From the NCBI GenBank assembly GCA_951406725.2, contig OX597817.1, forward strand, positions 98,642,001 through 98,706,000: a stretch of DNA of 64,000 nucleotides. The letters are read 5' to 3'. Each line of letters opens with the position of its first letter. Within the stretch, counting starts at the first letter, position 1. The notes under the pieces were generated by a model. The model ran no database searches and was not told the DNA's origin. It saw nothing but the letters and a program-made list of their open reading frames with translations. Source of the stretch: Octopus vulgaris. Taxonomy: Eukaryota. The translations under genes and the position numbers were made by a program. This document shows, one piece after another, positions 1 to 64,000 of this stretch.

Positions 1-2230
1 ATTCAATCTACCTTAGGTTTATAAATATTCAACAGACCTGGAAGGATTGAAAAGGTGATGGTAGCAAAAAACTATCAAGTAGCTAGATGCGAAGCCAGAG
101 GAGAAGCAAAAAGGAAGTAGCTTGCCAATGTTCTGCAGCATGAGGACCAGTGGCTTGAGGTGTTGCAGTTTGCAAGACTATGTGTCAGGGAAAATCATGT
201 TGTTGTTGGAGAGAAGTGAATTCACATGGATGATGGTTCACTTGCAGGCAGTGCTCCTGCAAAGAAAGCGGCTTTTAAGTGCCACTATGAAAGGCTACTA
301 AATGTACAAAACACATGGGAGAAGAAGAATATGCCTAATATGGATCCAACAGATGGACCAGCTATTCGAATAGACAGTAGCTTGGTAGATAAACCAATTA
401 AGAATATGAAGACAGGGAAAGCCCCTGGCCCATCAAGAATCATCACTGAGATGCTTAAAATATTTGGTAGAGTGGGATATGGTCTAGTTACCCATATAGT
501 TAAACAGGTAGTCCACAAGGGAGTCATACCTAATGACTGGTGTAGCAGCATTATAGTCAAATGCTACAAAAATAAAGATGATGCCTTAGACAAAAATAAT
601 TACAGAGGTATCAAATTGCTGGACCAGGTAATGAAAGTTACACAGATGGTCAACTAATTAGGTAGAGAATAAATCTAGATGAGATGACAGTTTGGTTTCG
701 TGCTAGAGTGAAGCACTACTGATGGTAAGGCAGCTGCAGGAGAAATATTTAGCTGAAATAAACCTCTGTACTTGGCTTTGTTAACATGGAGAAAGCCTTT
801 GACAGGGTCCCCTCACTCCCTTATGTAGAGGTCAATGTGGAAGGGGTAGATGAGCAGTTAGTGAGAGCTGTACAAGCCATGTACAGGGATGCTGCCAGTA
901 AGGTGAAAGTTGTCAACAAATGTAGCAATGAATTCAGAGTAGAGGTAGGAGTCCACCAGAGATTGGTTCTCAGCCTCCTCTTGTTCATTAGAGCTCTTCA
1001 AGTCATAACAAAGAAATTTAAGTGGGCAACTCTTGAGAGCTCCTGTATGCTGATTATTTTGTTCTTATAGCTGAATTACAACCAGAACTAAACAAGAAAT
1101 TTTAGGTGTGGAAGCAAAGTCTGGAATCAATGAGTCTTAGAGTTAATTTAGCAAAGACCAAAGACCAAAGTGGGAAAACAGATAAATCACAAATCCTTTC
1201 AGGGAGATAGCACTACTCGATATGTAGAACAAATGTAGGTAGAAACTCCATATGGTGTACCTTATGTGCAAGTTATGGGCACATAAGAGATGTAGGAGTA
1301 TAAGATGAAGCGTAACAGAGAAAGTAGTCTTTGTGTGAGGCAGATGTGCAGGTACAATGATTACTAGAAATGTACAGAAAATAGATTTCCTCTAATGCTT
1401 GTTAGGATACATAGAAGTAGTAGATAGCTTCTGTTAAATAGATGACCAAGTCAGCAATGAAGGAGGAAGCTTTAAGAGCATAGCTACTAACATAAGAATG
1501 GGCTGGGCAAAGTTCAGAGAGCTTCTACCTTTCTTCATAACAAAAGGCCTTTCCCTCAGAGTAAAAGGCAGATTGTATGATGCCTGTGTGTGAACAGCTA
1601 TGCTATATGTTATGTTTCAACATGGGCTATGATGGTAGAGGATATGCAAAAGTTTGAAAGAAATGAAGCTACCATGTTCTGCTGGATGTGCAGTGTCAGT
1701 GTGCACGTGCAACTGAGTGTAAGTATCTTGAGAGAAAAATTGGGTATAAAAGGCAGCAGATGTAGTGTGTAAGAGAGAGAAGACTGTGCTGATATGGTCA
1801 TATGATTTGTATGGAGGAGGACAGCTGAGTAAAGAAGTGTCTGTCTCTAATTGTTGAGGGAATATGTTGGAGAGGTAGATCCAGGTAGAAATGAGATGCG
1901 GTGTTGAAATACGAGCCTTGGTTGTTGAGTCATACAGAGGCAATGACAAGTGACTGAGGCTTCTGGTGATTTGCTGTACTTGAGGAGACACATCAAGCTA
2001 AGTGCAATCATTGTTGTGACCAGTGACACATAGAAGGCACCTATGCCAGTCACATGCAAAAGGCACCCAGTACACTCTGTAGAGTGGTTGGTGTTAGGAA
2101 GAGCAACCAGTCATAGAAACGAAGTCAAAACAGGCTGAAGCCTGGTGCAGCTCTGGCTTAGCAGCTCCAGTCAAACCATCTAACCCATGCCAGTATGGAA
2201 AACGGGTGTTAAATGACGATGATGATGATG
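1..2230 (+). mobile_element. Degraded RTE-clade LINE (RT region, 3' UTR, (GAT)n tail)
   Basis: ORF fragments KAPGPS, NYRGIKLL, EKAFDRVP; stops and frameshifts; ends in ttaaatgacgatgatgatg. Confidence 0.9.
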
Positions 2231-2261
2231 AGACAGAAACTCAGTTGAAGTATTTACTAAC

Positions 2262-2715
2262 CTGAATAACAGTGTTTTTAATAACTGTGTCTTGAGTTCC
2301 TGAGTCACTTTCTTCCATTACTGAGGCACATTCATTTAAACTGGACTGAGTTGATGAAGATAATGAGATAATACTAGAATTTGGTGATAAAGAATGCTCT
2401 TCAGATATTGAATTTGTATGTGAAGAACTACTACATTCATTTTCAGCTTCTTTTCCTATTTTTGCAGCTATTTCCTTATTGTGTATTACTTGAACAGGCA
2501 GAGTATCATTGACCATAGTATTCTGTGAATCTATAGAAATACATTCAACATCAGGATGAACAACTTTTGCTCTACCATCTAGTTGGTCCTTTTTAGCAAC
2601 AGATGGATTGCAGTATTGCTTATGTGAATGAGGATGTGCTGAGTAAGATGATGAAGATGGTAAGGAAGATTCTGCTTTAGCTGTTTTATCTGGAGTAGGT
2701 GGTAATGGTCGACGA
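2262..2715 (-). CDS. NEK4: NEK4-like Ser-rich post-kinase exon (RRPLPPTPDK...NTVIQ)
   Basis: Lies within ORF 2241-2870; ttttcAG acceptor gives phase 2, matching the previous exon; CAG/GTtagt donor; 454 nt open. Confidence 0.78.
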
Positions 2716-3579
2716 CTGAAAACAGACAGAATATGATTTTTAATGCAGAATATTAGTAATATGGTGCTTGATAGTAAAGACAAAGCAACAGCAACAAACT
2801 GACTGATAAAACAGTTTAACATTAGCATGTAACAAACTATGCCACACAACCTACCTTGATACAGCTTCAATATATCAATCAGAAGTGAAAAAAAAATCCT
2901 CTACTTCTACTCTAGTGATAACAGGTTAAAGCATGAGTCTTCTCTAAAAAGAACAGAAACTTTACAATGTCAGATTTCAGAATTGGGTTTTCCTCTAAAT
3001 TCAGGCATGTATATGGAACTTCTAGCTTCTTAACCACAAGTATTTTACTCTCCGCCATTATAATTGGTATCACAGTTATAAATATCACTTAGGATCTCAA
3101 AAAGCTGGTTTCACAATGCAAAGATGACAAGAAACAAATTTTCCTATGTACATATAGCACATCAAACTACTATAGGCATTATTCTCAAATGATTTGGTTT
3201 CTATTCCTGATAATTGATATAGATTCAAGTTCTACCAGAAACTCAATGAAATGCCTTCAGAAAATTTGAATTCATGACCCACGAGCAGGTTCTCCAAAAT
3301 AATATTTATTTGGTCATTTTCATTTTATTATTTCAGTGCAGTCACGTTTTTCATTTGTCTAAATCAAGTCAGTTTAAAGGTAAAATGAATGAACAAGCAA
3401 GCATGTATGCAAGAGAGATATAGGATGACATCAATGTAAATGACATTAAATCTGAAGATTAAGCAAGTCAATGAAGCCAATGAATCCCAGAAGACTGTAA
3501 ACATCAACTTTACATACAAATTTACTTGTTTTTTGACAATAAATCAATATGCAAACTTTGTTTGTTTGAGGGTATTTAC

Positions 3580-3737
3580 CTTTTACGAGTTTCTTCCAAG
3601 AACTGGGCAATGTTTTTTTTTACATAACTCATTCGAAGAAGCCTGCTGACAGATGGCCGCCTGCTTGGATCCTGGTGAAGCATATTCTGTATCAACTGAA
3701 CTAATTCACTGCTATATAGTTGTGGCATTGGTGGTAG
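3580..3737 (-). CDS. NEK4: NEK4-like kinase exon (end of kinase domain): LPPMPQLYSSELVQLIQNMLHQDPSRRPSVSRLLRMSYVKKNIAQFLEETRK
   Basis: Manual translation; catAG/GTaaat splice sites; 158 nt, phase 0 to 2; kinase subdomain XI (DPxxRP). Confidence 0.92.
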
Positions 3738-3867
3738 CTATGATAACAATAAATAATTCATAATTTAACAAGAGTTGTTGTAATGTGTGGTGCACGAGAA
3801 TGTTGGTGCACATGGTGCAGTATTTACTTTATTATCTCCCTTTGGTCATGACCAACCAAGAGCTACA

Positions 3868-5050
3868 TCATATCTATAAAAGGCATGATGTGTGTGCGTG
3901 TGTGTGTACGTGATTGTAATTTATGCACATCCACAAATTAGCACGCATGTCGCTCAAATTTTAGGAGGACATTCGTCAACACTCTATCTGGGTTTAGTCA
4001 ACTTATTTTTTTCCTGAGGCACCTGCGGATAGCGTAAAAATCTATTTTCAGCCATAGCGTTTAGCCATAAAAAATATCAGCCATAGCATTTTTGACGGCG
4101 TCTAACAAAAAAAAAATAAGATAAAGAAAAGTGAAAGAAGGAGGCAGAGAGAGAGAGAGAGAAAGTAAGTGCCGATGTTCATAAAAATCTATTTTCAGCC
4201 TTAGCTTTTTTGACAGCGTCTAACAAAAAAAAATAAGATAAAGAAAAGTGGAAGAGGGGCAGAGAGTTTCATGGGAAAGACAAAGTGAGAGAGGGAGAGA
4301 GAGAGAGAGTAAGTGACGACGTTCATAAAAAATAACATGTAAAATGTTTTGTTTTTTGTTTTTGAAAGACACAATATTTTATAATAGTATATATACTTTC
4401 TCACACAACAATTACAATATATTTATTTTAAATCGTTCATCTTTCTTCCCCCCCTCTCTCTCTCTCACACATTACTTTGGATGTGAAAGAGTTTTGTTTT
4501 TATTTTATGCCGAGTAAAAAAGTGTTTTGTTGACAATCCATCTATTTAACAACAAAGAAACAAAAAGGTGAGTAACAATTTGTCAGTGAATTACACAATA
4601 TAAATGGGTACAATTTGCGAGGCTTTCACCACACCCCATTCCGTTTCACGGACCACAAAAATAGTTTTGAGGCCAGAGTAGTTGATTCCACGCAAAAGAA
4701 ACGATTTTCTTTCTTAGTGAAAATCGTGCGAGTGTTAATCTACAAATTTAACATTTTTTCCATTCATTTCTGTTTATGAACATGTATGCATGCACAAAAC
4801 ATGCAATAGGTGTACGTACGTGTGTGTATGTGTGTTCGTGTCTGTTGCCCATATATATTTATATTATATTATATATATATAATATATATATATAATATAT
4901 ATATATATAATATATATATATAATATAACTAATTTCAACAGATTTCGCCCAAATTTGACATCTATATTACTTAGTTTGGTTTGAAATAAAGAACTTGATT
5001 AGCTTAATAATTGTAACTTAATCCCGGGCAAGGCCGGGTTATACTGCTAG
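3868..5050 (+). mobile_element. Non-autonomous Helitron
   Basis: A|TC 5' end; subterminal hairpin cccgg-gcaagg-ccggg (5023-5038); ends CTAG|T; no TSD; internal ~150-bp tandem duplication and microsatellites. Confidence 0.7.
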
Positions 5051-5401
5051 TCCTTGATATAGTGTTAATCTTTTAGAAACAGTGTCATTTATGGCAAAAA
5101 AGAAATGACATTCTCTGTTGCAAAGGTCACGTCAGTATGACTTCATTGGTTTGTTGGTGTTGCTGTGCTCCTTTCTTTGTACCTGCTTTTCTGCCACAAC
5201 ATCCAACATTTTTTCTCACATGTTCAGACAAAAGTTCAGTATACCCCTCTATTTCACTGATAAGATTTAACCTCAAATGTAAATGGAGTCTGCATACTAT
5301 AACATATTTGGTTGATGCATTACTTGTTCCACTGTTCCAATTTACCGCTTTTATGACAAGGATAAATCATTGACTAACTGATGCAAAGGGTGAAAATTGA
5401 A

Positions 5402-5439
<38 letters not shown>

Positions 5440-5523
5440 TTACATGAAGTTAAATATATGACTAGTCATAGAGTGACCAATAGTTTCACATCCATATATG
5501 ATTCACTGATGATCTATCTATCT

Positions 5524-5558
<35 letters not shown>

Positions 5559-5589
5559 CAAAATAAGCAACAAGGATATCCAGAGGTAA

Positions 5590-5647
5590 TGCAGTACGAT
5601 CGTTTCATGTGACTCCATTTAATTGAACAATGCAATCATCAGCTGCA
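5590..5647 (-). ncRNA. Type I hammerhead ribozyme motif (stem II shortened)
   Basis: Minus strand reads TGCAG-CTGATGA-(29 nt)-GAAA-CGATCG-TA-CTGCA: stem I TGCAG/CTGCA, intact core, palindromic stem III, GUA cleavage triplet. Confidence 0.65.
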
Positions 5648-6659
5648 CAAATACATAGAATTTAATTAAATTAGACAGACACATTAGTATAATTTTTACC
5701 TAAAATCTCCAAGAGGATAAGGAGATAGACAAAGAACATGTTTTACCAACAACATCATAGTTGTAACTGAAATTTTTTTCAAGAAGACACTGACTGTTAC
5801 TAATTTTTCTGTTATTTAGTTTTATTACAGGGGGTGGGGGGTCAGTTTTAATTTATAGACCAGTTTATCAAATCTTGGTAGCTTGGGGTAGAGTTGGTGG
5901 AGTAGACAGACATTCTAAATGGTATAGTCATAAAATCAAGATTTATTTGAAGCAATGTCACAAGGTTTAGTAAGAGAATACTTAAAACAAGATGTTAGCT
6001 GATAATTAAGGGAACACCCACTAGCATTGCTAATGGGACAGGGGAAGTCTTATGATGTAGTACTACTATAAAACAATGATGCTATATTGTATACAGATAA
6101 AGTTAAGGGTTATTTAAAAGATTATTAAGAAGAATATTTATGAATACTTTTTAGTATATATCAAACTTCTACCACAATAGAGGGAGGAAAAGAAAATATA
6201 GAAATAGTTTAATATTTATACACTTAAATACTAACTTATCAGATATCTGTGAATATTGATTAAATGATATTTACTGGTATTAATGAAGGAGTATTTAGAT
6301 AAAAGAACATGCTAATTATACATTAAAAATTTTAGTCTAAGCAGATTTCTGTATTATAAGTAGTGAAATATATCAGCATAGCTTTATGAAATAGCTGAGT
6401 ATGAAATTTAAAGAGATACGAGACTTAGAATGATTTTATAAATAAATAAATAAAGGCTAATTTTAAAATAAAATAATATAAAATAATCATGGATAGAACA
6501 TCATAGAAAATTACTAATACTACGGTAAAGTATATTTAGCTTGTTAACACCAATAGAGAAGATTTTTGGAAAAAAGTTTAATAATTCAAAATACTGCACC
6601 CACAATAACTGGTCTGAGCATACTGCACCCATAATAACTGGCAATACAAAAATCATGGG

Positions 6660-9620
6660 AAACTAAACAAGAACAATCAGCCATCCCCTGTATATCATTG
6701 TCATTTGAAATCCAGATACAAACTGTTGTCCTTAAATGCCTGTAGTTTATGCAACAAAGTACATCTTTTTGACTCTTACGTTAAAAGTATCGACCCAGAT
6801 TTCATCACAGTCGCAGAAACATGGGTACATTCTGCACTCTGTGATGGGATTTTCAGCATAGCCGGCTACAACCTGTTCCACAAAGACCGCATCAATCATC
6901 ATGGTGGGAGTGTGATGGTTTACGTTCGTTCAAATCTATCAGCAATTCTTTGTGATGGTTTGAACCAATCTCAACAGTAAGTATTTTTCTGCAATATACA
7001 CATGACCATGTCAACACTTCTACTTAAAGTTGTTTACCGCCCTCCAAATTATCATCAAGACACACAACTTTTTGATATCTTCAGAGCTGCTGCTATGAAA
7101 ACAGCCACTTATGTTTATATTGCGGGTGACTTCAATTTCCCTGAGATTGACTGGGAGGCTTTCCGTTGGCCGCAAAGTGCAGACGATTTCCTTGAACTGG
7201 TGCTAAATTTAAATTGGTCCCAAGTCATTACCTCCCCAACAAGAGGTAACAACACTTTGGATCTGCTATTTACCGCTTCTCCTGAAACAATTATTAGTAT
7301 CACTACTGAAGAACCTTTAGGTGACTCTGATCATACCATGATCATGGCCGACTTGTCTCTGATTGGTTGTAACAAAAACCACAACCATCTTCAAACTGCC
7401 CACTTTGACTGGAATAAAGCAAACTGAAGCTCTTATTGTACCAAGCTGTGACGCCCAAACTGGCTCGAATTTTATGCCTCTGGAGATGTGAACACTATAC
7501 TTGAGAACATTCAGAATTCAATATGGATGGCATGTGCAGCATCAGTACCACGCAAGCACAAAAAACCACCCAATAGTGTAATTTGGGAGACTGCAGCAGT
7601 CCAACTTGCCAGGAAAGAACGCTGTAATGCTGAACAGGAATACAAAATGCACAAATTAGAGATCAACAGGAAAAAGCGCAATAGATCAGCCAATCATCTT
7701 GAGCAGATGACAAAAAAGGCAGTGCTTGAATTTGAACAGCACATAGCAACCAACCCTGACAGCAATGTGTTCTGGAAGTATGTACATTCAAAGTAGAGAC
7801 CTCACTCTCCAGCTGGTTCCCTTCGCATTCCCCACATAGGCCAGATAACTGACAATCCCAAAGAATGTGCAGAAATCATTGCTGGATGCTATGCAGGCAT
7901 CTTTACTGTCAAAGATCAAAATGTTCCATCTCCATCACCTCTGACACCAGACTCTATAACTACTATGAAATTTACACCAGCAATGCTACAATGCCACCTT
8001 AAGAATAAACGTAACTATGCCTCTCCTGATCTCGATGGTGTTACATAACTACTTCTCAAACACGGTGGGTACTTTCTTCTAAACCAACTTTCACTATTCT
8101 TTCAATTCTGTCTTGACAATGGTGTTACTCCAGAGCAGTGGAAAACTGCCAGTGTTATCCCTCTGTTCAAAAAAGGTGACTGCACATCGCCTGTCAATTA
8201 TCGCCCCATTAGTCTTACTAGCTGCATCGCCAAACTGATGGAATTCTGTGTCAGAGAAACTCTCTGGAACTTCTGGAAGTCTCACAGCCTCATCCAGCCA
8301 TCTCAATTTGGATTTATTCCTAACTCCAGCTGCTGTAATCAACTCATCGAGTTTCTTGAGGACATTACTCGAATCCCTGATCACGGATCCTGGGTGGATG
8401 TTGTTTATCTGGACTTTGCTAAGGCTTTTAATTCTGTGCCACACAAAAGACTTATGGTAAAACTCTCTGCAATGGGTGTAAGAGATGATCTCTATAATGG
8501 GTTGAAGTCCTTCATTATTGGCCAAAAAGAGATTGTCACAGTTCTAGGACAGCACTCTTCACTCTATGAGATGACATCTAGTGTACCAAAGGGATCAGTT
8601 CTTGGCCCCCTTCTATTTGTTGCATATATTAATGACATAGATGCCAGCTTAAAAAATGCCACAGTGCTGAAATATGCAGATGACATCAAGCTGTACCTCA
8701 AAATAAAGAGGACAGATCCTGTACACTATAGATCTTTATTGCAATCAGATCTGGACACAATGCAGCAGTGGATCATGGATTTGCAACACAAGCTGGCTGT
8801 GGACAAATGTACCACCATGCATTTTGGGAGGAAAAACCTAGCGTCTACTTACTCCCTCCACAACACTAATCTCAAAAAGTCTTCTTGCGAATGTGACCTG
8901 GGCATTATTATCGACAACGATTTGCGTTGGACAAAACACATTGCTAAAATTGCCAAGAAGGCTGAGGGTGTCTTGGCATCACTCACCAAGTCCTTTGTGA
9001 GCCGCTCTCCGGTTATCTATCCATGGCTTTATATAGCTATGGTGTGACCTCACCTGGAATTTGCATCACCGGTCTGGAACCCCTATCTTGTCCAGGATAT
9101 TAATCGTCTGGAAGCCGTTCAGCGACGTGCAACCAAGAGAATACCCTCCATCAGGCATTTGCCATATTCTGAACGCCTTACTTCCCTGGGCATGGATACA
9201 TTGAAACTCCGACGTCTGGCAGCTGACTTGGCAGACACCCATAAAATTATTAACCATCTTACAAACAATAACTCTGAGCACCTTTTCAAACTCTACCTGT
9301 CTAACACCCGTGGACATATTTACGAAGTCAGAAAACAGCACAGCTCCCATGACTTTCGGAAATATTTTTTCATGCTAAGAGTTGCTGAAGTATGGAACAA
9401 ACTGCCGGCATCAGTTGTTAGTTGTCGGAGCACTGCATCCTTCAAAACTTCCATGCTTCCTGAGATTCACCAACACTACACCTGATTTTCTCCCCTCCAT
9501 ACACACGCAAGCATGTATCAGACTCATACATTGTTCACTTTCCAGACATTTGTACATTACTGCATATGCTTTATATGCACTTTTGACAAGTGGTGCACCT
9601 GAGCACTGTATACAATAATT

Positions 9621-9670
<50 letters not shown>
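6660..9670 (+). mobile_element. CR1-type LINE ORF2 (APE endonuclease + RT) with (ATT)n tail, several stops
   Basis: AETW, YRPP, GDFNFP, DLL, SDH endonuclease motifs; YLDFAKAF, GSVLGPLLF, YADD RT motifs; (TTA)n tail at ~9623-9668. Confidence 0.92.
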
Positions 9671-9671
<1 letters not shown>

Positions 9672-11679
9672 TAGACTAAAATTATATTTACTTGTTAAGA
9701 TAATATTTATAAAAGATATGGTATTGGCTAAAGGAATAATTAAGTTACGGAACAATTCTACTTTCAACTAATCTTTTTGTAAAATTAAGGGTTATATCAT
9801 AGGTTGAAGAAGTTATTATTATTACACCCTACATGATATTTATATTTTCTAATAGGTACTTATTTAGAAAGGTTATTTATATAAAAGTCTTTATAAATAC
9901 TAAGATCAGGAGGGTGTAGCTATTTGAGAAAAAGAAAAATCAAGTAATTTTTAAAAAGATCATCTCAAATAATGTTATCATACTGTATAAGGTTAAAAAA
10001 AAAATTTAGGGTAATCAAGAAGATTATTAAGAATGAGAATTTTAACAAACAGGATACCACTTTTTAAAAAATATATTTTGAGTATATACCAAATTCTTTT
10101 AACCCCAATAGAGGGAGGTAAAAGAAAATTGCAAAGGAATAGATTAATATTTATATACTTATTACTTATCTAAAATATTAATTTATTATAAGGTTTCTGT
10201 GGAGATTTATGAAATGGATTTAACTAATATTTAATAAGGGCAACTGAGGTTAAAGAACATGTCAACCAGTATTAACTTATATAAGCTTTAATCACTAGTA
10301 CCTAGTATTGACTAAAAACATTCATGTTGCATGGTATGCTATTTATGCATTGATTATAAAACTAAAAGGTATATTATAAGATTTAAAAACTTAAGATCAA
10401 TAAAATGTTACTTTCTATAATATTTGAAGGTAAAGACACAAGCTAATCGAAGTTGTATATGTACTTCATCATGATTTTAGTGATTAAGCTATTTTCACAT
10501 CCTTTTCTATGATGTTTCTACTCTACCTAATTGTTTTAATATTCTATAATTACCTTTATAAAAACCTAAATTGTTGTACCCCTATAAAGCCATACTTAGC
10601 TTATAAGAAGCAATACAGGTATCTTCAAAATTTTGAAATTAAAATGCCAAAATTAAACTGCCTAAATTAAGATTTAACTAAACTGTAATATAGTTGTTCT
10701 CTCACCTAAAGGGTAAATCTCCATGATAGCCTAATATTTTAACCTTAAACAAAAAAAATGACATATTGTTCAAAATAGTTTTAGTAATTAAGTTTTTTAT
10801 TCCTTTCTTATAATGTTCCATCCCCTTAATTTTGATATTTATATTTGTTTTAAATAGCCCCTCCAATTAAGTACTCCTAAGAAACTGTAATATTATTTAT
10901 TTATAGATTAACACAAATAACTTACGTAATCTATATTATTCCTCTTAATTTAATATTAGTATATGGTTAACTTGTACTTTTAACAAAAATTATCTTTTCA
11001 ACTAATACCGAGTTTCAGCCCTGATTATAGTAAACTTAATAAGCTAATATTCTAGCTCATAAATTACTATACATTTTCTGTATAAACTTACTATTAGAGT
11101 TAATAAGGTAAGAATATTTTCTTTTTTATTATGGTTTTTAGTGATTAGTCTATTTATTCCTTTTCCAAGATACTCTACCCTAACTGATAATTTTATTATT
11201 GTTGTTATTGTTATTTTTATGGCAACCTTAAATAAATCTAATCCTTGTACCCCTTATATAAGTTAATACTGGTATCTCCACAACCTAAAATTAGTTTCAA
11301 CTTTAATTAAATCAGTATATAGTTGACATGTTCTTTAACCTCAGTTGCCCTTATTAAATATTAGTTAAATCCATTTCATAAATCTCCACTGAAACCTTAT
11401 AATAAATTAATATTTTAGATAAGTAATAAGTATATAAATATTAATCTATTCCTTTGCAATTTTCTTTTACCTAGTCTATAAATTAAAACTGACCCCCCCC
11501 CCATAATAAAACTAAATAACTGAAAAATCAGTAACAGTCAGTGTCTTGAAAAAAATTTCAGTTACAACTATGATGTTGTTGGTGAAACATGTTCTTTGTC
11601 TATCTCCTTATCCTCTTGGAAATTTTAGGTAAAATTATACTTATGTGTCCTTCTAATTTAATCAAATTCTATGTATTTG

Positions 11680-11766
11680 TGCAGCTAAAGATTGCTCTAC
11701 ATTTTAAATCGATGTAATGAAATGATTGTTCAATTAAATGGAGTTGCATGAAACGATCGTACTGCA
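11680..11766 (+). ncRNA. Hammerhead ribozyme motif with mutated core (CTAAAGA) and long stem II
   Basis: TGCAG-CTAAAGA-ttgctctacattt...aaatggagttgcat-GAAA-CGATCG-TA-CTGCA; inverted partner of 5590-5647. Confidence 0.55.
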
Positions 11767-11899
11767 TTACCTCTGGATATCCTTGTTGCTTATTTTGATT
11801 TTAATCACCTCATTTTGAAATTGTATGGATAATACCATACTAAATTTTGGTGCCTCAACTTAAGTACGATATTCATCTGAAACTATATATATATATTAC

Positions 11900-12007
11900 C
11901 TTCCCACTGAGAATCTTGAAAGCTAAAGAATTCATATCTCTTGCATTGAAGGCATGTCGTAATGTAGTCATCTCGTACACACAGCAGCCTAATGCCCAAA
12001 CATCAGA
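11900..12007 (-). CDS. NEK4: NEK4-like kinase exon: SDVWALGCCVYEMTTLRHAFNARDMNSLAFKILSGK
   Basis: Lies inside ORF 11873-12073; ttgcAG/GTaat splice sites; 108 nt, phase 0 to 0; kinase subdomain IX. Confidence 0.93.
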
Positions 12008-12321
12008 CTGCAAAAAAGAAATTACAAATATAAAAATTAAATGGAAGTTAAATAACAGTTTGTCTGTATGCAACTACATGGTTAAAATACATGCATGGAT
12101 ACAAGAATAGGTTTTTAGAATATTTACTAGAATTAATGATCTTCCACAAACAACCTTGCCGAACTTGTGCCTCGGAGGGTAACTTTCTAGGTGCAATCCC
12201 ATGGTCATTCATGACCGAAGGGAGTTTCCTCCTCCTCAGTGAAGCTATATTTAAATTTACACAAGTTCTTTGGATTTACTGCATTGTGCATAAATAGATG
12301 TGGTTTAATTACAGACACTAA

Positions 12322-12516
12322 TATTGGTTTCAGATTTTGGTACAATGCCAGTAATTTCGGAGGAGGGAGTAAGTTGAATACATTGACCCCAGTATTTGAC
12401 TGGTACTTAATTCATCAACTCTAAAAGAATGAATAATGGAATTTAAACTCAAAATGTAAAGACGGATGAAATGCCACTAAGCATTTTTCCCAGCATGCAA
12501 ACAATTCTGCCAGCTA
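12322..12516 (-). mobile_element. tRNA-derived SINE
   Basis: Reverse complement of the SINE copy at 12745-12960; shares the taagtaccagt core. Confidence 0.65.
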
Positions 12517-12744
12517 CTGCCTATTACAGAGACTACTATTACAGTTACTAACATTACTGACATAAACATTACTGGCATTAACATTACTGACGCTAATGTT
12601 AGTGATACAAACATTTAATACTATCATTACTCATCCTAACATTACCACTATGAACCTTACTGACACAAACAATAATACTAAAATTAAAGGCACCAACATG
12701 AGTCAGTATGCTTATATTGATGCTAATATTACTGATGCTAGTAA

Positions 12745-12960
12745 GATGGTAAGCTTGCAGAATCATTAGCATGCTGGGTGAAATGCTTAGCAGCATTTCA
12801 TCTGTCTTCACGTTCTAAGTTCAAATTCCACCAAGGTCAACTTTGCCTTTCATCTTTTCTGGGTTGATGACATAAGTACCAGTTGAGCACCGGGATCAAT
12901 GTAATTGACTTACTCATTGCCCCAAAATTGATAGCCTTGTACCAAAATTTGAAATCAATA
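12745..12960 (+). mobile_element. tRNA-derived SINE
   Basis: B-box-like gttcaaattcc, then the core gtcaactttgcctttcatc...taagtaccagttgagcac; another partial copy at ~19310-19455 (-). Confidence 0.65.
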
Positions 12961-13084
12961 TTACAGACACTAACATTAGTGACACTAATATTATTGGCAA
13001 TAACATTACTCAAAGTAACCATTCTGATAGTAGTATTATAGACACTGACATTACTGACATTAACATTATTGACACTAACATTAC

Positions 13085-13301
13085 CCCTTTAGCATTCAGA
13101 TTACTCTGTCAAAGGTAATGCTTATATATTCACATCATTTTGAATTAATCATTATTGTCCTGGCTTTGAGATTTCAATGATGTGATTATTTATTTTTAGA
13201 ATGACATTGTAAGGTAGGTATGAGAGACCAAATCTAGTTGGTTTGAACACAAAGCAAGTAGAAAATTTGGGAAGGATATGGCCAGGTTAAATGCTAAAGG
13301 G
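13085..13301. mobile_element. piggyBac-like MITE
   Basis: ccctttagcatt...aatgctaaaggg terminal inverted repeats; degenerate TTAA flanks; same family as 18731-18915. Confidence 0.6.
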
Positions 13302-13569
13302 ATAAAGACAAAAATATTATTGATGCTAACATTACATATACTAACATTACAAATATTAGCATAAGTGATACTGACATTAGTGATGTTAACATTTCTGACA
13401 GTTATATTACTAATACTAAAATTATTGATATTAACATGACTGCTTCTAACACTTATACACAATAAAATTACTGAAATTACTGACACTAACATCCCATACA
13501 TAACCAATGCTAACATTTTGGAAAAAAACATTACACATACTAATTTTACTAACAATGAACATCACTGAT

Positions 13570-16500
13570 CAGTGTTGCCAACTTAAAATCAGAATTTTAT
13601 GCTAAATTTCAGTAGAAAAAATACCAAAAAATGCTAAATATGACAAAAAAGTGCTAAAGACTAATTATATCAAAAAGCTTAATTTTTATTTACATTTTTA
13701 TTTATTTTCTTCAGCACTGAGAAACAATTTCTAGAATTTCACTGATTTGATCATTTTCAGCTGCAGTGCCTAGGTCTTGACTTCTGTATACATTCAAGGT
13801 CCCAAGTTTGTTAATTATGTGTTTTGGAATATTGAAATTTTTGCAACATTTGCCATATCTTTCCAGGCCATATTTTATAGACAGTATTGATCTAAGCATA
13901 GGAAGATGCATTTTGTTTTTCAATTTTGTTTTGATTACACCCATACTACTGAGCAACTGTGCAACTTCTGCATTTGAGTTTGGCAATGTCAATAGAATAA
14001 TGGCAAAATCTGCAACATCTCTAAAAGGATTTCTTCCAGTACCATCTTTATATTCCAAGACTTTCGGCCAGAATGCCTCAGTATTAGACATATTTGTCCA
14101 TTTAACTAAATGAATAAATTCAGTTTAATAGCATTCATCATCATCATCATCAGAAAATGGACGTTAAACGATAATGATGATGATGATGATGATGAATGCT
14201 ATTAAACTGAATTTTAATTGAAGCAATTTTTTCTTCATTTAAATGCATTACTTTTAAAACAGGTAAAATTGGCTCTTTGAAATGCTGCAAAATATTCTCT
14301 ACTGAAAAACATTTGATATTCCTCAGTATATTAATATTTCTGGCAAACGGTGCTTGAGCTCTTTATAAAGGCAGGATAAAAACTGTTGCGGGCTTTTGTG
14401 AATATTATTTTCTTCTATCTTTCTCTCGAACCTGTAGCCTAAATTTGGTATAGGATCCAGAAATTTTTCAATAAAAGCATCCGAGTCAAGAGGATCAATT
14501 CTATATGTTGGCAACACTATCATATCAACAACAGATTTGATCAAATTTGAAAAATCTTCAAGTAATTTTGTTTTGTCGGCAGTGTTTGATTCAAACAGTT
14601 TATTCACTTCCTGAACATGTTTTAAAATTGGATGTAAAAATGAAAGGTAAAGTTCATTCCTAGAATCACAAAACATTTCGTATAACATTTGTGCTGTAAA
14701 GCATTTTTCTTTTGTAGTTGTAGTTTGGAAGTGAGTTTGCAATTCAAACCATTGGCTTGAAATTCTATTTACTGCTGGTTCTACTGACAGCCACCTAGAT
14801 GTACAAGAATTCATGATCTTCAAAGGCTCTTTATCATTGATAGCAAGGTAAAGTTGTTTGTAGGCACTTTGTCTTGTTGAAGAATGAGAGGATCATTTAT
14901 AGATTTTGGATACTAAAAATTCTAAATTTATGGGCAAGTATTCAGCACAAGTGTGGGATACTGCTAACTGTAAAGAATGACATACATTCTTTTACTTGTT
15001 TCAGTCATTTGATTGCAGCCATGCTGGAGCACTGCCTAATAGAAGTGATGATGGAACTTCTTTTAATTTCTGGAAAACACCATTGTTGACTCCTATCATT
15101 ACTCTAACATTGTCGGTTCCTATAGCCAGTAAATTTTTTATATCTAATTTCTTTTTCACTAATTCAATTTTTAAGGCATCTACAATGCCATCTGCATCAC
15201 GTTTCTAAAGATACCATACTGAGATATGTATGTAGCACTTTTTTGTGAGTGTCACTATAATACATGATAACAATTCTTGACAACTTGTTTATCAATATAT
15301 CATTGGATTCATCTAATAACAGGCTAAATTTTTATCTTCTATATCAGAAATCAAATCTCCATCAAAATATGGAGCTAGAATATTTCTCACAATATTTGCA
15401 CATTTTGTACGAGTCAACTTCACTTTGGATATAATATCCCCATCAGACATATAATTCTTACAAAACTCTATTAAGTGATCACAGTTATTAAATGATGACT
15501 GGCAACTAATAAACATTGCCAAATTTGCTTCAAGCATAGATGTCTTATCATTTTTGGTTTTAATAAAATTGGTAAGAGGAATCATTTGCTGTGGAGTTGA
15601 TGCCTTATGTTTCGTTGCTTCACAGTGGCTTACTAAAAGACAATATTTTACCAACTTACTACACCTACAATATCTGCAATATGCTTTAGATTGGTCACTA
15701 GGTACTTCACACAACCACTTAGTAAATGCTGGCCTCTTAAGCCATTCCTTTCGGAATTTTTGCTTTGTTTTTTCTTTGCTCATTATAATGTAGTGGGAAG
15801 CAAGAAAATAAATTATATGATTAATAAAAATATAAAATTTAAAACACAACTTATCAGTTTGCCGCTAACAATTCTTTCATTTGTCATTAACAATTCTTGT
15901 GTTTGCTGCTTACATTTGTAAGCAGGTGAAGAATACTGATTCAGGATGCAGGGTGGCCAGCTTATAAATGGAACAGTAAAATCTGCAGAAATCCTAAAAC
16001 TGTGTTCTGATATAAACCTGAAAACATCATATTTTGCTTCCAATCTTACATTTAATATCTATTAGTAAAACCACAAATATAACTACAATACTTGAAAAAA
16101 AAAAGTATGTAGAAATATAAAGGGGGAAACCCCCACCACGCCCATACTTCTATACAAGATATATAATCAAAAACAAGCATGAAAAACACAGGCTTACTTT
16201 AAAGCAGTCAAACTGAAAGTAAATCAGTCAACCTGTCATGATAAAAACTCATCACTACAGAATAAAGCATTGTTAGGACGAATTTCCATGCTTTCATTCT
16301 TTGCAACATATTTACATTATTGTATAGTGAATTCAGCTGCTGACATGAGTTATCTTCTCCCCCTCCCCCCACAAGCACCACTCTGTATCCAAGCTGGTGG
16401 CAGGATGGCTTGAAAAGTTCATAACTTGATAAACTTTCATTTGAAGTTTCAATAAAGTGAAAGAAAAATTCAACAATAGCTGATAGTACTAAAATTTGGC

Positions 16501-17927
16501 TATAAGATACATTAACGAAAGTAGAAAAGGAGGAAAAAGAAGAAAAAAGGGTAACTACTGTGGAAATGTCATGATCAGAGAAAATGGATCTTTTCTAAAA
16601 GATGGACAGAATTTTCTACTTAACTAAATAATTTGAAACTTCGTATACTGGTCGAATGTGTCAAAAGAAAACATTAATTTCAATTAGTTTTTTTGAGAAA
16701 AATGTATTTTGTAACTTTTACGTAGTTTAATTCTTCAAATTTTAATCAATCGTATTCTCTGTTTTGAGCTCAATTCATTTGCTGCCGTGTTATTCATCCT
16801 TATCACTGTCTTCTGTGTTCTGTCTTCAAAGACTTCTCGCATGTTTATTTCAATGTCATCCCTGACTTACGGAATGATTACCTGTGTGTGTGTGTTTTTG
16901 TTGTGTATGTGTGTGCGTGTGTGTGTTTGTTGTGTGTGTGTGTGTGTTATTGTTGTGTATGTGTGTGCGTATGTGTGTTTGTTGTGTGTGTGTGTGTTAT
17001 TGTTGTGTATGTATGTGTCTGTGTGTGTTTGTTGTGTGTGTGTGTGTGTGTTTTTGTTGTGTATGTGTGCGTGTGTGTGTGTGTCTTTTTGTTGTGTATG
17101 TGTGTTTTTTTGTTGTGTATGTGTGCGTGAGTTGTGTATCTCTTAAATCGATGAATTTCGTCGCCCAATAAAAATATTAACGATATCAAAGTTCAAAAAA
17201 TATCGTTAATATTTTTATTGGACGACGAAATTCATCGATTTAAGAGATACACAACACACGCACACATACACAACAAAAAAAACACACGCACACATATACA
17301 CAACAAAAAGACACACACACACACATGCACACATACACAACAAAAACACACACACATACACAATAACACACACACACACAACACACACACACACATACAT
17401 ACACAACAATAACACACACACACATACACAACAATAACACACACACACACATACAACAAACACACACACGCACACACATACACAACAAAAACACGCATAC
17501 ACAGGTAATTGTTCCGTAAGTCAGGGATGACATTGAAATAAACATGCAAGAACCCTTTGAAGACAGAACACAGAAGACAGTGATAAGGATGAATAACACG
17601 GCAGCAAATGAATTGAGCTCAAAACAGAGAATACAATTGGTTAAAATTCGAAGAATTAAACTACGTAAAAGTTACAAAATACATTTTTCTCAAAAAAACT
17701 AATTGAAATTAATGTTTTCTTTTGACACATTCGACCAGTATACGAAGTTTCAAATTATTTAGTTAAGTAGAAAATTCTGTCCATCTTTTAGAAAAGATCC
17801 GAGAAAAATGCTAAAAAAATGCTAAATAAAATTTTAAACCTGCTATATGCTAGATCCAAAAATGTTCTGCTAAATGCTGAAAACAAATGCTAGATCTAGC
17901 ATAAAATATACTAAATTGGCAACCCTA
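13570..17927 (-). mobile_element. Full-length hAT DNA transposon with disrupted transposase (~13711-15790)
   Basis: TIRs CAGTGTTGCCAA / TTGGCAACCCTA; identical 8-bp TSD TCACTGAT (13562-13569, 17928-17935); N-terminal C2H2-like finger (CRYC..H..H), SRWLS motif and dimerisation motif (LPNSNAEV). Confidence 0.92.
16586..17800. mobile_element. 1.2-kb foldback/MITE (near-perfect palindrome, Mutator-like) nested in the hAT
   Basis: GGATCTTTTCTAAAAG...CTTTTAGAAAAGATCC; arms of ~600 bp including mirrored (GT)n/(CA)n tracts; short loop near 17187-17198; near-TSD gagaaaat / gagaaaaat. Confidence 0.88.
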
Positions 17928-18730
17928 TCACTGATACTAACATTACTTACACCAACATTAGTGGCACTAATTAGTGACGCTAACATTAAGAAAACTAATG
18001 ATACTGACAATTCTAACATTAAAGACACTAGAATTACATTAATATTAGTAATACTATAAATACAGATATTAACATTACTGATACCAACATCACTGACACT
18101 AAAATTATTATAGTAACATTACTCATACAAATATCATTGAGGTTTACATGAATAATACTAACATTACTGACATAAACATTATCACTAAAATTAATGACAT
18201 TAATTTAACTGCATTAGTGATCCTGACATTTCTGACTAATGTTACTGACACTGACATTCCTGTCATTAACATTAGTGACACTAACAATACTGATTCTAAC
18301 ATTGCCAACACTAACATTACAGATACTAACAACACTGATGCTAACACAAACATCTTAAAGTAAGTGATAACAACATTACAGTCACTAATGTAACATTAAT
18401 ATTCCTGACAATGACAGTACTAATATTACTGGCATAAATATTAGTAACACTCACATTGTGAACACTCATTGACAATAACATTAACATAAACACTAACATT
18501 ACTGACACAAAAATTACTGATATTAACATCATTCATACTAACATTACTGTTGCTAACATTCTTACACTAGCATTTTTTGATGCTAAGAAAACTGATTCCA
18601 GCATTATGAACAGAGACATCATTGTCAACAACATTACTGGTACTAATGTTACCAACCCTAACAGTACTTATTTTAACATTACAGATACTAAACAGTATCA
18701 TTCTAACACTAACATTGACAATAACTTTAA

Positions 18731-18915
18731 CCTTTTAGTGTTTAAACCGGCCACATCCGGCCAAAATATTCTACCTATTTTATGTTCAAACTAGTCAGAT
18801 ATGGTCATTCATAGCTATCTTATTGTGTCATTTTAAAAATAAACAATCACATCATTGAAATCTCAAAGCCATGAAATGATGCAAGATTAATTTTACAAAT
18901 CTGAATGCTAAAGGG
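18731..18915. mobile_element. piggyBac-like MITE
   Basis: TTAA|ccttttagtgttt...gaatgctaaaggg|TTAA. Confidence 0.7.
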
Positions 18916-19932
18916 TTAATGATTCTAACATTACTGATACTAAAATTAGTGACACTAATACTGCTTAAACTAATATTACTCACTAACATTACTGAAGCTC
19001 ACATTACTGAAACTAACATTTATGAAACAAATGTTACTAACATTATGCACACAAAGATTACTTACACGAAGATTACTTAATATTTTAAACATTAACATTA
19101 CTGATACAAACATTACAGATACTAACATTAATGATACAACTAATGTTGATACTATCATAATTGATACTATATTTAAATAAACATTAATGACACTAACAAT
19201 ACTGACACAAACATTACTAACATTAACGTTACTTATACTAGCATTACTAACATTAAAATTACTGACACTAACATTAGAGACACCAAAATTACTGAGACTA
19301 TAATTATTGATTCAAATATTCTCTCAAATCTTGGCACAAAGCCAGCAATTTCAGTGGGAGGGTGTTAGTCAATTATATCAACCCTAGTACTTGACTGGTA
19401 CTTTTGTTGATGCAGAAAAGATGAAAGGTAAAATTGGCCTTTGTAGGATTCAATTCTAATATTACTTACACTAACACTACTATATGAATATTACAGATAC
19501 TGACATTACTGCCATTACCATTAATAATGCCAACAATTCTGACAATAACATTACTGTTACCAACATTACCGAAATATTATTTTACCTACAATAACTTTAT
19601 TGAAGTAACATTATTAACATTAACATTACTTGCTAACTACTATTACTAACATTACTGACACTAACATTCCTGACATGGACATTATTATCACTAACATTAA
19701 TGATACTAACATTATTCATCTAATAACTGCTTCAAAAAGTGTCTATCCTACAAATATTTGCAAAATATATTTGACTCACAACAAAGCATACACACATGCA
19801 CACACACACACATGGACAGACAGAGACACAGAAAGATAGTGCAGGTAACAAATGGAATTAGCATGATGGTGCTGAGTCAAATTAAAAAGTTTGTTTTTCT
19901 TTTTCAAGCAATACTATACACATATCACCGAC

Positions 19933-20028
19933 CTTTTGATTGTAGGGTTTACTAGAAAAAGTTCAGGACTCATATAATATGGAGTACCAATCAATGTAGT
20001 TGCCATGTCACTTGAATTCTCTAACACT
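19933..20028 (-). CDS. NEK4: NEK4-like kinase exon (activation segment): VLENSSDMATTLIGTPYYMSPELF[S]SKPYNQK, with an apparent 1-nt deletion
   Basis: ttttAG acceptor and GTcggt donor; GTPYYMSPE motif. The exon is 96 nt, but 97 nt is needed to join phase 2 to phase 0. Confidence 0.9.
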
Positions 20029-21665
20029 CTAAAATAGAGAATTGAAGGAAAAGTTTGTTAGCAACCACAATTTCAGCAATAACACCAATATAAACAACAA
20101 TAAAACAGAAGATAGAACATGATCTGAGTTATTTTATTTTCTTCATATTGTATGGTTCATTTTTAGCAAAGATGGAACAAAAAATTCCTCAAAGATTTGC
20201 ATGAACTGTTAGATTATATACTTTCAGGAAAGTGGCCCTCCTAAGCACAACTGGATCAGAGCTACATCTTACATAGTAATATGCGAGTCGACCTGCACAG
20301 CAGACAAATATATCGATGAGGTGTCTAGCCTCGCTTTGATACACAAGCCTTGTTCTGAGCTACATGGCAGAAACTCTCAGTTGCTGCCAGGTTTCGGTCA
20401 AAGACAAATGTTTTTTCTGCAGCTCCATGCACAATCTCCCACGTGCAACTCACATGTCTATTTACCTCAACACAAGATATAAGGTTTGTAAACGAAGATA
20501 TTTTATCACACACACATTCTCAAAATGACTGTTCTCATTACACACATGCATACATACTGTAATTCAAATATTATACGTTACTTCTTTCGGTGCAAAAGCA
20601 AAAATCAAAACACACATGTTTTTGTATCATACTACATGCTTCCACCACAAAAGGTGAACACAGAATAAACAATATATTTATACACAAAAATGTCTTATGG
20701 TGATTCATACTAACTGTTTTTCCATTTAATAACATGCACTTGAAAGCCAACAACAGCAGGTATAAAATGGTGACCCCAGTAGCAGAGCTATGCAATTGTT
20801 CAACCATGAAATGGGAATGCTGTACATTTTTGTTAGATCAGATGAAGCATTAAAATTAATTTATCTCATCTAAAACAAATTACAGCATATAGTATGGTTT
20901 GAACTGAAGCTCTCAATAGTGACCAAATGACAAATTATCTTGAATATTCATTTATAACATTCAGACATTACTAGATATTCAAGTCAAAAATTTTAGTGAG
21001 TTCTTTAAAGTGTAATATAATATTGCAGATATTAATGAAATGATGATGATGATAATGAGGAGGAGAAGAATGATATCGTTATTCACACAAGGTTTTAAGA
21101 AATTAAGAATAATACAAGGATGAAAGGTTTTGCATCAAGTAAAAAGAAGGCAAAATCAACAAAAATGAGATAATAAATTATAAACAAGAATAGGTTCATA
21201 CAAATTCTGATTACTCTATTACATAAAAGGTTTCAACAGAGCCATCTCCTATTTACTTACCTTCTGTTTACGGCCACATAAGGTGAGTAGGCTTATTTAG
21301 CTTCATCAATCTTGCTGCTCTTACCTATCTTTCATAAAACACACTGGAAGGCACTCTCTCTCTCCACTCTCATTTTCTTCTTTAGTTGATACTTGACTGG
21401 ACAGGAAACACATTATCCTTAACACTTTTAGCTATATCCACCACACACACACGCAAACACTCACTCTCTCTCTCTCTCTCCCTCCCCTTTGCAACCAAGC
21501 AAATGAAAACTAGGTACCTTCCCTTGCTAGCAGACTTCTGTCAAGTACTTCTGTACTAGCAGAACTTATCCTGAACAGGCAAAGTACTTGTCAGACCAAG
21601 AACTTGGAGAAAATGTTCATAATTTCCCCAAAAGCTATCTACTACTTCTAAGGATCCCCCTGGAC

Positions 21666-21962
21666 TGGTGGTTCTTAACCTGAGGGCATGCAAGCCCTTG
21701 AGAAAAAGCAGGAATTTCTCTAATTATATTTGTTATTCTCTTAATGAAAGCATGGTCAAATAATGAGAAGATGAAAAATGCAAAGTATCATCTTATACCT
21801 TTAATTTTCATATTCTACCATCTTAGCACTGCTTACTATTTTCTGTACTTATTGACTCCACCTTCATATCCCCCAAAACTCTCACTAATTCTAAATTGTA
21901 GCTTTAATATTTGCCTTTATTTTATAATTTTTTTGTTACAAGACTCAAGTTAAGAACCACTG
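21666..21962. mobile_element. hAT-Charlie-like MITE
   Basis: TIRs tggtggttcttaac / gttaagaaccactg; TSD not preserved. Confidence 0.5.
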
Positions 21963-22428
21963 GTATAAAGCTTAGATTTTATTATCGTGTAAAGACAAAC
22001 ATCTTTTTCAGTTAATAGATTATAAACAAGTTTGATCCACAGTTTTCATATATATAAAATACTGTGATTCTTAAAAATCAAGAGACATGCTGAAACATTA
22101 TCACATCATTATAGTAACATACTAAGAAATATTAACTTATCAGATTTAAATATTACAAAAAGTACAAGGTAAAACTAAAAGCTATGCAAAATCTTTTCTT
22201 TTTAAAGAAACTTTTTTTATGTTTTCATACAAATAAATACAATATATTATTATACAAATTTTTCGTATAACTTTTCTTTTAATTTAACTATTATCCCAAA
22301 TTATTTTGCTTTAAATTTTTTCAGAACTTTTTACTCCAAGCATTCTTAATTGGGCCGTGACATTACCTTACACAGCCTATCTTTTGTTCACATATTTGCG
22401 TTGTCAACTGCACATCAAATAATTCGCA

Positions 22429-24020
22429 ATGAGTGTAAAGAAACGGAAGTATCTTGATGAATATATTCAATTTGGATTCATATCCCTCCAAAAGGGTGAT
22501 ACAGAAGTACCCCAGTGTGTGATATGTTACAAAACTTTGAGCAATGATGGAATGCAACCCTCTCACTTGGAACAACACATCCTGCTCTTGCAGACAAGCC
22601 CAAGGCATTCTTTTGAAATAAAAAGACATTCCTTGAAGCAAGCTAAGTTGGATGGTAGTGGGGCATTTCGGCAACAAACTTCAATGGTTGTTAAGGCTTC
22701 CTATTAGTTCGCCATATTGATTTCAAAGAGCAAGAAGAGCCATATAACATCGGAGAGTCTCTCATAAAACCAAGTCTACTTCATGAAGCAGAACTTGTTC
22801 TGGGGAAAGATAGTGCAAACAAGCTTTCCCAGATTTCACTATCAAACAATACAGTCAAGGGAAGGATCAACAACTTGTCTCAAAACATCAAATATCAAAT
22901 TCTCAACCATTTTGCCATCCAGTGTGATGAAATGACTGACATCGCTCAGTGTTCTCAGCTACTGGTGTATGCTCGTTTTGTGTCAGGCAACTGTGTAAAA
23001 GAGGAAATGTTCTGTCACCCTATGGATAGTTGTACAACAACAACAGATATTTTTTGTGATGGATCAAACTTCTTTCAGGAAAACCAACTTTTGTGGGATT
23101 CACTTGCAGGGTTGTGCACTGATGGAGCTCCAGCCATGCTTGGTCTGCAGTCTGGATTCATTACTAGGATGAAAGAAAAAAATCCATCTGTTGTAGGTAC
23201 ACACTGCATATTTCATCATAAAGCCTCAGCATCCAGAACCTAACCTACTGAAATGAGAAATGTCCTGAACATGGCTATCAAGGTTGTCAATTTTGTTGAA
23301 GGTGAAGCCTTAAACAGTCATCTTTTCAAACTGTTGTGTAAAGATATAGAATCTGAACATGAAGCATTGCTTTTTCACATGAATTTACAATGGCTATCAA
23401 AGGGGAATATACTTGGACAGCTTTATGACCTATGAGAAGTAGCAATATTTCTTGATTTGCAGAAGGTAGATCTCTATGACAAGTTTCAGTGTGAAGGCTT
23501 TCAGCTATTTCTAGCTTACCTAGTGGACATCTTCAAAGCATTGAATGCTCTTGGCCTTAAACTACAGAGGAAAAACAGCAACATTCTCATGCACCATGAC
23601 ACCATTTGAACTTTCATGGCCAAACTCAACCACTGGAAATGTTGCATTCAGCAGGGAAATACAGCTAATTTTAGTTACTTGGATTCTGCTCTCATTCATG
23701 GTAACCTTGATCCTGAGTTAAAGAAACAAATAATCACTCATCTGACTTGAAAACAGAATTCATCAGATACTTCCCAGATATAGAAGAAAAGCGTGAAGCT
23801 TGGAAATTCATCAGGAATCCATTTCAGTGTGAAGTGATTGATGTTTTGGATGAAGTGCAAGAAGAATTTCTTGAGCTGAAGTTCAACTCCCCAGCTAAGG
23901 AAGATTTCAAAGAACTGGATCTTGAAACATTCTAGATCAAGTAACTTCCTGTTAATCCTCTGATCTCAGATCAAGCTCTTTGGATTTTAGCTATGTTTGA
24001 ATCTATGTATCATTGTGAAG
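22429..24020 (+). mobile_element. Degraded hAT Buster/Charlie transposase
   Basis: KRKYLDEYIQFGF..PQCVIC BED finger; IQCDE, CTDGAPAM, THCIFH, QWLSKG motifs; multiple stops. Confidence 0.88.
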
Positions 24021-24084
24021 TTGTAAAGCCAAAAAGCTTTAAATTCCAGACCTTGCTTCCATACCTAAAATTTCTTCTCTAATT

Positions 24085-25175
24085 CTGACAGTGATTCAGC
24101 TATAAGAACAAGGTCATCAGCCTTCTTAAATTCCTTTGTTATGGCCTGAAGGACTCTGATGAACAAGAGGGACTGAGAATCAAACCTTGGTGGATTCCTA
24201 CTTGTACATTAAACTTGTTGCTATACTCATTGCCGACTTTCACCTTACTGACAGCATCCCTATACATGGCTTGTGCAACTCTCACCAACCACTAATCTAA
24301 CCCTAGCTTCCACATTGACCAACAGATAAAGGAGTGAGGGGATCTATCAAAGGCTTCTCCATGTTAACAAAAACCAAGTACAGAGATTTATTTTTTGGCT
24401 AAATGCTTCAGCTGCAGTTGCCTTACCAGGAGTATAACATCAGTAGTGCTTCTCCTTGGCACAAAACCAAACTCTGTCTCATCTTGACTTACTCTTCACT
24501 TAACTAGTTGAGCTTTGACCATCACGACCCAGTCCAGCAATTTGCTACCTCTGTAATTATTTCTGTCTAAGGTGTCACTTTTACCTTTGACTATACTGCT
24601 GCTACACCAGTCATTGGGTATGATCACTTGTGGACTACCTGATTAACTAGACAGGTGACTAGGCCATATCACATTTTGCCAGATATTGTGCATCTCAGCA
24701 GTGATTCCTGATAGGCCAGGGGCTTTCCCTGTCTTCATATCCTTAATTGCTTTATCTACCAAGCAACTTTCCATTCAGACAGCTGGTCCCTCTATTGGGT
24801 TAACGTTAGGGAGGCTCTCCTTCTCCTGTGGATTCACTATATTTAGCAGCCTTTCACATTAGCACTTCCAAGCCTTTCTTTGCAGAATCACTAACTGTAA
24901 GTGAACCATCATCCATGTGAATGCATTTCTCTCCAACATCATGATTTTCTATGACACACTATCTTGCCACCTGAAACACCTCAAGCCTCTGGTCCTCATG
25001 CTGCAGAACGTTGACAAACTTCTTCCTTTCTGCTTCTCCCCTGGTCAAGTACATCTCTCTCCTAGCTTCCCTTCTAGCAACCTGATATAATTCTCTGCTA
25101 GCAATGCACTTCCAGTTCTTCCAGGCCTGATTCTTTGCTCTAATGGCCCTATCTACTACACTGTTCCACCACTAT
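24085..25175 (-). mobile_element. Degraded RTE LINE fragment
   Basis: Reverse-complement similarity to the RTE at 28350-29400. Confidence 0.85.
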
Positions 25176-25199
25176 GATTGGAACTTTATATCAACCACT

Positions 25200-27500
25200 T
25201 ACTGTGGCTCTCAGTAAGACTGATACAAATTGTTCCACTGAAGCCAGCTCAGTTCTCCACCACATCATAATGGGTGATGATAATATGTCATTGTCATATA
25301 CAGATCTGCTCGGGTTGTAAAAGTTTGCATTGTTAATGTTGTTCTTGTTACTATTGTGTTTGTGGACTATTCACTGAGTTGTTTGTCTGGTCACATCATC
25401 TTTGATTGCTGATACTGGTAAAGTAGTTTTTTTGTGGGTTATATTTTTTTTGAGTCATTCCACTTTATTTTTACTTGACCCTCTCCAGTTCCTCTTTGTT
25501 GCTCATGCCACTCTTTGTTATTTTTCACAACTTTCTGATTGCCCTTGGCATCTTCTTCATTCAAATGAACAGAAAGAGTTGATGCTACAGCTGTATTTCT
25601 AGGCATTTCTTCCTGTTTTTGCTATTGTTAAGAAGACTTATTCATAATATCATTTTTTTTTTTTTGTATACTTATAGAAGTTGTACTCTTAATTGCCATC
25701 TTCAGAGCATTTCATAGCCAATTGTTGCCATCAGCTGCAGTCTGAGTTTGCTAAACATGTCACTGAAGGCCTGAAGGCTACAGTATGCTTGTGAAAGGTA
25801 GGAGAAACCAATTTGCTGGACATTGTTGTAGAGCTGAAAACGAGGCAATTTCTACTCTTCTCTTCTGGAAGCCATCTACTCGCGATACCAGAGGGCGCAC
25901 ACGCTCCTACCCTGATGTAATCTCCAGGGATACAGGCATCCAGCAACAGGACCTCCGTAATGCTATGATGGACCGTAAAGTCTGGCATAGCATGGTAAAT
26001 TCCATTGTCTCGACCACGGTCGAACATTGATGATGATGCTGAGAATAACATAGAGGGACCAGTAGCCTGGTCTGTGTCTGCGCTGTTCAGACTAATAGTC
26101 TGAAGGTACCACCACTGCTACTGTCCAAGTCCAGGAAGATCATCAGTGCTTCAAAATCCAAGCTTTTTTTTGAAACAACATTTGGTTTGATTCAGGCCAG
26201 ATGTTGTCAATATTACACTTTATAGTCATTAATGATAGGATTAGAACATGTATCTTGGAAATCCTGGTCTTGCACACCTCCATGGTTACTATAAATGATA
26301 GTTACATCTATATCCAATGATCTGAGGTCTTTCACCAAGTGACCTTGCTCTCTAACCAACTCTAGGCCATGTACATTTTTACATCTCACACTGGTTGGAG
26401 AAAACACAGGGAGAGGTCACTTGGAGGAGACTGGCAATTCAATCTCCAAGGCACCTCTAAATTTTTTTCTTTTACAGAGAACTTCTAATCACAAGATGTC
26501 TGAGTATGTTTATATGGATAGACTTCTCTGTTTATATATTTTGGGGGTGGGGTGGGGTGGAAGAGTTCTTTGGTAAATATGGTTTTTATTAATCATTACC
26601 TTGTCCATAAAATCACTGTGGCTCATTTTCAAATGACTGTAAAGTAAAGAGTGGAGGTTGTTGGTTATTGGTTTTGTTGCTGCTGTTGTTCTTATATTTG
26701 TTTTTGATTTTCTTTCTTTAGTGGTAGTTATATTTGTGTTGTTATTTGGTGGTGGTGGTGCTATTGCTGCTGCTGCTACTGGTGATTGGTTGGTCAATAT
26801 TTCTGCTGTTTCAAGCCATTTTGTCTATTATTCTTTCACCTGGTAATGCTTCTTGTATCTTAGGATCTCTGAGACTTGAGCTAGAGGGAAGAAGTGTCTG
26901 TCTATAAGGTTTTGTGTCTCAGAAAACTTGTAAATAAGAAAAGACTTTCTTAGAAAGTGATTGTTATTATTGCTTTATTCGAGGAGATGGTATTGTTGTT
27001 GGTATAACCACTGTAAAGGTTGTGGTGAAGGTATTGTTGTTGTTTCTGTTACTGCTATTGTAGTTGTTGGTGTTGGTATTGTGGTTGATGTAATAGTGGT
27101 GTTAGCTGTAGTGCCTTACATTCTGCAGCAAGCAGAAGTCCCTCAGTTGATTGGTGGAACTTCTGACTTCCACCATAACATTTACTTGGGTACCATTTGG
27201 AGATTTATTAGAACTATAATCTCATCAAGTGTTTCAGGTTGTACCTAGGTCAGAACTTCTATCTCAATTCCAGACCAATTTTTATGATAGTGATTTTTAT
27301 TTTATAATGCATGCCAACACCTACCAGATATTCATTTCTTGCAGGACATCCAAAACATTCACTGACCATACTATGCTGGAATGAGGACAAACTCTGAGAG
27401 GAATCTTACTTCCACATATTACTTGGCTCAATGATAAAATCAATGTCAGTTCATATGTCTCACAAACATGTCTCCATCTAGGTATGTGTGGCTCTTTCTA
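25200..27500 (-). mobile_element. Highly degraded L1/Tx1-like LINE
   Basis: Minus-strand peptides SPNGTQVNVMVEVR and FVLIPAxYG resemble the ORF1 at 63309 (FPDETRLRVVVEGR, WVLLPSYCG). Boundaries are approximate. Confidence 0.4.
25785..26038 (+). mobile_element. 3' end of a second RTE family
   Basis: RRNQFAGHCCR...RGR...AMMDRKVW C-terminus followed by (GAT)n. Confidence 0.8.
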
Positions 27501-27564
27501 CCTAGTGCTCTTATTTGATATGCACTGATATGTCACTGTTAACCTTCATCATCTTTTAATTTCC

Positions 27565-30500
27565 CGGGGTCGGGGGTGTGGGTATACTTCTTGCGGAGAA
27601 ATGGGTAGATAAGGTAATCGAGGTAGTCAGAGTAAGTGACAGAGTACTTAAAATTAGATTAGTCCTTCACCATAGGTCAGCTACCATCATCTCGGCATAT
27701 GCCCCTCAACCAGGGCTACCAGAAGGACAAAAAGACCAATTCTATGACACCCTATTGCGGACTACCTCATTGACAAATGACAGTGACCTTCTCTTCGTGG
27801 CAGGCGATTTCAATGGACATGTTGGACGACATGTCGGGGGCTTCCATGGCGTTCATGGAGGCTACGGTTTTGGCTCTCAAAATGAGGAGGGAACCAGGCT
27901 GCTGGAGTTCTGCGATGCAAATGACCTTATGGTCTGCAATACCAACTTCAGGAAACCCACCTCTCACCTAGTCACCTACTGTTCTGGCAGACACACTAGC
28001 CAGATTGACTACATCCTTGCCAGAAAAAGGGAAAGAGGGCTGCTTATAAATGCCAAAACCTTTCCAGGCGAAAAATGTACTCCTCAACATAGATTAGTAG
28101 TTAGCGACTTCAGGATCAGAGCTAAATGGTTTCCCAGAAGAAAACCTGCTTGGAGGAGAAGGGTCTGGAAGCTTAAAGATCCTGCAAATGGACAGAGATT
28201 TAGAGACATACTACTCGAAGCCTTTGACGAAATAGAAGGGGATATAGCTTCACTTAATGCGGAAGACAACTGGAGATTTCTACGGGACAATCTGCTGACA
28301 GCCACTGACCAGATCTGTAGATAGAGCAAAGTACCATCTAGACTCAGAGTAATGTGGTGGTGGAACACTGTGGTTGACAGAGCTATTAGACAAAAGAGAC
28401 AGGCTTGGAAGGACTGGAAGAACGGTGGTAGCAGGGAATTGTATCAGACAGCCAGAAGGGAAGCTAGGAGACAGGTTTATTTAGCCAGAGAGGAAGCGGA
28501 TAAGAAAAAATTTGCCAATGTTCTGAGCCGTGAGGATGAAAGACTTGAGGTATTTCGTGTTGCAAGACAGTGTGTGAGAGAGAATTGTGATGTGGTAGGA
28601 GAGAAATGTGTCCGCATAGATGATGGTTCACTTGCCGAATGTCAACCGAACAGAGGGACCACCTATCCGAGTTGAAAATTCTTTGGTAGTTAAAGCAATT
28701 AGAAGCATGAAGACAGGGAAAGCCCCAGGCCCATCAGGAATTACTGCAGAGATGCTCAAAATATCTGGCAGTGTTGGCCATAACCTAGTCACCCATATAG
28801 TCAATCAGGTGATACACGAAGGAGTCATACCCAATGACTGGTGTAGCAGCATACTAGTCAACTGCTACAAAGGTAAAGGTGACGCCCTAGATACAAATAA
28901 TTACAGAGGAATCAAGCTGTTGGATCAGGTAATGAAGGTTACGGAGAGGGTCATAGCCCAACTAATTAGGGAGAGAGTTAGTTTAGATGAGATGCAGTTT
29001 GGGTTCGTGCCAGGAAAAGTACCACTGATGCTATATTCCTGGTAAGGCAGATGCAGGAGAAATACCTAGCCAAAGATAAGCCCCTGTACCTGGCTTTCGT
29101 TGACATGGAGAAAGCCTTTGATAGGGTCCCCCGATCCCTTATCTGGTGGTCAATGAGGAAACTAGGGATAGATGAATGGCTGGTGAGGGCTGTGCAAGCC
29201 ATGTACAGAGATGCCGTAAGTAAGGTTAGGTTGGCAACATGTACACAGAAGAATTCAAAGTAGAGGTTGGGGTCCACCAGGGTTCAGTACTCAGCCCCCT
29301 CCTTTTTATCATAGTCCTCCAGGCAATTACGGAGGAATTCAAGACAGGTTGCCCCTGGGAGCTCCTCTATGCTGACGACCTTGCTCTAATTGCTGAGTCA
29401 CTATCAGAATTGGAGGAGAAGTTCCAGGTGTGGAAGGAGGGTTTAGAATCGAGGGGCCTTAGAGTCAACCTAGCTAAAACCAAAGTACTAATAAGTAGGA
29501 AGGTAGACAATCCACAAATGTCTTCAGGAAGATGGCCCTGCTCGATCTGTAGAAAAGGTGTAGGTAGAAACTCTATAAGATGTACCCAGTGTAAGCTATG
29601 GACACATAAGAGGTGCAGCAATGTCAAAGGTAGGCTAACTGGGAAGATAGTTTTTGTATGTGGCAGATGCTCGGGAGCATTAACCTCCGAAAATCTGCAG
29701 AAAACAACTTCCGTCATTTTCCAGGGGGAAAAACTAGAAGTAGTTGATAGCTTCCGTTATCTAGGTGACCAAGTCAGTAGTGGGGGTGGGTGCATTGAAT
29801 AAGAATAGCCTGGGCAAAGTTTAGGGAGCTCTTACCTCTGCTGGTGACTAAAGGCCTCTCACTCAGAGTAAAAGGCAGACTGTATGATGCATGTGTACGA
29901 ACAGCCATGCTACATGGCAGTGAAACATGGGCCGTGACTGCTGAGGACATGCATAAGCTCACGAGGAATGAAGCCAGTATGCTCCGATGGATGTGTAATG
30001 TCAGTGTACATACTCGACAGAGCGTTAGTACCTTGAGAGAAATGTTGTACCTGAGAAGCATCAGTTGTGGTGTGCAAGAAAGACGATTGTGCTGGTATGG
30101 TCATGTGGCGAGAATGGACAAAGATAGGTGTGTGAAAAGGTGCCAATCCCGAGCAGTTGAGGGAACCCGTGGAAGAGGTAGACCCAGGAAAACCTGGGAC
30201 GAGGTAGTGAAGCACGACCTTCGAACTTTAGGCCTCACTGAGGAAATGACCAGCGACCGTGACCTTTGGAAATATGTTGTACGTGAGAAGACCAGGTAGG
30301 ACAAGTGAGCCCAGCCCACTTATGCATGCCTTTCCTCCCTTGGACACAAAGACCTGTTGAGGCAAGCGAAGCCGATATCGAACCTCATCCGACGACAGGC
30401 ACCCATGCCAACCCCTCTGCTTGTGAAGACATGTTGGAGCAAGTGAAATCGAAATCGAAATCGAAATCGGAATCGAAATTGAACCAATCCTATGACTGGC

Positions 30501-30853
30501 ACCCGGCAGATGCCAGGACCCCTGGACTGGTGGTACATAAAAAGCACTATCTGAATCGTGGCCGATGCCAGCGCTGCCTCGACTGGCTTCCGTGCCGGTG
30601 GCACGTAAAATGCACCAATCTGACCGTGGCCATTGCCAGCCTCGCCTGGCACCTGTGCGGGTGGCACGTAAAAAGCACTCACTACACTCACGGAGTGGTT
30701 GGTGTTAGGAAGGGCATCCAGCTGTAGAAACATTGCCAGATAAGACTGGAGCTTGGTGCAGCCTTCTGGCTTCCCAGATCCCCGGTCGAACCGTCCAACC
30801 CATGCTAGCATGGAGAACGGACGTTAAACGATGATGATGATGATGATGATGAT
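27565..30853 (+). mobile_element. Young, 5'-truncated RTE LINE (APE + RT with PHD insert + 3' UTR repeats + (GAT)n)
   Basis: AYAPQ, GDFNGHVG, QIDYIL; HQGSVLSPLLF, YADD; RGRGRPRKTW; few disablements; small internal deletion near 28635 relative to the copy at 226. Confidence 0.95.
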
Positions 30854-31499
30854 GTTGCCAGCAAGAGTTGGATGGTTTGACAGGATCCAACAGATTTGAA
30901 GACTGCATCATGGTCCAATGTCTGCTTTGGCATGATTTCTATGGCTGCATTCAAATGACAACTATTTTACAGAGTATACCAGATGCTTTTTTGTGGTACC
31001 AGCACTAGTGTGGTCACCATCCCATATCAAGTGAATCTGTGTGTACGTGTGTATGTAAGAAAATCATATTTAATAACAGAAAAGTATGCTATTAAAATAA
31101 ATTATCTTTTACATACCTTTTTTAAATCACTATCACCCTAATGAAATTCCTTATACACATGCATACACATACACTGACAAACACACACACATTCAGTGGA
31201 AGCAGTATACTTTTATAGAAAGTGAGAAAGTTTACCAAGAGAAAATGAAAGAGATAGAGAAATAGAGGGTGAGAGATCTTAACTGTCTGTTACAGATTTT
31301 GAAATTTTAAAATTAAGTAAAAATTTTCAAATTTGGTATATTGATGTACTTTTTCATGCGTAATCTGAGCTTGTGATTCATATATTCCAGAAAAATTTTA
31401 GGAAAATGTTACAGAAGTTCAAAGTTTGATCATTTTTACCAAATCAGGAAACAGGATTTCTATGTAATAGCTGCCATAAAATGAAAGTAAACATTAGAA

Positions 31500-34408
31500 C
31501 ATAGCTTCCCAAAGTGGGTGATATTGCCCACTAGTGGGTGATTTCAACTTACATGTCAGTGATGGGTGAATTTCTAGAAAATGGTGGTCAATTTGAGATT
31601 TTTGCAGGTGATATGAACATTTTGTGGGTGACAATGAATTTTTAGAAATTAAGTCTGCTTTTACTGATATCTAGGCATGCCTAGAATAAGGATGCATTTT
31701 TATCGATTTGACTACTGTATTAAAAACACAGACTTGTTTATCAATTGAATATTTTTGTCAGTCATTGAGATAGTTGTCATGCATGCTAGAAATAGCAGCC
31801 AAATAGTCCTAGGCCTTAAATAACACTCCACTACAAATTTCTTTTTCTTTTGGCATAATCATATGAAGTCCCACGTGTAGAATTCAAATTCACAAAAATT
31901 TCCCGAAAACTCCAAAAAATAAAAAAAGTTATGAGGGGTTATGTTGTGTGTAATTCTGTGGTTTCATATCTAAACACAAGTGCTATTTTCAGGATGTCAC
32001 GCACAAAATGACAGCTTTGAAATCATGTTTCTTGACTGGGTGAAAATGATCAAACTTTAAACCTCTATAACTTTTTAAAAACATTTTTCTGGTAAAAGTT
32101 GAATAATACCAGCAATTTAGCTTGGAAAGGTACATTAATGTACCAAATTTTAAAATTTTCTATAAACTTTTATTTTTAAAATGCTGGCAGCCAAACGAAC
32201 TAGATCCGTATTTGCTCTGTAAAGATGTGTCATCTGACTCTATTCTATTGACTTCTTCTCTTTGGGAATACCATACTTTCTGATGCCATCTGTAGAAATT
32301 CGTTTTCACAATTTCACTTTACTGATGCCACCAGTCAAGAAAATTTGTCAACAGTACAGTAGTGATTATTTATCATTTGGATTTATTCCCTCTCCTCAGA
32401 AATGTCAGTTACCAATGTGTGCCTTCTTTGCTATCAAACGTTGACCAATGAAGCAATGAAACCTTCATGCTTGAAGTATCAGTTTGATGCAAAGCATTCT
32501 GACAAGAAGGACAAGCCATTATCATACGTTTTGTAATGCAAACATTCAACACGCTGCTCCAGGAAACTAGTAAACAGGAGAATGACGGGTTGATTGCATC
32601 ATACAATATTGCATTACTTGTTGCTAAGTCTGGGAAGTTTCACATAATCGGAGAAACATTACTTCGCCCAGTTATCAAAGCGATTTTGTCAACCGTTATG
32701 CATGAAAAACTCAATAACATTATGAAGATCCCACTTAGTAATAACATAATTTCTCAAAGCATCAATGAAATGGCCAATGATGTCAAACATTAGCTCGTTA
32801 ATATTCTCCAGCGTTCTGAATTTTCTATACAAGTGGATGAGTCAACTGTTGTAGACAATTAATGTTTGATGATGGTATATGTTCAGTATTTCAGCCAAGA
32901 CCTTCAAGCTTGTGAGGAAATGCTTTTCACAGAGAAATTGCTGCTTTTTCACACTCTCAAGTTTTTCCTTCCCACTCAGTAATATTTTTGCCTGTTTATC
33001 TTATGGAGTCCCTTCAATGATAGGAAGATACAGAGGTTTTTCATTTCTCCTAAAGCATGAAATTTCCCACCAGATACTAACTGTTCATTGCTTGGCACAC
33101 TGGCAGCATTTAGTGGCAAAAAATATGAATGGTAGGTTGAATGATGCACTACAGTTAGTTGTCAAGACTGTGAACAAATTGAAGTCCAGTCCCTTGTTTA
33201 ATCGAATTTTCTACCAACTCTGTCCGAGAAATGATGAGGACCATACTAAACTCTTATACCATACCGAAGTGCAGTAGCTGTCAAAAGGAAACTGTTTTAG
33301 ACCTTGTTGAACTGTTTCATATAATCATATCTTTCTTTGAAGATACTCCTCTATCCACTTTATTGATGGTTGCAAGGTGCAATGTCATTTTTCTTTGTGA
33401 TATATTCACAAAATTAAATGATTTGAATAAGTTATTGCAAGAAAACAGAAAAACTCTCTTGATTGTAAATCATTTACCACTACTTTCATTTCCAAATTGG
33501 TGTTGTATATGACTAACATTTGAAAATGTTAATTTCATCAATTTCTACAACTTGATTCTGAATTAGTTGATGAGGATTTAACTACATATTGTAGCTATTT
33601 ACAACAATTGCACAATAACATGGTGGAGTGATTTCAAAATGTTATTGCGCTGAATATTCTAAATTGGTATAGCAATCTGTTTAAGGTCGATGCAGTTAAT
33701 TGTGAGGATGATGTTCAGTAGGAATTGATAGAATTACAAAATGACAATGACACCATAATGTGACATTGCTGTAATCACAAAGGTTTGTGGTTCCACCAGA
33801 GTATATTGAATTCCTACCCCAGTCTGTGAAAACATCCGAAATTACTTTTGCTTGCCTTCCCTACCTCATACCTGGTTGAATCTGATTTTAACCATGGTGG
33901 AACTTTACTTTCCCATAAAAGAATTGAACTGGATGTGACACAGTGAGGAGATTTGTGGCTAAAGTTTGAAACCGAATGTATCTGCACTAGCTGCATTGCA
34001 CCAGACACATGGTTCTCATTAAAAAGTTTAATTTTTTCCTTTATAATACAATCATTAATTATTTTTGCATCGGTAGTTCTGATCAATGGTTCATCTGTGA
34101 AAATGAAAATCTGTGTAAAAGAAAGCGCAAGTTTTCAGAAGTTAATCTGTCTGAAAAATATAGAGATAATGTTAGAATTTTATTGACACTGACAAAACTA
34201 AACCCACAATAACCACATATTTGTACTAAAAGTACAAACAGCACTAACAGGGCAACAAGTCTATGATATAGCGTGTGTGTCAAATGATACAAGGGGTGGG
34301 GGGTGTTGGTTGTGCAAAGGTTTTTTTTACACAGGTGGATGACGGAGCATTTTTTGGCTGAGAAGTAGGTGATACTGTAATTTGGCACGAAAAGTTTGGG
34401 AAACACTG
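31500..34408 (+). mobile_element. Full-length hAT Buster/Charlie element with degraded transposase (~32325-33980)
   Basis: TIRs catagcttcccaaa / tttgggaaacactg; 8-bp TSD CATTAGAA (31492-31499, 34409-34416); ASYNIA, VDEST, HCLAH motifs. Confidence 0.88.
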
Positions 34409-34619
34409 CATTAGAAGAACAGAATTTAACAAACTGAAAGCTATGCATGAGAATCATTACATATGCAAAGAGAGTATGTCAAAGAGTATAGTAAATAACA
34501 GAGAGAGAGAGATTGTTGGTGATAGATAGTGAGATGCAGATTTCAAAAATTGAATTTGTTTTTCTCAAGTTAGCACTGTTTCTAAGCCTTTTGGGGCTAA
34601 ACATACATTCATAACCACA

Positions 34620-35230
34620 TACACTCACATTTATATAATAAATTTTATCTTTATACCCAGCTTCAGCTAGGGAATTATTATAGAACCTTTCATTATTCTT
34701 TAATATTTCTTCATTAGTGGTCAGTCTAGATATATGAAGAGAAATATTGTTAATGATAGAAGCCGTAATATTTTTAGGATGATTCGAGTTTTTATCTATG
34801 CATTTAAGGTTATCATTGGGTATGTGGTAGAAAGTCAACCTTACTATACTCATTTTCAATGGAAATAGGCAGAACTAGATCTTAAAATGATTTAAAGAGA
34901 GTTTTTTCCATAATTTTTCTTTATTTACATTACTAGATTTATATACAGTAAAGAAAGCAACAACCCTATATAATCCACCCCTCGCCCCTGCCCATTTGTG
35001 CAAATTCACTGTTTATACATTTTCAAATATATATTCCCATTAAGTCCATTACATGAGTAGAATCACTGGAGGCCATGGTAATGTTGAACTGATCAGCTCT
35101 ATCTTTCCTTACCCACTATTTTCCTTCAAATTCAATTATGGATTTTTTAGCAACCTGTATATTTACTTCTTCCTTAGATAAGCTTAAGTCTTTTCTCATT
35201 GTAAATATTAACACTTAAAGTACCCTCACT
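34620..35230 (-). mobile_element. Penelope-like (Neptune-type) reverse transcriptase fragment
   Basis: WVRK..FNITMASSD..DLMGIYIL resembles the PLE FDVTMGS motif; SNHPKNI..ISRL..NEE..AGY is the thumb/linker. Confidence 0.75.
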
Positions 35231-35320
35231 GTGGAAAGAGTCAATACACAGCGTTTGCTTATAAGATATTATTATTATTATTTACAGAACAAATTTACAT
35301 ATGTATGTCTGTATGTGTGC

Positions 35321-35351
<31 letters not shown>

Positions 35352-35352
<1 letters not shown>

Positions 35353-36710
35353 TAAATGTAGCAAAGACCAAAGTTATAGTAAGCAGAAAGGCGGATGCAC
35401 AGGGACAATAGACTCCACAGACACTCAGAAAACAGATTCCATCACACTCCAGGGGGAGAAACTAGGAGTAGTTGATAGTTTCCGCTACCTGGGTGATCAA
35501 GTTAGTAGTGGAGGTGGATGCTCAGAGAATATCACCACTAGAATACGAATAGCCTGGGCAAAGTTCAGAAAGCTCCTACCCCTACTGGCGACAAAAGGTC
35601 TCTCGCTCAGAGTGAAAGGTAGATTGTATGATGCATGTGTGCGAACTGCCATGCTTCACGGTAGTGAAACATGGGCTGTGACTGCAGAGGACATGCGTAG
35701 ACTTGAAAGAAATGAAGCTAGCATGATCCGCTGGATGTGTAATGTCAGTGTGCACGCACGACAGAGTGTAAGCACCCTGAGAGAAATGCTGGACATAAGA
35801 AGCATCAGATGTGGTGTGCAAGAGCAACGCTTGCGATGGTATGGTCATGTACTGCGGATGGATGAGGAGAGATGTGTGAAGAAGTGCCACTCCCAAACAG
35901 TTGAAGGTATCAGGGGGAGAGGTAGACCCAGGAAGACATGGGATGAGGTAGTCAAGCATGACCTCAGAGCGTTGGGCCTCACTGAGGCAATGGCGAAGGA
36001 CCGAGATCTCTGGACATATGCTGTGACTGCAAAGACCCGGGCTGCTTCCTGCACCAGTTCCGCATAGCCCCTGCCCATTCAAAGTACCCTGGATCCCAGA
36101 ACGTCTCGCTGTGCTTGAGGAGACCTGTTGAGTCAAGTACATGAACATGAACATCGAAATAAATATCAATGGAAATAGTAGTTGTGATACCTGTACCGCT
36201 GGCACATAAAAAGCACCATCCGAACATGGCCGATGCCAGTGCCACCCCGACTGGCTTGTGCCGGTGGCACATAAAAAGCACCATCCGTACGTGGCCGTTG
36301 CCAGCGCCACCTCGACTGGCTTCTGTGCCGGTGGCACATAAAAAGCACCATCCGAACATGGCCGATGCCAGTGCCACCCCGACTGGCTTCTGTGCCGGTG
36401 GCACATAAAAAGCACCATCCGAACGTGGCCGTTGCCAGCGTCACCTTGGCTGGCTTCTGTGCCGGTGGCACGTTAAAAGCTCCAACCGATCGTGGCCGAT
36501 GACGGAGCCCCTGGCACCTGTGCAGGTGGCACGTAAAAAGGACCCACTACACTCGCGGAGTGGTTGGCATTAGGAAGGGCATCCAGCTGTAGAAACTCTG
36601 CCAGATCAGACTGGAGCCTGGTGCAGCCCCTGGCTTCCCAGACCCCGGTCGAACCGTCCAACCCGTGCTGGCGCGGAAAACGGACGTTAAACGATGATGA
36701 TGATGATGAT
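35352..36710 (+). mobile_element. 5'-truncated RTE LINE with expanded 3' UTR repeats
   Basis: ORF 35612-36067 is the RTE C-terminus; ~60-bp repeats at 36190-36540; (GAT)n tail. Confidence 0.92.
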
Positions 36711-37633
36711 ATAATCAAAATAAGCAACAAGGATATCCAAAGGTAGTGCAGTACAATTGTTTCATGCTACTTCATTTAATTAAACAATGTAAGTATTACA
36801 TCAGTTTTAAAATGTAGAGCAATTTTCAGCCACATATGGAATTTTTTAATGAAATTGACAATATTCATTTTTATACTTATTCCATTTGCCAACATTACAA
36901 AGAGGGTAGGTATATAGACAGAGAGGTGAATCTCATCAATAGAAACATGGTAGTAAATGACCTTTACTCACGGGTAGATTTCTTATCATTGAATTTACTT
37001 TGTTATTTAGATTTACTATTGGGAAGGGGGTTTTATTCTATTAAGTTCAGTGGAGACAACCAAGAATTTATCTATTTATAGGAAGAGGCAGTTTAAGTGA
37101 CAGAGCCATAAATCCAACTCTTTTTTTTAGCTAAAGTTAGTAGGCTGAACCTAGTGGGGTAGGGAGAATAGAAACTTCCAATACCTTAACCATTTAACAG
37201 TCATAATCCTACTTGTGATTTGAAATAAATATCTTTTAGATAGTTTTTTCCAAATGATTCTAATAAATTTTAGGAGAGTTATAGAAATCATTTCATATTT
37301 ATAAAAATATATACATCAAATTATTATTAATATAGATTTATAGTTAGTTAGTAAATAGTAATTTATTTGTATTAATGAGTTAAATTAAAGGAATATGCTA
37401 GACATATCATTTATTTCCTGCATGTTAATGATTTTAGAATGTACTTCACTTGAGCTATAAAATAGATAGTGAGTTATAAAGTAGCATGAAATGATTGTAC
37501 TGCACTACATCTGGATATCCTTGTTGCTTATTTTGATTATAATCACCCCATTTGATTTATATGGATAATACCATACCAGATTCTGGTGCAGTATAATCGT
37601 TTCATGCTACTTTATAACTCACTATCTACTTTT
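36711..37633. mobile_element. Short AT-rich inverted-repeat element of the same hammerhead-bearing family as 5555-11860
   Basis: 36711-36772 is inverted to 37479-37540; shared aaataagcaacaaggatatcc terminus and ggataataccatac tail. Confidence 0.65.
36747..36834 (-). ncRNA. Degenerate hammerhead motif
   Basis: TGTGG-CTGAAAA-long stem II-GAAA-CAATTG-TA-CTGCA; stem III remains palindromic. Confidence 0.5.
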
Positions 37634-39648
37634 AATGAAAAGAGGCTTGGAGAAGCCATTATGAGAGACTGCTGAATGTGGAGAATGAATGGGAGGAGGA
37701 GGAGAGCCTGCCAAATGTTGACCCAGTAGAGGGACCAGCTATTCCAACAGACAGCTCCCTAGTAGATAAAGCAATTAAGGGTATGAAGACAGGAAAAGCC
37801 CCCCCCCCCCGCCCCATCAAGAATCACTGCTTAGATGCTTAAAACATCTGGTGGTGTGGGCTATGGCCTAGTCACCTGCATTGTAAACCAGGTAGTTCAT
37901 AATGGAGTCATACTCAATGACTGGCGTAGCAGAACCATAGTCAACTGCTACAAGGGTAACAGTGATGCTCTAGATAGAAATAACTACAGGGTTATCAAAC
38001 TGCTGGATCAGGTGAAGAAGGTCATGGAGAGGGTCATAGCCCATCGTATCAGGGAGAGGGTCTGCTTAGATGAAATGCAGTTCGGTTTTGTGCCGGGTAG
38101 AAAAACCACTGATGCCATATTCCTGGTTCAACAACCGCAGGAGAAATACCTAGCTAAAGATAAACCCCTCTACTTAGCTTTCGTGAACTTGGAGAGAGCA
38201 TTTGACAGGGTCCCCTGGAACTAGAAAAGAAATTTTGGGTGTGGAAGCTAGGTTTAGAATCAAAAGGCCTTAGAGTAAATGTAGGAAAGACCAAAGTTAT
38301 AGTAAGTAGGAGGGTGAACTCATCACACACCCCCTCAGGTAGGTGGCCCTTCCAATCTGTAGAAAAGATGTAGGTAGAAACTCCATAAGATGTACCCAGT
38401 GTAAGCTATGGACGCATAAGAGGTGCAGCAACATCAAAGGAAAATTAACTGAGAAGATAGCTTTCGTGTGTGGCAGATACACAGGGACAATAGACACCAC
38501 AGATACTCAGAAAACAGACACCACAGATACTCAGAAAACAGATTTCATCACACTCTAGGGGGAGAAACTAGAAGTAGTTGATAGTTTCCGCTACCTAGGT
38601 GACCAAGTTAGTAGTGGAGGTGGATGCTCAGAGAGTGTTACCACTAGAATACGAATAGACTGGGCAAAGTTTAGAAAGCTTCTACTCCTACTGGTGACAA
38701 AGGGTTTCTTGCTCAGAGTGAAAGGTAGATTGTACGATGCATGTGTATGAACTGCCATGCTTCATGGTAGTGAAACATGGGCTGTGACTGCAGAGGACAT
38801 GCGTAGGCTTGAAAGAAATGAAGCTAGCATGATCCGCTGGTTGTGTAATGTCAGTGTGCACGCACAAAGGAGTATTAGCACCCTGAGAGAAATGCTGGAC
38901 ATAAGAAGCATTGGATATGGCATGCAAGAGAGACGTCTGCACTGGTATGGTCATGTACTACAGATGAATGAGGAGAGATGTGTGAAGAAGTGCCACTCCC
39001 AAACAGTTGAAGGAATCCGGGGTAGAGGTAAACCCTGGGATGAGGTGGTCAAGAATGACCATTGGACGTTGGGCCTCACAGAGGCAATGACGAAAGACTG
39101 AGACCTCTGGAGATATGCTGTGACTGCAAAGACCTTACAAATAACATGAGTTCATGGCTGTTTCCTGCACCAGCTTCACATAGCAGCCCCAGCCCATCCA
39201 AATTACTTTGGATTGCAGGACAGCCTGCTGTGCTTACCTTGGACCTTAGGGCGACCTGCTGTGCTTGAGGAGACCTACTGAGTCAAGTACATCAACATCA
39301 AAATAAAAATCAAATGGAAATTGTAGTTGTGATACTCATGCCAGTGGCACATAAAAAGCACCACCTGATTGTGGCCAATGCCTGCGGCGCCATGACTGGC
39401 TTTTGTGCCGGTGGCATGTAAAAAGCACCAACCGATCGTGGCCGTTGCCAGCCTCCCCTGGCACCTGTGGCAAGTAAAAAGCACCCACTACACTCACATA
39501 GTGGTTAACGTTAGGAAGGGCATCCAGCTGTAGAAACACTGCCAGATCAGACTGAAGTCTAGTGCAGCCTCCTGGCTTCCCAGACCCCGGTTGAACCGTC
39601 CAACCCATGATAGCATGGAAAATGGTTTGATGATGATGATGATGATGA
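37634..39648 (+). mobile_element. Degraded RTE LINE with internal deletion
   Basis: ORFs at 37835, 38343 and 38757; 3' repeats; (GAT)n tail. Confidence 0.9.
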
Positions 39649-39649
39649 T

Positions 39650-40175
39650 ATTATTAGCTTAATATATATACGAGCTTTTAAGCAAACTGACCCAGAATGG
39701 AAAGATCTGCAAACAGATCTGACTTGTTTGGAGAATTTGTTGCAATTGCTTCCTCCAGAATCATATCCCAATGATGATCATATTCGTTGCCAAAAAATCA
39801 TGTAAAAAAATTATCGAAAACATAGGAATCCAAAATTTCAAGATCGCAGGTCCAGATTCGACCCAAAATTTTTTTAATTTACTCACAGAATTAGCCTTTA
39901 GATTATAAAAATTATTTTCGTACAAAAAAAAAAAAATTTGTTGCAAAAAGTCACGTAAAAAAAAATCACCGAAAACAGTTACAGTAAGGAAAACTTGGGA
40001 ATCCAAAATTTCAGGATTGTGGATCCAGATTCGGCCCAGAATGTTTTTAATTTACTTATGAAGTTAGCCTGGTTCCAAAATGGTATGATATGGTATAAAT
40101 GGTAGAAGCTAAGGCCTCTAAGAGTAAAATTGAAAAAGTGTGACACGCTGACATTCACATTTATTACATTAGATA
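39650..40175 (-). repeat. Unclassified repeat with ~170-bp internal tandem duplication (possibly Helitron-derived)
   Basis: 39800-39897 resembles 39950-40070; the minus strand begins A|TCTAATGTAATAAA. Confidence 0.35.
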
Positions 40176-40221
40176 TATAAATATACCTTATAATCCAAAT
40201 AATAATACAAAGAAATCCTTA

Positions 40222-40370
40222 GTACATCTTTAATGATACATTACAACTGTTTCTGTACCAACTCTGCTTACAATGCTAATTTTCGCAAAAATTTGAAGAG
40301 AAAATTTATGTAACATTTGCAGTTTTAGACATTAGAGTGGCACTTCATCAAATTTGCATCAAAGGTGCAC
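40222..40370 (-). ncRNA. Hammerhead motif with very long stem II, core C-to-T mutated
   Basis: tgatgcaaat-TTGATGA-agtgccactct...agagttggtaca-GAAA-CAGTTG-TA-atgtatca; stem I tgatgca/tgtatca; stem II base gtgcca-ctct / agag-tggtac. Confidence 0.55.
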
Positions 40371-40432
40371 TCATATATATGAATATGTATGTATATATGT
40401 ATGTATGTATATATATATATGTATGTGTATAT

Positions 40433-40475
<43 letters not shown>

Positions 40476-40656
40476 CACACACACACACATATATCATCAT
40501 TTCATCTTCCATCGTGGTATAGGTTAGATGGTTTGACAGGATCTAGCAAGCCAGGGAATTGCTCCAGGCTCTGTTGTCTGCTTTGGCATGGTTTCTGTAG
40601 CTGGATGCCCTTCGTAATGCTTTACAGAATGTATTCAGCACTATTTATGTGGTAAA

Positions 40657-41195
40657 GGAAGCATTAGCAATCATTCAGTGTGAAAAAATTCCATAGATTT
40701 ATTCATGGAAGAAGTTTCTGTCTACAAACAGATCATCACCCACTACTGTCAATAAGCGGTTCTAAAAAAGGAGGCACATGAATCAATAAAAAAAAATCTG
40801 TTGACAGCGAACCCAAAAGAATGGAAGAACCAATGGAACAGTTAGATGATACTTTTCAAGTACCAATGCCACTACAAATAATTGAACCCAGACACACAAG
40901 TGAAAGAAAAAGAAAATGTCTACAGTTCCTGGAAGTGGATGCTAAATGAAAAAAATATTAAATTTGTAGATGTATGAAGAAAAACTCAAAAAAGGAAGGT
41001 AGGGTGATATAAAAATTATTATACTCCCTAAGAAAAAAATCTTAAAAGGGGAGATGTTATGGGGATAATGATAATAATGGAACACCCCCTCCTACGGGGT
41101 AATCAGTCATAGATGGCCATGTCTTACTTGTCTAATTAACTATACAGCTATACCAGAGTGGACATTATAACAGTCCAACATTGGATTACAACAAT
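40657..41195 (+). mobile_element. Gypsy-like 3' end: pol fragment, polypurine tract and LTR start
   Basis: PPT aaaaggggaga at 41044-41054, then TGTTATGGGG LTR at 41055 matching 48020-48158 (-); 40657-40772 is inverted to 45117-45236. Confidence 0.75.
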
Positions 41196-41580
41196 ATTCT
41201 TTTATTCTTTTACTTGTTTCAATCATTTGATTGGTTTTAGTCAAAGAAATCGCCCCCAAGTCTTATTCTTTGTAAGCCCAGTACTCGTTCTAGCAGTCTC
41301 TTTTGCTGAACTGCTAAGTTACTGGGATGTAAACACATCAGCATTGGTTGTCAAGCAAATAGCAGGTGGACAAACACAGACACACATACATAAATACATA
41401 CACACACACACACAACACTACAGGCTTCCTTCAGTTTCCATCTACCAAATCCATTCACAAGGCTTTGGTCAGCCCGAGGGTATAGCAAAAGATACTTGCT
41501 GAAGGTGCCACACAGTGGAAGTGAACCTGGAACCATGTGGTTGGGAAGCAAACTCCTTACCACACAGGCACACCTGTGCT
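41195..41580 (-). mobile_element. Two adjacent SINE fragments
   Basis: 41420-41580 is the reverse complement of the SINE at 51291-51446; 41200-41230 carries the shared gaaacaagtaaaag tail. Confidence 0.65.
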
Positions 41581-42481
41581 TATATATATATTTATCATCA
41601 TCATCGTTTAATGTCTGCTTTCCATGCTAGCATGGGTTGGACGATTTGACTGGCGAACCAGATGAAGAAGACAAAACTATTGAAACTATATTTACATGGT
41701 GACATGGTAATGAAATAGACAGAATAATGAAAAGAACTAATAAGGGGTTTATGATCTGCGCAGAAATAGAAGAGTAGATGAACGAGGTTGAAAAGACAAA
41801 ACTTCTTATCTGAGCATCTTCTGAGATTCGTATCCTTCGGCAGGGGTATTAAAATTGAGTAGGGGAATCTGAGTGTGTGTGCTAGTTGTTATCTTGAAGA
41901 ACAGATGAGAGTCTGCAGGTGCTAAATCTGGCAAATAGAGCAGAGGCAGAAGCGATATCATTCTTTATGTACCTACATGCACACTCTCCATACCCTCACA
42001 TATGTATCATAGCTCCCACACCACAACAATTTCACTCTGCATCACTTGCTGCAGTCACCTCTTCCCCATCTCTAAACATCTCCCCTCACACTCTTATGAA
42101 ACATCCAACTATCCCCTCTGTACCACTTAACATTCCTCCCATTGTACCTTATAGGTATGTTCCTATGCATCTCCAACACTATTTATTTCTCTCTCTTTCT
42201 TCCTCCCTGTCTGTCTCAGTATCTTTTTCTCTATCACCATGTATACTTCCTCTCCCTACTGGGATAGCTAAGTATCTCCTTTATAGTAAGTTACCTGTCT
42301 CTATCCCTCTATTACACTTTAAACTCTCAACTGGCTGGCACAAGTCACCTCCCTCAATACCATTCAGTCTCCCGGTTGAGGGGTTTTGGTTTGCAAGTTG
42401 CTTAGCAACCCTACATGTGCTGGTGCCATGTAAAAAGCACTAGTGCTGGTACCACATAAATAGCGCTGAATCCTCCTCCTC

Positions 42482-44400
42482 CATCATCATCATCGTTTAA
42501 CGTCCGTTTTCCGCGCTAGCACAGGCTGGACAGTTCGACCGGGGTCCGGGAAGCCAGGGGCTGCTCCAGGCTCCAGTCTGATCTGGCAGAGTTTCTAAGG
42601 CTGGATGCCCTTCCTAACGCCAACCACTCCACGAGTGTAGTGGGTGCTTTTTACGTGCCACCTGCACAGGTGCCAGGGGGGTCCGGCATCGGCCACGATC
42701 GGTTGGAGCTTTTAACGTGCCACCGGCACGGAAGCCAGCCAAGGCGGCGCTGGCAACGGCCACGTTCGGATGGTGCTTTTTATGTGCCACCGGCACAGAA
42801 GCCAGTCGGGGCGGCACTGGCATCGGCCATGTTCGGATGTTGCTTTTTATGTGCCACCGGCACAGAAGCCAGTCGGGTCAGCGCTGGCTACGGCCACGTT
42901 CAGATGGTGCTTTTTATGTGCCACCGGCACAGGTATCACAACTACTATTTCCATTGATATTTATTTCGATGTTCATGTTCATGTACTTGACTCAACAGGT
43001 CTCCTCAAGCACAGCGGAGACGTTCTGGGATCCAGGGTACTTTGAATGGGCAGGGGCTATGTGGAACTGGTGCAGGAAGCAGCCCGGGTCTTTGCAGTCA
43101 CAGCATATGTCCAGTGATCTCGGTCCTTCGCCATTGCCTCAGTGAGGCCCAACGCTCTGAGGTCATGCTTGACTACCTCATCCCATGTCTTCCTGGGTCT
43201 ACCTCTTCCCCTGATATCTTCAACTGTTTGGGAGTGGCACTTCTTCACACATCTCTCCTCATCCATCCGCAGTACATGACCATACCATCGCAAGCGTCGC
43301 TCTTGCACACCACATCTGATGCTTCTCATATCCAGCATTTCTCTCAGGGTGCTTACACTCTGTCGTGCATGCACACTGACATTACACATCCAGCGGATCA
43401 TGCTAGCTTCATTTCTTTCAAGTCTACGCATGTCCTCTGCAGTCACAGCCCATGTTTCCCTACCATGAAGCATGGCAGTTCGCACACATGCATCATACAA
43501 TCTACCTTTCACTCTGAGCGAGAGACCCTTTGTCGCCAGTAGGGGTAGGAGCTTTCTAAACTTTGCCCAGGCTATTCATATTCTAGTGGTGATATTCTCT
43601 GAGCATCCACCTCCACTACTAACTTGGTCACCCAGGTAGCGGAAACTATCAACTACTTCTAGTTTCTCCCCCTGGAGTGTGATGGAATCTGTTTTCTGAG
43701 TGTCTGTGGTGTCTATTGTCCCTGTGCATCTGCCGCACATGAAAGCTATCTTATCAGTTAATTTCCCTTTAATGTTGCTGCACCTCTTATGCATCCATAG
43801 CTTACATTGGGTGCATCTTATGGAGTTTCTACCTACACCTTTCCTACAGATCGAGCAGGGCCACCTGCCCAAGGGGGTGTGTGCTGAGTTCGCCTTTCTG
43901 CTTACTATAACTTTGGTCTTTGCTACATTTACTCTAACCCTTGCTTCCACACCCGAAATTTCTTTTCTAGTTCCGGTAGTGATTCTGCTATGAGAGCCAG
44001 GTCATCAGCATAGAGGAGCTCCCAGGGGCATCCTGTTTTGAATTCCTCTGTTATTGCCTGGAGGACTATGATGAATAAAAGGGGACTGAGGGCTGAGCCT
44101 TGGTGTACACCTACTTCTACCCGGAATTCTTCACTATATTCATTGCTGACAGCCTCTCTGTATAGAGCCTGTACAGCCCTTATTAGCCATTCGTCAATCT
44201 CCATTTTCCGCATCAACCACCAGATAAGGGAACGGGGAACCCTGTCAAAGGCTTTCTCCAAGTCCACAAAAGCTATGTAGAGGGGTTTATCTTTAGCTAG
44301 GTACTTCTCCTGCAGTTGCCAGACCAGGAATATAGCATCAGTGGTGCTTCTACCCGGCACAAAACTGAACTGCATCTCATCTAAGCAAATTCTCTCCCTA
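42482..44400 (-). mobile_element. 5'-truncated RTE LINE
   Basis: ORFs 43929-44375, 43576-43950 and 43057-43512; very similar to 35352-36710 in the opposite orientation. Confidence 0.93.
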
Positions 44401-44449
44401 CATTCTGTAAAGCATTACGAAGGGCATCCAGCTACAGAAACCATGCCAA

Positions 44450-46900
44450 ATCTCACAAGCAGTTCATGCAGAAAGTTTGTTGTAGTTGAGTAGGTTGGCT
44501 TTTTACACTTACAAATTTCTGGTCATTTAGAGAAACTATCTAATATCACTAAGTAGTATGAACCACTTAAGGGACCAGTGAAATCGATGTGTAGTCTCAA
44601 TTATGGAACATCTACTTTTGGCCAAAGTTCACCTTTTAATTTTGGTAAGTTTGCCACTAGAGCACAACTGTGCACCCTTACACAAACTTTTCGATTTCTC
44701 TATCAATTTTTGGCCAGTATACATAGCTATGCACAAAAACTTTCATCCTCGAAATACCAGGATATCCAACATGGAATTCCCTCAACATTTTCTTTTGCAG
44801 TGTTTTAGGTATTACTTCTCTCTGTGCATACATCAGTACACCATTACAAATTGAGTATAGGTTCACATCTTGCTTTTGTTTTATTCCAATCCTGTTCCTA
44901 TTTACTTTTCCTGTCCACAGTATTCTTTTCATTTCTGTTATGAATTAGTCTTTTTTCACATTATGTTTTGTCTTCTAGGGCTACTGGTAATTTGCATACC
45001 ACATTTCACATTACATTTTTTATTTCTCCTTTTGATTTTAATATTCCATTTTGTAATCATAATTCAATAATGTGGTGCCCCATCACTGTAGTCTATTTGC
45101 TATGTGTGTTGGTATTCCTTTTTTAGAACCACTTATTGACAGTAGTGGGTGATGATCTGTTTGTAGACAGAAAATTCTTCCATGAATAAATCTATGAAAT
45201 TTTTTCACACTGAATGATTGCTAATGCTTCCTTTACTATTTGACTATAGTTCCTTTCTGCTAGTAATAATGATCATGATGCATGAGCTATTTGTGCGGAA
45301 GCACTGCTCCTACACCATAATCACTCCCATCTGTACCCAATATAATATCCAGCTCGAGATCAAAATGTGCTAATGATAAGTTCAATGTTAAAATGTTTTT
45401 TTAATTCCTCAAATGCCTTCTATTTTGTATTTTTCTTTAACAAATCACTGAGTGGAGCCCTTAAATTGTGTATATTGGAAATATAAATTTGGTAGTAATT
45501 CACTAATCCCAAGAATGCTTGTAGTATAGTCACATTATTTGGTGTGGGCATATTTTTTATCACAGTTGCTCTGGATGGATCTGGTTTCTGCCTGTTTTTA
45601 TCTATTATCTGACCCAAGTACTTAAATTTTTCAGAAAGAACTTGCATTTTTCTTCGCTTAACTTAAAACCATATTCTTGTATTCTCTTACTCTTTCAAAT
45701 ACCTCTTTATGTGTTCTACATATTGCTCATGTGATTTGTTTTTTATTAGGATATAGTCTAAATAGGCGATAGCAAAATCTCTGCCTACCAGAATTATATC
45801 CATTACTTCTGGAAATATGGAAGGGATCACTTTCACACTGAAGTTAAGCTGCTTAGATTTAAATAAACCAAGGTGTGTATCAGTGGCTAATAAGTGTGAG
45901 CATTCTTCTACATGGATTTGTAAATATGCCTCTGAGAGGTCTAATTTTGAGAATTTCCCTCCATTCAATTTTGCAAACACTTCCTCAGGACTTGGCAATG
46001 GGTAGTTATGCGAGATTAAGCAATCATTCAGCCCCATTGAAAAATCTGCACAAACTCTTAACTTATTATTTTTCTTTTATACATAGACGATAGATGCTGC
46101 GTAATCTGAGTAGTCCCTCTTCTCGGTTATTCCTATGATTTCAACTCTTTCAAGTTCCTTATTTACCTGTTCTAGTGCTGCAAATGGTACGTTATATTTT
46201 GGCTTAAATACAGGTGTTGTACTTTGTTTTACTACAATTTTGCCTTCATTTTCACGCAGCAGCCCAGCTCATCCAAGAAAACATCTGGAAATAAATGTTT
46301 TAAGTTTTCATTTCAATCCCTCAGGCACATTTGAACCTTCAACTGAACTGATTATATTCCCACACAAAACACCTATGGACATATTCCACAATTTGAACAG
46401 CTCCATCCACTCTGTGCTGAATAGATTAACTGAATTTTTTAACACGTACTTTTGCCATTTTCATTTGGTCACAAAATGTCACATTATACACAAATTCACC
46501 TACAAAATACAATCTTTTACCTATAACACTGTGTGCTACTTTTGTAGACTTACTTAATTTTGGCTTACTGATATACTTCCAAGTTTCTTCATTCACAATG
46601 GTACTATCACTTCCAATGTCTAACTGCATTTTTAATCTTATATTTTCAATTTTCACATTTATGAATTTCTTCTTAGTCACATTACCATTTTCTTTTGACA
46701 ACATACTGTTTATTCTTTTTTCTTTGTTCCAACGTTTTGTCAATTTGGTTTTACAGTGCACTTTTATGTGCCCAATTTTTCCACAATGGAAACATTCCAC
46801 TTTCTTAAATGGACAGTTTTTCCTCAGGTGTAGACCTCCACATGCCAAATATGGGTTTGTTTCCTGATTTTTGTCCTGTTTGTACACACTTGATTTCTAT
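44450..46900 (-). mobile_element. Degraded Ty3/Gypsy gag-pol
   Basis: Zinc knuckles (CFHCGKIGHIKVHC), protease (LDIGSD), RT (LDLSEAYLQI, YLDYIL), FLGLVNYY, integrase Zn finger (HVGYPGISRMK..YWP). Confidence 0.9.
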
Positions 46901-48019
46901 TCTGCCTGTTTTGCATTGGTTTCACTTGTAAATCAATTTTTGTGAAGCCATGGATAGATAAAACATTCGTGTTGTTTATGAATATGAGTTCTGTCATGGA
47001 ACCAATGCATCCCAGACAGCTCGAAACATCAATGAAGTGTTTGGGGAAGATGTGACGAATGAGCGCACTGTATGTCAATGGTTTAAGAAGTTCTAGTCGG
47101 ATGACTTTACTCTTGAAAATTATTCCTGTGGTAAACCTGAGAGCAAGGTGGAAACTAGTGGATGTGGATACATCTCAAACTACACCCGAGTTAGCAGTAA
47201 AGTGTGATGTTTCAATTCCAACTGTATTGGACCATCTCAAAAATCAGCAAGGTAAAGAAGCTGGACAAGTGGGTACCATATGAACTGAATGAGCATCAAA
47301 TGACACATCATCTTGAAACTTGCTGTTCATTGCTGTCACAGCATAAAAGCGAACCATTTTTGCATCGTATTGTTATGTGTAATGAAAAATGGATTCTTTT
47401 CAACAATAGCAAGCATTCTGCATAGTGGTTGGATAGAGACGAAGTGCCAAAACAGAATCTAAAAAGAATATTCATGAAAAAAAGGTAATGGTGTCTGTTT
47501 GGTGGTCCAGCACTGGTGTCATCCACACAACATCATGAGACCTGGTAAGTCAATTACAGCAGATGTATACATCAACCAGTTGGATGAAATGATGAATGAA
47601 CTTGCAATTAAACAAACGAGATTGGTCAATAGAGACAGGCCAATTCTCTTGCAAGACACTGCTTGACCACATGTTGCACAAAGAACACTACTCAAGTTAC
47701 AGGAACTGAACTTGGAAGCACTCTGTCATCCATCATATTCATCAGACCTTGCACCAACTGACCATCATGTTTTCCAGGCATTAGACAACTTTTTGCAAGG
47801 AAAAAAACTTCAACTATGAAGATGCAAAAACAGCCTTTTGTGATTTCATCACCTCTTGCTCTCCATAATTCTTCACTGCTGGTATAAATAAGCTTCTGAT
47901 AAGATGGCAAAATTGATAATTTAGGTACATACTTTGGTTAACAGCATTAATTGTTGTTGAGATAAAGTAAAATAAACATTCAGTTCAAAATTTGACATCT
48001 CATTCTTAACGACCTGATA
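46900..48019 (+). mobile_element. Degraded mariner transposon (left end lost)
   Basis: WVPYELNEHQ, NEKWIL and YSSDLAPTD motifs; right TIR ...cattcttaacgacctga + TA. Confidence 0.9.
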
Positions 48020-48154
48020 GTTAGTTAGACATGTAAGACATGACTCTATGACTGACTACCCCGACTGCTTGACACCACTGTATTTGTAACACCTAACAAA
48101 TACCACTTATCATGTGGGAGGGGTGTTTATTATTATTATTATTATTATCCCCAT

Positions 48155-48158
<4 letters not shown>
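48020..48158 (-). mobile_element. Partial Gypsy LTR (5' LTR of the 44450-46900 element)
   Basis: Minus strand starts TGTTATGGGGATAAT and matches 41055-41145. Confidence 0.7.
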
Positions 48159-48222
<64 letters not shown>

Positions 48223-48789
48223 AAATAAGAAAATGGAGAGGATACAAAAACGACATACATCAGCCGGTAGACATGCTAGTATGTCTATTTATTCCAAAGT
48301 ATTGGAAAGTATTACAAGAATACATACACATGTAATAACTATGTGTTACACACACATGTACTAATATTACAGAAAAGAGCAAAAAGAGCAAAAGATCAGA
48401 TTGTCAGTAGGTTCTAGTTCTTTACGTCTGTTTCTGCCAAGAGGCAACGAAATCCTCCATACCATCTCCATCTCCTCAGTGTTCTGCAGGGATGGGCAGA
48501 TAAATTTTGGATGATGAATGTGCCTCTAGGCTTCTTTAGAGGGTCTAAGTGGTTGGGAGGGTTAATACATATAAGAAACAGTTAACAATAGGTACAGTGT
48601 ATTTGCCATTTTGAAAGGGCAGAAAAAGAATTGGAGCAAACATGAGGATGTTAGTGAAGTACAATTTATTAAAATTATTTGGGTACAGAAAGGGGAATAA
48701 ACTCGGAATCCCTGTGGGGTGGGGGTCATGGTAAGTCCTACAACCTAATTGGTCAGCTATTTTTTTGAAAACCATAGCATGGTTACAGT

Positions 48790-50422
48790 TCGTTGAAGAA
48801 TTCCGGGTAGAGGATGGGGTCCACTAAGGTTCAGTCCTCAGCCCCCTCTTATTCATCAGAGTCCTCCAGGCCTTAACAGAGGAATTCAAGATAGGATGCC
48901 CCTGGGAGCTTCTCTATGCTGATGACCTTACTCTAATAGCTGAGTCACTATCAGAACTAGAGGAGTTTCAGGTGTGGCAGCAGGGATTAGAATCGAAGGG
49001 CCTTAGCAAAAACCAAAGTCTTAATAAGAAGGAAGGCAGACAAACCACAAGTCCCTTCCGGTAGATGGAAAAGGCATAGGTAGAAACTCCATAAGATGTA
49101 CCCAATGTAAGCTATGGACACATAAGAGGTGCAGCAATATCAAAGGAAGGCTAACTGGGAAGATAGTTTTTGTATGTGGAAAATACTCAGGGGCAATAAA
49201 CACTGAAAATGTGCAGAAAACAGGTTCCATCTCATTCCAGGGAGAAAAACTACAAGTAGTTGATAACTCCATTACCTAGTAGTTAAGTTAGTAGCAGGAG
49301 TGGTTGCTCTGAGAGTGAAGCTGCTAGAATAGGAATAGCCTGGGCAAAGTTCAAAGAGCTCCTACCTCTGCTGGTGATAAAGAGCCTCTTGCTCAGAGTA
49401 AATGATGCATGTGTGCGAACAGCCATGCTACATGGCAGTGAAGCATGGGCCGTGACTGCTGAGGACATGCGTAAGCTTGTAAGGAATGAAGCTAGTATGC
49501 TCCACTGGATGTGTAATGTCAGTGTACATACACGACAAAGTGTAAGCACCTTGAGAGAAGAGTTAGATATAAAAAGCATCAGATGTGGTGTGCAAGAAAG
49601 ACAACTGTGCTGGTATGGTCATGTGTTGTGTATGGATTGGGACAGCTGTGTGGAAAGTGTCACACCCTAGCAGTTGAGGGAACCTGTGGAAGAGGTAGAC
49701 CCAGGAAGACCTGGGATGAGATGGTGAAGCACAACCTTCAAATGTTGGGCCTCGCCGAGGTGATGACAAGTGAGCAAGACCTTTGGAGATATGCTATGCT
49801 TGAGAAAACCCGGCAAGCCAAGTGAGACTGTAACCGTGACCTATGCCAGTGCAGCATACCCAGCATATTCAATCATTGGGCAATAAACTGCACTTGCAAA
49901 GACCTGTTGAGGCAAGTAAATTCGTTGTTGTGGCTGATGACAGTACCACCTGATTGGCACTTGTGCCGGTGGCATGTAAAAAGCACCATTCAAGTGTAGT
50001 CGATGACAATGCTACCTGACTGGTCCTGTGCCGGTGACACGTAAAAAGCACCATTTGAGTGTGGTCGCTGCCAGTGCCACCTGACTGGTCCTGTGCCAGT
50101 GGCATGTAAAAAGCACCATTTGAACGTGGTCATTGCCAGTGCCGCCTGACTGGCTCCTGTGCTGGTGGTACATGAAAAGCACCATTGAAGTATAGCCGAT
50201 GCCAGTACTGCCTGACTGGCCCTCATGCCAGTGGCATGTAAAAAGCACCCACTACACTCTCGGAGTGGTTGGTGTTAGGAAGGGCATCCAGTTGTAGAAA
50301 CATTGCCAGATCGAATTGGTGCCTGGTGCAGCCTTCTGGCTTTCCAGAATCTCAGTCAAACTGTCCAACCCATGCCAAGCATGGAAAGCGGATGTTAAAC
50401 AACAATGGTGATGGTGATGATA
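48790..50422 (+). mobile_element. Degraded 5'-truncated RTE LINE
   Basis: RT C-terminal ORFs at 49374 and 49583; ~59-bp 3' repeats at 49920-50250. Confidence 0.9.
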
Positions 50423-51026
50423 AGGAAAGGGTTATGAATTACCAGGGAAGGGCAATGAAGGAAACAAAAACATGCACAGCCATCATTGAGGAGGCAGTAA
50501 GGGGGTGGGAAGTAAAAGAGTTAAAACAAGAGCAAATGAAGACACCCAAGAATATATATGTTAACTAAAATGACAATCAACATATATGATAATTTGTGAG
50601 AAACAGCTATTTTATTTCCATATACTAGAACTGACGGTTACTTTGGCATTACAGGAAAATATCATTGCTTGCATGACAAATTACTATTATTAGTCAAGGA
50701 TCAAGCTAGAAAGCAGCATAATTATTGAGATTATGTTATGAAAAAGAATTTAGAATTATAATGTCTTTCACTTCTCTGCTCACCAGAATAAAATGATAAC
50801 AATTAACCATTAAAACAAGACATGTATGTAAAGAAAAAAAAATTAAATTTGTCTAACAATAAATCTTTTGTTTTTTCATCTGGACCTTATGTGGGTAACC
50901 TTTTAAAAGTTTAAATACTTCATGTACAAAAATAATCTCCAAAAAACTCATCTAGACGCAAAAAGCTATATCAAAAACATGTCTGAACACATGCACACAC
51001 ACATACGAGGAGGATAAAAGCTTTTA

Positions 51027-51185
<159 letters not shown>

Positions 51186-51262
51186 TTAGTTTAGTATTTC
51201 AGCAAAATATATTTGGTGTCTCTCAATTTTGGTGTTATAAACAAGCTGTCTACTTCTAAGTC

Positions 51263-51290
<28 letters not shown>

Positions 51291-51293
<3 letters not shown>

Positions 51294-51444
51294 GGAGTGG
51301 CTGTGTGGTAAGTAGCTTGCTTACCAACCACATGGTTCTGGCACCTTCGGTAAGTGTCTTCTTACCGAAGTGTCTTCTTCTATAGCCTCAGGCTGACCAA
51401 AGCCTTGTGAGTGGATTTGGTAGACACAAACTGAAAGAAGCCCG

Positions 51445-51446
<2 letters not shown>
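51291..51446 (+). mobile_element. tRNA-derived SINE inserted in (TA)n
   Basis: gtggctgtgtggtaag A-box-like head; ends gaaagaagcccgtc; flanked by (TA)n. Confidence 0.7.
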
Positions 51447-51498
<52 letters not shown>

Positions 51499-51905
51499 TT
51501 TAAATATTTGTTGTGCAAGATTTTTTATGTGAAGTCGTGTGTTGAAACAGATATTGTTATATTTCGGAATGGTCATTTTGCCAGTTTAGCCAATAAAAAC
51601 ACACGCACTATATATTTGGTGTTACTTTGCTTCAGTGTTATTTATTTTTTACATTAATCTTAATCTTATTTCGGCCAGAGTTCTTTCGTCACACTTTCTG
51701 TGACCGCATCAGTGGTCCTTTGTTTTCTTCTCACTTATTCTGTTTTCTTCTCACCTATTTGTGTCTCTCCTTACTAACCGTCAGCCATTTTGTATTTCTA
51801 TTGTATGTCTTCATTTGCGCATGCTTATATCTCTATGTGCGTTTATGTTTATTTAGTGTGTGTATGTGGGGGATGCCTGTAATATTTGTATATATATTTT
51901 TTTTT

Positions 51906-52005
51906 NNNNNNNNNNNNNNNNNNNNNNNNNNNNNNNNNNNNNNNNNNNNNNNNNNNNNNNNNNNNNNNNNNNNNNNNNNNNNNNNNNNNNNNNNNNNNNN
52001 NNNNN
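51906..52005. other. Assembly gap (100 N)
   Basis: Run of N. Confidence 1.
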
Positions 52006-52129
52006 ACTCTCGGCTCCCAATTTCTCCTTAAGTACATAGACGCTTCCTTTCTCTACTTCCTCCCCACCCCCTATTGCACTATTAGATTAATATAAATTAA
52101 TATAATATAATTAGATAGACAGATAGATA

Positions 52130-54440
52130 GATAAAATATCAAGAATGTCCAGAACCTGGAAACGTGACGAACTGGCGTGGTTCCTGCGAGGATGGCAATG
52201 CGCTGACGGAGAAAATCCAAATAATATAATTACGGCTGCGCTGAAGAACAACGGATACAAAAGGACGTCAGCACAAATAGAGCGGAAGAAGCAAGAATTT
52301 ATACGCACTTGTCAGATCGCACATTAACACGCTGGATGCCATTTTTGACAGCGAAAAACGCGAACAAAGTAAAGATGGCAAGGATAGAGACGCGGGCGCT
52401 GATGAGGAGGGTCACCCCCACCTGGTAGACGCCCAGGAAGAAAACTCCAGTGAGAGGCCTGCCCGGGAGATGAACCCAGGTGCGGATGCTCCTACCAGCA
52501 CCAAAAGCCATGGACATGGAGGTGAAAAAAACCAAAAAAGGAAGAAAAACTGAAGCTAAAACACAGACAAAGCCAAGGGGCAAGGCAGCCAGGGATAGAG
52601 GCAAACCTAACTATCCATATGCCAAAAAGGATGGAAACGGGCAGCGCACACGTGTATGTAGGTTCTACCTGAAAGGTGCCTGCCGTCATGGAGAGGAGGG
52701 TGCAGGCTGCCGCTTTGCACATCCGGGACCCTGCCACAGAAACCAACCACCGAAAGGAAATGGGATGGACCACGCATCACCTGCCCCAAAACGGAGGTAT
52801 GCAGACGTAGTGCGTACCACAAACCACCAACGTGTTGTTGAAAGGGCAGCTGCTGAGCAGGAATCTTTTTGTGCATGGCACAAAAGATTGTACAGCAGCT
52901 AACCTGGCTCCATCAGGCTCAGGCTCACAGATGGAACTGCCCCCAGTTCACAAGACCGCCACAGCAGATGGACCCAGGGTGGACACCGCCGGCAACAGCA
53001 TACACCTCACCTCGATGCTCCTACTGAACATCAGAGGACTACTAACACATAGTAACAGGACAAAAGTCCCGTTCCTAAGAGACTTTGTCGCATGCAATCA
53101 AGCCTTATGCATAGCACTCACAGAAACGCACCTGAAACCGGACATAGCAGATGCGGAATTACACATACCACAGTATGTTGTACTACGGACCGACAGGAAA
53201 GAAAGGAGTCATGGAGGAGTTGCTATGTACATCCGTGGGGACCTCACACCCCAGGTCCTTTTGTCATACTCAAACTCGGTGTGTGACACACTAATTGTAC
53301 ACATAAGGCAACTTGATGTAGTTGTGTGTGCTACATATCGCCCTCCAGATGCCCCAAGTCATATGGGCAAGTTTGAGGACTGCCTTTTAAAAATAGAAGA
53401 AGTTCTAATCACATTAGAACAACACATAAGTGTACTTCTCATGGGAGACTTCAATCTACCGAATGTCAGATGGCCCGAGGGCCTTTCTCTCCCAGGAATG
53501 ACAAGATGTGAATGAGGACAGGCGAGGTCCCTCCTGAACCTCATCAACACCCTGTACATGGAGCAAGTAATACTCCAACCAACCAGAGCAGGTAACACAC
53601 TGGATCTCTGCTTCACAAATAATATGGATCTCATCCATAATTTGAAAGTGACACCGACACTACTCTTGGATCACAACATGGTAGAGCTGACCATGTACGG
53701 GCCAAAAGAGAGCACGGACATGCAGCCTACAAGAAACCCTCAGAATCTTTCCAGCTTGAACTTCAATAAGGCAAACTGGAAACAAATTGAGAAAGAGATC
53801 CTCAAACAAAACTGGCCTGAATGTCTCTCCTCGCCGGACATCGACATGATACTTCAACAATTCATGTCTGTAATGCAAGCCATATGCTACAAATGTGTCC
53901 CAGAGAGAAAGGCCACTGTACACAAGAACAAAATCCCCAGAGAGAGGAAAATTTTAATGAGACGGCGTACAAAAATTTCAAATCGCCTAAACAAACAAAT
54001 TGAAAGCAGTGAAAAGTCCCGCCTAAAATAAAACTGTTAGAAATTGAAAATTGTCTGCAACTCTCCCATGAGAAGGAGAGAGCAGACAAAGAATCCTGGG
54101 CTATAGACAACATAAAAACTAACCCCAGAGCTTTCTACAGGTATGCCAAAGAAACAGCTACGGTGCAATGTAGGATAGGGCCACTCCTTGAAAAGGATGG
54201 CACACTCACAGGAAAACCAATGAGGGTAAGTGAAATACTGAATGAACAATTCAAGAGTGTTTTCACCCCACCCCTTGGGCATTTCTAAATCAGTAATCCA
54301 ACTGACTTCTTTACCACTGCAGATATAGAATCAGAGGCGGCGACGATAAATTACATCGATATAAAGGAAGACGATGTAATAAAGGCTATAGATGAAATGA
54401 AAACAGACTCAGCTATTGGCCCCGATGGATTCCCGGCAAT
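52130..54440 (+). mobile_element. CR1/L2-group LINE 5' part: ORF1 with CCCH finger and APE endonuclease, truncated before the RT
   Basis: CRFYLKGACRHG..CRFAH; NIRGL, LTETHL, YRPP, GDFNLP, TLDLCF; breaks at GPDGFP into (TA)n. Confidence 0.85.
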
Positions 54441-54463
54441 ATATATATATGTATATATATATG

Positions 54464-54515
<52 letters not shown>

Positions 54516-54519
54516 TATG

Positions 54520-55105
54520 ATTTGATTTTGATTTTGATTTTGATTTTTCCAGTTTCAGCTAATGAGCTGTGGCCATGCTGGGGCACCGCCATTTGGTTTG
54601 CTACACGGTTTTACCTCACGGATGGTTTTTAGCAAACGCCATCTGATGCATGAGAGAGTTCGATGCAGCTGCCCTCATCTGCACCTCCTGCCGTGAAGTT
54701 GGTTCATCCAGGACACCTGACAGGAAGAGATCCAGTCCTACTTTAAAGACATCCGCATCTACACCATGCAGGTCCCTCAGGTTCTTCGGGAGGATATTGA
54801 AGAGCCGTGGGCCTCTGAAGCCCAGGCTATCACAATATCTTGTCCTACATCTTGATGGCAAATTTGGAGTCCTTGGTACTACGCAGTGGCGTCCGGTTCT
54901 GGCATTTGTGTGACTCTCGATGCCAAAGTCTGGGACAAGACCTTCCAGGATCTTCTAGATATATATTATGGCATATCTTTCTCGCCTACGCTCCAGGGAA
55001 TAGAGCTTTAATCTCTTGAGTCTCTCCCAGTAGCTCATATGCTGCACAGAGGCTATCTTCTTCGTGTAGCTTCGTTGGATCGCCTCAAGTTCTGTGATCA
55101 ACTTC
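54520..55105 (-). mobile_element. 3' end of the same CR1-type family
   Basis: GPRLFNILPKNLR..FKVGLD..DEP; 3' tail ggcggtgccccagcatggccacagc..gctgaaac. Confidence 0.85.
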
Positions 55106-55108
55106 AAC

Positions 55109-55142
<34 letters not shown>

Positions 55143-55190
55143 ATTATACATATTTAAATCTTTATATATATATATATATATATTTAAATA

Positions 55191-55236
<46 letters not shown>

Positions 55237-55297
55237 TACATATTTAAATATTTCCACCACCACCTTTCCCACTCCATACTCTCTCCCTCTCTCTCTA

Positions 55298-55830
55298 GCC
55301 GTGTCCGTTGCCAGCCTCGGCTGGCCCCCGTGCCGGTGACACGTAAAAGCACCATCCGCTCGTGGCCGTTTGCCAGCTCTGTCTGGCAACCGTGTCGGTG
55401 GCACGTAAAAGCACCATCTGTACGCGTCCGTTGCCAGCCTCGGCTGGCCCCCGTGCCGGTGACACGTAAAAGCACCGTCCGCTCGTGGCCGTTTGCCAGC
55501 TCTGTCTGGCAACCGTGTCGGTGGCACGTAAAAGCACCATCCGTTCGTGTCCGTTGCCAGCATCGCCTGGCCCCGTGCCGGTGACACGTAAAAGCACCAT
55601 CCGTTTGTGGCCGTTCGCCAGCTCTGTCTGGCACCTGTGCAGGTGGCACGTAAAAAACACCCACTACACTCGCGGAGTGGTTGGCGTTAGGAAGGGCATC
55701 CAGCCGTAGAAACACTGCCAGATCTGACTGGGCCTGACGAAGCCTTCCAGCTTCACAGACCCCAGTTGACCCGTCCAACCCATGCTAGCATGGAAAACGG
55801 ACGCTAAACGATGATGATGATGATGATGAT
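55298..55830 (+). mobile_element. RTE 3' UTR-only insertion (tandem ~59-bp units + (GAT)n)
   Basis: Six or seven gtgccggtg(a/g)cacgtaaaagcacc units, then the RTE terminus. Confidence 0.88.
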
Positions 55831-56299
55831 TTAAATATTTATATATATATATAATTATACATATTTAAATATTTATATATATATATATATATATATATAA
55901 TCAATTTAGGGTAGTAAAAAATTCGATAGAAATTTATCACTACCAGAAACGATGCATCGTCTAAAAGATGAATTAGGGTAAACGTTTTTAATTTTACACC
56001 TATTTCCGAATTATATTACTTTGCGGTTAGAGTTATGGCTGCTCTGTCTAGTGGACGAATGGCCTGTTAAGGCCATTCCTAAATTGTTATATATATATAA
56101 TTATACATATTTAAATATTTATATATATATATATATTTATAATTATACATATTTAAATATTTATACTTATATATATATATAATTATACACATTTAAATAT
56201 TTATATATATATATATATATAATTATACATATTTAAATATTTATATATATATATATTGAAGTATATATATATCTATATATATAATTATTTATATTTAAA

Positions 56300-56351
<52 letters not shown>

Positions 56352-56388
56352 ATTATATATTTATATATATAATTATACATATTGACAC

Positions 56389-56419
<31 letters not shown>

Positions 56420-56429
56420 CTATACGAAA

Positions 56430-58310
56430 GAAACATTCTCAGTGCACTGCAAGATAGGACCCCTCCTCTAAATGTATGGCTCCCTCACAGACAGTCCAAC
56501 TAAGATCAGTGAGATGCTGAATGACCAGTTCTAATGTGTCTTTACCACTCCGTTGTTAAACAGACAATTGAACGAACCAGTGGATCTCTTTGCCTCCTCA
56601 CCTATAACCAGCGAGGTTGTTACAGTAGAATTTATTAACATTAGCAAAGAAGATATCCTACGAGCCATAGATGATATGGACAGAAACTCAACTGCTGGTC
56701 CAGATGGTTTCCTAGCAATCCTCCTCAAAGCGTGTAAGCAATCCCTGGCACAACCCATTAAGATTCTCTTCCAGAGCTTTCTTACAAATGGCAAACTGCC
56801 AAGCAAGCTGAAGGAGGGAATAATATGCTTAATACATAAAGGGGGAAGTAGAGCAGATGCCAAAAACTATAGGCCTATCTCTCTGACTTCACACATCAGC
56901 AAAGTCATGGAACGGATAGTCAGAAAGAAACTAATCGCATTCCTCGAGGAAAATAACTTGCTGAGTGATACCCAGCATGGTTTTCGACCAGGTAGGAGCT
57001 GCCTGACCCAGCTCTTACAACATTATGAGTAGGTGTTGAGGCAGTTACTCAACAAATCAAATGTGGACGTAATCGACCTTGATTTTGCAAAAGCTTTTGA
57101 CAAGGTGGATCATGGTATGATATGCCACAAACTGCTTGACCTCAGCATAGCTGGAAAACTTGGAGTGTGGTTGCATGACTTCCTGAAAGATAGGAGTCAG
57201 GCAGTAGTGGTTAATGTAGCCACCTCTATGAACACACAAATAGTGAGCGGTGTTTCACAGGGCACTGTCTTCGGACCACTGTTTTTTGTAGTGGCCCTCT
57301 CAGATATGCCCTCAAATGCCCGAATAGCCAATCTGGCAGCTATGCAGACGATACGAAAGTCTCGCAGAAAATACAGAATCCCAGCGATGTTGCACACCTG
57401 CAGCAGGAGTTGGACTCAATCTACAGATGGGCTGAGGATAATAATATGCAGTTTAATGCTGAAAAATTCCAGGCTCTGCGCTACCAGCATCCAAAACTGA
57501 ATATAAAACTTACAGGATACAACCTTCCACAGGGAATTTCAAGTCGGTGTGGGACCTGGGTATCGACATGAGTGAGGATACCTCTTTCCATGTGCACATT
57601 ACCAGGATGGCGACAAAGTGCAGACTACTGGCTGGATGGATCCTAAGAACATTCAGAACCAGAGATAAGGAAACCATGATGGTCCTCTGATGGACATTCG
57701 CCCTCAGCCACCTGGATTACTGTTCACAGCTATGGTCACCCACCAGTGTGAAATTGACAGTGGACCTTGAAGCAATCCAGAGAAGATTCACAAAGAAGAT
57801 CGTCTCTTTGCAACAGCTCAGCTATTGGGAAAGGTTGAAACAGCTAAGACTCTACTCTCTGGAGAGAAGACGGGAGAATATGCAGTAATATATGTCTGGA
57901 AGATCCTGGAAGGTATTGTGCCAAATTTTGGCATTGTAAGCTACACCAATGCTAGAACGGGACGACACTGCATAGTGCCAAAGATCCCAGCAATGCCATC
58001 ACACTTCAGGACCAGCTTCTGCAACAGCCTAGGTTTCAAAGGCCCACAGCTTTTTAATATTCTGCCAAAGAGTCTGAGGAACTGGCACAAAGTAGATGTA
58101 GCGGTTTTTAAATCAAAGCTGGAAATCTTCCTCTCGAGAGTCCCATATGAACCTACCTCACGGCAAGAGGTGCAAATGAGAGTAGCTATATCAAACTCTA
58201 TTCTTCACCAAGTGCCACATATTAGAGGAGGTTCTTCGTAATAACAGTGTAGCATAAAACGGCGGTGTATCAGCATGACCGCAGCTCTGAGCTGAAACAA
58301 GAAAAAAAAA
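56430..58310 (+). mobile_element. 5'-truncated CR1-type LINE (RT + 3' tail)
   Basis: NYRPISLTS, QHGFRPGRSC, DFAKAFDKV, YADD (frameshifted); tail ggcggtgtatcagcatgaccgcagc..gctgaaac + poly(A). Confidence 0.9.
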
Positions 58311-58318
58311 ATATATAA

Positions 58319-58376
<58 letters not shown>

Positions 58377-58772
58377 ATATATATATATCAATAATTCAGT
58401 GATTGTTTCTTATCAGGAACAAAATGTTTAATAGGACTGCTATAGAAGTGCTCAATTGAATGAGACAAATATATCAAACTATAGTTGCAGAACAAACAAT
58501 TACAGGGTCATCCACGTAACATTTCATATCTCGAACATTTAATCATAGAATATACATGTATAATATCATGGAAGATGAAACATAACTCATCTGTACAAGC
58601 ATATAAGAAAGTGCGAGAAAAATGTGTGAATACAGTTCATCACGGTTAAAAGTTAATACTTTAGCGATTAAGAAATATATATTATTTTAAAAAACATTAC
58701 AACACCTAGAATAATAAATACGTAAAAATATAAAGTATAAAGTAACATATAAATATATAGGTATATAAATAA

Positions 58773-58817
<45 letters not shown>

Positions 58818-58976
58818 GCATATAAATAAGTAATATATACGTTAAGATAAAAGTTCATCGTTTGGAAAATTTTTTATAAAATACTTTTCAGATAAGGGAA
58901 ACCTATAGTTATAAGCCAGTGTTCAAGCAAAAAAGAGGAAAAAACCATATTTACATTCCCTATGGCCATTTCAGGG

Positions 58977-61930
58977 TGTTATGCGTGTAGTTGTTGTATC
59001 AGGAAAGACAACCAGTTGAAAGCCATTGTTATGTTTATCATGTTTATTGACGTTACTTACATGCACGACCCATTACAGTGTAGTGATACATTGTTTACTT
59101 AACACACAGTTTGTATTGTTCACTAACAAATAGTGCCAAGAGTATGGAGTAGTTTGGCATTCGCAAACACACAGATATGAATGTGTAACATCCCTTCTTC
59201 TTGAAAAAAAAAGGGGTCTCTTGGCAGTGAAGACAACTATGAGTAGTCTCCCTTGCTCTATGGATTGTCATCATGTCTTTTCTTTTTCTTTAGCGGTATC
59301 GAACCGGTGGCAGAATGTTCTTTCTCCATCTGGTGGATCTTCTGCTTCGCACCTGTGTCTGAGGTGTGTTGTACACGTTTTCCTCGGTAGCTCTGGTGTT
59401 GGGCGGATGTGGGCCCTGTTGCGTCTCAGCTGCCTACCAGATTCTGTTTCTATTATATTTGATCTTGGAGTTTCAGCTCTACTGACAACCTTTGCTGGGA
59501 TCCATGTTTTAGTTATGGGATCTTGAGTATGCACATGTTATCCTCCAAGCATCTCAGGTAAATATTGTGCATGTTTGTTGTGATGCCTCTGTGCTCGTTC
59601 TTGAGTGGCTGCTAGCTTTGCCCTTGTTTCTTTCTGGTCAATAGGAGGTTGGATCTTAGTTGGCAGGGTAGTTTTATACTTCCTGCCATTCAGCAATTCT
59701 GCTGGGGATTTCATATTAGCTCTCAGTGGAGTCGCTCGTAGGGACATAAGTGCCAGGTGTGGGTCTTCCCTAGTCTTCCGGCATTTGACTAGTGTTCTCT
59801 TCACTGTCTGCACCTGTCTTTGGGGCAGTGTGGAGATGAAGTTTTAATATTGAACCCATACTCATCGGCTAGCTTTTAGAATTCTTGTGACGTGAACTGG
59901 ATTCCATTGTCACATATGATCTGCTCTGGTATTCCTTGCTCTGCTAGGAGTCCTCGGGCCACTGTAGTGATTGTTTTGGCTGTCAGGTCTTTCACTTTTC
60001 TCACAATTGGAAATTTGGAGTAGTAGCAGGCCATTATTAAATACCATTCTTAGCCTTCTGTGAATAGATCTACTCCAATAGTTTGCCATGGCCTTCTTGG
60101 GATGTCACCAGATAACATTTCCTCCTTTGTTGTGAGGTTTTGTACTTTTCTATGTCTTTCTTTTGTTGTGAGGTTTTGTACTTTTCTATGTCTTTGTACA
60201 TGCGCTTATTGGTTGTCACATTTACAATCTGGTGGACCTTTCTGCTTAGTCCTTCCATCTCCTTTTTGTTTGTGATTGGTGGTTGGTCTTTGATAGGCAT
60301 ATCACTGTTAATCCTGCTTGGAGCTGCTTTCACTTCAGCATTGACCGACACAATATTTAACCTCCTGCAGGTATCGAGTCCAAGAATTGCTGGGCCTTCT
60401 GTTCTTGTCACATAAAATGTACACTCGATTGATTTCCCTTTGTGTGTCCCCTTTATTGTTGTTTTCCCCAGTTGTGGGATTCTGGTACCTCCGTACGCAG
60501 TGAGGACCACATCACTTGGTGTGAGGATTCCTTTCCTGACCCTATCCTCTTCTGTCATATTTTCTGGGAACATCTTCTTGTATAAGCCGACAGGCAAGAT
60601 ATCACTCTGGGCCCCAGTGTCTATCTTCAGCCTTAAGTCTATGTTTGTTCTTTTCCTTCCGGCCTTCTTTTGAATTTTTATCATCGTGTATGCCTCATCT
60701 TCTTTCCTTCGGTCGTCCTTTCCCTTCTCATGCACATTTATTATGCCGATTGCTAAGAATTCCTCCTCTGAGGTGCTTTGTTCCTGTTGTTGTGCATGTA
60801 TATCCCTTCTATTTCTGCTCCTCTTTGAAACTTGGGGCTTGTATCTCTGGGATTTTGTTATCCTACACATTTTTTTTCCAGTGGTTCAGTTTTCCACATC
60901 CTTTGCAGTGTGTACCGAATGCAGGACATTTTTTCCAGTCATTAAATTCATGCTCTGTACCACAGTACCGGCATGTTCTTTGGTTTTGGGTTTGTGTCCT
61001 GTCCTTATATACAGTATCTACACTGCTATCTAGTGGGCTTGCTTGTAAGCTTAGTGAGGCCATTTGTTTGGTAGTGGCTTCAAATGCTCTTGCAGTGTCT
61101 ACTGCTTCTACCAACTGGAGAGCGTCCTTACCTATGAGGGATTTTGCACTTCTTTGTGGGCACACCCCCATATTAATTGGTCTACAATTCTCTCCTCCCT
61201 GTCTTTGAATTTGCATTTCTCTGCAACATTTTTCAGTCTTGACAGGAAATTGTCTATTGTTTCTTGTGGGGCTTGTTTCAGGCCCTGGAATTCGTATCTC
61301 TGAATTCTGTGGTTTGACCTGGGCTCTAGGTGCCTCTCAAATTTATCAAGAAGTGTATCTGGGTCATTGCAGTCTGATTCTGACATATCCCAGCTATTGT
61401 ATAGGTCTATTCCTTTATTACCTGACCATAAAAGGATGTAACTTACCTTTTCATCGTCAGTTGTGCCTTTCAGGAAACTTTTGAAAGCTAGTTGAGCTTT
61501 TTGTTTGAATTTTTTAAATTCTTCAACGACATCACTAGAATCCCAGTTCATAATCGGATGCAGATTCATCTGTACGGCGACGGGGGTCGCCATCTTGGAT
61601 TCTTTGTTTATGTTGTCCGAAGCGTAGCGATGTTTTGTTTGCTAATTCCACGTTCGTTGTGTTCCTGTTTTGTTTTAAAAGCACAATTCCGGATTAATTG
61701 TTTACCGCTGCCACCATGTTGTGCGTGTAGTTGTTGTATTGGGAAAGACAACCAGTTGAAAACCATTGTTATGTTTATCGTGTTTATTGACGTTACTTAC
61801 ATGCACGACCCATTACAGTGTAGTGATACATTGTTTACTTAACACACAGTTTGTATTGTTCACTAACAAATAGTGCCAAGAGTATGGAGTAGTTTGGCAT
61901 TCGCAAACACACAGATATGAATGTGTAACA
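58977..61930 (-). mobile_element. Gypsy-like LTR retrotransposon, internally deleted (gag, protease and integrase C-part; RT/RNase H missing)
   Basis: Two 214-bp TG..CA LTRs (58977-59190, 61717-61930); 5-bp TSD CAGGG; PBS TGGTGGCAGCGG (tRNA-Leu-like); PPT aagaagaaggga; CRYCG..H..C knuckles; IDTGAQ protease; SPAELLNGR integrase. Confidence 0.95.
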
Positions 61931-62032
61931 CAGGGGTACATTACTGTATTTAATGCACGAGGGTGCATCACAATAATAACTCCTTCGTCAGGGGAAAAAA
62001 TAGAGAGACAGACATCACGTACCAGGGCGAGA

Positions 62033-63209
62033 CCTCCTTAACCAGACTTAACACCACAATATTGTGTGCTTTCTTATTTAAGAAGTCATGCTTAGACGAG
62101 CCCAAATGAAAGAATTAAATCAGTAAAAAAACAAAAAAAAAAAACAAATGGGTGTATTCAATTAAATTCAACCTCGGTGGTTTCAATTACCTGTAAGAGC
62201 TATATTATTTATTTGCTACAACTTATTTTATTCCTATACACTTTTAAGAATGTAGATGAAAATTTATTGATGCAAAAAGGAATCACGTCAGTAAATTTAT
62301 TCAGAGTGTGTGGTCCATAACACCTAAGGATGGTAAGGGATTCCCTTTAGATGGTTCCTGTCTAGTTACTAACGTCATATATAAATGTGTAGTCAAGGAC
62401 GAGGATAAGTTAAATAAATTTTAACTGGGCAATGGCCCAGTGGTTAGGGCAGCGGACTTGCGGTCGGAGGATCGCGGTTTCAATTCCCAGACCGGGCGTT
62501 GTGTGTGTTTATTGAGCCAAAACACCTAAAAAGCTCCACGAGGCTCCGGCAGGGGATGGTGGTGATCCCTGCTGTACTCTTTCACCACTCTAAAGGCGGT
62601 GCTCCAGCATGGCCGCAGTCAAATGACTGAAACAAGTACAAAAAAAAAAAAAAAAAAAAATAGGTAGCACGGTAGATTTTAAGGCTAGATATAGATCGCA
62701 TATGAGCTCATTTTCTAACGATAAATATTGTAATTCAACAACACTTGCATCCCATATACATAATTTGAAGAAAAATAATAAGAACTATTATCTAGAATGG
62801 TCCATTGTCTCTAAAACCCCAAATTTCAAGGGAAATATTAACAAGTGTAAGTTGTGTATAAGGGAATCCCTTACCATCCTTAGGTGTTATGGACCACACA
62901 CTCTGAATAAATTTACTGACGTGATTCCTCTTTGCATCCATAAATTTTCATCTACATTCTTAAAAGTGTATAGGAATAAAAATAAGTTGTAGCAAATAAA
63001 TAATTTAGCTCTTACAGGGAATTGAAACCACCGAGGTTGAATTTAATTGAATACACCCAGTTGTTTTTTTTGTTTTTTTTTTAATTTATAAAAAAATTTT
63101 AACGGTTTTTTTAAATGTTTTTTTTTTTACTGATTTAATTCTTTCATTTGGGCTCGTCTAAGCATAACTTCTTAAATAAGAAAGCACACAATAAATCTGG
63201 TTAAGGAGG
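62033..63209 (+). mobile_element. Penelope-like (Neptune-type) 3' fragment: GIY-YIG endonuclease with inverted pseudo-LTR
   Basis: PLDGSCLVTNVIYKC..KF[SINE]IGSTVDFKARY..NSTTLASHI..W..CKLCIRE..LNK..CIH; 62033-62342 is the reverse complement of 62862-63209. Confidence 0.85.
62424..62659 (+). mobile_element. tRNA-derived SINE with CR1-like 3' tail and poly(A)
   Basis: A box TGGCCCAGTGG; B box GGTTTCAATTCC; tail ggcggtgctccagcatggccgcagtc..ctgaaacaag. Confidence 0.85.
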
Positions 63210-63308
63210 CATTTTGTGTCTGTTATTTTGTATTGCGGTTGTTGTGTGAGTTGGATTTTGTTGTTGGAAGCTGTTACGGCGTGGTGAATTGTTGGAGTTT
63301 TGTTGGGT

Positions 63309-64000
63309 ATGCAAGCCCAAACTTATGCGGGAGCAGCAGGCAAGGGCCTGGCTGCGAGCGAACTGCAGTTGAAAGAAATAGTTGTCGAGAAGGAGAGTTT
63401 GAAGAAATACTTCGACAGCTTCAAGAAGGAAGGTGATTGTCTGAGGGTCACACCACCTGAAGACGAAGCGAAAGAAGCTGAGAAGCGTATTATAACATAC
63501 AGAACGTGGAGTGTGGTTTCGAAGAGAATAGAAGTGGCAGAGGAGGAGGAAATCGAGAGGTGTCTACAGGAAATTGAAGGAAAAACTACCTTCTACAATA
63601 GAGGTAGAAAATACGCAACAGTAGTCGTTCATTTTGAAAACAAAGATGAAGCGAAGAGGAACGCCACAACAATATTGAAAACCGGAAAATGGGTGTTACT
63701 ACCTAGCTATTGTGGAAAAAGAGCAGTAAGAATACGAATTAGTAAAATTTCACCGGAACTGAACATGGAAAGAATTGTAGCGGCAATAGTATTCAACTTC
63801 AAAGAGAGCGTCGACATACTGAAGGTAGAAAAGTCGAAAGAAATAAAGTGGTGGGGTTATGCGGTGCAGGCTTTGGTTCACATAACCATGCCAGACCTGT
63901 ATAACATCCCAGAGGAGTTGGTGTTCCCCGACGAGACACGTCTCAGAGTCGTGGTGGAGGGGAGACCCCCAGTGTGTTACAAATGCAAAATTAGAGGCCA
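63309..64000 (+). CDS. Tx1/L1-like LINE ORF1 (RRM-like region + CCHC zinc knuckle), open to the window edge
   Basis: Manual translation MQAQTYAGAAGK...LRVVVEGRPPVCYKCKIRG(H); 230 codons with no stop; absent from the supplied ORF track. Confidence 0.75.
   Translation, partial: MQAQTYAGAAGKGLAASELQLKEIVVEKESLKKYFDSFKKEGDCLRVTPPEDEAKEAEKRIITYRTWSVVSKRIEVAEEEEIERCLQEIEGKTTFYNRGRKYATVVVHFENKDEAKRNATTILKTGKWVLLPSYCGKRAVRIRISKISPELNMERIVAAIVFNFKESVDILKVEKSKEIKWWGYAVQALVHITMPDLYNIPEELVFPDETRLRVVVEGRPPVCYKCKIRG

Follow-up and report, generated by a model that had tools for sequence, protein, structure and literature searches.

The closest described relatives of the ribozymes reported here are the hammerheads of Hydra-clade Penelope-like elements (PLEs). 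In the portions of PMC8557442 considered here, these are type I hammerheads located in the 3' UTR behind a GIY-YIG endonuclease that lacks the CCHH motif. Their helix II is frequently closed by U.U, their helix III is a palindrome of 6–8 nt, and the elements target (TA)n and leave inverted truncated copies. In the window (the whole stretch of 64,000 nucleotides of Octopus vulgaris DNA analysed), we find elements that are alike in these respects and that we assign to two lineages, family A and family B. They differ in helix II, which measures at most about 26 nt in the 26 Hydra-clade rows of file S2 of that paper and 53–91 nt here; in addition, family A has no recognisable ORF.

Other described systems share part of these features. 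The minimal metazoan PLE hammerheads, as presented in the relevant parts of PMC4209133, also combine a short helix I, a palindromic loop III and predicted dimer cleavage, and mostly occur as single dispersed copies from truncated elements. The descriptor used there (stem II of 3–7 bp, loop of 3–10 nt) does not accommodate 53–91 nt. Furthermore, the G10.1–C11.1 pair conserved in those hammerheads is absent here, where helix II is closed by U.U in family A and by A-U at locus 5. According to the same parts of that source, PLE hammerheads need a dimer and have low activity, and the sections of PMC11167929 at hand describe cleavage of a Poseidon hammerhead as protein-assisted. A similar total length of helix II is already tabulated for PLEs in two plant PLE-X1 rows from Selaginella (PMC8557442, file S2), which have a long loop II (9+35+9 nt in PLE-X1_sMoe, a 29-nt loop in PLE-X1_sTam). 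Those rows are marked by the authors as off the canonical structure, and PLE-X1, as described in that part of the source, differs in being a plant, endonuclease-less, rDNA-targeting element outside the Hydra clade. Lastly, animal non-LTR retrozymes, in the passages considered from PMC7229834 and bioRxiv 10.64898/2026.07.22.740005, are likewise non-coding, carry a type I hammerhead and are proposed to depend on Penelope-like elements, and one axolotl family has U.U at the base of helix II. They are defined by short tandem arrays and circular RNA; the copies observed here are single and have a body longer than 1 kb.

All five hammerhead loci listed in the initial annotation were recovered at their positions, each with stem I, a core, GAAA, a 6-nt palindrome and TA (Table 1), and their description as type I hammerheads with a palindromic helix III in a Penelope-like context was supported. 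A sixth, partial copy at 37419–37590 (+), with an inverted duplicate at 37576–37632, was absent from that list. A profile built from 37 independent hammerheads of the Hydra clade gave loci 1–3 scores of 34–40 bits, and the highest score among 60 shuffled windows was 21.7; neither locus 4 nor locus 5 ranked in its top 10. The empty-site form of locus 5 meets a strict descriptor that was met by 2 of 500 shuffles. Locus 4 meets a relaxed descriptor only, which detected three sites against a null mean of 0.19, and none of 100 shuffles reached three.

Table 1. Positions of hammerhead loci and associated element parts in the window.
Feature	Positions	Strand	Remarks
Family A terminal segment round locus 1	5553..5863	-	ends in (TA)n
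Locus 1, family A hammerhead	5590..5647	-	core intact; helix II 5' arm deleted, 29 nt left
Family A body upstream of locus 1	5864..6620	-	AT-rich; cut off by a LINE
Inverted part of family A body beside locus 2	9670..10266	-	
Family A body upstream of locus 2	10270..11472	+	no recognisable ORF
Family A terminal segment with locus 2	11473..11885	+	followed by (TA)n
Locus 2, family A hammerhead	11680..11766	+	helix II 58 nt; G5 to A
Decayed RT/thumb fragment, Hydra clade by motifs	34620..35180	-	joined to no hammerhead; tblastn to P0003 E 1.6e-17; HMM
Locus 3, family A subfamily	36747..36834	-	helix II 59 nt; G8 to A
Terminal segment upstream of locus 3	36835..37040	-	about 70% identity to locus 2 segment
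Sixth copy, partial, and short inverted duplicate (37576-37632)	37419..37632	+	family A 3' half
Locus 4, distant family A relative	40219..40371	-	helix II 91 nt; C3 to U; preceded by (TA)n
Locus 5, 3' part: second target-site copy, GAAA, palindrome, cleavage triplet, stem I'	58956..58976	-	
LTR retrotransposon inside locus 5	58977..61930	-	gag-like fragment, Retrotrans_gag E 2.5e-4
Locus 5, 5' part: stem I, intact core, most of helix II, first target-site copy	61931..61996	-	
End of endonuclease (Hydra clade by motifs) and 3' UTR toward locus 5	62033..62346	-	stop at 62211
Inverted 5'-truncated copy: linker end, endonuclease (62639-62989), UTR	62338..63209	+	

The CUGANGA core is intact at loci 1 and 5 only, and loci 2, 3 and 4 each carry a single change. 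The majority sequence restores the core of family A: in contigs of four public runs, it reads CUGANGA, with variation at the free position N7. In these runs, G is present at 11687 in 94.8, 99.9, 99.2 and 100% of the depth, which is used here for letter share and not for copy number. At least four contigs span the whole family-A motif with only 3–11 gap letters; among the 40 of 76 rows listed for family-A contigs, none lies at 11749–11800. Stem I has 5 bp at loci 1, 2, 3 and 5, and helix I of locus 4 is predicted to have 16–17 bp with bulges. For the palindromic helix III, dimer pairing is predicted as an 8-bp self-duplex of -10.0 kcal/mol at loci 1 and 2 and as a self-duplex of -10.3 kcal/mol at locus 5; it is weak at loci 3 and 4 (-4.2 and -1.2 kcal/mol, from slices that are one letter off). 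That the palindrome differs between loci 2 and 3 does not prove covariation, because two CpG deaminations could produce the difference. The U.U closing of helix II also occurs in 20 of the 37 Hydra-clade controls, and the letters flanking helix II in family A equal the majority line of these hammerheads, in an alignment that is out of register at its 3' end.

The initial annotation had proposed at least three unrelated families; we instead find two lineages, since loci 1–3 form one family with 85–88% identity, to which, outside the core, locus 4 is also related. The similarity between loci 3 and 4 was reached by 10 of 2000 shuffles in helix II and by 2 of 2000 downstream. Family A thus comprises loci 1–3, the partial sixth copy and, distantly, locus 4, whereas family B is represented by locus 5. 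The terminal segments of loci 1 and 2 align with 287 identities, 14 mismatches and 36 gap columns. The inverted body part beside locus 2 has 151 nt in common with 11322–11472, of which 150 are identical. Family A has two 3' ends, at about 11800 and about 11885, and loose ends of contigs were found at 11799/11800. (TA)n flanks loci 1, 2, 4 and 5 and forms loose ends in all four runs, and inverted truncated segments occur at loci 2, 5 and 6.

Family B, known from one copy, is split at locus 5 by an LTR element with a target duplication of 5 bp, whose aligned LTR parts are identical at 209 of 214 positions. The element ends near 58840–58815, followed by (TA)n. The inverted copy next to it belongs to the same element and carries a short insert at about 62430–62625. 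The core of locus 5 lies 220 nt past the endonuclease stop in sense orientation, within the range of the controls (63–524 nt); it belongs to the 3' UTR in a copy that encodes the endonuclease. The proposal of a non-coding element therefore does not hold for locus 5; it is plausible for family A.

The associated protein fragments were originally called Neptune-type, and their features point to the Hydra clade instead. Neptune-clade PLEs also have a GIY-YIG endonuclease at the C-terminus, a hammerhead in terminal repeats and microsatellite targets; they differ in that the fragments in the window fit, by eye, the Hydra rows and not the Neptune rows of the published alignment. The family B endonuclease (62639–62989) has the CxxC-E-N-CxH motif, and neither the CCHH motif nor the CX2-5CxxC linker of Neptune was found in it in this by-eye comparison. 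It is 54% identical to P0003, the closest full-length relative. The Hydra-clade motifs RWK, DKT and CxCx5C belong to a region missing from the truncated copies in the window; P0003 carries RWR, DKT and CxCx5C. A word-indexed protein search with the endonuclease gave no match. No endonuclease was found for family A, and no ORF ties this family to the Hydra clade; the tie consists of the ribozyme context and the insertion pattern. The clade assignment of the protein fragments is based here on motifs; both lineages likely belong to the Hydra clade.

A stem II of about 30–105 nt had been reported for the five loci. It is indeed far longer than in relatives, and the lengths themselves are 29, 58, 59, 91 and 53 nt at loci 1 to 5. 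In the 29-nt form of locus 1, the 5' arm was lost through an internal deletion at a short direct repeat. At loci 3, 4 and 5, helix II is predicted to form 21–27 pairs. The predicted hairpin is most pronounced at locus 5 (21 bp, z -5.2) and locus 3 (22 pairs, z -3.5); z is -1.5 to -2.0 for the family-A majority version (21 bp), -1.8 for locus 4 and 0.0 for the sixth copy, in which the 3' arm differs and the 5' half is decayed. The whole motifs of loci 1–4 have z-scores of -1.1 to +0.1. In the monomer, the hammerhead fold lies above the minimum-energy fold by 2.2 kcal/mol for the family-A majority and 4.3 kcal/mol for locus 5, and RNAalifold on two full copies did not return the hammerhead fold.

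In AT-rich repeat DNA, such motifs could in principle arise by chance: a loose pattern gave 9 matches against 4.7 expected, a number reached by 11 of 100 shuffles, locus 4 is weak when taken alone, as is the sixth copy, and an Rfam search of the window detected no hammerhead. The Rfam result is uninformative, however, because Rfam also missed the ordinary Hydra-clade hammerheads at 20 of 20 control loci. The profile scores of loci 1–3, the descriptor nulls and the contigs of four runs speak against chance, which is already contradicted for loci 1, 2, 3 and 5 and which we regard as exceedingly improbable. One further candidate, at 50536 (+), was dropped as it passes the loosest descriptor only (null mean 1.3; z -1.4). 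Judged from their sequence, the motifs are real but damaged type I hammerheads, with cutting predicted; every copy in the window carries a lesion. A different question is whether selection maintains the long helix II for a function, for example as a site where the RT binds or is primed, or as a scaffold that takes the place of tertiary docking and allows the monomer to cut. Consistent with such a function, two unrelated lineages in the same genome have long hairpins, helix I of locus 4 is long as well, and for another PLE the sections of PMC11167929 considered report that reverse transcription starts in a terminal-repeat stem-loop. Variation is also gathered in the apical loop: between loci 2 and 3, all 6 apical-loop columns differ, against 5 of the remaining 53 columns of helix II (Fisher p 1e-5), a contrast for which the loop was picked after the alignment was seen and which a single replacement event could explain. 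On the other hand, 10–25 nt suffices in the 53 hammerheads found among 84 Hydra-clade control loci, the length here ranges from 53 to 91 nt, and changes between the few full copies compared are one-sided only, with no two-sided compensatory change found in helix II. We thus consider a selected arm unlikely, though by no means negligible, and a tolerated outgrowth the most likely reading of the predicted hairpins.

For family A, we asked whether its body is a long 3' UTR or eroded ORF of an autonomous PLE whose coding part lies beyond the truncated copies. Every copy here is truncated or interrupted, Penelope insertions are commonly 5'-truncated, and protein searches have little sensitivity when DNA is AT-rich and decayed. 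Against this, control UTRs reach the core within at most 524 nt, whereas at least 1.2 kb of contiguous body and 0.45 kb of its inverted part in the window gave no protein match by Pfam, the Hydra HMM or frameshift-aware alignment, in which an RT control was detected (74 versus a null of 15). Codon periodicity is also missing from the bodies of loci 1 and 2 (p 0.11 and 0.20, against 0/2000 for the coding control), and many gaps between them are not divisible by three. Two body segments about 1 bit over a 12-shuffle null in the frameshift-aware alignment were rejected as a coding signal, a decayed RT on the opposite strand was not supported by these tests, and a word-indexed protein search with one frame of the body gave no match. 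An autonomous origin is therefore doubtful in our view, yet it retains some probability. A non-LTR retrozyme, in which circular RNA is made by cutting and joining short tandem units, would agree with the type I hammerhead and the missing ORF of family A, and an origin of retrozymes from Penelope terminal repeats is proposed in the part of bioRxiv 10.64898/2026.07.22.740005 considered. We find this highly improbable for the family: within the window, no hammerhead locus lies in a tandem array with a period of 500 or less, the copies are single with (TA)n ends and inverted truncated segments, and none of the 15 of 33 joints listed from contigs of the four runs is head-to-tail. Family A is more likely a very abundant non-autonomous partner that uses Hydra-clade RT and endonuclease. 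Viral contigs contained neither the family-A pattern nor a Hydra relative. Run X15, whose RNA nature is only guessed, gives no ground for a claim of expression or editing, as several letter differences of its longest contig recur in single contigs of DNA runs.

Taken together, we think it probable that these are damaged type I hammerheads at the 3' ends of two PLE lineages, with a helix II of 53–91 nt as a tolerated outgrowth and with family A being non-autonomous. Helix II would form a predicted hairpin of 53–91 nt in place of the usual 10–25 nt. The family B hammerhead would be a 3' UTR part of an endonuclease-coding element, and family A would borrow Hydra-clade RT and endonuclease and insert at (TA)n. 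In active elements, cutting after the UA triplet would occur only when two copies of one tandem transcript pair via the palindromic helix III, perhaps aided by the element's own protein. The base of the long stem may keep the junction in place, and the usual docking of loop I and loop II would be out of reach of a long helix II. The copies in the window would be relics in or beside a host kinase gene.

A hammerhead at a Penelope end is already known; what is unusual is a helix II predicted to be two to four times longer than that of relatives. The surprise is moderate, because such hammerheads have been described and engineered versions accept inserts in this helix. A bolder reading appears rather unlikely to us: two independent PLE families of one animal lineage with helix II hairpins of 50–90 nt unseen by published descriptors, one of them a very abundant non-autonomous element, about 2 kb long, that is a parasite of Hydra-clade retrotransposons, its hairpin a selected RT-binding or catalytic scaffold replacing loop-loop docking. 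Hammerhead counts in animal genomes use descriptors that limit helix II to near 26 nt, and with the long helix II the standard search pattern would miss these hammerheads. If long-armed forms are abundant in some lineages, such counts would be underestimates, as would claims that an element has no hammerhead. With this variant, nature would furthermore provide a test of whether loop-loop docking is required by Penelope hammerheads, or whether a dimer and the help of protein are enough. Family A, for its part, may accompany the little-studied Hydra clade as a non-autonomous partner.

All five type I hammerhead motifs of the initial annotation are present in the window (see table). A loose hammerhead pattern gives no enrichment, with nine matches in the window and 11 of 100 shuffles reaching nine. 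With a descriptor that allows one core mismatch and includes a palindromic helix III, we found three sites; shuffled sequences averaged 0.19, and none of 100 reached three. A profile built from 37 independent hammerheads scored loci 1–3 at 40.5, 36.9 and 34.1 bits, compared to 21.7 for the best of 60 shuffles. Loci 4 and 5 were absent from the top 10 of the profile, probably because the profile had learned C and G as invariant ends of the helix III insert, together with a stem I free of bulges. Locus 5 in its empty-site form passes a strict descriptor, as do 2 of 500 shuffles. Among the five loci, support is lowest for locus 4. We conclude that the hammerhead motifs of the window are real. A weak hammerhead-like match at 50530–50615(+), whose middle part has 57 nt, is not above chance.

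The motifs had been assigned to at least three unrelated families. We find two lineages: loci 1–3 form one family (family A, 85–88% identity) to which locus 4 is related, and locus 5 is separate (family B). With the core excluded, the likeness of locus 4 to locus 3 was reached in 10 of 2000 shuffles for helix II and in 2 of 2000 for the downstream sequence; in the same comparison, locus 5 is unrelated to family A. The reconstruction of locus 5 from two parts is confirmed by the LTR element that interrupts it with a 5-bp target duplication (LTR parts 209/214 identical). This retrotransposon, with LTRs ~98% identical, has preserved a ribozyme sequence that is intact apart from being split in two. 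Stem II had been put at ~30–105 nt; we measured 58, 59, 91 and 53 nt for loci 2–5. The 29 nt of locus 1 are not a separate architecture, because the 5' arm has been deleted there at a short direct repeat.

Coordinates of hammerhead loci, element parts and other features in the window
Feature	Position	Strand	Description
Locus 1	5590–5647	-	family A
Locus 2	11680–11766	+	family A
Locus 3	36747–36834	-	family A
Sixth copy	37419–37590	+	family A, partial, with inverted duplicate
Locus 4	40219–40371	-	distantly family A
Locus 5	61931–61996 and 58956–58976	-	family B
LTR element	58977–61930	-
RT piece	34620–35180
Endonuclease	62639–62989
NEK-type kinase gene	2241–51150	-	exon-like pieces and open frame 2241–2900
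Inverted repeat	16586–17800		447 nt, 91%; CA/TG-rich arrays; MITE-like or fold-back
Minisatellite arrays	12519–13543, 17925–19753		degenerate, 15-nt
LINE family	27560–30850, 35340–36710, 37700–39650		one family, many copies; 62–67 nt tandem repeats near 3' end
LINE family, further copies	42480–44400, 48790–50420, 55300–55830		same family with 62–67 nt repeats

To obtain a family A consensus, contigs from four public runs of three organisms (5880, 6293, 3797 and 84 contigs) were aligned to 11440–11880. Position 11687 is G in 94.8–100% of the depth across the four runs, and CUGANGA is therefore restored in the consensus; the free core position is variable. Among 40 of the 76 rows, none falls in 11749–11800, which comprises GAAA, helix III, the cleavage triplet and stem I'. 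Loose contig ends before 11725 (141, 147, 102 and 7 contigs) lead on into the long helix's 5' arm. At least four contigs among the matches listed span the whole motif. A consensus lacking the core, which the initial annotation had named as evidence against its proposal, was thus not observed, since the contigs restore CUGANGA, continue the long arm and bridge the motif. In each of the four runs, the loose ends at 11799–11800 are (TA)n. Two 3' ends occur in family A, at 11800 and 11885, and their spacing of ~85 nt exceeds the 30–40 bp tail described for Penelope-like elements (PLEs).

Helix II is predicted to fold as one hairpin in locus 5 (21 bp, z -5.2, 1/500 shuffles), locus 3 (22 bp, z -3.5, 1/500) and locus 4 (27 bp, z -1.8, 21/500); in loci 1, 2 and the sixth copy, its predicted folding is not above shuffles. 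The majority version of family A has a predicted helix II of 21 bp (z -1.5 to -2.0). Several results speak against these predictions: whole-motif z-scores are unremarkable, the hammerhead fold lies 2–4 kcal/mol above the minimum-energy prediction, and RNAalifold on two copies returned a fold other than the hammerhead. Loci 2 and 3 differ at all six apical positions of helix II, compared to 5 of the 53 remaining columns (p=1e-5). This contrast is consistent with a constrained stem, although a single event could also have produced it and the region was chosen after viewing. The palindrome change of locus 3 can be explained by CpG decay instead of covariation. Locus 4 combines a predicted helix I of 16–17 bp with its 91-nt helix II.

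The endonuclease shares 54% identity with P0003, a protein of 806 aa with RWR, DKT and CxCx5C, which the RT piece also matches. In the endonuclease, E and N are flanked by CxxC and CxH, and CCHH is missing; these are described as Hydra-clade traits in part of Craig et al. 2021 (PMC8557442). Judged by its sequence, the endonuclease is of Hydra-clade character. Locus 5 lies in sense, 220 nt past the endonuclease stop, beside an inverted truncated copy. A short insert in that copy (62430–62625) resembles a tRNA-derived SINE. Pfam, HMM and frameshift-aware searches of the family A body were negative, and family A shows no endonuclease gene like that at locus 5 and no codon periodicity (p=0.11 and 0.20; coding control 0/2000). 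Family A copies are ~75% identical in the body and 95% in the aligned columns of the terminal segments. On either side of helix II, family A has the same letters as the majority sequence of 37 Hydra-clade hammerheads, 20 of which close helix II by U.U. These letters, U.U, the (TA)n ends and the inverted segments indirectly suggest that family A belongs with the Hydra clade.

The length of helix II was compared to 84 Hydra-clade control loci (the best 80 of 355 metagenome matches and four from genome contigs), permitting up to 150 nt. A hammerhead follows the endonuclease in 53 loci, 28 are without one and three miss the endonuclease end. The best-match helix II has 10–25 nt in all 53 hammerheads (43 distinct), a range that applies to these controls, which are skewed to relatives of the protein P0129 and come from outside the window's own lineage. 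A single locus has a lower-scoring alternative of 130 nt. Re-examining 16 of the 28 hammerhead-less loci yielded four further short hammerheads and no long one. Two hammerheads occur in 7 of 37 control loci, as expected for terminal repeats. In control locus L044, core U4 of the hammerhead downstream of the endonuclease is replaced by C. Control loci L081–L084 are Penelope elements within bacterial MAG records, and are probably animal DNA binned with bacterial MAGs.

A published minimal descriptor has a stem II of 3–7 bp and a loop of 3–10 nt (PMC4209133). File S2 of Craig et al. (PMC8557442) lists helix II of at most ~26 nt in 26 Hydra-clade rows, among them an octopus family whose helix is short. 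It also tabulates two PLE-X hammerheads of Selaginella, whose loops measure 35 and 29 nt and which are marked as deviating; a long loop II is thus already precedented. In viral hammerheads, "long helix II" refers to 6–8 bp (PMC13725137). Literature titles and abstract openings yielded no work on animal Penelope hammerheads with a long helix.

The host NEK-type kinase gene has exon-like pieces near 51100, 19990, 11900–12010 and 3660, and the piece at 11900 matches NEK1 (E 6.8e-10). As these pieces span 51100–3660, loci 1–4 and the sixth copy lie between kinase exons; locus 5 is upstream of the first piece detected. Loci 1, 3 and 4 are in introns in sense, and locus 2 is antisense and ends ~15 nt from exon 11900–12010. 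The window is repeat-rich animal DNA in which a repeat motif suggests an octopus, and its multi-copy LINE family (27560–30850 and others) is presumably RTE-like.

PLE-type hammerheads are reported to show no monomer cleavage and weak dimer cleavage (PMC4209133, in part). One PLE hammerhead is described as requiring the element protein and as dispensable for insertion in vitro (PMC11167929, in part), and, according to part of PMC3088659, activity is compatible with U.U closing and with a very short stem II. The evidence from the window motifs concerns their position, core, palindrome and insertion pattern. Every hammerhead copy in the window is damaged and no two are in tandem; the copies are thus most likely inactive relics. 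Locus 1, which kept its core, might retain trace activity. Active elements would cleave as dimers within tandem transcripts, with the long helix II as a tolerated outgrowth, and family A may be mobilised in trans.

Follow-up and report, generated by a model that had tools for sequence, protein, structure and literature searches.

Here, we identify in the genome of Octopus vulgaris a hammerhead ribozyme sequence that is split by an LTR retrotransposon. The window analysed (the whole 64,000-nucleotide stretch, contig OX597817.1, positions 98,642,001 to 98,706,000) contains the two halves of the motif about 3 kb apart. We consider it highly probable that a Penelope-like retroelement, likely a member of the Hydra clade, carries the hammerhead at its 3' end and that a later Gypsy-type LTR insertion broke the ribozyme core, most likely by chance. 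The nesting of mobile elements at this locus, which belongs to the kinase gene NEK4, is likely an ordinary pile-up with no host-gene switch.

Removing positions 58977-61935, which comprise the LTR element and one copy of its CAGGG target-site duplication, reconstitutes an 82-nt type I hammerhead on the minus strand. Its parts and the two duplication copies are as follows.

61936-61996, minus strand: 5' part of the hammerhead, with the 5' strand of stem I, core and most of helix II
61996-61992, minus strand: 5' strand of stem I
61991-61985, minus strand: core CUGACGA
58956-58971, minus strand: 3' part of the hammerhead, with A13-A14, helix III, A17 and the 3' strand of stem I
58972-58970, minus strand: G12-A13-A14
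58969-58962, minus strand: palindrome AUGGCCAU, helix III
58961, minus strand: A17, with the predicted cut between 58961 and 58960
58960-58956, minus strand: 3' strand of stem I, giving a stem of 5 bp
58972-58976, no strand: target-site duplication copy 1, CAGGG
61931-61935, no strand: target-site duplication copy 2, CAGGG, whose minus strand forms the helix II base and G12

The empty site carries the type I core features CUGACGA, GAAA, A15.1-U16.1 and an AUA triplet (of the NUH form). Three helices are present with helix I open-ended: stem I has 5 bp, helix III has 2 bp in a monomer or 8 bp in a dimer, and helix II spans 53 nt with 21 predicted pairs. The predicted helix II fold reaches -18.0 kcal/mol (z = -5.0), a value equalled by none of 500 dinucleotide shuffles. 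As folded, the pair at the base of helix II is A-U, and G10.1-C11.1 forms only if the first A is taken as an extra base and the U is left unpaired. The sequence-only reading had described an LTR element inside a hammerhead with a CAGGG duplication, a complete motif upon its excision and a long paired stem II. All of this held: the LTR pair has CAGGG at both flanks, and core, 5-bp stem I, AUA triplet, palindromic helix III and paired helix II are all in place. The ribozyme of about 85 nt that it expected is a hammerhead as proposed, with a measured length of 82 nt.

A type I descriptor accepted the empty site and passed 0 of 200,000 random junctions of window pieces, which rules out a chance motif; it found no intact hammerhead site within the window. 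An assembly artefact is ruled out by the target duplication and the five differences between the LTRs. An Rfam scan of the window, in whose sequence the motif is split, returned no match at the gathering score, and between 58500 and 64000 it gave no hammerhead at E values up to 10, only two chance-level hits to other families. The insertion falls directly after core base G12, interrupting the catalytic core and hitting no loop, and the target duplication (CCCUG on the minus strand) spans the helix II base and G12. As the allele now stands, the 5' half continues past G12 into LTR sequence and is separated by about 3 kb from A13-A14, helix III and the cleavage site.

We compared the window with contigs from four public sequencing runs (X18, X2, X1 and X4) out of 24 listed. 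In three of the four runs, contigs pass directly from 58971 to 61931 and leave out exactly 2,959 nt: one contig in X18 (depth 10.2), two in X2 (85.8) and two in X1 (10.8), with no such joint in the X4 contigs. The shorter side of the joint measures 23-34 letters, the contigs show presence only, and X1 and X2 are only guessed to be RNA. The filled junction did not occur among the contig pieces listed (32 of 584). These joined contigs are the uninterrupted copies on which the earlier reading had staked its reconstruction. Judged by its sequence, the split motif is a genuine hammerhead motif, and uninterrupted copies of it exist.

Alongside the joined form, X18 and X2 contain a variant with other helix II letters. 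By eye, and with no covariation test, it turns two helix II U-G pairs into U-A; on the aligned sides it leaves the core, stem I and helix III intact, and the distal hairpin stays partly paired. The variant fits a conserved structure. Contigs further show flank variants at 58912, 58923, 58941 and 62003-62011, and loose ends at 61995 and 62044 where other copies continue into different sequence. Together, the helix II variants, flank variants and loose ends point to a multi-copy repeat family with subfamilies. The contigs with the joint may derive from the orthologous empty allele or from paralogues; the second possibility is raised by position 58923, where the letter differs from that of the window in most or all of the contig depth. 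Separately, the reverse complement of 58474-58510 (plus strand), which lies between two (TA)n tracts, matches the loose ends seen in X2 contigs after the hammerhead, at 61995 and 62044; within it, 58484-58499 matches exactly at 16 of 16 positions, with 0 expected by chance. This segment is possibly a 3' UTR piece of a sister subfamily, ending shortly ahead of that subfamily's hammerhead. When metagenome contigs were scanned for an exact 19-nt motif, three loci came up, all of them chance matches in unrelated coding DNA with no similarity to the window.

The hammerhead adjoins two truncated Penelope-like arms in opposite orientation, which are themselves interrupted by other repeats.

61997-62347, minus strand: inverted 5'-truncated Penelope-like arm, with the GIY-YIG C-terminus and 3' UTR, running into the hammerhead
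62344-63209, plus strand: direct 5'-truncated Penelope-like arm, with the GIY-YIG domain and 3' UTR
62344-62423 and 62660-62989, plus strand: GIY-YIG domain pieces in the direct arm
58815-58955, minus strand: likely 3' tail of the Penelope-like arm, spanning the roughly 140 nt between hammerhead and (TA)n, partly covered by variant family contigs
58775-58814, no strand: (TA)n microsatellite, likely target of the Penelope-like insertion
62424-62659, plus strand: SINE-like insertion inside the GIY-YIG frame, with a tRNA-like head by eye and a poly-A tail; ends approximate
63210-64000, plus strand: a separate repeat, which cuts off the direct arm; its 237-codon frame resembles a LINE ORF1 by eye

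The GIY-YIG tail, 3' UTR and hammerhead are contiguous on one strand, and the inverted arm ends at the (TA)n tract at 58775-58814, the opposite end having been removed by another repeat. Positions 62347-62033 (minus strand) are an inverted copy of about 62860-63209. The arms meet at 62344-62347 and differ at 6 of 279 aligned non-poly-T positions, and the direct arm stops about 36 nt before the place of its own hammerhead. In one X2 contig, 62347 is connected to 62393 on the opposite strand, which would be expected if those parts share one direction in other copies. ARAGORN found no tRNA gene in the SINE-like insertion, and Pfam gave only a weak DUF5045 match for the 237-codon repeat.

A full HMMER search with the GIY-YIG piece at 62660-62971 matched 2,173 cluster representatives, and a word-index protein search with this piece found nothing among 59 candidates. 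Pfam gave no GIY-YIG hit on the window's own piece, and its GIY-YIG hits on relatives, including P0007, lie below the curated cut-off; the Atlas holds a cluster with GIY-YIG on 26% of its members at 0.91. The endonuclease piece of the window aligns to residues 663-803 of P0007, which has RT-type motifs upstream. The arrangement that defines EN+ Penelope-like elements, a C-terminal GIY-YIG linked to a PLE-type RT, is thereby found via this relative, the window holding the EN part only. The accompanying layout of 5' truncation, an adjacent inverted truncated copy and a hammerhead near the 3' end is seen in the window directly. Features reported for the Hydra clade are DKT, RWK, a CxCX5C linker, and CxxC and CxH flanking E and N (PMC8557442). 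By eye, the window piece has CxxC..E..N..CxH, the linker and RT being absent from the truncated copy, and P0007 has DKT and CxCx5C, with its RWK reading RWR. The (TA)n insertion preference of the clade is found at the end of the inverted arm. At the level of sequence, a Penelope-like element carries this hammerhead as its 3'-terminal ribozyme, a link that the sequence-only reading had not made. The element likely belongs to the Hydra clade, an assignment made by motifs seen by eye and not by a tree. A decayed RT fragment of a related Penelope-like element also lies at 34632-35160 (minus strand), 30-35% identical to P0007 residues 301-487 and carrying stops and frameshifts.

It is unlikely that the hammerhead instead belongs to a non-autonomous, retrozyme-like short repeat that merely adjoins the Penelope fragment. 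Such a repeat would suit the X2 contig depth of 55-85 over the hammerhead flanks against 5-18 over the GIY-YIG tail, the continuation of other copies into different sequence at 61995 and 62044, and the derivation of retrozymes from Penelope ends described in a bioRxiv preprint. However, contig depth is not copy number, and both the depth pattern and the loose ends are explained by 5' truncation and sister subfamilies. The Penelope-like element is also favoured by the continuous run from GIY-YIG tail through 3' UTR to hammerhead on a single strand with no tandem unit: no tandem 170-400-nt units occur in 58500-62500 and no further intact hammerhead in the window.

The sequence inserted into the hammerhead is a 2,954-bp Ty3/Gypsy LTR element without an RT or RNase H match.

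61717-61930, minus strand: 5' LTR, 214 nt
58977-59190, minus strand: 3' LTR, 214 nt, with 5 transitions relative to the 5' LTR
61697-61716, minus strand: likely primer-binding site, directly after the 5' LTR and beginning TGG
60256-61593, minus strand: gag and protease region with frameshifts, similar to P0167 residues 8-479
59293-60151, minus strand: integrase core and C-terminal region, broken, P0167 residues 1058-1400
59191-59202, minus strand: polypurine tract, before the 3' LTR

The LTRs start with TG, end with CA and differ at 5 of 214 positions, all transitions. We take 61697-61716 to be the primer-binding site from its position and general knowledge. The polyprotein P0167 is ordered RVT_1 (555-711), RNase H (775-901) and integrase (1008-1167), which is the Ty3/Gypsy order; in comparison with it, RT, RNase H and the integrase zinc finger had no match in the inserted copy. 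As these domains are unmatched and the remaining frames are broken, the inserted copy is non-autonomous. Its integrase piece at 59541-59843 yielded no useful PDB match and only a sub-0.9 rve lead in the Atlas. The copy shares TG..CA LTRs, a 5-bp target duplication, a primer-binding site and a polypurine tract with a K02A2.6-like Ty3/Gypsy family of octopus (P0156-P0172). Whereas the full-length relative P0167 reads gag-protease-(RT-RNase H)-integrase, the inserted copy gives no match to RT, RNase H or the zinc finger and has frameshifts and stops. A 36-nt tandem duplication at 60123-60194 lies beside its internal deletion, and contigs of other copies of the LTR element run into other sequence at 60210 and 60267. 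Elsewhere, 44639-46900 (minus strand) holds a second, more decayed Gypsy-type pol fragment with protease, RT, RNase H and integrase zinc finger matches.

The position of the target duplication inside the hammerhead indicates that the LTR element arrived second. At a rate of 0.0036 per My (PMC13282606), the LTR divergence corresponds to about 3.3 My (1.1-7.6), and that of the Penelope arms (6/279) to about 3.0 My (1.1-6.5) if they were identical at insertion; the two divergences are indistinguishable (Fisher p = 1.0). With overlapping ages and wide intervals, the dates cannot separate the two insertions and are compatible with a quick follow-up insertion, which selection would also predict. Recently active insertions reported for O. 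vulgaris include 329 Penelope and 147 Ty3-like copies (PMC13282606). We propose that a 5'-truncated Penelope-like copy with an inverted arm would have inserted at (TA)n in a NEK4 intron, placing one hammerhead on the NEK4 strand. Next, a non-autonomous Ty3/Gypsy copy would have entered behind G12 and displaced A13-A14, helix III and the cleavage site to a place about 3 kb downstream; finally, SINE-like and LINE-like repeats would have hit the other arm.

The window encodes NEK4, the matched piece being identical to records from Octopus vulgaris and O. sinensis.

51131-51027, minus strand: NEK4 exon, residues 130-164, closest of the mapped exons on the downstream side of the hammerhead
About 20030-19944, 12010-11897, 3737-3582 and 2717-2262, minus strand: further NEK4 exons

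NEK4 residues 1-129 had no match within the window. Since the exons lie on the minus strand and residues 1-129 fall outside the window, the hammerhead is on the NEK4 sense strand and very likely intronic. A 100-N gap at 51906-52005 separates the 130-164 exon from the hammerhead site; if the scaffold is right across it, the hammerhead very likely lies in the intron upstream of this exon. The sequence-only reading had placed the motif on the NEK4 strand and probably in an upstream intron, in agreement with the exon mapped downstream at 51131-51027 (minus strand). The upstream exons that it wished to see mapped fall outside the window; the exon placed is the nearest one on the downstream side. 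Three further observations concern the gene. The exon at 11897-12010 (minus strand, residues 196-233) is missing in O. bimaculoides isoform P0003 and present in O. sinensis P0002, a difference that suggests alternative splicing in the part coding for the kinase domain. In a NEK4 intron, 16586-17800 forms a 1.2-kb inverted repeat (fold-back) whose arms are about 91% alike, and broken frames at 13714-15864 (minus strand) and 22695-23240 (plus strand) resemble, by eye, remnants of hAT-type transposases.

Folding predictions describe a hammerhead of the dimer type. Forcing the 2-bp helix III in a monomer costs 2.8 kcal/mol, and the monomer minimum of -23.5 kcal/mol is a shifted, non-hammerhead fold (hammerhead fold, -19.2). 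The palindrome AUGGCCAU forms an intermolecular 8-bp duplex at -11.3 kcal/mol, which is seen in the cofolded dimer. Within its own element, two copies in tandem would form 8-bp helices III from their paired AUGGCCAU palindromes, with cleavage following AUA. Such dimer cutting would release element RNA from a longer transcript, a role hypothesised for tandem transcripts in PMC4209133. That study found no cleavage by single Penelope min-HHRs and low cleavage by dimers, and dimer-dependent Penelope hammerheads are also reviewed in PMC6765202. On its own in an intron, a single copy would cleave slowly if it did so at all, and we predict no activity for the filled allele. Some monomer activity is possible given an axolotl hammerhead with a 2-bp helix III that reached 22% monomer cleavage in one hour (PMC7229834).

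The earlier reading had gone further, proposing that the empty allele could cleave the NEK4 pre-mRNA and that the insertion would neutralise it. With a dimer-type helix III and no second sense hammerhead found in the window, cleavage of NEK4 pre-mRNA was probably weak, and we do not uphold a meaningful effect of the empty allele. Nor do we see support for neutralisation by the insertion, as two other repeats also break the same element. We rate as decidedly unlikely a history in which NEK4 pre-mRNA was cut by the unbroken hammerhead, either unaided or paired in trans with transcripts of the family, and the LTR insertion spread by silencing the ribozyme. Sense orientation in what is very likely a NEK4 intron, an intact core with its AUA triplet, an insertion that hits the core exactly and two indistinguishable insertion ages are all in keeping with such a history. 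So are the under-representation of retrozymes in Xenopus introns after size normalisation (bioRxiv 10.64898/2026.07.22.740005) and the monomer activity reported with a 2-bp helix III (PMC7229834). Yet the helix III is of the dimer type and the window holds no second intact hammerhead. The antisense arm, which is unable to cut NEK4 RNA, is broken by SINE-like and LINE-like repeats too, and 42-44% of Xenopus retrozymes are still intronic (bioRxiv 10.64898/2026.07.22.740005). A point change in the core would presumably silence the ribozyme as well as a 3-kb insertion, and a single locus cannot show selection. Since SINE-like and LINE-like sequences break the same element, and repeats crowd the window, we regard nesting by chance as more likely than neutralisation under selection.

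We give very little credence to a version in which the very long helix II confers monomer or trans competence, the sense copy cut NEK4 pre-mRNA, and the Gypsy core insertion of similar age was favoured as a suppressor. If an insertion did spread as a suppressor and empty alleles segregate, the locus would provide a natural on/off pair for testing the host cost of intronic transposon ribozymes. It would also be a direct test of the open question of whether intronic retroelement ribozymes harm host transcripts. It is exceedingly improbable that the separated halves come together over the 3-kb insertion to form a discontinuous ribozyme of the kind known from mammalian Clec2 (PMC6765202): both halves keep their core letters and the duplication supplies the 3' half with its own CCCUG, but assembly would rest on the 5 bp of stem I and 3 bp of helix II base, would compete with an identical cis copy predicted to be already paired in the filled allele, and would still need a dimer partner for helix III.

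The preferred reading, a Penelope-borne hammerhead broken by a later LTR insertion, has close parallels in print, where hammerheads of Penelope elements, truncated inverted arms and a Hydra element from octopus have all been described. Neither this octopus hammerhead family nor the locus was found in the literature covered, in which subscription journals are mostly unrepresented; the supplements of PMC13282606 and PMC4209133 may hold the family. A plant-type LTR retrozyme is ruled out, the hammerhead lying outside the LTR: in plant LTR retrozymes the hammerhead is part of the LTR, whereas here it is the insertion target. Animal non-LTR retrozymes (PMC7229834; bioRxiv 10.64898/2026.07.22.740005) likewise have type I hammerheads, a weak helix III and a low-GC repeat, but are described as tandem 170-400-nt units; here there are none, and the motif is attached to a GIY-YIG coding tail.

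Metazoan PLE hammerheads described by Cervera and De la Pena in 2014 (PMC4209133) share a helix I of 4-5 bp, an enlarged helix II, and a palindromic 15.2-16.2 and loop 3. They too occur mostly as single truncated copies, sometimes in opposite-strand pairs. Their helix II has 7-8 bp, a conserved G10.1-C11.1 and an extra base after A9. In contrast, the first helix II pair here is A-U (or the A is the extra base and the U is unpaired), and helix II is about three times longer.

The nearest match is with Hydra-clade elements, for which Craig et al. 2021 (PMC8557442) report (TA)n targeting together with canonical hammerheads. As in the octopus element, these are type I hammerheads near the 3' end, behind a C-terminal GIY-YIG, in elements with a (TA)n target. 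The same source describes Penelope-13_HM, in which an inverted 5'-truncated copy carries a second hammerhead on the opposite strand, the layout seen in the window. A short stem I and cleavage after A are also found among Hydra-clade hammerheads, with TCCC/GGGA in Penelope-1_NV. In the supplement of PMC8557442, 26 rows give Hydra hammerheads located near the 3' ends of elements, one of them being Hydra-1_oBim of Octopus bimaculoides; the sequence described here differs from the Hydra-1_oBim hammerhead and so represents another family. Helix II has stems of 3-7 nt in all 26 rows against 21 predicted pairs over 53 nt here. Helix III begins with AC and has 3-4-nt arms in every row, where the octopus motif starts A-U/U-A within a full palindrome. 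As folded here, the motif departs from these published rows in two traits: its long helix II, and a helix III that starts with AU and is palindromic throughout. A helix II of this length falls outside short-stem descriptors, and such families may therefore be undercounted.
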